From Cycas panzhihuaensis (lineage: Eukaryota > Plantae > Cycadophyta), in the NCBI GenBank assembly GCA_023213395.1, contig CM041465.1:245899741-245963740 (forward strand): a DNA stretch of 64,000 nt, given 5' to 3'. Positions within the stretch are counted from its first letter, which is position 1, and every line of letters starts with the position of its first letter. The position numbers and the translations under genes are program-made. The notes under the pieces are model-generated. The model was not told the origin of the DNA. It made no database searches and saw only the letters and a program-made list of their open reading frames with translations. Below are positions 1 through 64,000 of this stretch, piece by piece.

Positions 1-401
1 TCTTTTACATTCCTTTTGGTTGGTTTACTTGCTCATATATTTCATTTTATTTCCTTTTATTTTGCTTATTTGATTTATTACTTTAAATGAACTAGTCAAG
101 TGGCTACTCACACAAATAAATATATGTGTAGTAATGTATATATAAATATGTATATTCCTTATCCCTATACTAAGGCACTCCTATGTATACTTTATATAGA
201 TTTGCATTGATTTTATGTAATGATTAATGGTTAGTTAGTAGTTTCCTATATGATCTTGTCTTACATATAAAAGGTCTGGAATAACTCACTTAAGCATAAT
301 AACAAGGATTTGACATCAAGTGGATACATATCCTTAATGTTAAACTAGATAAGAGCCTTATTTATGCCATGTTTAGTTATTTTTAAAAAAGAATAAAAAT
401 A

Positions 402-476
402 GTGTGTGTGTGTGTGTGTGTACATACATACAGACATAAATAAATAAATAAATAAGTATATATATATATATATATG
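402..476. repeat. Compound microsatellite (GT)n/(TAAA)n/(TA)n
   Basis: Directly visible simple repeats. Confidence 0.9.
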
Positions 477-949
477 TTGCAAGTTAACAACTCTTCCTTA
501 TTAAAAGACATTACTTGCTTTCATCACTCATAGGATATATGTTGCTTGTGGTGTGAGATTTTTGATTTTTCCTTAAGTGCATGTTGAATCTAGGTGGTAC
601 ACTGAGTAGGAGAAGTAGACCCCTTTTATTGAGATAACACTTATTATACTTAGCAACTTTTATAATAGAGCTACATAGAGAAGTCTTTGCAATAGTGCTA
701 CATAGAGCAACCTCCTTTAAATGGGCTCTTCTAGCTTACTTAGGTATTATTCTCCTCACACACTTGCATATAAAAGTAAACGTCAAATAATTCATGCTCA
801 ACAATTGTCCTCTATCCCAATTCACTTCTTAAATTTTACTTAAAATGACTACATGAAAGGTCATTGGAAATGAGGTGAAAATCCATTAATAAGGTGAGGG
901 TTTAAGAGTTTCTCCTTGAGGGTCTTATAAATACCTACTTTATAAATGA

Positions 950-1524
950 TCATTTCCTTCACTAAATATTTCTCCTTTTACACACTTAAGTCTAATGTTA
1001 TAATAGTAACCCATGGTTTGACTTAAGGCTATAATACATGGTCCCTCTTAAGGTTATACTGAAACCATAAACTTTCTTAGTATGTTATAACAAGTATTTG
1101 AAAGTGTAGTAGGATAAGAAGTTTACTTGTATATAGATGGTTTTTCTACTTATAATTAAGTCAAAATTATAAAAATTGTAAATTAAAGACTTTATTTTCT
1201 ATTAAATTGGGCATTTTCCCTTATAAAACTATACACTTTGTTTTATCGAATACTTGTATGATATTTTTGTGAATCATTATCTTTAGGTCTAAAGATTTGT
1301 TTGTAATTTTTTTATAATATATTTGGATGATTGTACTTAGTGTGGCTCATTAGTAGATCATATATATAGTCTCTAAGCCATGTTGTGGTATTATAGAGAG
1401 GTGGGTATTTCCATAAATATTAATAAATGCCATTTTTGTTATTATGTGGTGCTTTGTTAGGTTATGTTATTTTCCTAGAAAGTCTTTTAATAAACCCAAT
1501 CAAGCTAAAGGTGATTCTTGAACT
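950..1524 (+). pseudogene. Ty3/Gypsy reverse transcriptase relic, oldest layer, left part
   Basis: Hand translation gives GIFPYKTIHFV (~1210), IIYLDDCT (YxDD at 1320-1331) and GALLGYVIF..INPIKLKVILEL up to the element A TSD. Heavily frameshifted; left boundary approximate. Confidence 0.65.
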
Positions 1525-1704
1525 TTTTGGGTATAATACCTAATTACATAACTATCTTCATTAACACACTCTCTAGATTATTTTATTATATTTAAGGTCT
1601 CCTTGAGTTATGTGGCATACAGAAATGTGTATCAACTCATAATAAGTTGACTAATGAGGGTTCTCACTTATGTAGTGAGTTGTACTATAAGTATGTATAT
1701 TATG
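1525..1704 (+). repeat. Element A 5' LTR, first part (interrupted by B)
   Basis: Aligns by eye to 31645-~31820. Confidence 0.88.
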
Positions 1705-6765
<5,061 letters not shown>

Positions 6766-6775
6766 TTGCCCCCTT
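6766..6775 (-). promoter_or_regulatory. Polypurine tract of B
   Basis: Minus strand reads aagggggcaa immediately before the TG of the 3' LTR. Confidence 0.85.
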
Positions 6776-7359
6776 AGGAGTAAAACCTCGTTGCTTGGAA
6801 GCATTAGGTGATGGTAAATGTTGTTAACACAAACTCGTCAGTAGAAACATGTCTAAAGATAATGTGTCAGTAACCAAAGGAGGCAACAAGTGCTGCGATG
6901 GATCTCATGGATGTGAAACACATGATTGGGAGAGGAACAATAAATATGGATTAGTCAAACCTCTAGGTATGGAGCCCTAGACCCAAAACATATATGAAAC
7001 AAAAGTGAAATAACCTAGGGGAATGCCCAAGATAGTGCCTAGGTGACTACGAGCCCCTAAAGAGTGAAGCAAGATTGGAATCCTTGAAATAAGCTAAAAG
7101 AATAAGAGTAGAGAAAATGAGGGAGTGCCTTATTGCCCTAATATATAATAAAAATTAAACCAATGTTATGATAAATATATAATAAAAACTAAGTCAATGA
7201 TGCAATAAGAGTTGGATCATAGATGATATAGAAATCAAATTAGAAAATAAGGTCTTGGTTACCATAGTTTAGCCTCATTAGTAGCCTCTTTTTAGAGGCA
7301 AGAGAGTGATAAAAATAAGAGAAGGGTGGTAGTCTAAAAAGTTTATGGGAGGAGCTAAA

Positions 7360-7794
7360 CTATTGGGTTGTCTTAGGGGGATCATCCAAGAGTGGGAGAT
7401 GATACTTGAGAATGAGGCGAACTAGGATATCCACTTTAGTATTCTACTTATGAGGGATATGTCAAATATCCATCAAAGGGAAAGAAGATAAGAGAGACCT
7501 AGTGATTAAAGTAGGGGACCTTAGTCGGGGGAAAAGGACTTCGTAAACTTAAGTTAGTTGTGACACCATGACTTGAGAGTCATAAAAGAGGATAATAGGG
7601 CCATGATAGAAGTAAAGCATGTCAGTGAGAGCCTCAATAATGATAGTATACTTCACTTTATTATTCATGGCTTTAAGGAAGTATGTCCTAGAATGCATGA
7701 GGTCATGCCTGGAAGGATCATAGATGATCTAGGTGACTGCGAAGGGTCCAGGGTTGCCATGACTACTGCCATTAGTGTAGATGAGGAGAACCAT
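7360..7794 (-). pseudogene. Additional archaeal-type RNase H (aRH) of Tat element B
   Basis: Single minus-strand frame with internal stops: MVLLIYTNGSSHGNPGP...AMNNKVKYTIIIEAL...IILFYDSQVMVSQL*VYEV...HIPHK*NTKVDIL. This matches the aRH pattern YTDGASRGNPG / TNNxAEY / DSQLVVxQ / HIPRExNxxAD. Missed by the ORF track. Confidence 0.88.
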
Positions 7795-9028
7795 GGCACA
7801 TAAGGACAGATAGAACTTGTAAAGAGAAAGTAGGAAAATATATAAGGTGAAAGAAAATGAGGGGGAGAAAGGCTCTATTATGCATGATAACTTGAAATAT
7901 ATATTATTAGAGGACAGGAGAGCCCTACGAGTAGGCTACAAGGCTTGCAGGGGGCTCACCCTATAGAAGGAGAAGCGTCATTAGGGAATAAGCTCATTAG
8001 TAGGGTTACAAAGTTAGTGCGAGACCAACAAGGAGATTAGAATAAGGGGGAGGCCCTTGTTGGGAGCTCCAACAAGCTGAAACAATTATGAAAATGGGCC
8101 TGACATGTCAAAATGAGTCTTTAGAGTATAAACACTAATATTGTTTTGAGTGGCTAGAGAAGAGAGGAAAAAGGCTTATGTAGAAACCAAAAAAGGCACC
8201 ATAACTATGCGAACCAATGAGAAAAAAGAGCGTCTAGAGGAGGAGCCAAGCTAGCGCTATGAAGGGACTCATGATGAACTCAAGATGATGACCCAAGTGG
8301 CTCTTTCGAGATGAGGAAAGGGCACGATACCCTAGGCCATCTCACTAATAAACAGAAGGCAAAAGATGGAAATGAAATTCATTTTTACATCCTTCTGATC
8401 GATCTTGGAGAGAGACTCCTCTACCACTTCCTTTTACCACCCCATTGCACATCTCGTGGAGGAGATTCGACTGTCGGATCATCACATAGAGATAGTTGAT
8501 AGGACAAGAGCTGAACTATGGCAACGATCAAGTTAAACCCAGTATACTGATTTGAACCCTAGTTTTAATTTTTAACTATTTTTATTTATTGATATTAATT
8601 ACTAGGTAGGGCCCCTTATGGATAGTTTTAGGGCCACCAGAACTCATTTAAGGATCTGAAAGGGGTTGGACTAGGGCATTAGGGAGTCTTGGTCTTAGTG
8701 GACTAGGCTTAGCTATTAAAACTACAAAGTTTTATTTTTATTTTACATTTTTTAAAATTTTGGTTATAGTGTCGTGATCCTATGAACTTTTTTGGGGTGC
8801 CACAAACATTCTAGTGGGGTGAAAGATATATCCGTGAGGCCCACCAATGTATTCATGGTATTATGAATATATTAGCAGGGCCAAGACAGAGTAATGGAAA
8901 AAAATGAAAATCACTTAATTTTTGGATTATTTTTTGATTACTACTATAGCTTATTGATTTGAGAGAGGGCCTAACTGACAGGAGGGATGAGTGGCTATCT
9001 AACAATGATTGTTTATATGTTTTGTAGC

Positions 9029-9800
9029 ATGTTATCATGGTTAATAGTCACATTAATGGATAGATTAAAGAGGGTAGTCCTAAGGAGGTGTGGGCTACTA
9101 AATCTCATTTAAATATTACAGTATGCCTAAGACCAGGATTTGCTACTAGATATCATTTCATATTGGGACCAACAGAGACATGTCTTCCACCTCTCATTAA
9201 TGGGGGATGTTACTATCACACCTAGCAATGTTAGGAGGATCTTAGGAGTGCTAGCTAGTGGTGCACTAGTGGTGCTGGGGACTTTCCCCAACACAGACAT
9301 AACTCATCACAAGGCAGCCTTATTTTTCACTGGTATGGGGTGCTAGACTCGGTGAGGCATTGCGCTTAGGGTTGTCATTATGTCTAACATTCCTCACGTG
9401 AGGAAATTAATCATACCAGCTATTCTATTTCAGATCTCCTAGAAATAGAATTACAAGGAGGTTCCTGGTGGCTAGATGGCTACCATTAGGAGGTGTGAGG
9501 AGGGGGAGCACTTCAATTAGGCTACTTTGATAGTAGCCAATCTAACAGTGCAACTAGATTAGATCTGGGTGACTACATAAGGAGGTTTCTCATTCTTCTC
9601 TCTACTATAGTGTTGGCTCTTTGATCATTTTAGAGGAATGGCACGAACAACAAGACCTCAACCTATCACAATCACCACTCCTATGATCCATATATGGCAG
9701 ATGTGCTTTTAGAGTATAGGAAAGCCAACTCACATTAGGTGGTCAGTGGCTGCCACTTCCCTTGATCTCCTTATGATGGAGGAGTATGTATGAGATTCCT
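9029..9800 (+). pseudogene. Plant mobile domain (PMD, aminotransferase-like/MAIN-like) gene, antisense to pol of B
   Basis: DQDLLLDIISYWDQQRHVFHLSLMGDVTITPSNVRRILG resembles the PMD motif LVERWxxETHTFHLxxGExTITLxDVxxILG. Later FN*ATLIVANL...LL*CWLFDHF resembles the YxW..LA.L..LLQxW motif. An acidic/low-complexity tail follows to ~10900. Confidence 0.82.
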
Positions 9801-11126
9801 ACCACATTGTGCACTGGATGAGTGATGCAAAGGAGGGAGGGGAAGGAGGGGCCCTAAGAGAGGAGCTAAGAGAGAAGGAGGGAGATGGGGTAGCTACTGA
9901 TGATCTAGAGGAGGATGCAACACTAAAAGCTATGACATAGGTAGTCTTAGCTGCAGGAGGAGCAGGGATCCTCAAGGAAGAGGAGATAGAGGGAGGTGAT
10001 GTACCTGCTACTCTAGGGGATCCAGGAATAGGGGGGGCAGCAACTGCAACTAAGGGTATAGCAGTTAGAGAGGTACTTGCTATTTTAAGAGGTGAGATCT
10101 CCCCTTTTCCTTAGCTTTGGTATTTTATTTAATCACTACTTCTTATAGCATTTATTTAGCATGATTTATATATCTTAGATATTAATGAATTTTATATATA
10201 TTCCATACTGATATCTTTAATATACATGGCTGGAAAGTAGAGAGGATATAGGGGAGTTAGTCAGGTAGGTGGCCATAGAGCTCTTCCCACACGTGTATGA
10301 GGAGGGACAACCTTCTATAATAGGTGATGAGGGGCTAAGGTCTACAAGACAGCATGTGGTGATGTTCACTCCCCTTGTATAAGTGTAAGACATGTGGGTT
10401 ACAAAGGCCTAAGAGTCGCTGGTGAGGGAGGACTAGCTCTGAGGATAGAGAGATTAGCTTTAAGGGGAGAGGGACCAACTACAAGCTTAGGTGCAGGCAT
10501 TAGAGACCTAAAGAGGAGGAGTAAGAGATGCCGGTGGTGACATGACGGTCATCATAGTCAAGGAGAGGCTCCATGGGATGGAGAGGGAGTAGGACTAGCT
10601 ACTAGGTGAGAGGGACCAGCTATAGGAGAGATATGATCAATTGGTCAACTAGATAGCCACCTAGTCCTTGTGTAGTAGGACCCATACAATGACACCATCT
10701 TAGAGGAGAGTGAGGGATGTGGAGAGTGAGGCTGGGACCTCATTGAGGAGGATGAGGAGCCTAGGAGGGATGTGGTCTCTAGGTGAGGGAACTGGCAGAC
10801 TAGGAGGAGATATGCCATGATGACCCTGTGCTTCCATTAGGCTATGGTATTGCAAGTTTTGGTGTGAGGAAAGCTTTAGATCTCTAGGGGGCTCCATGCC
10901 ATATATATATGATTATATCCCCTGTAAGGATTCTAGCTTCCTCAGGTACATGGTGCTAATATTTTGTACTATTATTGATCATGTATTTACATAGATAGGG
11001 CCACACTGGTACCTTATTTTTGATATCCATTGCTCCTTATTGTTATTATGGTTATTTTCTTTGATCATGGATATGAATGTAGATATTTGTTTTAGTTATT
11101 GATGAGTATATAGGTGTACATATGCA

Positions 11127-11264
<138 letters not shown>

Positions 11265-11869
11265 ATGCATGGATGCATGATAGATACATGGATGTGCAGA
11301 TGCATGATAGGCATATAAATGTGGATTGGTTTATTTTTATTATGCATGACATTGCATACTCTCTTTATAAGACATGGAATTCACACTAGGCACACATGAT
11401 TACTTTTATATATTAGGCAATCTCACATGGCTCCAAGGTGAGGGGGTCGTATTTCCCTTGGAAGGAAAATAGTGACTCCATATAAAAGAGAGCAAGAGTA
11501 GGTATGAATACCCCAAGGATGGTAAAAGAGATAGAATCCTATTCTTAAAGACCTTCCCAGGTAGTAATTCACGCTTGGGAGTGAGTAGATTTGCTTCCTT
11601 AAGGAAGGAAATAGGCACAAAACATGGAAACATGCCCTTATTATAACATGTTCACCACTACATACATAAAAGAGGGGTTTTTTTTATTGAGGAGATGGGC
11701 AACACCTTGAGGAGGGAGTGTTACCACCTTCTCGGTAGATAGAGCTATTGAACAACTCAAATGTGCATTATGCTCCTAGTAAGGGCCACTAACATTGTAT
11801 TTGAAAGGGTACTTTAGGCTCATTTCAGAGTGAGGGAGATGCCTTCACTCTACTTGGAAGTAGAAGGAA

Positions 11870-14800
11870 TCACCCATAGAATTTCTTTAAAAATCTGTTA
11901 TTTAGGGTTTCGTCAAATTTGAACCCTTCCAATGTGGTTATTCGATAAGAACCATTATCAAGGATCTCAAAGATGAAAAAAGGGCCCATCCATTTGGGGC
12001 CAAATTTGGATAGATACTCGTGAAGATAGAGGACTTAGTCCTTAGGGTGTAAAGGATGAGGATGTAGCTATTTGTCATATGTTCTTTGGATATGAGCCTT
12101 GGATGCGAGGTTAGCCTGATACACAGCCAAGCGTTTCTCGTCTAAAGCTTCAAGGTCAAGGAGGTGCGCCTGGCAACACCATTCCTCATTGATAAAGTCT
12201 TTAAGGGATACCCTTAGAGAAGGGATCTCAACCTTTAGGGGTAAAACTACCTTAGTTCTATAAACCAAGGAGAATGGTGCCATTCTTGTGGTGGCACAAA
12301 TCAAGGTATGATAGGCCCATAATGTCAAATGGAGCTGAAGATGCTAATCCCTTTTGGAGGGTGATAGTTTTCTTTAAGATATTAATAAGGGTCTTATTAA
12401 ATGATTCGACTTGGCCATTAGCCTGGGGGTAATAGGGGGATGACATCTTGTGAGAAATCTTAAATTTCTCACAAAGCTTGTCCATCTCCTTGTTGCAAAA
12501 GGGAGTGCCATTATTCATGATTAGGACATCTGGGACTCTAAATTGATAAATAATATGCTAGTAAACAAAAGTGGCAACTGTCTTGCTAGTAGTAGATGAC
12601 AATGAAATTACCTCAGCCTATTTGGTGAAGTATTCCATGATAGTTAAGATGAATTTATGTTAAGAAAGAGGGTGGAGCGATGGCTCTAATAGGGTCTAAT
12701 CCCCATTAAGCGAAAGATCATAGGGAAATGACAGCATGTAGTGCCTTGGAAGGTAAATGGATCACGTTGGCATGCTCTTAGCATTTACGATAATGTTGCA
12801 CATAGGCATGGGCATTCTTGAACAAGGATGGCCAATAATAGCTCATGTAGAGGATCCTTTGGGCTATGGATTAGCCTCTAAAATGGCCTCCACAAATGCC
12901 ACTATGACATTCATGAAGAATTTAGTTCATCTCCTTAGGGGTGATGCAATGAAAGAGGACGCCATCAAAGGATCACTTGTACAATACATCCTACATGAGG
13001 AAGTATTACCAAGCGGTGGCCCTAATACGTGACTTCACTTTGTCACTCACGTTAGGGGGATATTGTTGTTAGATAAGGTATTATATAATGTCTCCATACC
13101 ATTAACTCATAGCTAATAGATGAGGGGATGAGTGTTGGAGAGCTAGGATAGGCTCATCTAGCAAGGAGTCATTAACTGGAACCTCGAGGGGATTAGGGAT
13201 AGGGGCATCAACTAGTTACTCTGTGACTACCATCCCCTTCTCAGATTTCTTATTAATGATTCTAAGGTTATACTCTTGCAAGAGGATGACCCATTTACCA
13301 GTCCTTCCTATTAGATCTGACTTAGTCAAAAGGTATCTCAATAGATCAGATTGGCTGATCACATAAATGGTGTTACCTAGGAGGTAATGCCTAAACTTCT
13401 TGATAGCATGGACTAAAGCTAGGCACTCCTTCTTGATAGGGAGATAGTTTAGCTCTGTTGCCATGAGGGTATAACTAATGAAGTAGATGACTCTCTCAAT
13501 CTTGGAGTTATCCTCTTGGGCCAGCATGATGCCCAAGGATTCATTAATCACAGAGGTGTATATAATAAAGGGGTAATCGAAGAGGGGAGGTGCCAACATG
13601 AGAGCTAATATGAGAGCTTACTTGAGCTCTTGAAAGACCTCTTAGGCTTTAGGGGATGAGATGAATGGTACTTCCTTCTTCAACATGTTAGTCAATAGTT
13701 TAGCATTTATGGCAAAGTCTACTAGGAAATGCTTGAGAAAGCCCAAGCTCCCTAAGAATGACTTAATTTATCATTGGGTCCTTGGAGGGGGCATGCCAAT
13801 AATAGTTGACCTTATCAAGGTCAATCTAGATTCCTTGCTTAGAGGTGAGGAATCCTAAGAGCTTGCCTACCATCACTGCAAAAATGTATTTAAGCAGGTT
13901 TAGGCTAACCTGATATTTGTGGCATCTCATGAAGATAACATAAAGGTTCATGGGATGGGTACTCCTCTTACATAAGAGCCCCATTATGTCATCCATAAAG
14001 ACCTCGAGGGTCTTGTTTATGAGGTCATGAAAGATAAATTACATCACCCTCTGATAAGTGGTTCTTGCATTCTTTAGATTGAAGGGCATGGCCTTATAGG
14101 CAAATGTTTCCCATAGTGTGGTGAAGGCTATCTTATGATAGTCTTTGGGGGATATCTAGATTTGGTTATATCCAGAAAAATTATCCATTAAGTGCATCAC
14201 TTCAAAACCCTCTATATGATCAATGATTTAATCGATGAATGGTAGGAGGAAGCTATCCTTAGGACATGCATTGTTAATATCTCAGAAGACAATGCAAATC
14301 TTGATTGGCTGATTCTTTTTAGTAATGGGCATAATGTTGGAAACCCTCTTGGGGTAGTCAATAGAAGTGATGAGTCATATATCTAGGAGCTTTTTTACCT
14401 CCATCTTGACAATTGCAGAGAGCTTAGGGTGTAAGGGGCATTATTTTTTATGCATGGGACAAGCACTCGGGATAGTAGTAAGGTTGTGGGTGATGACAGA
14501 GGGGTCAATCCCCTTCATATTAGAGTAATCCCATATAGATACATCTCAAAACTCTCAAACTAAGAGGGTGTACTCTATCTCTTAGGGTGAACATTCTATC
14601 CCAACCTTGGTAACTTTGCTAGGGGCAATGACAATGTCCTTAGTCACCCCAGTATACATGGCATTCTCTTCTTCGAAATGCAGGGGAGCCTAATTGATCA
14701 AAGAGAGAGGAATAATATCTAGATAGTTTGGGTCAACAAGGGGTGACCCTAGAGCTAAGAACTTCTAGAAACCAAGTTTGTGGTGACTGGGAGGTAGGTT

Positions 14801-17800
14801 AGGTGTGGAACCCACTAAGTGCTCCAATATGGTTTCATCATTCTCAAAGTAATCTATCCTGTGGATAGGTTTGCTTAGCAAGAATATGGGATGAGGTAGT
14901 AAAGGGATGATGGGTCTATAACGATCAACCTGCCACTCCATGTAGTTAGGAGACTCCTCAAAGGAGTTAGAGGATAATCTCTTATGCTACTACACCCTAG
15001 CTCATGGAGGTAGAGGTTGACTAAGATTAGAACTGTATGCTATAGACTCACCATGTAAAAGGAAAGACTCTTTGTCCTTATCATCTATGGAGGATGGTGA
15101 AGATTAAGGAGTAAGAGGGGACTAGATGAGCCAAGAGCTTGTGTATGCCCCAAGATCAATTATGTGTGGTTCCCTATATTGGAAAAAGGGGAAAGGATCC
15201 TCATGTGATGCCTTAGGTTAGAATGTAGGATTTTGAGGGGGATGAATAGGGTGCCCCCTTTATATGTTAAGGAGGGATATGGTATGAGGGAGGTCCTTGC
15301 ACTTATTGTTGAACTCATGGTTGCTCAAAATGATGAGATAACCATAGCTCCTAATGCTAATAGAGGTGAAGTAGATAAGCTTAGAGGAGGAAGTACATAC
15401 TCCTTCTACTGGGTAGGTGCTTCAAGCACTAGTAGAGCAGATGATGGATGGAATGGTCAGATCCTCAATTACATTGGTTGATCTAATAATTACCTGGCAA
15501 GGTTAATGAGATGATTGGATAGGAGGAGGCTCCTGAAGGATAACTTTTATTTTCTTTTCATGGGAAAATTTGAGTTTCCCCCATCAAGATGAACAAATGA
15601 CTCCCATCTAGTCAAGCCAAGGATGTCCTAACAAGAGGTTGTAGTCCATATCTATGCTAAGGACTATGATGTCTGTTAATATAATTTTGTCCTCTAGGGT
15701 GAGGGGGATCACCACTATTCCTAAGGGTGCCTTATTGCTACTATTATAGCCTTAGAATCTCCATGTGACTAGCTCGAGGGCCCCTAACCCTAGCTCCTCC
15801 ACCATGCAAATAGGCATGGCATTAACGGAGGAACCATTTTCTACAATGGTCCTCTTTAAGGTATAATCTAGAGTGTCGATAGTAATGGTGAAAGGGTAGT
15901 GCCATTGGCATTCTCTTTCGTTAGTAGGAGGGAGATCCTCAGGGTCAAACATGATAAGAGGTGCTCATTGAATGGATTGGGCATCACCATGACCCAAGGC
16001 TTCTAAGAGGAGGGTGCATTGTTCAGGGCAACTACACAAGACATCCATCACAGACATTCCTACAACTAGAACATGGAGCTCGTCAATGATCAAGAAGGGT
16101 TTCCCCTTCCTAGTAGGTTAGGGAAGCACCCTTTGGAAATTGTAACATCTAGGATAGACATGAATAGTCTTAGGAATCACAGTGATCTTCATGGGTGAAT
16201 TATTCATAGGAGGATTTTATTGAGAAGTGGAAGCTTTAGTAGCCTCCTTAGTAGATTGAGATCTCATAAGGGGGTACAAGGGGGTGGTCTCAAGTATTTG
16301 GATGACTCCTTTCCCCTTGTTTTGGGATTAAGAGGAAGAGGATGGCCAAGAATAAAGGCTTGGGGTCGAGGATGATTCCTTAACCTACTTACCCTTTGTT
16401 TGATTAGGAGGTGGGTCAGGGGATCATCTTCTATTCCCACCCTTTCTGTTCTGGATGGAGCGATTATGTTCCTTATGGTTAGGGAAGGGATCTTTATGGA
16501 CATACTGATCTAAATTGGGTTTGGAAGCCTATTTGGAGGAGGTGTTACATTGAGGGGTGAGATCAGGGTGCTGCACCTAATATTACGAATCCTCATGGAG
16601 GTATCCTTCATGAACGAAATACCACTTCTTCTTAGGAGGAGGTCATGCCTTCCTCCTTGAGAAGTTTGGGCATTCCTACCTCTAGGTGGTATAGTTTGGA
16701 ACACCTGATGAATGGGTCTATGGGGATTGGAAGAAGGTTGGGATAATTAGAGATTTAACTCCTTCATTATATGTTCGAATGAACATATAGCTTGAATCAA
16801 AGGGTCCAAGGGTCTATCCGTTGTATTGGTAGGGGGCCTTGGAGGCTATTGGGATCTTTGGTTGCACAACAGAGGGAGTGCCTCATGTTGTTGTGATAAT
16901 CTAAGAGGGTTCTTGAGACCCACCTGGATCTTAATAGCCTCAAAGTACCAAGCATTTTGCTATGGTAGATTCACACATCATTGCCCCCATTTTAAGGACT
17001 ACAACATGGACTATGGGTCTAAGGGTATTCATGAAGATATCCCTCTTCAACTCTTCAGGCAGCATGGCCTTCATAGAGTGGAGGAGGTTGTGAAAATACC
17101 AGATGAAATCACAATCTATTTCATCACGAACTCATTTAAGAGAGAGTAGGTCTTTGACCCCACTCTCAAAGGGGAAATCCACATCAAAGTAGTTGACAAA
17201 CTCATCCACAAGCTATTGGAAGGAATGGATGGAGTGGGCAAGGAGATGATAGAACCATTTTAGAGCATCTCCTTGTAAAGAACAAGGAAATAATTTCATA
17301 AGGATGTGGTCATAGGCCCAATAATCTATGCATGCCATAGCAAAGCCCCTCATGTACTTAGTTAGGTCTTGTAATAAGGTGCTATTAAATTTAGGCACCT
17401 CAGGAGTGTGAGGTAGCAGGTTGGTCCAGAGTGCCTCAATCAAAAGTGGGATTGACCTATAGTCAATGAAAGGGTGAATCCCTAGTTGAGTTAAAGGGTT
17501 AACTAGAGGTAAGGGAGGAGGCAGATATGGATATCCAACTCCTCCTTAAGGGGTTTGGGCATATGAGAAATAAGGATTCGCACCTGTATGGTGGGAAGGA
17601 GCCATTCCCATTTGAAGGTAGGTTGGATAGGAGGAAGGTAGGTGAGACGATCCCATTCTGCCTTGAGGGTATACCCTTTGTTAAGGTGGCATATGAGAGT
17701 AAGGGTCATGAGGGGGAACATATCCTCTTCTAGAAGGTATCATACATGGAGTTGAATATAAATATGGGGAAAAGGGATGAGGTGTAGGTTTTTTCCCATA

Positions 17801-18690
17801 TGGGCCACCCATAGGAGGTGCAACTCCATAAGGGTGTAGCGAATCCACCCCATAGATTAGGAGAGGGTTTATCCCTCCATGCCCCCATGGTTGGGATGTA
17901 TACCTTAGGGGTACATAAAGGGAAGAGTCCACTAATTGTGGACAAGGGCACATAGGGACAGGTCCTACATGGCCTATAGATTAAGGATATGAGGGTATCT
18001 TGGGTTGCATGAAAGGGGTGTGGACCATGGTAGGTTAAGGCGTGGTTGCTTGGTTTAGGAGGGGCATGCTTAATCCAAATTGGGATATGGGCATCCCCTA
18101 TGACACACCTTAGTTATGAGGAGTATACAAAGAAGAGGAGATGATAGGAGTGGCTCCTACCATTGCTATGGATGGTGGTTGAGATGAAATAGAAGCCACA
18201 AGTATAGAATAGGATGGAGCAATGCTATAAAGGAGGCCATCCAACTACTTCAGAGCTGGTTGAGTGCTTACAACTCCAAAGCATTATGATAATGCCTCTA
18301 CTATATCTATGGGAGGGATTCTTGCCTATTCATATGAGGTGGAAGGCTCCTTGTATGATGCAAGACCCACAGGTTGGTCCTCATGGGAACTATCACCAGG
18401 GTGATAATATCCCATAGAGGCATATGCACATATGTCGTGCATAGGGAGTGGGTAAAAATCTAGATACTCTTTGACACCCTGATAAAAAATAGGATCCTCA
18501 CCCTTTGGGGTAGGATCTTGAAGGGAACAATATGTTTGGGCTTGGGATTTAGAGACATAGGCATGATATACCCACTCTAATGGATATCCCTCCATTGTTG
18601 ATTCAGAATCAAATGAGGGGATAGGGGAATATGAAGGTTCTTCTGAGACAGGAGAAAGGCCATGTAAGCAATGGGAGAAATGTCGCATTC
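11870..18690 (-). pseudogene. gag-pol of B: gag ~18690-16500, protease ~15950-15560, RT ~14560-13860, RNase H ~13600-13216, integrase ~13080-11870
   Basis: gag LMKLFPCSLQGDALKWFY; protease RTIVENGSSVNAM..YNLLLGHPWL; RH ELNYLPIKKECLALVHAIKKFRHYLLG; INT NNGTPFCN..SPYYPQANGQVESFNK; GPY/F region KFGPKWMGPF. Many stops and frameshifts. No aRH between RH and INT. Confidence 0.93.
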
Positions 18691-18837
18691 ATGTCTCACC
18701 TAAAATTCACGGAATGGACAAGGTAAATGAAATGATGAAGGCATTGGGGTCTACCCAATAAATCAAAGAGGTATAGAAAGAAGAGATGGAGGCTAACACT
18801 ACAACCAAAAGAGTTATGGTTTTCCCTTACTAGCGGT

Positions 18838-18855
18838 TCCCTAGTATGATCATCA
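18838..18855 (-). promoter_or_regulatory. Degenerate PBS of B (tRNA-Arg-like)
   Basis: Minus strand tgatgatcatactaggga, 1 nt after the LTR CA. Differs from TGGCGAC..(G/A)CTGGGGA-type Tat/Ogre PBS mainly by transitions. Confidence 0.55.
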
Positions 18856-18856
18856 A

Positions 18857-20631
18857 TGGAAGCATGCCTATTGGGGGTCATTAAAGACAATTTACTCTAG
18901 ATATGTACTAAGGCCAATGAAGGTCTAAAAGTCTTGGGAAAGGTTAGATTACCCTCAAAGGGCATCTGTTAATTAGAATGTAGGTTTGGGGACCCACAAC
19001 CACGTGTTACCCTTCTTCCCTTACTTAGATAACTCTCTTGGTGAGAAATGGGGGAAGGAAAGCATCCTTGGGTTACTAAGTAGCCTAAATAAGGCTCTTC
19101 TATCCTTGGTGGAAGAGAAGATATGCTAAGCCTCCTTTTAAGAAAGGGAGATAGCAGAAGAGAAGTAAAATAGAGATAAGGTGACAAGCGACAACTTTAG
19201 AAGGTATGTTTAGAGCCTAAGGGGCTATCTTCAAGGGTTAAGGTTTTTTGTGTGAAGAGAAGAAGAATACATTGTTGTTGCAACTAACTCTTCTAATTAA
19301 GACTCCTTTTATTTCCCCAAAAATGGTAGTGAGGTTAAGGTGGTTCATATGTCACTCAAGAGATTACTCTTGAGGGGGTTAGGGTCTTAGGTGTCAAGAA
19401 AAGCAAAGGAGGATGTTGTTGTAACAAACCCCTCTTAACTAGTTTAAGTATTCTATTTATTTAAGTTTAGGCAAGTGATTAATGCCCTTTTATCCTTGAC
19501 AGAAGGGAGGGATGAGAAGCTTCCCTTCAGAAAGGGGAGAAAGAAGGAAGGAGTACTCCTTTTGGAAAGAAGGCAAAAAATGATGCGAAGGGGAAGAAAG
19601 AGTGATGGGGTTGGTGTAATTTATCTATTGACTTGCAGGGTTACCTCTAGAGGTTAGGGTTTCGGTGTTGAGATTGAAAAATCAAGGTAAAGTTGCAACC
19701 ATCCATTTATAACTTGGTTATAAATCCTTCTTGGGTTACAAGAAGAATCAAGGAGTGGGGTTAGAATGTGAAAAAAAGAGAGTAACTAGAGAATGTCATA
19801 ACCATCTAGTTGTGACTAGGTTGTAAATTCTTCTTGTATTGTAACAAGAATAGAAAGGTTTCTCAAGATTATGTTCTCATTTTTGTTTTATTAAGATGAA
19901 GTTTGGTTTTATGCAAAAATAATCATTACAAAAAATATACAAAACTATAACAAGCATGTAAGTAAATAAGCATACAAGTAAATGTGCAACTTTCCCCTTT
20001 TACACTCCCTCACTCTCCTTTACTTCTAAATGAATACAATGTGGCTAGAATGTGTGATAGGGAGAAGTAGAAAAGCGTAGTACAAAGTGTTACTTGTGGG
20101 TATACCTCCATTTTGGTAGGAGAGGGATTATCTTCCTTTAAATGATTAGGGTTTTAGTCACTATTTGTAATGCAAATACAAATGATATGGTATGTCACTT
20201 ATTATGTTCTTTTCCTTTTCCCTTTAAAACATGCAAGCTAATGCTTTATGTGATCAAGAAAAATTTTATGACACTTTCCTTTTGACCAGTTTGTAAACCA
20301 AATAGGCAAAGGGAAAGAAAGGGAGGAGGAATAAGTGAGAGGAAGTGTACCTGGTTATAGAGTTTAATGCCATTCTTTGTTGCATCCCTTATTGCTACTC
20401 CTCGCGATGCGCTCCTGCAAGTTGCCAATGTTGCTAGAAGTAGTAGTGCTTCCTTACCTTCCCCAAATTACTCAACAGAAATAAAAGGGAATAAGAAATG
20501 GAATTGTAACCAAAACTTGAAACAAAAGATGATATTACCTCCTTGGGAAGTGTTGCCTTGCTTGAGAGGGAAATTGCTTCCACTTATGCTATGAAGACAA
20601 GTAAGCTTCTGCAAGTAACTAATATATGCAT

Positions 20632-20699
<68 letters not shown>

Positions 20700-22487
20700 C
20701 GACCAATGAGTGAATGTTTGGATATTTATTTTACCATGCAATGACGGAATAAAAATGAAAATAGTGCTTTTGCTAACTAGATCAACATGTAACTATAAGA
20801 GGAAACAAAGGGTGAAAAGGAGTAGGGGTATTCCCTCATGTGGTAGTATTTCCCAAATGGTGGTGGGAAACTCACGTTTAGGCAGTGGCTTAGTCTAATA
20901 TTTTGAGGCAGAAATGGGATGTAGAATCTCAAGGATGGGTGGCAAGTTTCCCAACCAAAATGTCATACTAGTATGGTAGTGTATGGAAGAATTCCTTATA
21001 GCTTCAAGAGGGGATTGTCCTAGTGGAAGGAGGCCCTTAGAGTTAGAACTTAGGCCTAGTATCCTTCCTATAAGCTCCCTTAGCCAGCCAAAGCTTTCCA
21101 CGTACCTATACTAATGGTTTTGGGTGGTGATACATAGGTTTGGTTGTAAGGACGTGTTTCCTCCAAGGTTCACCTTGCAAAGTGTGGATATATTGCTTCC
21201 AAATTGAGACACAAGCCAAAAATGTAATAAATAATGAAGAAATAAGGTGGAACAATGATGTTTTCAAGTGAAAATGACCTAAAGTTGGGCTTACCAACTT
21301 AGGAGAGGAAGGTGATGATGAAAACTTAAGGTTTCTATTGTTGGAGAAATCTTTGAGGGGTTAAATCCTTGAATTTTGATGAAGAGCAACATCCCCTTAG
21401 CTATAGTAGTGTCTTGAAGAGATCCTCCTGCTCCTTGAGTGTTAATTTCTCTTCTACTGGCTTACCGAAGTGTTATTTCTCTGCTAGTTCTATACTAGAA
21501 TGATGAGAGATTATGTGTTTTCTATTTTTTGAGAGAAGAAGAGAGCTTGAGAGAGTGTAGAATTCATAGATAGATCCCAAAATGAATTCAAATTTTAATT
21601 TTTATTAGGTTGGTGAGGTCTCGAGACTGTTAGGCCTTGATCGAGGTTGGTCCTAAGGCAGGATCTGATGTGAAGGAGTAATTAATACAAGAAAGTAGTC
21701 ATTTCTAACCATAGCTAACTGTATAACAGTTGCCCATGAAAATGTTTGTGGCATCACTAATATATTTATAGTGCCACAAATATATTAGTAGGGTAAAAAT
21801 ATCAGGGCAAGGCTGATAACGTTTAGGGTGGGGCTACAATAGAATCCCAAAATTAATAAAAAAAAATAAAAACACTATAAATTTCAACAGAAACTAAGAG
21901 AAAAAGGGGGAGGGATAGTCGCAAGGCTTTATGCTCCCCTTAGAAAGTCAAAACAGCCTAGGTAATACTGATTAGAGGCCTTTCGAAAGGTAGAAACATT
22001 AATGAAAGTGATGCAAAGTAAGTTAATACCCTAAGGAATGGTATCAGGAGGTGAGGACCATAAGAAATAGGCACACAAGTCTCATGTAGGATAAGAAAAG
22101 AGGGCACATCTTTCCATAAGGGGGCCCAATGACTCTTCTTAGTAGACTAAGGAATGAGTGGGGGTAGAATGGAAGGGGAAGATGCGACCAAATGAGTATG
22201 AAATAAATTAAAGAGAATGTGAATTAGGCTATAGAAGCCCATGAGTGTTTATAACCAGGGGAAAATCACTGTGGGAGCTATTATGCCATTGGACTGGAGT
22301 CCTAGTCATCATAGGAAATAAGCCATACATAAGCAAGAGGTTACGAAGGAAATCCAAGTAGCCAGATGATCATACATGATATATCTCAATAGTCATAAAA
22401 TGTAAATAAAGTGAAAGGGAAAGAATATGTATACTTGACCTTACCTATGTGGTGTTGTCCTAATCCATTCCCAGAAGCCAAGAAACA
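18857..22487 (-). repeat. Element B 5' LTR (~3.6 kb)
   Basis: tg...ca termini; homologous to 1705-6765; short TA/TACA tract at 20622-20700. Confidence 0.92.
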
Positions 22488-22633
22488 TCATCCTTCTTTC
22501 TAATTTGAAGTTTTCCCATTCTTCCATTTCATTGTGTTAATATATACATAATTCATCCTTATTATGCCTTATTTCTTTATCATTCGCTCACCCATTTTAT
22601 TTATTTTATTCATAATTGATTTATATTCTAACA
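22488..22633 (+). repeat. Element A 5' LTR, second part
   Basis: Matches 31816-31961; ends ttctaaca. Confidence 0.9.
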
Positions 22634-22646
22634 TGGTATTAGAGCC
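22634..22646 (+). promoter_or_regulatory. PBS (tRNA-iMet) of A
   Basis: tggtattagagcc vs TGGTATCAGAGCC. Confidence 0.9.
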
Positions 22647-22837
22647 CAAGGTTTGAATCATTAAGGGCAATGTTTTAGAGCTTGTTTGTTCATCTTTTAG
22701 AGCCACTTGAATGCTATTTGATGAACCTATTCTATGCTTAATTAGTGATCTTTTCCTTTTGGTCCATTTAAAGGAGTTTTTTGAGATATTTAAAGCTATA
22801 TTTTATTTCATTTTATGCATATGTTTGGGATAATTCT

Positions 22838-25800
22838 TGTTCAGGAACATGAAATCATACAGGTATGTTCTCATCCGTATAATCTTTAACCATACACAGT
22901 AAGCAAGTAAAAATACACACAAAATATAGATGTATAATACATAAGATTTATGTGGGAAAACCCTTTCAGGAAAAAACCTATCACAAAAGATCCTTATGAA
23001 TCATATTTATTATTTCACAATGATTTGATACATTGAATACATAAGGGCTTAAGGCTTTTATATTCTTCCAAGAGATGTTACCCGATTAGGGTTGTAACCC
23101 TCCAAATATCTCGTACATTTTCAGTTAATTGTCTTAGTTAAACTATATTAATATTAAGTTAATGTCTTAATAAATAATTTCCATATTAACATCCCCCCTT
23201 AATATGAATGTGGGGAACCTACAACTTATAGTAGTTGTGTTATCACGAAGGCTATGATTATCTTGTAGCTTATTTATCCTTGTCGATACATCCCTCCTCA
23301 AGGATAACATCAGTGAGTCCTAATCCAGTACGCATCTTTGTGAATTGATCTTCAGTGAGTGGATTGGTAAACATATCCATAAGCTAGAATTCATTGGGAT
23401 AGTAGTCAACCTACAACTTCCTTGACTTGATCTATTCAACGATGTAGTAGTACTAAATCTCGATATGCTTTATACACACATGAAACTTTGGATTTTTTGA
23501 TAGACAAATGGTACTCTGATTATCAACAAAGATAATTAGAAACTATAAGAGACCTTGCAACCATACAACTTCCTTCACACCAACACTAAGTCCTTGATAT
23601 TTAACCTCTATGGAAGATAATACCACTATTTACTACTTCTTTGACTACCATGAAATAAATCCATTACTAACACAAAATATATATCTAGTAGTGGATTTCT
23701 GATCGTTAAAGTCTCCTCCCTAATCAACATCTATGTAGCCATACAACCTTATCTCCTCACCTTGATGGTATTCAAAACCAAGATTGATTGTCTCTTTTAG
23801 ATATTTTAGAATCTACTTCGCTACAACTAGATGAGACTCCTAAGGATTTTACATGTAGCAAGAAACCAATCTAATAGTGTAGGCAATATCTGCCATGGTA
23901 TGATTCAAGTAGATCAAACTCCCTACCAACTAGCGATAATTCATTCCATCTATAGAGGGTTTGCCCATATCCTTCCACAATCTTGCACCCTTGACATATG
24001 GTGTTATAACAGGTTTATAATTCTACATCCCAAACTTTTCCAGTAAGTTCTTCATATACTATGATTACAACAACATTATTATCATCCATTTGCCTGATTT
24101 GAATGCCCAAGAAATAGTGAAGTCTCTTGAGATCTATCATGTCAAAAGAAACCCCAAAATTAGACTTGACTTCTGCTATAGTCTTTTCATAGTTACCACT
24201 GATGATTAAATCATTCACATACACCACATAAGTAACTATTAAAGTCCCCTTCCTTTTCATATATAAATTCAAGTCAAGTTTAAGAATCTTGAAACCTTCA
24301 ACTTTTAACTTAGCATCCATCTTCTATGGGGTTCTTATTTTAGGCCATAGATTGATTTCTTTAATTGGCAAACAAGATGTTCCTAGCCTTCCTTAGCAAA
24401 TCCTAGAGGTTGCGATATATATATCTCCTCCTTTAGATCACTATTAAGGAAAGTGGACTTGGCGTCCATCTGGTGTAACTCCCAACTGTAAGTAACTACT
24501 AAGAAAATGATCAAATGGACCATTGTCATTCTGGAGACTATTACAAATGTCTCTTTATAGTCAATTCCTTCTTTTTGCTTGAAACCCTAAGTGATAAGTC
24601 TAGCCTTGTATTTGTCCACCTCTCTATTGGTGTGAAACTTTGTCTTATAGACCCACTTGTATCCAACAAAGTTCTTTGTTAGAGGGAGTGGAACCAAATC
24701 TCATATATTGCTCTTCATCAAGGAACTATAATCTTCCTCCATTACAACTCTCCATCTTGGATCTCCTTTCATCTCATCAAATGAATCAAGATCATTAGAG
24801 TTATTGGTGTCTACTATAAGAGTTTGACTAGCATGCTAATTTCTTATTCTTCTGTCATCAGTCAGGATATGCGTTTCCACATTAGAATTTTTAATAGACT
24901 TCCTTGCCTATAAATGTATAGAAAGACCTATTATTTGAGGTACTTCTTCTCATGATGGCTTCTTACTATTACTCATCCCACTTGGTTCTACTTCCTCATG
25001 AATTCCAATGACCGGCTCATCATCCTCTTTGCCTAATGAATTTGGGAATAGTAGTAGGGGGTAAAAAGGATCTTCTAATGATCTATTATCATGACATGTT
25101 GATGACTCATCAAATTTTATATCATGACTAACCACAATCTTCTTCCCTTATGGATCCCCTAGTCTATAAGCTTTATTTTAATCATTATATCCCATGAATA
25201 CACACTTTAAACTCTTCTGATCTAATTTCTTGTGACTATCATCTGAGATGTGGGCATATCTAATACACCAAAAAGTTCTCAAATGGCTAATGATAAGCTT
25301 CTGACTGGTCCATTTCTCTTCAGAGGTTATACTACAAACTGCCTAAGTAGGTGCCCTATTCAAAATATAAATAGTAGTTGCCACAGCTTCTGCCCAAAAC
25401 ATCAGTGGTAGGTTTCTAGCATGCTCCATACACCTCGCCATCTCTATCATGGTACAATTCTTTTATTTAGTAACTCCATTCTATTGTGGGATATACATGG
25501 TTGTAAATTCCCACTTTATACCATGATTATGGTAGAATTTATTAAATGCATGATTGTTGTATTCCTTGCCATTATCCCTTCTTAATGACTTAATCTTCTT
25601 ATCAAATTCATTTTCCACCATTACTTTCTAGTCACGAAAGTGATCAAATATGTTTGACTTATTTTTGAGAAAGTAAACATAGGCCTTCCTCATGTAATCA
25701 TCTACAAACATAAGGGTGTAACAAGCTCTTAATATCAAAGGGTTTGGGAAAGGACCCATTATATCTGAATACACAAGCTCCAACTTCTCCTTGGATCTTT

Positions 25801-28800
25801 GGGTATTATCCTGAGTAAAAGGATATCAGTGATGCTTGCCATACATACACCCTTCATAGACACCATCTAAGTAAGAAACTGATGGAAATCCTTCTACCAT
25901 CTTCAACCTCTTCAGTAGTGTAATGCTCCTATAGTTAAGGTTTCTTAGGTGATTATGCCAAAGTCTACTAATATCATCAGCGCCGGTGATAAAGTCATAA
26001 GACTTGTTCTAAGATTAAAAATTTTCAAACACCCAAAACTTTTCTTTAACATTTCTAGTAGCAATAATATAGAAGTTCTACTTCAGATCTTTAATCAGGT
26101 ATTTATCATTGTAAAGCTCCACCTTCATACCTTATTTGCAAATTTCCTAGGCTGAAAGAAGGTTCAACTACATCTTAGGTGCATAGTATACCTCGATAAA
26201 GTTACCACCTATAATGGATACTTTGTCGATACCTTCCACTGGTAATACACAAGCATCTCTAAGGATAATTTTCACACCACTATGATTTTTGTTCACCGTA
26301 TCAAAGTTATGCTTCTAGTAAGAGATATGCTTCTATACTCTAGAGTTAAGCACCTAATAATCTCTTTGATCTGACTTGATTGGTAAGATTTTTGCTCAGA
26401 TATAATGAGCAACAACACTCTTTCCTTTATCATCTTGGCTAATTTTTCACTTGTCATGTCTCTTAAACCAATAGTTCTTCTCTCTCTGACCATCCTTCTT
26501 GTAATAATTGTATTTTCCATTGAACTTCTTCTTCTCTTGTGAACTTTCTTCAGACCTCTATGTGATCTTCTCCTCCTTAGCAGCCTCCTTCCTTTAAGTC
26601 TTCATGGCTAGGGCCTAACTTGATTAAGAACCTCTAAGCATACCATGATGTTTTAGCTTGCATCCTCAACTAGAATTAGGTTTTTAAGCCTATCAAATCT
26701 CTCTATCTCCATCACCTTATCTCTACCATAAATAGTTTGAAAAATGGTAAATATAGCTAGTAGCTTTAACATGATTATTGTAAACAATAATGCATCATCA
26801 ATCAAATTCTACTTTAGTTCTTTTAGCTTATTCTTCAAGTCTATGATCTTACTCAAGTAGAAGCTAATGTTGTTCTCATCTTCCACATGCAAATTGAGTA
26901 ACTCTAACATTAGAGGAAGACATTTATTCATCTTCCTCTTTTTAAAGGTTTCACATAATTTTGTCTAGATTTTATTTGGTTCTTCTAGATTGTGAACCAA
27001 GGCTCTCTGGTCTGATTCTAGTGATGGTTTCAACAGTCCCATAGCCATAAATTTCTTCTCTTTAAGACAAACTCACTCTTTATGGTCTAATGGAATCACA
27101 TTCACCTTAGTCTTAGTGATACCCTAGAGTTGATTCACCATTAAAATAAGCTCCATATTGGCCTTCCACTCATTGAAATTATTACCATTAAAGATAACTT
27201 TGGGCATAATATGATCCATCTCGAGAAACATGCTTTAATACGTGTCAAACAACACTAAAATGATTGTCACCTGGATAAAAATGTACCATTGTGGTTTCCT
27301 TTGGCTTAGGGGCACACTTTAGGGGATGCCAAACATTAACTATACATATGTTAAGCTAGTTATCAACTGTTCTCCCTTAAAAAATGGCCACATGCCCTTA
27401 AATGAACTTAAGAGTCTAAGAAACAACCCTTAATTCACTTAGAAAAGTGCTCTAAGAACTAATGATGACATCACACAACTATAATGCATAGTCTCTAAGT
27501 TAAAAAATAAAAAAATCTCCTTGCTCCACGCTCAAATGGCTCAAGAATTCTCTAAATATACTTAGATTACTTCATAAAAGGAAAAATATATCATGTATCA
27601 ATGGTTTAAGGGTCCTTTATAAAGTTATATTATAGGAGGAATATGCCAAAAGGTATATTCTAAAAAGTGTGACTTTTAGTAGATTCTTATTCATTCGTTA
27701 CTTAACCCATGTGCTTAAATCACTCACATATGAGATTTAATCAACATAAAGTCCAAACTTTAGGCAAAGACAAAATTGAATTAATATACAGAGTCTCCAT
27801 GGGATTTGTAGTAGTTGAATAGAGAGAGATAGCAGTGGACTTATGTGCATCACAAATAGACTAGCGCACATATATGTAGGTCTCTATGCACCCATATCAC
27901 TGGTAAATAGCTTAAATGTTATCCAACTATCTTTATGTACACTCATTCAACACTATTAAGCACCCAACCAACACAAAAAAGTTCCCAACCACCTCTAAAC
28001 ATGTAGGTATGGGCTAGGTTTATGTATACAACTGAGATAAGGGGGCCTTTCTCACATATAATGGTACTACAACTTAAAGTTTAGGTATAGCTTGCTAAAT
28101 AACAATTCAGACACCTATATATTTAGTCCAGTCTCAGTATAAAGGGTAAGAAACACTCCAAACAAGGCTCTAATCTCTCCTTTATATAAATAAGGCAAAT
28201 TTAATAATAGTAATAGCTTGTTTTCTTTGAATTTTATAGTGTTTTTGATGAGTAAAGAACTGACTTATATGTATACATAGATGGCTATCCTAACTGTCAT
28301 TGAATCACCATCAGTACATGTTCCACTGGCTTGAATCACCACTACAGATCATCAACCTACTCTAGATGGCCCCACACGAGCTAACTCATACCACATATGT
28401 GGCCTTCACATCTCGTTATTGACTCTAATAGACCCTTATGCTTTGTTAATTGATGATTTTCACTACCTCAACCACCACTAATAGTTGTGCCTGATTTTTA
28501 TAAGTTGCTAGAGTTGATGGACCCTTAAGAAAAGTCCCAGGTTTAATGGCTTCACCCAATAACCAATGATCTCACCGCTTTGCTGAATGTTAGGATTCAA
28601 CTGTGTAGGACCCTATAGCTCTAATACCATGCTTGCGAAGAAATTATATAAGCATGTTCCCATCCATAGAATCTTTAACCATACACAACAAACAAACAAA
28701 AATACACACATAATAGATATGAATGGTACATAAGATTTATGTGGGAAAACCCTTTCGAGAAAAAACCCCACTACAAAAGATCCTTTTGGATCACATTGAT

Positions 28801-28981
28801 TATTTCACAATGATTTGATACATTGAATATACAAGGGCTCAAGGATTTTATATTCTTCCAAGAAGTGTTGCTCGATTAGGGTTGTAACCCTTCAAATATC
28901 TCACACCTTTTTGCTTAATCACCTTAGTTAAACCATATGAACATTAACTTAGTGGCTCAATAAATAACTGTCATGTTAACA
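22838..28981 (-). mobile_element. Element C: full-length degenerate Ty1/Copia, same family as E
   Basis: LTRs at 22838-23191 and 28630-28981. PPT tcccccctt at 23192. PBS gctctaatacca at 28618-28629. TSD attct/gttct. Confidence 0.93.
23310..27219 (-). pseudogene. Copia gag-pol of C (GAG-PR-INT-RT-RH)
   Basis: ORF fragments MVSHDIKFDESS (post-INT) and YVVYVNDLIISG..MIDLKRLHYFLGIQI (RT); colinear with E; multiple stops. Confidence 0.9.
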
Positions 28982-31644
28982 GTTCTTTACTATCTTTTGG
29001 GATATACTTGGGGCTATTTTATTACTATTTTTTAGTTATTTTAAGGGGTTATCTTGATATTATTATGAGACTATTTGAAGCTTGGTTAAAGCTATTAAAA
29101 AGTAATTTTTTAAATCTTTTTAAAAGGTTGTTTGAAGCCTATTTAGAGCTATTGTTAATGGCCATTTTAAAGCTTATTTTAGAGTAATTTAATGCTATAA
29201 TGGAGAGGTTTTATGAAGGACCAAAAGGTAAATTTATGTGCCTTTTATGATGTTTTATTTTTTTTGTTGCTTATGGGCCCATTTAAAGCATGCAAGTTCT
29301 TTATTTGAAGGCACAAAATATGATTTTTGGAGTAGTTCTGATTTTTTTTAAAGAAACATATAGAAAATAAAGAAAAAGAGATTTTTTTTATAGCATTTTA
29401 GCCTTAATCTAGAGGCCTTTATAGGTGTCTTATCATAAAGATGTATTACTAGATTTGAAGCCATCAAAATATTTGATCTAATATCTTAGTTACACACTAT
29501 TTTATTTAAAAAATAGGGGGGGAATAAAATAGGTGAATATAATTACAGAAATGGATGAAGAACAAATCACCCTTGGCATGTTGTCTACAAGGAATTAAAG
29601 AGCTCCCTAGCTACTGTAGCTCTCATATCTTGGTCTAGTCCAAATGAGTTCATATTTATCAATGTAAATATCATCCTATTGGATTAAATGAGAATGCTAA
29701 TATTATGAGATTGTCTACATGAAAGCATCCTTGTTTTAAGTTGCCTTTTAGTTAAGTTGAACAATCACTTATGCTTTTAATAGATATTGAAGTGACTCCC
29801 ATAATGATTCCTTACTCTCTCATCCCATTGACTTTCTACTAAGGAGATGTATATTAAGAAGTTTATGGAACATTCCCTAGGTAGATACACTCAAGCCACT
29901 ATAATTTCCACATGGAGATCATATTATATGAGAGTAGGTCAAGAAAAAGCTATAACCAAAGATGATTCATCTAGTAATATGTGAGTAAGTCAATATTAGG
30001 TACAAGACTTTCTACTCGAATGATGTATAATAACAATGTAAAATATACACTAATTGGAGGTTATAATCTTTTAAATCGATAGTGGACTTTGATGATCAAC
30101 ATATAGATATTTAGGTAAATGAAGGTGTAGTTGAACATACAATGAATCACCCTATAGGAACTACTGCCATCAAGCCAACCATCATTATGAATAACCTAGC
30201 AATGATGAAGCATCATCCAAGAAAGTCATCCTTGCACAATAATGCTCACAAATCTAAGGGCAAGATGCTATAGTAGAAGAGACAAAGGTAAAAACTATAG
30301 GTACATCACCTTGGTATAGAGGCAAATGAACAGATAACCAAGGAAGATGGACAATGCAGTGAATGAGCTACCCCTTATCATCATCGCTACATCAAGCCAC
30401 TATTATTCAAGAAGATGAACAGAGAAAAGGGTAAAAATCCTAGATAGGGTTATATATTAAAGAAAAGAAAGTTTGGTAATTTGATATGATGATAAAATTT
30501 TAAAGTTTATTTAAAAATTTAATTGTATTTGATAGTTCTTTAAAATCTAATGGATATTAAAAGAAAATATTAAGCAAATCATTAAGTTTTTATAAAGTAA
30601 AAAGCTATATATCATATTTGATAAGATTTCTAGATCTACTTAACCCCCTTTACTTCAGCCCCTACTCACATGGAGCTATCCACATATTCTTAGCTCACTA
30701 GTGAAAGGGGTTAAGCCCCTAATTTTTAAATTTTAAGGAGTTATTATTGCCTTTTTACCCATAATTTGAACATATAGATTCTATTTTTCTCGTTAGTTAA
30801 ATTAGGTTTGTAATCGAGAGAGGTTCATTTTAGTAGGTTATTTAACATTATTTGGGACAAATATTTTAACTCTTTTTTTTTTTTTTTAAATTAAAGCTTC
30901 ACTTTTCATCATTTGTTTAGTATTTCTAGGCATATATATGTGTTTTCTAAGGTTCCATATCATTTATTATATATTTTATTGACATATTGTACCCCAAATA
31001 TGGGGTAACATGTATAATTTATTATAAAGACTTATTTTAAGCTCTAGAGAACCCATATTTATTAAAAAATCATTCAAATTTATCATTTAAGAGAGTTATC
31101 TACATTGTATTTGAGTTACATCTATCTTTCAGTCATAGTTATGACATTTATTACTAGATATTATAGCTCATTGAAGCCATTGTAAACCCATAGTGTCATG
31201 TTATAACCCATAAAGCATGATTTGTAGCTCATAGTGGTAAATTTAAGGTTATAGTGCCATTGTAAGGCCTTGAATCCATTTTTTTCTAATAATTGTAGTT
31301 GAAGAAGCTACTTGTATTATCCCATATAGGCAAGATATGGGATCCTCTTTTCAACTACTCTTACATATTTCTTCATTAGCTCACAGCCACATAAGACAAC
31401 ATGTTCCCAAGGTGGAGTTGAGTTAACATTGATTGCAGCACATACACAATTGAATATATTAGCTAATTAGTGGTCACAATGATTGGTTACCTATGTGGTC
31501 CAATGGATGGAGTTTGCTTCATATAGATGTCAACAATAGATTATCTTATTGTAGTAACTTATGTTTCAACATTTATTTAAAAACTCAACAATTATCATTT
31601 GATATGATATTTTATTTTATGTAATTGTCTATTACAATGGGAGA

Positions 31645-31961
31645 TGTTGGGTGTAATACTCAATTATATAATTATCCCCATTCACATACTCTCTAGATTA
31701 TTTTGTATGTTATATTTGAGATCTACTTGAGTTGTGTGAAATATGTGCTAGCCTATAACAAGTTAACTAATGAAGTTTCTCACACATGTGGTGAGTTATA
31801 CTATAAGTACGTATATCATCCTTCTTTCTAATTTTAGCTTTGACCATTCTCTTATTTCATTGTGTTAACATGTACATGATTTATCCCCATTATGCCTTAT
31901 TACTTTATCATCCACTCACATATTTCATTCATTATATTCATAGTTGATTTATATTCTAATA
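31645..31961 (+). repeat. Element A 3' LTR (317 bp)
   Basis: tgttggg...ttctaata followed by TSD gaact. Confidence 0.9.
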
Positions 31962-31966
31962 GAACT

Positions 31967-33065
31967 TAAGCCTCTAATAAGTACATTTATTGAGAAGCAA
32001 TATTTGAAGTTCGCTATTTATCATCATAAATCCATTAATTGTTATGTGTATATTACAACTCCTCTAAAGAAATTATTTTGTTAATAGACAATTAAGAGAG
32101 CTTTTAATTCTTGAGGGAGTAACTTGTGGCTTCTCTTATTTTATAGTTCCCTAATAGGAGTAATATATTTCATGTTTATGTTGATGATTAAGTATGGTAA
32201 TTAAGATAGTTTTTGTGTTTTAATATAAAGGGTTCATTAATCATCCTATTATTATTTTGAGTCAAAGCGTTGTATAGTCAAAAGTAAATTATATGACCAT
32301 AGAATAGTGTATGCTTTTTAAAAGTTTAAATATTATTTATTAATTAACTTTTCCTATTTTTATATTAACCCCTAAGCTTGAATGTATATAGTTATCTAGC
32401 ATATTTCATAAGGGAGAATTTTAAGGATTTCTATTTGCAAATTTGTATAGCTCAGTTGAATGACATGTCAAATAATTTATTAAGAGTTGATATAGGTAAA
32501 GAGAATATAGGGATAAGTGATGAGTTTCTAGTTGTTTGGTTATCCAAGATCAATTCAGTGTTAGATGACTTATTATTGGTTGTAGAATATTTAAGTAAAT
32601 TTTAAATTCCATCATACTTATCAAATAAAGAAAGGAAATGGTTGGTTGTTAAAGTTTCTAATTTTAATCAATTGGTGATGAACTATATATATTGGGAGAT
32701 GATTTGTTTCTATGTAGGTGTCTATTTAAACATGAAGGTCTAACAATCTCATAAGAGGTTCTTCAAGAAACTATAGGAAGACATATGATTTAAAAATTTA
32801 GCATTTAAAATTCTATAGTTTGGGTTTTTTTGGTTGACCACCTTAGAAGATGTTTATTAATGGTTGGAAAAAAACTATGATATTTATTATTAGGGGGATC
32901 AACTAACTTAGGGTGATTACATACCACTCATTCATGTTTTAGAATTTACATCATTCATGGAGTAGAGAATTAAATTTTTTTGGTCCAATTAGTCTATCTA
33001 TAATTAGAGTAGATGCTTGGTATATTTTAATGGTAGCTATGTCTCTAAGTAAGTTGAAACATTAT
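31967..33065 (+). pseudogene. Gypsy RH/integrase relic, continuation of 950-1524
   Basis: Resumes after the A TSD, with decayed RH and integrase-zinc-finger-region traces (e.g. FFWLTTLEDVY at ~32825). Very degenerate. Confidence 0.5.
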
Positions 33066-33100
33066 TCACATAAGATAATGAGCTAAATTTATAAAAGGAG

Positions 33101-33302
<202 letters not shown>

Positions 33303-33479
33303 CAAAGAAAGAAATACAATCAATAAGTTCATTTTATCTTAAAGGGTGCAAACTCTAAAACTAATTAAAATTATTAAATTAAAAAATCTGATGATGACAA
33401 CTTTGTTATCCATCATAATTTAAATATCAATATCATATGGTGAATGAATATGTCAACTCCTTGGGGTTTGTAGGTCCAT

Positions 33480-35340
33480 AAGATACCTCTTCTTATTGAT
33501 ATTTTCCCATAAAGATTAAGGTGGCAATTAATGAACTCAAAAGAATCCCAAGTTGCATCCTTTAATGGTAATCCCTTCCACTTGATGAGATACCCCATTG
33601 CATTATGGATCGTAGTTCTTTTTGTAAAGTCTAAAAATGCCTTGCGGTTCAAAGATTACTTTTATTTCTTTGTTGGTGACAGAAAACTTTGTTCAAAGAT
33701 TGATGTTGGAGCCTATATTCTTCTTCAAACTTGAAATGTGATACAAGTTATGTATTTGACTATGAGATGACAAGTTGAATACATACACAACCTTACCTAC
33801 CCTTTTTCTATCTAATATGGGACATAAAACTAAGGTGTAAGTTTAAACCTCCCTTGTTGTCATAGATTTTATTTTTTATATGGTTGTATATGCACATGCT
33901 CCTAGTCTTTAATTTTGAATTATATTTTTATTTGGTGTTAATTTCTCTATTGCTTCATTTAATTTCTTATCATGACAGAGATATTCTTAAGCTCTCTAAG
34001 TATTTACTTCACTTGATAAACCAATTTCTATGTTGTTGGTACTTGTGCTGTCATTTACAAATAGTTCACTATTATCAATGGTTAGTATCTATGTAAAGCT
34101 ATAAAAAGAGTCATCTAGATTGTCAATTGGTAACTTATGTTATATTAGCATTTGGTTAGATGGATCCTCTTTACCCACTTAGTCCAATTGTCTATTATAT
34201 AGCATTATAAATATATCTCTAAATATTTATGAATATTTCAAACTACCCATCCATTTGAAGGTGGTAAGTTGTGTTTATGGAAAGCTCTATCCCTACTAGT
34301 CTAAAAAATTCCTTCCAAAACTTTACTAATAAATTTAGAATCTCTAATAGAGATAATGTTCTTGGGAAAACCATATAACCTATGGATATTTTTCATAAAT
34401 ATAGGAATAATATGGACATACTTTGTGGAGTAGTGGATTACTACAAATACGATGCTCTTTCCCTTAGATTTAGGTAGCCCCATAATAAAATCTGTTGAGA
34501 TTTCTTCTCATTTTTGCTATAGATTTGATAATTATTATAGTTGTACTAGACCCTATATACATTATGAATAATGTCTTTGGAAAATGTTGCATTTAATGCA
34601 AAGTCCTTCATATCTCTTTTTTTACCTTCCAAAATAAATAATATTTTATCCTTTCATTAATTTTCATAGACCCTAACCTATTGATAGGGATTGATAGTGT
34701 TCTTAGAGTATCTTAGTTTTAAGACTGGGATTGTTTAGAAGGTATATTCTATTATTATATAATAAAGTCTTACTATTGATAGACTAATTTGATTTTATTA
34801 CTCATCATTGTATTACTTGACAAGATGGTCAAGCTCCTCATCGATAGTATATTCTTAGTGAAGTTCTTATAACCATAAAGATTGAAAAGTTAATATAGCT
34901 ATGTAGTCCCCTTTCTACTTTCTCAAAATGACATGTGTTATTACATTATCCTTTCATTTCTTATAAGCTATGTAAAAATCCTAGTCTTGGAGCTTACTTA
35001 TCTATATATATTTTTATGAGAGGTTTGGCTATGATAAGAAGTATCTTAGACTATAATAATATGTGTTTGCTATGAATTTATTCCTTAGTAGGTATTGTCA
35101 CCATTTAGTTAGGGCATGCAAAATCATGAGTATCTCCTTGTTATATGCACTATTTTCTTATTCCTTTAAACTTAAATTTTAACTTTTGAATATAACCAGT
35201 CATTTATTTTGGAGAAATGCCACACTAATCCCTTTCTAAAAGTATCACACTCATCTATGAAAGTTTGGAAAAAGTTTAGCATGACAAGGGCTAGTACTAT
35301 ACCAATGACTATTTTGAGGTTACTAAAACTCTACTAAATT
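33480..35340 (-). pseudogene. Element D: chromovirus (Gypsy) RH-integrase-chromodomain relic
   Basis: MGLPKSKGKSIVFVV..YGFPKNIISIRDSKFIS (integrase core) and YLIKWKGLPLKDATWD (chromodomain). LTRs not identified. Confidence 0.85.
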
Positions 35341-35901
35341 ATATTATCTTATTTGATTCCATTCTTCTTAGTGTTAACTTACAGTATAATATATTGGCTA
35401 TCCTAAAACTATTTGTTTATACATCAATTATATATCCTTTATTACGTTAGTTCTAGTCTTGACATGTCTTAGAGCCTCTTACACCTTATTGACTTATTGT
35501 TATATGTTAGTAATTATTGAAAGAAATATGGGCAAGTAAAACATACTATTAATGTGGCAGTTAATTGTTAAGCCACTATGTTAATGTTAATGTGGTTTAA
35601 CTAAGGTGATTGAAGTGAAAATGTGTGACTTATTCAGAGGGTCACAACCCTAATCAGGTGACACCTCTTGGAAGAGTACAAAAGCCTTGAGGCCTTATGT
35701 ATTCAATGTATCACAATCATTATGGAATAATAAATGTGATCTAGAACGATCTTTTATGGTGCGGTTTCTCTTAAAGGGGTTTTTCCACATAAATCCTGTA
35801 TACTATGCATCTATTTTCTATGTGTATCTTATTTACTTACTGTGTATGGTTAAAGATTCTATGGATGGGAACATTTATGTATGACTTCATGTTCCTAAAT
35901 A

Positions 35902-36108
35902 TGGTATGAGGGCCAAATCTAGTGTTTAAATCACCTCAGGTTTGGCATGGGGGTAGGTGTTAGAGTATCTCGCTAGTCCCTTGGGTGTTTCCAACCTATC
36001 CTTAATTAGCTCCATGGGTGTCCTCAACTTGGGTCAAGCCTGTCATGTTTGTGGGTTGTGGCAAGATCAATTGCACCCAGGTCTTTTGGTTTAATGACAA
36101 TTTTAATA
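35902..36108 (+). mobile_element. TRIM-like mini-unit (PBS, ~45 bp, PPT, 151-bp LTR) between the 5' LTR and canonical PBS of E
   Basis: tggtatgagggcc (35902), gggggtagg (35949-35957), tgttag...ttaata (35958-36108), then tggtattagagt. Absent from sister element C. Confidence 0.65.
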
Positions 36109-37474
36109 TGGTATTAGAGTCATAGGGTCCTACATAGCTAAAGCCTGATGTTGAGTGGAGCGGTGAGATTGTTAATTGCTGGGTGAAGCTGTCAAACCCA
36201 AGACTTGTCTTGAGGGTCCATCAACTCTAATAATGTGTAGAAGTAGGTATAGAAAATCAATGGTGGTTAAAGCTGTAAAGTTCACTAATCAACAAAGAAA
36301 AATAGTCAGTTGTGGTTATTATTCATGCGTGAAGACCATAAATGTGGAAAGAGGTGGCTTGTTGGGGGTCATCAGAAACTAGTTGATAAACAATCAAATT
36401 GTGAAATCTAGTAGAAGCATGTAGTGATGGAGATCAAATATTATTGAGGATAGCCATGCCTATTTACATATAAGTCGATGATATCTCTCATTAAAATACC
36501 ATAAAAATCAATGAGATAAGCTCATTTTTGGCTATTGCCTACTATCAAATCCTTTCTTAGCACTTGTGGATGTGATTGGAGCATGTACCAGTATTTTTTT
36601 ATCTATATGTATATGCTAGAATAAGTACACAGCAATAAAATGCTATTTTCATTAAAGATTTTTATATTTATGAAGAATATTGGTGACTTACATGTGTGAA
36701 TCAAGCTCATAGCAACTGTATTAAGTTGGTTAAGCATATTCTTGAGGTGGATGGGCATATTTGAGGGGTTATTAGGTAGTGTATAGGCTATTTACCAACT
36801 ATATAATTAGTGTACGTGAGTGTGGCTCCCTGCGTAGGTCTTTTTGATGTACATAAGTTGGTTTAAGTCTATGGAAGCCATGCCTCTATGTATCATGCAT
36901 ATATGAACTTTTGATCCATCTTTTGATGATTAATACTAAGGTTTATCACTTAGTAAATAATATTATATCTTATGTATTTTATTTCTACATGTGGATTAAG
37001 TGAAAAGGCATGGGCCGTAAGAGAGAGTCATAACTTTAAGAATATACCTTTTGGTATATTCTCCTCAATAGAACATTATAAAAAGGAGCTCTTTTACCAT
37101 TGATATGATATATTTTATCATAGTGTATTGTATTTGAGGCCCTAATAAGTCATTTTGAGCATGGATTAAGGAGAATTCTCTATGTTTTGACTTGGAGACC
37201 GTGTATTTATACTCCGTGGAGTTATCCTTTATACTTGGAGCACTATTTTAAGTGCCTTAAGGGTCATTTTTTAACATTTTAAAGGGTATTTAAAGGCATT
37301 TGTGGGTCATTTATGAGGGAAAATAATTAGTGACTCACTCAACGCATGTATAGTCAGTGTTTGGTGCCCTCTAGAGTGTACCCTTGAGTTAGAGGAGGAT
37401 ACGAGGGTGCATTTTTATCCTGAAGGCATTCATTTTGGTGAGTGTTTAACTTATATTGAAGCCCATTTCTCAAG

Positions 37475-40400
37475 ATAGAGCATATTATACTTAAGATTAT
37501 CTTTAATAGTAACAATTTTAGTGAGTGGAAGGCTAATATGGAGCTTATTCTAATGGTGAATCAACTCTAGGGTATTATTAAGGAAAAGGTAGATATGATT
37601 CCACTAGACTATAAAGAGCATGTTCATCTTGAAGAGAAGAAATTTATGGCCGTGGGACTATTAAAATTTTCACTGGTGTTGAACCAAAGAGCTTTGGTTC
37701 ATAATCTAGATGAACGAAATGAAATTTGGATAAAGCTATTTGAAACCTTTGAAAAGAATAAGACAAATAAACATCTTACCCTGATGTTGGAGTTGCTCAA
37801 TTCACATATGGAAGATGAGAATATCGTCAGCTCCTACCTTAATAAAATAACAAAATTAAAGAATAAGCTAGAAAAACTAGAGTAGAACTTAATTAATGAT
37901 GCATTACTATTCGAAATAATCATGTCGAAGATGTTCGTTGTATTCGCCACTTTCCAGACCATTTATGGTAGAGATAAAGTGATGGGAGTAGAAATATTTG
38001 ACATGCTTAAAAACCTAATTCTAGTAGAGGATGCCAAGATTAAACTTCATAAAATGCTTGGAGGTTCTGATTTAAGTTAGGCCCTAGCCATGAAAACTCA
38101 AAGGAAGGAGGCCACTAATGAGGAGAAGATTACATAGAGGTTAAGAGAAAGTTTACAAGACAAGAAGAAGTTCAATAAAAAATGTAATTACTACAAGAAG
38201 GGTGGTCATCGTGAAAAGAACTATTGATTCAAGCATTGTGACAAGTGTAACATTAACTAGGATGCTAAAGGGAAGAGCGTTGCTACTCATTGCATCATAG
38301 CATAGACTTATCAGTTAAGTTAGATTGAAGAGATTATTGGGTTCTTGAATCTGAAGTGTAGAAGCATATCTCTTACTAGAGATAGAACTTTAATACGATG
38401 AATGATTAGAGTGGTGCTGAAATTATCCTTGGAGATGTTCATATCTTATCAATGGAAGGTATTGACGAAGTATCCATTACAGGAGGTAAGTTTACCAAGG
38501 TATACTATGTACCCAAGATGCAATTGAACCTTATTTTAGCTCAGGAGATCTATAACAAGGCATGAAGATAAGCTCTACAATGATAAATACCTTATTAAGG
38601 ATCTAAAGTAGAACTTTGTTATCATTTTTATTAGGAAAGTTAGGGACAAATTTTGGTTGTTTAAAAATTTTTAATCTCAAAAAAATTCTTATGCCTTTAT
38701 TGCCAGTGTAGATGAACTGAGTAAATTGTGGTACAATTGCCTTTAACATCTTAATTACAAAAGCATTGCACTACTAAAGAGGTTGAAGATGGTGGAAGGA
38801 TTATCATATATTTCCTGCTTAGATGGTGTTTATGAAGGGTGTATGTATGGCAAGCATTATCACTACCCTTTTGCTCAGGATAATGCCTGGAGAGCCAAGG
38901 TGAAGCTGGAGCTTATACAATCAGATATAATAGGACCACTCCCCAACCCTTCAATATCAAGAGCTTGATATACCCTTGTGTTTATAGATGATTATATTAG
39001 GAAGGCCTGGGTCTACTTTCTCAAGAATAATTCAGATGTGTTTGATCATTTTTGTGACTAGAAAGAGATGGTAGAAAATGAATATAATAAGAAAATAAAA
39101 TCTTTAAGAAGTAATAATGGTAAGGAATATGACAATCATGCATTCAATCAGTTCTACCATGATCATGGTATAAATTGGGTATTTTCAATCCTGTATGCCC
39201 CACAACAAAATGAAGTTACTGAAAGGAAAAACTGTACAATGATGGAGATGGTGAGATATATGGTGCACACTAAAACCCTACCACTAAAGTTTTGGGTACA
39301 AGTTATGGCAACTACTATTTATATTTTGAATTGGGTACCTGCTTAAGCAGTTCACATCATGACCCCCAAAGAGAAATGGACTAATTGGAATCCTATCAGT
39401 AGCCATTTAAGAACTTTTTGGTGTATTGCATACATCCACATTCTAGATGATACCTACAAGAAATTGGATCATAAGAGTCTGAAGTACATATTCATGGGGT
39501 ATTGCACTGAGGATAAAGCCTATAGACTATGGGCTCCATAAGGGGAAGAAAATTGTGGTTAGTTAGGATGTAAAATTTGATGAGTCATTAATCTATCATA
39601 CTGACATATCATCAGAGGAGCCTTTTTATCCCCCCTTCTCCTATTCCTAGATTCATTAAGTGAAGAGGATGATGAATCAATCACTGGAACACTTGAGGAA
39701 GCAGGACCAAGTAGGACGAGTAATAGTGAGGAGCTACTGTGAGATGAAGTACCTCTAGCAATGGGTCTTTTAATACCTTTATGGGTAAGGATGATTCTCG
39801 AAGATTCTGGTGTGATGATACATACCTTGACTAATGATAGAAGAATAAGAAGTCAACAACTCCAATGATCCTAATTCATTCAATGAAGTGAAAGGAGATC
39901 CACGATAGAGAGTTGTGATAGAGGAGGAGTATGGTTCTTTGATGAAGAATAATATGCAGGGTTTGGTTCCACTCCCACTTATAAAGAACCTTGTTGGATG
40001 CAAGTGGGTCTATAAGACAAAGTTTTGCTGTGATGGAGAGGTGGACAAGTATAAGGCCAAACTTGTTACATATGGATTCGTGCAAAAAGAAGGAATTGAC
40101 TATGAGGAGACATTTACACTAGTCTCTAGAATAATAATAGTCTGATTGCTCATTTCCTTAGTAGTTACTTATTCTTGAGAGTTATACCAGATGGATGTTA
40201 AGTCTGTGTTCCTTAATAGAGATCTAAAGGACGTGATCTATATATCATAACCTCTTGGATTAATTAAGGATAGCTAAGAACATCTTGTTTACCATTTGAA
40301 GAAGTCAATCTATGGCCTAAAATAAGCACCTCATACTTGCTATAAAAATATGGATGCTAAGTTGAAAGCTAAAGGTTTTGAGATTTCAAAACTTGACCTA

Positions 40401-41390
40401 AACCTATATGTGAAGAGAAGAAGGACTTCAATAGTTACTTGCGTGGTGTATATGGATGATTTGATCATCAGTGATAATTGTGATAAGGTTATTACTAAAG
40501 TTAAATATAATCTAAGAGTTTTATTTGACATGATAGACCTCAAGAGACTTCACTACTTCTTGGGTATTCAAATTAGCCAAATGGATGATAGGATCATATT
40601 GTTGCAGTTACAGTATATGAAGAACTTACTAGAGAAATTTAGAATGCAGAATTACAAACTAGTTGCAACAACATGTAAAAGGTATAAAGTTGTAGAAGAA
40701 TATAGCCAAACCCTCTATAGATAGGATGAAGTATTGTCAGTTGGTGGGGAGTCTAATCTATCTGACTCATACTAGGCCAGATATTGCATACATTGTTGGA
40801 TTGGTTTCCTACTATATGCAGAATCCTCATGAGCCTCATTTAGTTATAGTGAAGTAGATTCTGAAGTATCTAAAGGAAACAATCAATCTTAGTCTTAAAT
40901 ACCATCGAGGTGAAGGGATACAGTTACATGGCTACACAAATTTTAATCAGGGAGGAGATTCTAATGATAAAAAATCCTCTACTAGATACTTATTTAGTGT
41001 TGGTAGTGGGTTTATTTTGTGGTAATTGAAGAAGCAACAGATAGTGATGTTATCTTCTATAGAGGTTGAATATTAAGGACTCAATGTTGGTGCAAAGGAA
41101 GTTGTATGGTTGTAAGGTATCTTGGATTTTCTTGGAGTTTCTAATGGACATCTAGTTATCTTTATTGATAATCAGAGTACCATTCACATGTCAAAGAATC
41201 TAGAGTTTCATGCATGTATAAAGTATATTGAGATTCAATACCACTACATTTGTGAATAGATCAAGTCAGGGAAGCTATAGGTTGACTATTATTCGAATGA
41301 ATTCTAGCTTGTAGACATGTTCAATAAGCTAATCATTGAAGATTAATTTACAAAGATGCATACCAGATTAGGACTCACTAATGTTATCCT
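37475..41390 (+). pseudogene. Copia gag-pol of E
   Basis: EGCMYGKH..KLELIQSDIIGP; IKSLRSNNGKEY..PQQNEVTERKN (INT); VGCKWVYKTK..YKAKLV..GIDYEETF and VVYMDDLII (RT). Confidence 0.92.
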
Positions 41391-44300
41391 TAAGGGAGGA
41401 TGTATCGATAAGGATAAAGAAGTTGTAGGATAGTCCCATCCTTTATGATAACACAATTATTACAGTTGGTAGGCTCCCCACATTCACATTAAGGGGAGAT
41501 GTTAATATAGCAGTTAATTGTTAAGCCACTATGTTAATGTTAATGTGGTTTAACTAAGGTGATTAAGTAAAAAGATATGACTTATTCAGAGGGTCACAAC
41601 TATAATTGGGTGACACCTCTTAGAAGAGCATAAAAGCCTTGAAGCCTTATGTATTCAATGTATCAAAATCATTATAGAATAATAAATATGATCTAGAAGG
41701 ATCTTTTGTGGTGGGTTTTTTCCTGAAAGGGTTTTCCCACATAAATTTTATATACTGTACATCTATTTTCTATGTGTACTCTTGTTTACTTGTTGTGTAT
41801 GGTTAAAAATTCTATAGATGGAAATATTTGTATATGATTTCATGTTCCCAAATACATACTTTGATACCACTTGTAAGAAACTAAATGCCCATGCATAGGT
41901 CCAAGATCTAAGAAGGCTATGAAATTAAAGATGTGTATGCCAATAATAAATAAAAGAATATGTACAAATATATAATACAAGCTTTTATGGGAAATGATTA
42001 CTTCTAATTATATTATAGTAAACTAATACACATACACACACACACACATATACATAGTACATATCACTATTTGATTGTCTAATCATATTCTAAGAGCCAC
42101 TTAGTCAATTAATGACTAATTGTAATAAAAGAAGTATATACTTTATGACCCCTTAGTATACATTAAAGGGATAACCATATTGATATATATTAATTTAATA
42201 TTCATATGGGTTAACATTACCTAGTATTCTTCTCTTAATACTAAATCATGTCACATAACCGCTTTCAATCTTAATGTTAGGTCCATATAAAAGTTAAACA
42301 TATAATAGTTAGTACATGGATAACTAGCTATCATATCCACCAAACCTCTAGAATGGCATTCTCATACATGGCTCACCAATGTTTATCTACTAAGTAGCCT
42401 TTACCTACTCTCATTTTGCTTATTTCTAGTTCTCTTACATCTTAAGGAGATAAACCTAGTTAGAAAACCTTAGCCCCATCTATCGTATTATGGAATAAAC
42501 ATGTAAAAATAGTTATTTGAGTAAAACCATATGACAAAATCCCTCTTTTCTTGATCTTAGGCTCTATTTTACACCTTGTTAACTCATTGCTTAAACTTCA
42601 TACCATTAAAACTACCTTGAAAAATCTTCAAAGTATATCATGTGACCATTCGTTAGAAAGTCTCATGAGTCAATTTCACAATGCAACTAATAAAACTCAA
42701 TTTTGATGTTGTATGACAGAATTATATCCATTTATGTGAGCACAAATATACTTTCAATAAAAAAGTTAAAAAAAAAATAAAAAATAGATTTTTTGAGTTG
42801 GCCCCCAATCACTTTAAAATATCCTATATGACCTCCTAGGTGGCTTACGAACTTCAAACACATCTTAAAAAATATTTTTATATAATTTAATAAAGTTTTA
42901 AAACTTTAGATTAAGAGAAATTGAATGTCAATAGGTCGTTTGACGTGTGCATGACCTGCACGCATCCGTAGGCAATCTGATGGCTTATACACAAAGTGAC
43001 TAACCTTAGAATATAATTACTAAGAAATAAATTTTTAATATATCTACCTTTTGTCACTTGATTCCAATGTTTAATTCTTAAGCACAATGGTTTTCTTAGA
43101 AGTTTTCATGATGACACTACTTTTAAAACCCTTCAAGTCCTCTTTTCTATTGTAGATTAGAAATAAAGAGGATAAATAACAATTATTTTTATGAAATGAC
43201 AATTATTAAATCCTTTAACTTATTGATAGGGTAATGTGTCAACTAAACCCTAACAACTTACTTCTTATTGTATATACACAACTGTCCAACTATTCCTTTC
43301 AACGCATAGGTTCTCAATGATTCAATAAGCTTTATAAACCTAAACTTATTAGTTTTCTTCACATGGGCTAACAAACCGTCTACTGGTCTTAATATGCTAT
43401 AAAACCTTTTTCAATCATGATACCAATTTATGATAGTAGATAAAATTATAGTCAATCTACCATAACATTGGCTTCACATAGTGATCATGCCTATATCTGA
43501 AGCCTTACTCTTAGACTTATGTGTAACACCCATATGTATATTAGTAAAACATGTAAATAACAAGTTTAATAATGAATCAAATATATGGAAAACCTTTGAA
43601 GGATTTGAGATAACTTTAATACTTATGTTCTAGCTAGATTTTCTACATAGGCATCAACATGCTTTAGGCTTATGACACTAACATGCTTTTTAGTATCTTG
43701 CATAACTATGGTTTGAAACCATCCATAATGTATAATAGAACCTCACCTTCTAAATAAATAGGTGACTCCCCTTATTGGTTATAAATAGACATTCTTAAAA
43801 TAAGTTTAAAACAAACACTTTGAAAAGGGTTAATGTCACAAGATCATTATATTAGTTGACTATTTCTAAAAAGTGTCTTAAGTGAACTTTAAATTAGATC
43901 ACTTAAGTGAAATGCACTTTCATGTGCATTATGTGTAATTTCATTTCAACTAACTCTAATGCTCCCTCTCTCAATTTAAAAGTAAAAGCTCAATGGAGGA
44001 GGCCCATTCTTACCTCCCCATTTTGTGAGAACTATTTTCTTTCTCTTAAGTCTCTCTTAGTCACATGTTTGCCTTTATGTTTAGTGCATGGAGATGAAGG
44101 ATAGATCTACTCTTTTCATGTAGTATTAGAGCTTTCTTCCTTCATATTCCTCGCTTTTACTTGTAATGGAGCCATCACTTCTTTCTCCCCCTCAATCCAT
44201 GTGGTGAAGGAGATTGTGAAAGTGGATTTAGAAATATTTTTAAGTTATTATCATAACATATTTTGTATTGTTTTCTTTCCCTTTCTCTTTTGTAGGTTTG

Positions 44301-44639
44301 GAAGAATAATATAAGAAGTTTTAAGGCCCAAGGATTCCAATAATTTGGTGGCCATTTATGCTATCTCATTCTTCTTTGTTTTCCCCTCTTTTTATCTATT
44401 TAACAAGGGGAAATGTTGCCAAAATTTTTTCAGCTTTTAGAAGAATGATTGTAAGGGGAGGTTCTACCAATTTTTTAAAAAGAATTTAGAGCCATTTAAA
44501 ATATCCATCATTGTATTCTCTCACCTTGCCTATATTGGGACCCTGGCGATAAAAAAATAATGGAAATTTCATATGGAATCATGTGTTAATAAGATATTAG
44601 CAAACTAAAATTTTTGCAGAAATAAAATTTGCTTGCTAA

Positions 44640-44980
44640 ACTTCATAGGTCTATAAAATATTCTATAGAGCTCCAATTGACCTGATTCTAATTGTTAAAG
44701 ATGAGACTATGAGTCTACTTTCTAGCACAAAATTAAAACCTAATTTCGATGTTGTATGAGAAAGTTCTTGCTATTTTAGTGAACAACAATTATTTTTAGT
44801 AAGAATTCTAGAAAAATGTATTCTCTTAACTTTGTGGGACTACTAAAAATTTTTTAGAACTCATTTTGACCTGATTCCACTTTCTAAAGATGAATCTTTG
44901 AGTTTAATTTATGGCACAAAAATCAATACTCTATTTAATTATTGTGGGAGAAAGTTATTACTGATTTAGTGAAGACTACA
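44640..44980 (+). repeat. Degenerate ~189-bp tandem duplication in the H 5' UTR
   Basis: tgacctgatt..aaagatga..tgagt..gcacaaaa..gagaaagtt repeated at 44678 and 44867. Confidence 0.7.
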
Positions 44981-45856
44981 TTTTTTTTTGTATTAAAAAA
45001 AAAAGTGAAGAAATTTTCTTCCTTCTTTTTATAAGGCTTAAAAGCCCATTGTAAAAGTGAGTAAAAAAACACCTGGATTAGAGTAATATCTGGTGTCCTC
45101 ACTTACTTATTAGCATTACATTTTATCACTTTAAGCAAGCACTCTAAAGACACTCCAAATAAGCACTCAAAGCAAGCACTCCAAGTAAGCATTATATTTT
45201 CAGTAAAATGTGCGTTTGATGCAATTCGATAATCTTTTCACTCTTCCTAAAAGGAATGCATCACGTACCCTATTTTCTTCCATATTTCACTTGTTCACAT
45301 ACTCACCAAGGTTTAGATACCTTAGTTGGAAGAATGCCATGCCATAAAGGGGGTGTGAGTTTTAAGTTGGGACTGAACTGAACTAGATTATTGGTGAGGT
45401 TTGGCTAGCCATACCATCATGTCTCAATCAGGGATCATCCTGATAATCAACCAAGAAAACTAAAACTTTAATACAAGATTAAAATATACCGGGTATAATA
45501 TTCGTCATAGCCATAGGTATGCATGTACTACTCTTTAGAGGAGTTATATAGCTACTCATTGGTGAACTCGGTGAGGATTGGGAGTACCTGGGCTCCGTTG
45601 TGACTTAGATTTCATCACCAAGTATAATTGCAGGTATCGCAGGTGAAGGCCAACTTAATTCTACTAGAATCTTAAGCATCCCTTTAATAACCCAACTACA
45701 TGTTGGACACAAGTTATAGGTTGTTGGGTTGATTATACATCCTATATTTGAGTTTCAAGTTGTGTACACCCAATGATGTCAACTTCCACATTGACCTATA
45801 ATCTTGTATATTGATCACTTACTTATTTGTAAAAAGTGATTCATAGTGTAATCATA

Positions 45857-46052
45857 ATCATATTACTTCTCATATTCCTACTGCGTTAGGTTAATATTTT
45901 TCATAAGTGTTAGTGGTTAATTTTTATCATAGTGCTTCTCATATTACTACTACATCAGGTTAATATTTGCCACAAGTGTTAGTGGCCAATTTTCATCATA
46001 GTGCTTCTCATATTCTTGTTGTGTTAGGGTAATATTTGTCACAAGTGTTGGT
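45857..46052 (+). repeat. 69-bp tandem repeat, ~2.8 copies, upstream of H gag
   Basis: cttctcatatt starts at 45866, 45935 and 46004. Confidence 0.9.
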
Positions 46053-46217
46053 AACTTTTCTCTAAGTTGTTCCCTTCATCTTTGAGCAACTATTCTCATT
46101 TCTTCTTCCTTTTGCTACACTACTTCATTACATCTCCTATTTGTAAATAGTGATTGGTCATTTATTGCCATTACTTTTATAATCCTTTATTCATTTCTTC
46201 CCTTCTTAAAAGACACA

Positions 46218-49200
46218 ATGTCTTCACAGTTCAAGTAAAATGTGAACTGCATTCTAAGAAGGAAATAAAATTGGGACATATGGTTCACTAGTGTTAGAAA
46301 TGCTATAAAGGTTTATGGAGAGATCACTTGCAACCTATACCATCTATTGTAACTACAACTACCTCAGTTGCTTCTAGAGGAGGTGCTCCAACTGTTCCCA
46401 TTGAAGCTATAGCCAAATGCTAATGAGAACTTGATGATAATAAAATCCATATAGGGATACTTGTTATTACTAATTATTCCTTGTATAATCTCATTGATGA
46501 AGCTATACATGATACAACAAGAAAAGTTCTTGAAGTTCTTAAAAAGAACTTTGACACTAAATTAGACTTAGAATTTATTCACTTAGTGCTAAAGATGAAC
46601 AAATTAAAAATGTAGAAAGGGCACGTAAGTGAGACAATCAATCTCCTTCGTCCAATCAAGTAAGCCATTAATAAAGATTTCAAAACTCAATGTATTACAT
46701 GGGCTTTCTTGATTCAGTCATGTCTCTATATCCCAAATTACAAAAATCTATTGGGAAGTCTTTAATCTAGTGGCACTTTGAAGACCCTAAACTTTGAGGC
46801 TCTTGCTAATAAGTTCATTGAATTTGATGCGACCTTTCATACCAACTTTTCCACTATATCAGATCTAGGTGATGTTACTTTCAAAGTGGAAGAAGATCTT
46901 TTTTATACCAAAAATTAAGGTCAATACTCTCACAGAGGTGGTAATTCTCATGGAAGAGGAAGAGGTAGATAACAAGGACAATGTCCTTTTGGTTAAAAGG
47001 CTTCTCAACTCCAATAAAAATAGTCTCAAAGCCAAGGCTAAAATAATCAACCTAGACCTAGATCCAATAACTAGAGAAAATCCAACCAGCCCAATACTTC
47101 TTATGGGACTGGAAATCAAATAATTATGTGCCAAATGATTGTAGAACTGCCACCAACAAACTACCAAGCTATTAATAGTGCCATGGTACACATAATATTG
47201 ATAATAATTCTTTTGAAGATGATTTTGGTAGAACATAATTTGCTCATGCATATCTTCAAAGAATTGGGACTACTTCATCAAACGTTGTTGATAAATCCAC
47301 TAAGTATATTGAGGCTCATTGTGGCTATGCTTATTCACTTTTGCCTTTACTACTTGGAGTTGCAAATAGTGCCATCTTAAATACTTTATCATAGATTATG
47401 GATACTGGAGCAATATAACATATGACTTGTCATTGCTAATTATTTTAGGATTTTGACTCTGAAGTTCTTGGTGTTGTACACATGGTTGACAAATCATCTC
47501 TACTAGTTAAGCGACTTGGAACTATTTTCCTAAAACTCCAATACCTTCTAGATTTTACCCTTGTTGGTGTTTTACATATTTTTGCTTTGAAGTAAAACTT
47601 ACTCTCCCTATCCACCCTTGTCTCTTATGGATTTGATCTGAGTGTAATGTAAATAATAAAACTCTTTGTGTAATTTACCCTCCTTCAAATGCTATAGTTA
47701 TGACCAGAATTCTTGATGGCAAACTTTTTTTCCTAACTAGCTCACCATGCTTTGAAGCCAACTATGTTGATGGTGACTCTGCTTTTGCCACAACACTTAC
47801 TCATCAAAAGTTATCCCGAGTGGCCCTATGGAATTCTTGTATGGGCCATATCAAAATTGATCATTTAAGAGAACTATATGCCACTCTTCCTGGTATGCCT
47901 AGGCTCTCCTCAAATCCCTTCAAATGCAAATCATGCATCATTACCAAATCTCAAAGATAACCCTTTTTTCATAGTCAGTGTAAATCTAGCCAAACCTTGT
48001 ATCTTGTATACTTAGATATATGCGGTCCTATACCCATCCCTTCTCTCAAATAGAAGTGATACTATATTACTTTTATTGATAATTTTACCAAGAAAGTATG
48101 GGTTGCTTTTCTTACAAAGAAAGATGAAGCTTTTTCTATGTTTCAAGCTTTCAAGGCCCATGTAGAAAATGAATCTGAATTCAAGATTAAAATACTTAGG
48201 ATTGAAAATGGTGGCGAGTACACATCTAATGAGTTTAAATCATACCTATGTCAACATGGAATCAAACATCATACCACTATTGCAGGTATACCCCAACAAA
48301 ATGGAGTTTCCAAGCGCATAAACAGGACCATCATGAACATGGCTCATGTTATGCTGATATATAAGAATGTCCTTATCTATCTTTGGGCTGAGGCTATCTA
48401 GACTATCGTGTATTATATCAACACTGTTAGTCCCTCCAAGCTTAGCCCCTCTCCATATGAAATGTGGTATGGACAAACCCCCTCTATCTCCCACTTCAAA
48501 ATTTTTAGCTCTACTTGCTATGCTCACATTCTGGAGGAACATAGAAACAAGCTCCAAGATAGATCCGTTAAAGGCATCTTTATCAGATACCCTATGGACA
48601 AAAAGGGTTATAAGGTTTTCATATCTTTATAGTGCAAAACCATCATTACTAAAGATGTTATCTTTGAAGAGACTGAAGATCAATTACTCAGACTTGACTC
48701 CAAGATGCCTTCATACCGATTTAGTGATGCTACTAAATTTGATGTCTAGATTCCAAAATTTAGGGGGGGAGATACTCAAAAGTTGCTCAAAATCTTAGAA
48801 TCTGACAATAGAGCCCTTAAGGATACAAGCTATGACTCCCAACCAATGTGTAGACATCTAGTACCATTATTTATGAATAGCCAAGTTGACAAAGGTAAAG
48901 CCATAGTAAAAGGATCATCTTCTCTAACATCTTTGGCTAGCCCATCTTCTCTAGCATCCTCAACTTCCTCCATGCCAAACATTTCACATGATTCTTTTTA
49001 GGATCAAAATGAAGACCAAGAGATAGTGGAAATGAAAACCTCATTCCCAACTTGAGGTTTTTGTGAAGCCTACCTACTACACAAGTACATGTGACTAGAT
49101 GAGGTAGGCAAAATTGGCACTAGAAGTTCCTATAGAGTAAGGATGCATGAATAACTTTCTGTTGAGATTGAACCAACAGAACTGCACCTTTCTCTTAATG

Positions 49201-50750
49201 AAGAGCCTCTAACATACCAAGAAGTTGTAAAACATGTGACTCAAAGAAATGCCATCAATGAAGAGTACTAACCTCTTATCAAGAATGATACATGAGAGTT
49301 TGTTGATCTACCACTTGGAAGAAAGGTAGTTCAAAATAAATGGGTGTTGAAAAACAAGTATAGATTAGATGGCACCCTAGAAAAACACAAGGAGAGGTTA
49401 GTAGCAAAAGGATTCATGAAAAGGAAAGGTATCAACTACACTGAGATATTTGATCACTCCTATAACCAAGTGGCCTACAATAAAAACTCTTATAGCCTTA
49501 GCTGCTCAACAAGATTAGAAAATCCACTAACTTGATGTTAAGACTATATTTCTTAATGGGTATCTTAAAGAAGAAATTTATATGGCTTAGCCAGAAGGAT
49601 ATAAGATTATCAATTAGGAGCATAAGGTTTATAGGCTTAAAAAGTCCTTATACAGCCTAAAGTAAGCCCCTCATGCTCGGTCTACCAAGTTGTTTGAAAG
49701 AATGAGGTAACTTGGATATAAGGTTTGTGACTATCAAGATATGTATGCAACATTATTCATCAAGCGCCAAAATAATAAAGTCACTTACCTCTTAATCTTT
49801 GTGGATGATATGTTAATAATGGGAAATAATGAATAGGTAATCAACTAGCTAAAGAAGGACCTTGCTAAAACTTTTGAAATGTTTGACCTCATGTTGATGA
49901 AATATTACTTGGGAATTGAAGTAACTCAAAAGAATGACAAAATCTTTCTCTCCCAAGAAAAATATATTAATGATCTTCTGATAAAGTTTCAGTTGGAAGG
50001 TAATCGACCATTCGATACACTTATGGAACCTAATATTAAACTCTCAACTGATGGTGATACTAGGGAGGTAGATGCAATACTCTATGGGTAACTTGTAGGT
50101 AATCTCATCTATACTACCAACATAAGGCTGGATATTGCATACTCTATCGATATTCTTGCAAGATCCATGACAAATCCTACGCAAAATCACTTGCAAGCTA
50201 CAATACGAGTGTTGAGGTACCTAAAGATGACCAATAAATATGGTCTATTATATGAACACAATGAAGAATTTAAACTTTATGCATACATAGACTTAGACTT
50301 TGATAGAGATGAAGACACAAGAATATCTACGTTTAGGAATATAACATTTCTTGGAACATCAACAATATCATGGAGATCTAGATTATAGAAGATAATTATG
50401 GACGCAACTACCAAAGTTGAATATATTATTGCTTCTAAGACAAGCAAGGAGGTGATATGACTTAGAAAATTATTGAATATATTAAATACCACCCAAATAA
50501 GTTCTACTAGCTTATGTGTAGATAATTAATCTACAATCCAAATGGCTAAAAATCTTGTATTTTATGATCGTACCAAATATATAAGTATGAAAGTCCACAG
50601 GATTAGAGAATTAGTTCATAATGGCACAATTCAACTTGAGTACTACCCCATAGTAGATCAAGTGGCTGATATCTTCACCAAACCACTAAAGAGGATGAAG
50701 TTTGAATAGTTCTGAAAGTAACTCAGCCTTAGGGCCTTTATCTCTTATTG
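46218..50750 (+). pseudogene. Copia gag-pol of H
   Basis: Protease DTGA ~47402; KIKILRIENGGEYTS..PQQNGVSKRINRT (INT); YRLDGTLEKHKERLVAKGF and KYYLGIEVTQ (RT); DQVADIFTKPL (RH ~50660). Confidence 0.92.
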
Positions 50751-51594
50751 ATTGAAGGAGATGAAAATAGGACCATCATACTCCATCTCATTTGTGAAGA
50801 CTCCTTATGGGTGCAGAAGGACAAGAGTAAGTCTTTGCTCTATTCCATTTATGAAATCCCCTTATGGATACGAAAGGATAAGGGTTTTGTCATTTGAAAC
50901 TTAGAACCAATAAAAACTTGAAAGGGTATGGGGGATGACCAAATGGTATATGGAGACTCAGTAGATTTTACCTATAAAATTCATTATACTGATTGGCTAT
51001 CTAACTTCATTTAAAGAGTTGCCTGAGCCAGGTTAGTAGATTAGAAAATCTATGGGTTTTCTTACCCATGAGGGTTGTCACAAAAGTGTCATAGTAGTTT
51101 GCTTTGTAAGAGACTCAGACAAAGACCTTATAGGATAAAATAAAATAGGATGAAATGACCTTCTACTATTAAGGGGGAGACTGAAAAGGGTTAATGTCAC
51201 ATGGTCATTACATTAGTTGATTATTTCTAAAAAGGGTCTTAAGTGAACTTTAAATTAGATTACTTAAGTGAAATACACTTTCATGTGCATTATGTGTAAT
51301 TTTATTTCACCTAACTATAATGCTCCCTCTCTCAATATAAAAGTAAAAGCTCAATAGAGGAGGCTCATTCTTACCTCCCCATTTTTTGAGAGCTACTTTC
51401 TTTCTCTCAAGTCTTTCTTGCTCCCATATTATCCTTTGTGTTTAGTGCATAGAGATGAATGATAGATCCACTCTTTTCACCTTTGATAGGTGGACACACT
51501 TATAATCTTACAACCTAATCGCAGTTAAAACTAGGCTAGGGCCAAAGCTCTAATAGACTCACTATAAAACTAAAACCATAGCTTTGATACTAAT

Positions 51595-51978
51595 TAAAAG
51601 AAACATAGGTAAGAAGAACATACTCTACTGCCACTTATAAGAAAGTAAATGCCTATACATAGGTCTAGGATCTAGAAAGAGTATGAAATAAAAGACATAT
51701 AAGTGAACAATAAATAAAAGAATATATACAAATACATAACATAAGCTCTTGTGAAAAATGATTACTTCCAATTATATTATGCTGAACATGTATATATATA
51801 TATATATATAGTACATATCACTACCTAGTTGTCTAATCACTTTCTAGGAGCCACTTAGTTAACTAATAACTAATTACAATAAAGAAGTGTGTATATTATG
51901 ACCCTTAGTATACATTAAAGAGATAACCATATTGATTTATATCAATTTAATATTCATATGGGTTAACATTACCTAATA
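51595..51978 (-). repeat. Element F 5' LTR
   Basis: Homologous to 35518-35546 + 41855-42226. Confidence 0.88.
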
Positions 51979-52419
51979 CTTACATATAGATTGATGTAAC
52001 ATATAGGAAAGACTTGTACCACTACACTCATATGTATAATGTATATTTTTTCATGTAACTTAATATTTTATTAAATGATTATAAAATACAATATTCAAGG
52101 AATATTTTACCTTATGGTTATGCTTAATTACTTTACTCTCACATTGAAATAAAGGGGAGAATACCATTTATAATATTTTGACTTAGAGTGTACATCTATT
52201 ACATATGATTCTTGACTTTTCATAGAAAAAGTCAACTTACAACTAATTAATTATGCCTTTTTTATATGTTTGTATGGTTGTATGAATATGTTATATACCT
52301 AGATATAACATAATGCTAAGAATATATTGTGACCTGTTTTGTCTCTAAGCCTAACGTCTATGTATTAGTTTAGAAGGGGTTAATACTACATTATGCTATT
52401 TTTGGTTACTTTAGGATAA

Positions 52420-52706
52420 TGAAGGATTATGTAATAATATAATTAGGGTTCCTTTCTCCCTTGAATATAAATTAAGGAAAAATCCTAACTGATGCATTAT
52501 TCATCATTTGTGAAAGTAATCTAATATAAAAAATTATCATTATATAATCTCTTGTGCATTTTCTATTTGATTTTTAGATGTAGATCCAACTAGGGTGTAT
52601 AGGTACCCTCTATTATTGTATTCCTAAGTTTTCCTTTTGCTTATGTTTACAAGTTGCTTCATATCCTCCTAATCTCCTCTAGGAATGTTGCAAGTGGCAT
52701 TAGAGC
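52420..52706 (+). mobile_element. Fragment K: probable LTR 3' end plus tRNA-iMet PBS
   Basis: gttgca-ag-tggcattagagc at 52687-52706. Left boundary uncertain; no partner LTR in the window. Confidence 0.45.
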
Positions 52707-52820
52707 TTTAGTTAATCTCTAAATTTGTTAAAATCAATAAAAGAGAAAAATAAAATAAAAAATCAATAACATGCTAATGAGATGAATGAATCAATTTAAG
52801 TTTATAAGAAAGAAGAAACT

Positions 52821-53260
52821 TATTAGAAATGTAACCATAGTATATGACAACCAGGAATGACTGAATATTATTAGAATATTATCATTATAGACTTTAATAT
52901 CAATCTCTTTACATCTCATCTTGTAGGTGTATTTATAGTCATATTATAGGTATATGTAGGATTATTTTCCTCACCTAGAACTAATAATATTTGGATTTTA
53001 TGTTGACTAATTATATATGAACTTCAATTTAGTCAATTATATTAAATATGCATTATATTCTAATACTCTCATATAATGCATATTTGGTTGTATACTAAGA
53101 TTTTGTTTGAGCTAAAATTATTTGGTCTTTGATAATGCTTTAGTAAGAATGTCTATAACTTGGTCATCTATCTTGTAATACTGAAGTTAGACTTGTTGAT
53201 TATGAGTGCATTTTTTGATGTAGTAGTGTTTGATGTCATTATATTTTATTTTGTTGTGTA
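52821..53260 (-). mobile_element. Element I: 3' end of a Copia (RNase H C-terminus 53090-53260, probable 3' LTR 52821-53065); interrupted by G
   Basis: Minus strand TKYNDIKHYYIKK..LQYYKIDDQVIDILTKAL. tattagaa...ttctaata inverted termini. Confidence 0.7.
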
Positions 53261-54805
53261 TGTTAGTGACCATGGTTAAGATTAACATGTGGCAAACTTA
53301 ATGCTTCATGTGGTGATAAGTGACGGAAACTAGGAACAAGATATGAAGAGTCATGAGTATCAAGATTTGAAGGGACATGAAGGATAGAGATATAAAGGGG
53401 CAAAAGTACCAAAGTTCGATGGGGCATAACCTTTTGAAAGAGTTTCAAACTTTTTGGAAGAGTCATAACTCTTCATATTTGTATGCTTTAGATCATTTAT
53501 AATGGATCCAAGATAGGGTAGAATAGAAGTAAGAAGGAAACAATGTAATTATTGGTGCATCTAATCAGTCATTAATTATTACTTTGTGTGTGGGTTTTTC
53601 TCCTGAAAGTGTTTCTGATGTTAAAACTTATATACTCTATGTTCATTCTTCTATTTGATTTCCATGTATGTTATGAAAAACTAAAAAAATATCTATTAGG
53701 AATTCTACATGGCATTAGGGCAAACTTGAGTATATCTAAATCTTATATGGTATTAGAGCCATTCAGAAATATATAATGTTATGAAGTTGTTTAGGACAAG
53801 GTTATTGACAGGGTTGGTGACATAATCATAGTTAATAAAATTGACCTTGATCATTTCAACACTTTATGGAAGCATCATTTAGATGTGAGAGCTCATGTTT
53901 GAGTTGTATATAAATTAGTTTAACTGATATCTAATCTCTAGAGAAGTTTTGAATTGTTTTATTAGAAAAAGGCTAAAAATTAATGATTTTTTACCATTTG
54001 GAGAGGTTTTTTACTTGTTTGGAGTTGGTGGGAGCTCATTGATCAAAACCAGAGGCTACTTGTTATCTGTTGTGGAGCTACAATGATTCTAGAAGAGATT
54101 TAGACCTTAATCTATCTTCGAAGAGGATGTTGGGCACTATAGAAAGGGTTGGAGGCTATTTTTAACCAAATCAATGAGTTTTCTCTTTATTTTATGCCAT
54201 TTGCATCAAAATTTTGGCTCTATTTTTCACTATAGAGGTTGCTAGATACTATCTAGGGATATTAGTAAGTTAAAGACTGAGTTGTTTGGTGAATCTAAGC
54301 CTTTATTTAGGTTGATAGAGTCACATGACCATGTTAGAGTGGTGACAATATTATACATAATGTTACAACTTAAAAAAAATCAAATTAATTTGATAATTAA
54401 TAATTTATTGAGTTACCGAATATTTTAAGACATTAAAGAGATGATTTTTTATCAATTAAAAGTAATGTTAATGTGACTTAATTTAAAACGAAAGTCATAA
54501 AGGCATTTTGAAGGGAAATGACTATTGAGAGTCTACAATGCTCCAATGGATACAAATATACAACTATTTGATCATTTTTGAAGACAAAAATATGGTGCAT
54601 AATAATTCTATACTCATTATGATAATTTATAAGCCTTTTTATAGCCATATGTTGGAGAAGTGAGTATTATTGTAGTGTTGTGAAGCATGTTGGGTGTGCA
54701 TAGAGATTTGTGGGAGCTATAGGAAAGTTGGTGAAATGTTTTGATTAGGGTTATCAACTATAGAAGAGTAGAATGTAGAGTTTCATAGTCATTTAGTGCC
54801 AAAAT

Positions 54806-54841
<36 letters not shown>

Positions 54842-55198
54842 TTTTGGATATATTTTTGAGCTATCGAAGGGTGTACAACTCGTTATTTTCTAATTGGATA
54901 ATGTCTATTACTTGAATGTGGAAATAAACCTATTGGAAATCACATAGAAGTATTTTTTTGATGAAGTGAGCCACTATAGAGGTTGTTTTATTAATTTTAA
55001 GCTTATTTTGGGCCAATTTATTGCTTATTGAGATTATTTCAGTCTGTAATAGGTTATGAAAAGAGGTCAGAAAAGTAGGTTTATTTGTGGGAGACACATT
55101 TGGCAAGTGTATGAGCCATGCTTATTAGGATTGAAGTGTTATTTTTAGTAATTTAATCTATAGGGGTGTTCATCAAAGTTGCATCTTTAATATTTAAA

Positions 55199-57847
55199 AT
55201 GGAGAAGTTATCACAAATAATCTTTAACAAGAATAACTTTAGCGAATAAAAGACTACCATGTAGTTACATCTAATGTCAAATCAATTATGGATAATCACC
55301 AAGGATCTAATTGCTACCATCCCCTCAATGAAGAGAAAAGGAATCAATTAGAGGAGAAGAAATTCATGGAAATTAGTTTGTTAAGTCTGTCTTTTATCTG
55401 AGATCAAAGGGCATTGGTTCATGATCTCAAATTACCAAATGAAATTTGGTTGAAGATGCTTAAGACCTATGAATTAAAGAAATTGAATTAATGTCTTACT
55501 TTATTGATGGAGTTATTGACTATTGTCAATGAAGATGAGAATAATATTAGTGCTTACCTTAACAAAGTGATAGATTTGAGAAATAAATTGGAAGTAATTA
55601 AATCAAGATCCATTGATAGGGAGTAATTTTTTGCTCTTGTTATTTAGAAATTACTAGGTCCCTTTACTACATTTTAAACCCTCTATACAAATGATACTTT
55701 TGTATAGCAGATGAAGTTTGAGGAGTTGAAGAACCTAATTTTGGATGAGGATGCCAAGTTGAAGCATCATGGTTTACTTTAAAATTATGAATCGAACCAT
55801 GCCTTCATGATGAAAATATAAAGGTTGAGAGGTAATCGATAAGATAAAGGTTAACAGAAGGTTAATTCTTGAAAAAAATAGGAGCTAAAAAAGAAGAAGA
55901 AGAGGTTCACTGAAACTTATAATTATGCAAGAAGGTAGGCCATAAAGAAGTAAACATAAATTGTTATCATTAAAAGCAGGAAACACATAAGAAAAAGGGA
56001 AAGGATATTGAAGTCCATTGTGTAAAGGTCAAATCCTCATTATCAAAGGATAGGTGGATTCTTGATTTGAGAGCATAATGGCATATAACTTTCTCGAAGG
56101 AGATGTTTACAACATGTTGTAATGACCCCTATGATTCTCAAATTATTCTCAGTGATACCCATTCTATATCAGTTAAGGGTGTTAGAACTATAAATCTTAT
56201 AGGGAGGATTTTCATTAAGGTGTATAATACACCAAAGATGACTAAAAGTCTCTTGTCAGCTAAGGAGATCTATAAAATAGATTTAAAGATTGAGCTTTAC
56301 AAGCATAAATACCTAATTAAGGATCAAAAGAAGTACTTTTCTATTATTATGACTAAAAAAGTGGATAATGATTTTTGGGTGTTTGAGAAATTTTAGAATC
56401 CAAACCATTCATATGCTATTATAGCTAGTGTAGTGTAGATGAAAGTAGTAGTTTGTGGCATGAAAGAATAGGGAATTTTAATTATGGTAGTATAGCCTTG
56501 ATAAACAAGTTGAAGATGGTGGAAGGGTTGCCACAGATCTCATGTTCAGATGGCATTTTCAAAGGTTACGTGTATGGAAAGCATCACAGATATCCTTTCA
56601 ATTGGGATAAAGCCTAGAGAGTTAAGGAGAAAATGCATCTTATACACTTAGATATGATGGGTCCACTCCCCATATTTCATTAGGAGGAGCTCGATATAGC
56701 TTGATGTTTATAGATGATTACACTAGGAAAACCTAGGTGTATTTTCAAAGTAAGAAGTCAGAAGTATTTGATCAATTTTAGGAATAGAAAGCTAAAGTCA
56801 AATATCAAAGTGATAAAAGAATAAAAATTTTGAGGAGTGATAATAGAAAGGAATATGTCAATTATGCCTCTAACAAGTTTAGCCTTAATCATAGTATCAG
56901 ATAGGAACTAATAGTCTCATATACCCCACAATAAAATAGTGTCATAGAGTGGAAGAATTATACTTTGATGGAGATGGTTTATTGTATGGTGCATGTATAA
57001 AATTTGCCACAAAAATTTTGGGTAGAAGTTATTAGGACTACTATTCATGTGTTGAACTAGGTACCTACCAAAGCAGTCAATGGCATGATATTAAAAAGAA
57101 AAATGGATCAATTAGAAGCCTTTCATTGATTATTTTAAAGTCCTTGGGTGCATTTCATATGTACACATTCATGACAATAAATAAAAGAAGATGGATAACG
57201 AGAGTTGGAAGTATGTATTTGTGGGGTATTTGAATCAAAACAAGGCCTATCGACTATGGGATCTAGAATTAGAGAAATTTTAAGGTTTATCAAGATGTTC
57301 AGTTTGATGAGTTGATAATGTATCATATCACAAGTGTTGAATCTAAGAAAGTTCCAGGTATGTTATTATTGTTGAATCATTCTTGGTTAAATAATAAGGA
57401 TTCAAGTGAAGACAATTAAATCAATAGAGATATCATAGGGCAATAGTCACATTAGGAGGTAGTAATGATGCCAGGACCCTTGAGACCCTTATGGGCAAAG
57501 AAGATAATTGAAGCATCCGATGTGACTATAGATCCATTAGATACATAAATAATAAGAAGTTAGTATGCTAATCATATTCTTATGGTAAATACCATATTCT
57601 CTCATGAGTCAGATTCTTTTCTTGAATTAGAGAAGAATCCTCAATGGTGAGTTATAATAGAGGAGGAGTATATTTTAAAGAATAACACTTGGGATTTAGT
57701 TCTATTACCTTCATGGAAAAACTTTATTAGATGTAAGTGGGTCTATAAAATAAATATTAAAGCTAATAATAAAGTGGAAAAGTTTAAGGCCAGACTTATC
57801 ACCTAAGGTTTGAAATAGAAAGAAGGGATAGATTATGATGAGACTTT
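55199..57847 (+). pseudogene. Copia gag-PR-INT-RT(start) of G
   Basis: Colinear with E 37475-40110; many stops. Confidence 0.88.
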
Positions 57848-58399
57848 TAAAGGAAAATATAATGATGGAGATAGAGTAAAGCATAATCACATAGTAAAAA
57901 ACATTGTTGTATAAACATATAAACCTTTTTATTCAACCCATGATAAGTGAGTACACAGCAAATCTCTAAATGTAGGCAATGTCTAAAAACACTAGGGTTG
58001 CACACCCCTTCCAATGTATAATTTGGAGGAGGAGGGAAATTCCTCAACCCCTAGAATTCAAACAATAATAAAATATTACATAACTTAACTCAAATTAACT
58101 TTAACCTTACCTTACACTTACCTTCACATATGAGAATCCACATGTGTAAATTGGTGGGAGTGGGGTGTGCACTCCTATGTGAAAAGTGGAAGTGGGGTGA
58201 TGATCATTAACCCCTAACATTCTTCTCCTTAATGGTCATCATAAATAACTTTGTCTTCTCTTTAAACTTGTGAAATTTGAACTTGAAGAAAACTTTAAAA
58301 TTTTATTTTTTAGCTTGATCACTACTAACTCACCTCATCCTTTTAGCAATATATGTCTCTTTACCATTGAGTGATTCCAAAAATCTCCAAGTAAATGTA

Positions 58400-58938
58400 G
58401 CTTGATTCAAATGTGGATGTGTGGCTGCAACTTTAACTTTATCTCCTGGAACTTTAACTTTGTCTCCTGAAATTTTTGTGTTATGAGTGACTGTTATATC
58501 ATAAGATTTCTCCCCTTTAAATGGAGGATCGACTTCTTATGCAATAAGATGATCGTGCATTTGACTTGGAATTTCCTTGGTCTTTTTATCATAATCCACC
58601 TGCTATGGCACCGGTCTCATATGCTTAATAACATCAATGTTAAATTTATTTACTTTGAAGGTTTCTCCCCCATAAATAGAAATTGAGGTGTCCCATATAG
58701 ATTTGGAAGTTGTCATTTCACACACTTTAGAGAAAACATTATCATCTATAGTACAAAATAGTAAAGCTAAGACTTCATTATCTTTTTTAATATTTTCTTT
58801 AATACTAAGATCATATTCATTTTGTAGGTAACTCCAAAGATTATTTATAATAAAATATTTTTGCATTGTTTTATGCCATTGTAAAAATTTATGGCCATCA
58901 AATATAGAAAATTATATTTTATTTAGATTGATTGCCAT
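58400..58938 (-). pseudogene. Truncated Copia gag of J
   Basis: FDGHKFLQWHKTMQKYFIINNLWSYL..KKDNEVLALLFCTIDDNVFSKVCEMTTSKSIWD (Copia gag N-terminus). Confidence 0.82.
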
Positions 58939-61731
58939 TTATATTAAAAAATGTAGTACATAAAAAAATATACTTTTACAAGTGAACTTTTTTGTACTTA
59001 TCAACAAAATATATGCCTTTAGAAGGAATCAAAGAACTCAATAAATCAATAAACTTATATAATTTCAAATATACTTTTTGAAAGAACTATGTAAATAATC
59101 ACAATGCCTTTGAAAAATGAAAGATGCCTTTAGAAAATAAATCAACTAGATCCAACTTTTATAAGTGCAAGAAGTAAGTGAACTTTTCAACAATGATGAA
59201 TAGAAAAAATGATTTCAATAAGTGTATGCCTTTAGAATAAACTTTGAAGTATGATGAATATAAGAGCAAATTTTGAATGTAATGAAGATCCTTTAAAACT
59301 ATGTAGATCTGAAATAAAACTTTGATGATGAAAAATAAAGAATTCTTACGCTTATGATTTTTCAAATGAATAAATATAAACTTGAGCAATAAAATAAATT
59401 TTATTTTGATGAAGATATATAATATTAAAAATTCTAAAATATATATGTATATTTCACTTTGAAAGATAAAGAATATGAAGAATAAGCTTAAAGAAAAATG
59501 AATTGTACCCATTTTATGTTGTATGAATACTTGGCTTATCACTTTCTTTAGATGTATATGAGCAATTTTTGCTACAAATCAGCTTTATAAATGGCTATAT
59601 GAAAGTTAAATGAGAGCCTCAAACATGTATCATAAGTGATCAATAAGAAATGAAATAAAGTACTCCTTAAGAAAGGGTTTATAAGACAAGCCTGATCAGA
59701 TATCTTGAATGCTCAAATTGAGCAACTTCAAAGTTGTACTAAACAATGTCAAAATAAAGTGAAATTATACCAATTTGAAGATTAATGAAATATCTAGTCA
59801 ACAAAATTGACCGTTTTAAAAATGGGTTTTTGCAAGTTAAGATTTTAATATACCAAGAACGTAGTCCTTCTTTTGAGGCTTAACAGGAGCCTAGGTTCAA
59901 AATATTATGAAATGCTAGTAAAAATCTTATAGAACAATGTAAACTAATCAAAAATAGTTTAAAGAGTTGCTTAATATATTTTTAGTTGAAAACTTTAAGA
60001 AATAATATATAGAAATATGTAATAATGACAAATTAGAAGTTATTATGTATCTTAACTTTGATGGCTTAGAGCACTTACAAAATAGACCTAAAATGAAATA
60101 AAAATAAGTTAAAATTATAGATCTCTAAAAAATATTTTACTAAAATTAGACGGCACTCAATTTGGAGCTATGAAGCTTAAGATATTAAAAAAATTGTTAA
60201 AAGTGTCCTTCGAAGGTTAATAAAAGAGGTAACATAAATAATGTCAATTATGACCTGTTCAAACCTGCAAGATAATGAGTCATATCAAGAAAAAAATACC
60301 TTCAAGCAGTAGTGCTTTGAATTAGGATTCTAACAAATTTTATGGTTTGAAAATCTGATTTCCAGTTGAGCAGATATAACTGAAAATGTAAGTAGTACTT
60401 TTTATGTAAATATGTTTAAAAACACTAAAGTGTCACTTTCACAGATTAAAATAATGATTAAAACAAATCCTAAAAAATAAAATGAGTAGATAGTGATAAA
60501 GTTCACTGAAAATAGATTGTTGTAGAGTAGATTCAGGTAAAAAACAATCTTTTGGTGATAAAATATAACTTAATAAAAAAGATATTTTATGAAAATAATT
60601 TAAAAGGCTTTAAAAAATAAATGATTAACTTTAAACTGATTGAAAATAGGTCAAATCAGCTCCAAATATGGTGAATGACCAGTTGAAATTATACCTTAGA
60701 AAATCTTAGATGCAACGGGATATGTTTCGTTAGAAACTAATAACCTAGTCAAGAGATATAGTAAAAATTAGCCGTGTACCCTATGTTTTCATGAAAAATT
60801 AAAAAATAAAAAATAAAAGGAAAATGTTATAAAGTTTATGTTGGCCCCTTTTTCTGCTGGTAGATGGTCATGTGGGATAGTGTGGGATCAGGAGCTAAGG
60901 TCTAAGGGGGAGATAACTTTTAAAACATAGATTTGAAACTTTATATAATATAATTAAAATTTTTTAAAACTTTATAAAAAATAAAAGAAAAAAATGCCGT
61001 CGTCAAACTGCCACCATGTTGTGACACCACCGCCATGCTGTCGAACTTGTGTGCACCTATGCAATGATACAAAGATGAACTATTGGATTTGAGGATGAGG
61101 CTACTCAGCATTGTGTAATTTTTTATACAAATCTGTTCCAACTTCTTGCAACATACAGAGAAAGAATTTAAGCTTGGGCTACAAATGATTTCTTCTAGAA
61201 AAGGATTACTCCAAGAAACCATCTGCACACTATTTATGCTTGACTTTCTATGGTTTCAGGGAGTTTAAAGTAATTCTAAGGAGAATTTTTTCAAAAGTTC
61301 TTAGCCCCTTTAGGGTTTTACCGCTGTCGTACTATCATGTAGCTGAAACCCTGTTGTTGTCAATGCTGTTGGGGTTAATATCCTCTTGGTTATCTGCGAC
61401 TAGTGAATATATTAAATCAAAGAGAGAGTTTGTGTTTAAAGAAGACAGCTATAGGGGGGAAAGACCAGATGCAAGACCTTACAGTAGAATTAGTTTATGA
61501 TGTTTTCTTAACATACGGGCATGTTTGAGTCTCTAAATAATACCATCACTCTCTTTTCTATAGGTGGAGCTCTATTCAATAAGGTGTAAATCGTGTGGTT
61601 TCTACAGTTTAATCACCACAAAAAAATAGTTTGATTGTTATTGAAAATATGGCTGTAAATGCTTGAAATTTTGTACTGGTCGCGAGGTTCCAACATCCTG
61701 CAAACAAGCAATAGCCCAAGAGTCAGGAGCA

Positions 61732-62036
61732 GCCTCAGAAATTATCTTGAATATGTGTGATAAGGTTCTAGATTCAATTGGCTAGTCTATTCCACTAGAT
61801 GAAGTATTAAGCAGTCATCTAGTGAATGTCATGGAGCATTTTGCCAGTGAAACTTTTTGCACACTGTGCCTTGCTTATATTGACTTAGAAGATAAATTTA
61901 TTCCTAAGAATCAAATATAGGGAAAGGTTACACTTGTATAGCTATTGAGGGCATCAAGGATCTAATTCATCCTAGTGTCAAAGATGCTGTTGAAACATGC
62001 AAATCTATTGGAATAACTGTTTGAATAGTTACCAGA
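61732..62036 (+). pseudogene. ACA: Captured fragment of a P2B-type autoinhibited Ca2+-ATPase (N/P-domain junction)
   Basis: ASEIILNMCDKVLDSIG*SIPLDE...HFASETFCTLCLAYIDL...GYTCIAIEGIKDLIHPSVKDAVETCKSIGITV*IVT vs the ACA consensus KGASEI..CDK..FAxEALRTLCLAY..GIKDPVRPGVKxxVxxCxxAGITVRMVTGD. Contains stops and one frameshift. Confidence 0.9.
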
Positions 62037-63830
62037 GAAATAATGCAAATGTACTAGAGCAAATGTACTAATAGCATTATTTTTTTTTTCTCTCTTATAC
62101 CAAATAGAGAAAATGTACTGAGATTATATATGGCTTTAACTTATCAGTTCTATTTGCCCAACCCAATTAGATTGGGTAGTATGAGCACCAATTTCAACGG
62201 AAGATATCCTATTCGCATAAGTACACCAATGAGGATCTGTAGTTAGAAGCTATTAAAGGCTGTAATGATGGCCAAGAGGGAGTATTTGCCCAACTAAAGG
62301 AATCAATAAGATAGATTCTTTTATGACACAGTAATGAAATATATAATAGCTTTATTTTTCTTCTGAATGTAAACCATGCAACAGGCTATAAAGGAGAGAT
62401 CTGGCTCATCAGATCTCACCACCACACAGGCTCTCATGGCCTATATTCAAAATGGAGTAAATGTAAAATATAACGGGGAAATATTTAAAATATACATATT
62501 TATATAAAATATAAAAGACCTAGATCTCCCTCTAGAGGAGTATTGTGTTTTGGCTATAATTTTTTTCTTTAAATTTAAATGATTGGTCTGTACCTTATGA
62601 ATATGAAAGAGTATCCCAATATGGAGAATGAAGGCAAGAACCAGATCTTTTAGATATATCGATGAAAATATATTAAATAAATAAAAACTATATATATTTA
62701 TATTTGAAATCTTTCAAGTATACTAGAGCAAATATATCAAAGAACCAAGAAATATATATGTTTAAATTTGAATATAAAAATAAGAAGAACTTGGTAATGT
62801 AGCTGTAACAGGTTTGAAGAAGAATGACTTTAGAGCGTAAGAACTTCTTCCAAAATGGTCAAAACTTCGAACGGATTTCTCCAGTAGATAGATTGGCTAT
62901 AGTATAACTTTTCCAAGAAGCTTGTTAGCATAAATATAAACCTAATATTACACAGATCTGAGAAAAAATATTGAATAAATGGACCAAATATACAAAAAAC
63001 GGTCAAATATTTAACAAAATATGTAGATCTAGAGAAAATATTGCATAGATCTAGAGAAAATATTAAGTAAATAGATAAAATACACTAGAAATGGTCAAAT
63101 ATATAACAAAATATATAGATCTTATTGATAAAACTTTGTAGAGTGATAAAACTTTGAATATTTGTTGATTACAGCTATGATCCTGCAAAGATCTAAAAAA
63201 AATTTATTATTTCACAAGTATAAATCAAGAATAATTAGATTTTGATGAAAATAATACAAGAAACTATTGAAAAACTTTGTAGAAGATAAATATAACCAAT
63301 ATTTGGCTTACTGTGAGTAGATCTGCTACAGATGCTAATGGATCTTCTTTCTCCTCAAAAAAACTTTAACAGGCCAACAACCTGAGTAACAGACTAGCAA
63401 TCTAAGCAACAGGGCATCAATCTTTGGCTCTAATACCAAATGAAGGAGTTGAAGAAGCTTAGATAACAAATGAAGGAACATATAATGATGGAGATAGAGT
63501 AGAGCATAATCACATAGTCGAAAACATTGTTGTATAAACACATAAACCATTTTATTCAATCCATGATGAGTGAGTACATAACAAATCTCTAAATATAGGT
63601 GGTGTCTAAAAACACCAGGGTTACACACCCCTCCAAATATATAATTTATGGGAGGAGGGAAACACCTCAACCCCTAGAATTTAAATAATAATAAAATATT
63701 ACATAACTTAACTCAAATCAACTTAACTTAAAATAACTTTAACCTTACCTTACATTTACCTTCATATGTGAGCATCTACATGTGTAAATTGGTAGGAGTG
63801 GGGTGATGATCATTAACCCCCAACAACTTT

Positions 63831-64000
63831 TACACCAGTCTTAAAGATGACTATAGTCAAATCGATCCCTTCAGTTGTAGCTAAATTTGAATGAGAGATA
63901 TATCATATAGATGTAAAGTCTGCATTCCTTAATGGTGAACTAAAGGAGGAGATTTATATGGTACAACCTCCTAGTTTTATTGAGGAAGGATGTGAACAAT
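63831..64000 (+). pseudogene. Copia RT of G, resumed after J
   Basis: [23 protein letters not shown]. Confidence 0.92.

What the first reader, a model, noticed from the sequence alone, without database searches (positions are those of the whole stretch)
35518..63470. Recurrent PBS-spacer-LTR-end duplications in unrelated elements: a possible LTR-extension / dual-primer system
Seen: at least four elements with different LTRs have two tRNA-iMet PBS motifs in tandem, each preceded by an LTR-end-like sequence and separated by unrelated spacers. The units are J (30 bp), G (38 bp), F (41 bp) and E (207 bp), with weaker candidates in H (40 bp) and a further one in F (34 bp). In J and E the unit is only at the 5' LTR; in F it is in both LTRs. 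Established: whichever PBS primes minus-strand synthesis defines the U5 end that is copied into both LTRs. Inference: these are snapshots of one process in which a second att+PBS arises downstream, priming shifts to it, and the old PBS plus spacer is absorbed into the LTR. LTR ends would then grow stepwise and archive old primer sites. I know of no description of this as a general system but could not search the literature.
Basis: partly seen in the sequence, partly recalled or inferred. Interest (0 to 1): 0.85.

Follow-up and report, generated by a model that had tools for sequence, protein, structure and literature searches.

The report
Tandem primer sites shift LTR ends
In several plant retrotransposons in this window, the short site where a tRNA starts DNA copying is duplicated together with the last bases of the terminal repeat, and which copy is used decides where the repeat ends. 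I found the same pattern in many other plant-like sequences and no paper that describes it.

Summary
In J (period 30), G (38) and F (41), a decayed copy of [LTR end + tRNA-iMet PBS] lies upstream of the better PBS. That is far more than chance allows. E (207 bp) does have two PBS, but its spacer is unexplained. The H and second-F candidates are at chance level.

J and E carry the unit only on the 5' side. F carries it in both LTRs. Reads from related plants show that G-family LTRs also end at the second unit.

Complete elements with target-site duplications show every state: unit 5'-only, one or two PBS inside both LTRs, and one insertion whose 3' LTR has one unit more than its 5' LTR.

About half of the families are recognisable tandem duplications of the LTR-end/PBS junction, so the spacers are not truly foreign. 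LTR growth by absorbing PBS is supported. A one-way ratchet or selected "system" is not shown.

First readers of this scan noted the pattern in at least 26 other windows of this genome; those notes are unchecked. Nine literature searches found no description.

The parts
63471..63825 (-). J 5' LTR (TG..CA). TSD AAAGT lies at 63826-63830.
   Evidence: 86% identical to the 3' LTR. The 5-bp repeat AAAGT flanks both ends.
63457..63468 (-). J PBS1 (TGTTATCTAAGC, 3 mismatches to the iMet PBS), 2 nt after the LTR end
63439..63456 (-). J spacer (10 nt) plus a second copy of the LTR end (CCTTCA + TT)
   Evidence: the 20-nt block CCTTCATTTG.TAT...AGC is repeated at period 30. The spacer resembles neither flank.
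63427..63438 (-). J PBS2 (TGGTATTAGAGC, 1 mismatch)
57848..58219 (-). J 3' LTR. It ends at the first LTR end and lacks the 30-bp unit. TSD AAAGT lies at 57843-57847.
53262..53747 (+). G 5' LTR as delimited by read depth. It contains relic PBS1 (53710-53721, TGGCATTAGGGC), the spacer and the second LTR end (53739-53747).
   Evidence: depth falls about 9-fold at 53748. In each run 34-39 contigs carry loose ends after 53741 that read TCTCACA and then vary.
53748..53759 (+). G PBS2 (TGGTATTAGAGC), the PBS that abuts the family's LTR end
51595..51978 (-). F 5' LTR. It holds relic LTR end + PBS1 (51644-51622; TGGCAGTAGAGT here, TGGTATTAGAGT in most family contigs).
51581..51592 (-). F PBS2 (TAGTATCAAAGC), 2 nt after the LTR end
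41855..42226 (-). F 3' LTR, first piece, with relic PBS1 at 41869-41858 (TGGTATCAAAGT). It is cut by the insertion of E.
   Evidence: 18/23 to F's second unit, the unique best match in the window
35518..35546 (-). F 3' LTR, last piece beyond E: one TSD copy of E, then the spacer and the second LTR end, ending in CA at 35518
35547..35901 (+). E 5' LTR. TSD CATAC lies at 35542-35546 and 41855-41859. The 3' LTR is 41502-41854.
35902..35913 (+). E PBS1 (TGGTATGAGGGC), directly after the LTR end
35914..36108 (+). E 195-nt spacer of unresolved origin, flanked by the 10-nt direct repeat AATATGGTAT
   Evidence: no similarity to the LTRs or to the rest of the window. The second half is weakly like the family's leader (p 0.015-0.03).
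36109..36120 (+). E PBS2 (TGGTATTAGAGT), the counterpart of the single PBS of sister element D
28618..28629 (-). Control: the single PBS of D (LTRs 22851-23191 and 28640-28981). D belongs to E's family and lacks the 207 bp.
44121..44132 (+). PBS of the element nested in F (LTRs 43821-44118 and 51182-51479). Its '40-bp' partner is at chance level.

Best explanation
These are iMet-primed, copia-type LTR retrotransposons and non-autonomous relatives. The junction between the LTR end and the primer-binding site has been tandemly duplicated, giving two or more units of [last bases of the LTR, ending CA plus 0-2 nt] + [12-nt PBS].

Minus-strand DNA starts at whichever PBS holds the tRNA, so everything upstream of that PBS is copied into both LTRs.
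- If the first PBS is used, the extra unit stays in the leader (J, E).
- If a later PBS is used, the earlier PBS and the spacer become part of both LTRs (F, G).
- The repeated PBS should also allow out-of-register pairing at the plus-strand transfer. That would explain copies whose two LTRs carry different numbers of units.

Each unit must keep an LTR-end copy, because the integrase needs a proper end on the longer LTR.

Shown by sequence: the units, their positions relative to the LTR ends and TSDs, and all the states.

Inferred: that alternative priming and slipped strand transfer, rather than later DNA-level changes, produce those states. Also inferred: that the first duplication arose either in the genome or during reverse transcription.
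For: In the window:
- The unit pairs in J, G and F are far above chance.
- The distance between the LTR-end CA and the PBS is the same for both units within each element: 2 nt in J and F, 0 nt in G and E.
- J's LTR ends are fixed by TSD AAAGT and E's by TSD CATAC. The unit is absent from the 3' LTR in both.
- F's two LTRs stay homologous for 41 nt past the relic PBS, up to the second LTR end.
- In contigs of four runs from two related organisms, the F relic reads as a near-perfect PBS, and G-family LTRs end at the second unit.

Outside the window:
Those 4 are plain bacterial tandem repeats.
- The loci fall into 47 families.
- In 24 of 44 families the 6 nt before PBS1 and before PBS2 agree in at least 5 positions.
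- A CA sits 2 nt before the PBS three to five times more often than background.
- Copia gag follows the arrays in L006 and L015, and a plant LRR receptor gene lies next to L057.

Complete elements, written as (PBS on the 5' side, PBS inside the 3' LTR):
- (2,0): L007, L088, L006.
- (2,1): L074 (TSD CTGCA), L089 (TSD AAATC).
- (3,2): L057, L110, L001.
- (2,2): L079 (TSD TGTCC).
One family shows three of these states with the same 42-bp unit.

Established knowledge: the PBS that is used sets the U5 end, and vectors built with two PBS initiate at both (Voronin and Pathak 2004, J Virol 78:5402, cited in PMC3902901; I could not read the paper itself).
Against: - No direct evidence of priming; every state is read from DNA.
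- The window's elements are old (LTR identity 80-91%) and there are only three solid cases.
- In J the PBS next to the LTR is the more decayed one (3 mismatches against 1), although the LTR ends there. This needs either bad luck (about 5%) or a later 30-bp loss from the 3' LTR between the two CCTTCA repeats.
- Spacer homology that would prove a tandem duplication is weak in G (p=0.04) and absent in J and F.
- E does not fit the short-unit pattern.
- The metagenome loci were picked for two perfect PBS. Their hosts are mostly unidentified, several loci are the same insertion seen in different samples, and I have no count of single-PBS elements to set them against.
- Unequal unit numbers could also arise after insertion, by replication slippage.
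Confidence: 0.75

Rival explanations
1. This is ordinary DNA-level minisatellite behaviour only. Short tandem duplications arise and change copy number in the genome by replication slippage or unequal exchange. They happen to cover the PBS, and reverse transcription always starts at one fixed PBS.
For: - 26 of 44 families are recognisable tandem duplications, and 7 of these have an arbitrary phase that mixes leader and LTR sequence.
- Arrays can grow to 30 units of 30 bp (L022).
- Tandem repeats are common in these elements (cranberry LTR elements, 10.1101/2021.07.15.452536).
- The unequal LTRs of L079 could be a later gain or loss.
Against: - In F, L074, L089 and L057 the same units sit in both LTRs and the 3' LTR ends exactly at a unit's CA, next to a TSD. 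The unit was therefore upstream of the PBS used in that cycle.
- Other copies or families end the LTR before the first PBS (J, L007, L088, L006).
- One family shows several end positions.
- Both facts need more than one PBS position to have primed.
- Duplication edges at the 3' end of the PBS are over-represented: about 10 of 20 unambiguous families, where about 5 are expected.
Confidence: 0.15
2. For E only: the 207 bp is an unrelated insertion into the PBS (a small mobile element or filler DNA). It duplicated its target, and the second PBS is a by-product.
For: - Sister element D lacks it.
- It is flanked by a 10-nt direct repeat, AATATGGTAT.
- The first 90 nt match nothing in the LTRs, the leader or the window.
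Against: - It has no terminal inverted repeats and no LTR-like ends.
- A 10-nt repeat fits no LTR insertion, which would give 5 bp.
- The second half resembles the family's own PBS + leader (p 0.015-0.03), which points to an internal rearrangement.
Confidence: 0.35
3. The motif pairs are chance look-alikes in AT-rich, decayed sequence.
For: - At <=3 mismatches the motif is no more frequent than in shuffles (44 found, 47 expected).
- The H, 52695 and third-F candidates, and E by the 23-mer test, are at chance level.
Against: - Expected numbers are 0.009 for J and 0.023 for G.
- F's 3' LTR copy is the only 18/23 match in 128 kb.
- Three of nine elements have a partner on the same side at 30-41 nt.
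- The same architecture with exact PBS occurs in 47 families elsewhere.
Confidence: 0.03

Closest known systems
Retroviral vectors engineered with two primer-binding sites (Voronin and Pathak 2003/2004, MLV and HIV-1 vectors; reference seen in PMC3902901, paper PMC400373 not held)
   Same: There are two PBS on one RNA. Either can start minus-strand DNA, and use of the downstream one carries the sequence between them into the LTRs. This is the mechanism proposed here.
   Different: Those were laboratory constructs with long spacers. Here the arrays are natural and have 2-30 units of 16-54 bp. Each unit has its own LTR-end copy. They occur in plant copia-type and non-autonomous elements, and the resulting states are fixed in genomes.
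[quoted passage not shown]
   Same: It is a natural short duplication at the PBS of a reverse-transcribing element, and it is stably inherited.
   Different: The duplication is partial and is not reported as a second start site. It includes no copy of the LTR end, and the LTR boundary does not move.
Short tandem repeats inside LTRs and untranslated regions of plant LTR retrotransposons (for example cranberry, 10.1101/2021.07.15.452536; Ogre 3' UTR repeats, from memory)
   Same: These are tandem repeats of tens of bp that vary in copy number within LTR elements. About half of the PBS units are recognisable as such duplications.
   Different: Those repeats are not reported to contain the PBS and the LTR end, and they do not shift the LTR boundary.
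Two-part or second tRNA-binding sites of Ty3 and Gypsy (PMC1635307)
   Same: There is more than one tRNA-complementary site on one genomic RNA.
   Different: In those elements the second site lies at the 3' end of the RNA and pairs with another part of the tRNA. It is not a tandem copy and does not set an LTR end.

Membership tests
LTR retrotransposon primed by tRNA-iMet (Ty1/copia-type priming) | Two direct LTRs with TG..CA-type ends, flanked by a 5-bp target-site duplication | tested here: met
   J: AAAGT. E: CATAC. LTR pairs found by self-BLAST. F's TSD is not clear. G's 3' LTR lies outside the window.
LTR retrotransposon primed by tRNA-iMet (Ty1/copia-type priming) | A 12-nt site complementary to the 3' end of tRNA-iMet (TGGTATCAGAGC) within 0-5 nt of the 5' LTR end | tested here: met
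   each element has one at 0-2 nt from the LTR end, with 1-3 mismatches that are mostly C>T and G>A decay.
LTR retrotransposon primed by tRNA-iMet (Ty1/copia-type priming) | Copia-type gag and pol coding sequence | tested here: inconclusive
   There are no long ORFs. E's 124-aa RT piece matches copia-type reverse transcriptases (9633 hits). F and J look non-autonomous. The G fragment gave no hit.
Ordinary tandem duplication / minisatellite | Identity between successive units over the whole period, spacer included | tested here: inconclusive
   In the window, TRF finds nothing at these places. G's spacer resembles the LTR upstream (p=0.04); the spacers of J and F do not. Among the metagenome families, 26 of 44 meet this feature and 18 do not.
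Dual-PBS behaviour as in two-PBS retroviral vectors | Progeny whose LTRs include the sequence between the PBS (downstream PBS used), alongside progeny whose LTRs do not (upstream PBS used) | tested here: met
   F and G against J and E in the window. States (2,0), (2,1), (3,2) and (2,2) among complete elements, with three states in one family.
Dual-PBS behaviour as in two-PBS retroviral vectors | Direct demonstration that tRNA primes at each site | not testable with these tools
   This needs mapping of cDNA ends or of strong-stop DNA.
Independent solo-LTR or miniature-element insertion with its own TSD (considered for E) | An insert with LTR-like or inverted termini, a 5-bp (LTR) or family-typical TSD, and copies elsewhere | tested here: not met
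   The direct repeat is 10 nt, there are no terminal repeats, and there is no other copy in the window. The rest of the genome could not be searched.

The most novel reading that the evidence does not exclude
The arrays are made and resized by reverse transcription itself, through slipped or end-to-end plus-strand transfer at the tRNA-copied PBS. Each replication cycle can then add, drop or absorb units. On this reading PBS arrays act as a self-renewing primer-site ratchet. It lengthens LTRs, gives heritable LTR-length differences within a single insertion, seeds minisatellites (30 units in L022), and is kept because spare PBS protect against PBS decay or tRNA-fragment silencing.
Probability: 0.25. 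Interest if true: 0.85.

Novelty: new variant of a known kind. Interest (0 to 1): 0.68.

Why it matters
Textbook LTR elements have one PBS and a fixed LTR boundary, and annotation tools assume this.

If arrays of [LTR end + PBS] are common, several things follow:
- LTR length and the LTR/internal boundary can differ between sister copies, and even between the two LTRs of one insertion. That biases LTR-based dating, boundary calling and family clustering.
- LTR ends hold a readable record of former primer sites.
- Nature has already run the 'two-PBS vector' experiment many times. This gives a way to study primer choice, the needs of the integrase at LTR ends, and the fidelity of plus-strand transfer in plants.
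- Such arrays are one route from a retroelement to a minisatellite.

Tried and rejected
- The repeat finder on the whole window was swamped by a low-complexity tract at about 2540-5050. I used self-BLAST instead.
- TRF does not see the units in the window; they are too diverged.
- The similarity between F's 3' flank and the leader after PBS2, which would have meant a third absorbed unit, is not significant (p=0.09).
- E's spacer against its LTRs, D's LTR and the leaders gave only marginal hits.
- The search for homologous proteins with G's 97-aa ORF found nothing.
- The search of protein representatives with E's RT piece gave only distant copia RTs plus two short close hits.
No other copies of the E or G families could be read as sequence.
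- Viral contigs holds no tandem PBS.
- Voronin and Pathak 2004 (PMC400373) is not held.
- One paper search failed on a term that was too short.
- In one search I once joined two short pieces of F's 3' LTR across E's insertion (88 nt) for a look. I then redid the comparison with the pieces kept apart and rely only on that.
From the reads I report only majority letters at two places and the loose ends.
Full report
**What the window is.** Self-BLAST and reading of the ends show a nest of decayed plant-type LTR retrotransposons. Their primer-binding sites (PBS) are of the tRNA-iMet type, TGGTATCAGAGC, mostly with C>T or G>A decay.
- E (plus strand): LTRs 35547-35901 and 41502-41854, TSD CATAC. E lies inside the 3' LTR of F.
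- F (minus strand): 5' LTR 51978-51595. The 3' LTR is 42226-41855 and resumes beyond E at 35546-35518.
- Another element (43821-51479) is nested in F.
- G (plus strand): LTR about 53262-53747. It is cut at 57848 by J.
- J (minus strand): LTRs 63825-63471 and 58219-57848, TSD AAAGT.
- D (22851-28981) is a sister of E, 77% identical.
- No element has a long ORF.

I compared the 23-mer made of 11 nt before the PBS plus the PBS with every position within +-300 nt, and took the expected number from the whole window.
- J has a partner at -30 with 17/23 matches (0.009 expected).
- G has one at -38 with 16/23 (0.023 expected).
- F has one at -41 with 15/23 in the 5' LTR. The copy in the 3' LTR scores 18/23 and is the only such match in 128 kb.
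- The distance between the LTR-end CA and the PBS is the same in both units of each element.
- Controls C and D have no partner.
- The 40-bp 'H' and 34-bp 'F' candidates, and a -41 partner at 52695, are at chance level.
- E's pair is at chance by this test. Its first PBS sits exactly at the LTR end and its second is the counterpart of D's only PBS, so E does have two PBS 207 bp apart.

**Where the LTRs end.**
- J's 3' LTR stops at the first LTR end, next to the TSD, so the unit is 5'-only. The same holds for E.
- I aligned F's 3' LTR in two separate pieces around E. It stays homologous to the 5' LTR through the relic PBS and 41 nt further, to a CA at 35518.
- G's 3' LTR is outside the window, so I laid contigs of four low-coverage runs of two related organisms on 51480-53880. 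The G LTR is a high-copy family.
- Its depth drops about 9-fold at 53748. In each run 34-39 contigs have loose ends after 53741 that read TCTCACA and then differ, one run's majority continuing with a PBS.
- The family's LTR therefore ends at the second unit, and G is in the same state as F.
- In the same data nearly all contigs read A at 51628 and 51630. This turns F's relic from TGGCAGTAGAGT into TGGTATTAGAGT, so the relic was a good PBS in the family.

**Are the spacers foreign?**
- G's spacer resembles the LTR just upstream of the first unit (p=0.04).
- The spacers of J and F show nothing significant.
- E's 195-nt spacer is unlike its LTRs. Only its second half is weakly like the family's PBS + leader (p 0.015-0.03). 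It is flanked by a 10-nt direct repeat.
- E remains unresolved and should not be pooled with the short units.

**Beyond the window.**
- First readers of this scan noted similar arrays in at least 26 other windows of this genome. These are unchecked notes by the same kind of reader, and I used them only as leads.
- For independent data I scanned metagenome contigs for two exact PBS 12-42 nt apart.
- The same pattern found nothing in viral contigs.
- It found only four loci in 596 Gb of prokaryote genomes, and all four are plain bacterial tandem repeats.
- The 124 arrays fall into 47 sequence families, with 2-6 exact PBS per array and periods of 16-54 bp.
- One contig (L022) holds 30 copies of a 30-bp unit that contains the PBS.
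- Copia gag follows the arrays in L006 and L015, an integrase lies in L007, and a plant-type LRR receptor gene lies next to L057.
- In 24 of 44 family representatives, the six bases before the first and second PBS agree in at least five positions. A CA two bases before the PBS is three to five times commoner than background.

**States in complete, young elements**. I write each as (PBS on the 5' side, PBS inside the 3' LTR) and count shared insertions once.
- (2,0): L007, L066/L072, L088, L006/L102 (TSD ATCAT) and the L015 group.
- (2,1): L074 (LTRs 97.5% identical, TSD CTGCA), L089/L095 (TSD AAATC), L039 and L064.
- (3,2): L057, L110 and L001.
- (2,2): L079 and three other contigs of the same insertion (TSD TGTCC). 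Here the 3' LTR carries one unit more than the 5' LTR.
- One family shows (2,1), (3,2) and (2,2) with the same 42-bp unit.

**Origin of the units.** In 26 of 44 families the spacer can be read as a tandem duplication.
- In about 10 families it is a copy of the LTR end alone, so the right edge of the duplication is the 3' end of the PBS.
- In 3 it is a copy of the leader start.
- In 7 it is a mixture, meaning an arbitrary phase.
- In 6 the phase is ambiguous.
- In 18 the spacer matches neither flank.
- The excess of edges at the PBS end (about 10 of 20, where about 5 are expected) is suggestive only. It would fit a slipped plus-strand transfer, because plus-strand strong-stop DNA ends exactly there.

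**Mechanism.**
- Established: minus-strand DNA starts at the PBS that holds the tRNA, and everything upstream becomes U5 in both LTRs. Vectors with two PBS initiate at both (Voronin and Pathak 2004, cited in PMC3902901; not readable here).
- Shown here: natural elements with unit arrays, whose LTR ends lie before the first unit, after the first, or after the second.
- Inferred: any PBS of an array can prime. The LTR-end copy in each unit lets the integrase process the longer LTR. Repeated PBS allow out-of-register strand transfer, which gives unequal LTRs.
- The states are then interconvertible rather than a one-way ratchet.
- Unexplained: in J the PBS next to the LTR is the more decayed one.

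**Literature.** Nine searches found no description of natural arrays of LTR end + PBS in retrotransposons. The nearest items are:
- the two-PBS vectors;
- the 23-nt partial PBS duplication in HIV-1 MAL-like isolates (PMC3185550);
- the 5' and 3' tRNA sites of Gypsy and Ty3 (PMC1635307);
- tandem repeats in the LTRs and UTRs of plant elements (10.1101/2021.07.15.452536).
Most subscription journals are not covered, so earlier mention in a family description cannot be excluded.

**Verdict.** The finding is real for J, G and F. It is real but of a different kind for E, and at chance for the weaker candidates. LTR growth by absorbing a PBS is supported and is widespread in plant-like DNA. The 'unrelated spacer' and 'general system' parts are not supported as stated.

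Noticed in passing
L022:150-1052: A metagenome contig holds 30 copies of a 30-bp unit that contains the iMet PBS (79% matches). It is a minisatellite apparently built from PBS + LTR-end units.
   Followed up: partly
L079 (also L082, L098, L119): One insertion (TSD TGTCC) was seen in four contigs with LTR identity 93-96%. Its 3' LTR holds two PBS units, while its 5' LTR holds one unit plus the working PBS.
   Followed up: partly
window 63457-63468 vs 63427-63438: In J the PBS that abuts the LTR has 3 mismatches and the downstream one has 1, although the LTR ends at the first. Possible causes are chance decay or a later 30-bp loss from the 3' LTR between the two CCTTCA repeats.
   Followed up: no
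window 41855-41869: E inserted directly beside F's relic PBS. Its TSD CATAC overlaps the last bases of the motif. This is probably coincidence.
   Followed up: no
window 2540-5050: A long low-complexity tract with periods of about 8-14 bp lies inside the multi-kb LTR of the large element at 1717-22488. It is absent from, or much shorter in, the other LTR (18869-22488).
   Followed up: no
window 1527-1703 + 22487-22631 vs 31647-31959: Element C's 5' LTR is split by the large element. D sits in C's leader, giving at least three levels of nesting.
   Followed up: no
window 45857-46049 and 62944-63122: There are internal tandem repeats of 69 bp x2.8 (in the element nested in F) and 92 bp x1.9 (in J).
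   Followed up: no
L121-L124: The four prokaryote hits to the tandem-PBS pattern are short bacterial tandem repeats (20-45 bp units) that contain the 12-mer by chance. They served as a negative control.
   Followed up: yes
window 51642-51965 and 53262-53747: The LTRs of F and G are high-copy in contigs of runs from two related organisms. Most copies differ from the window by more than 5%.
   Followed up: partly
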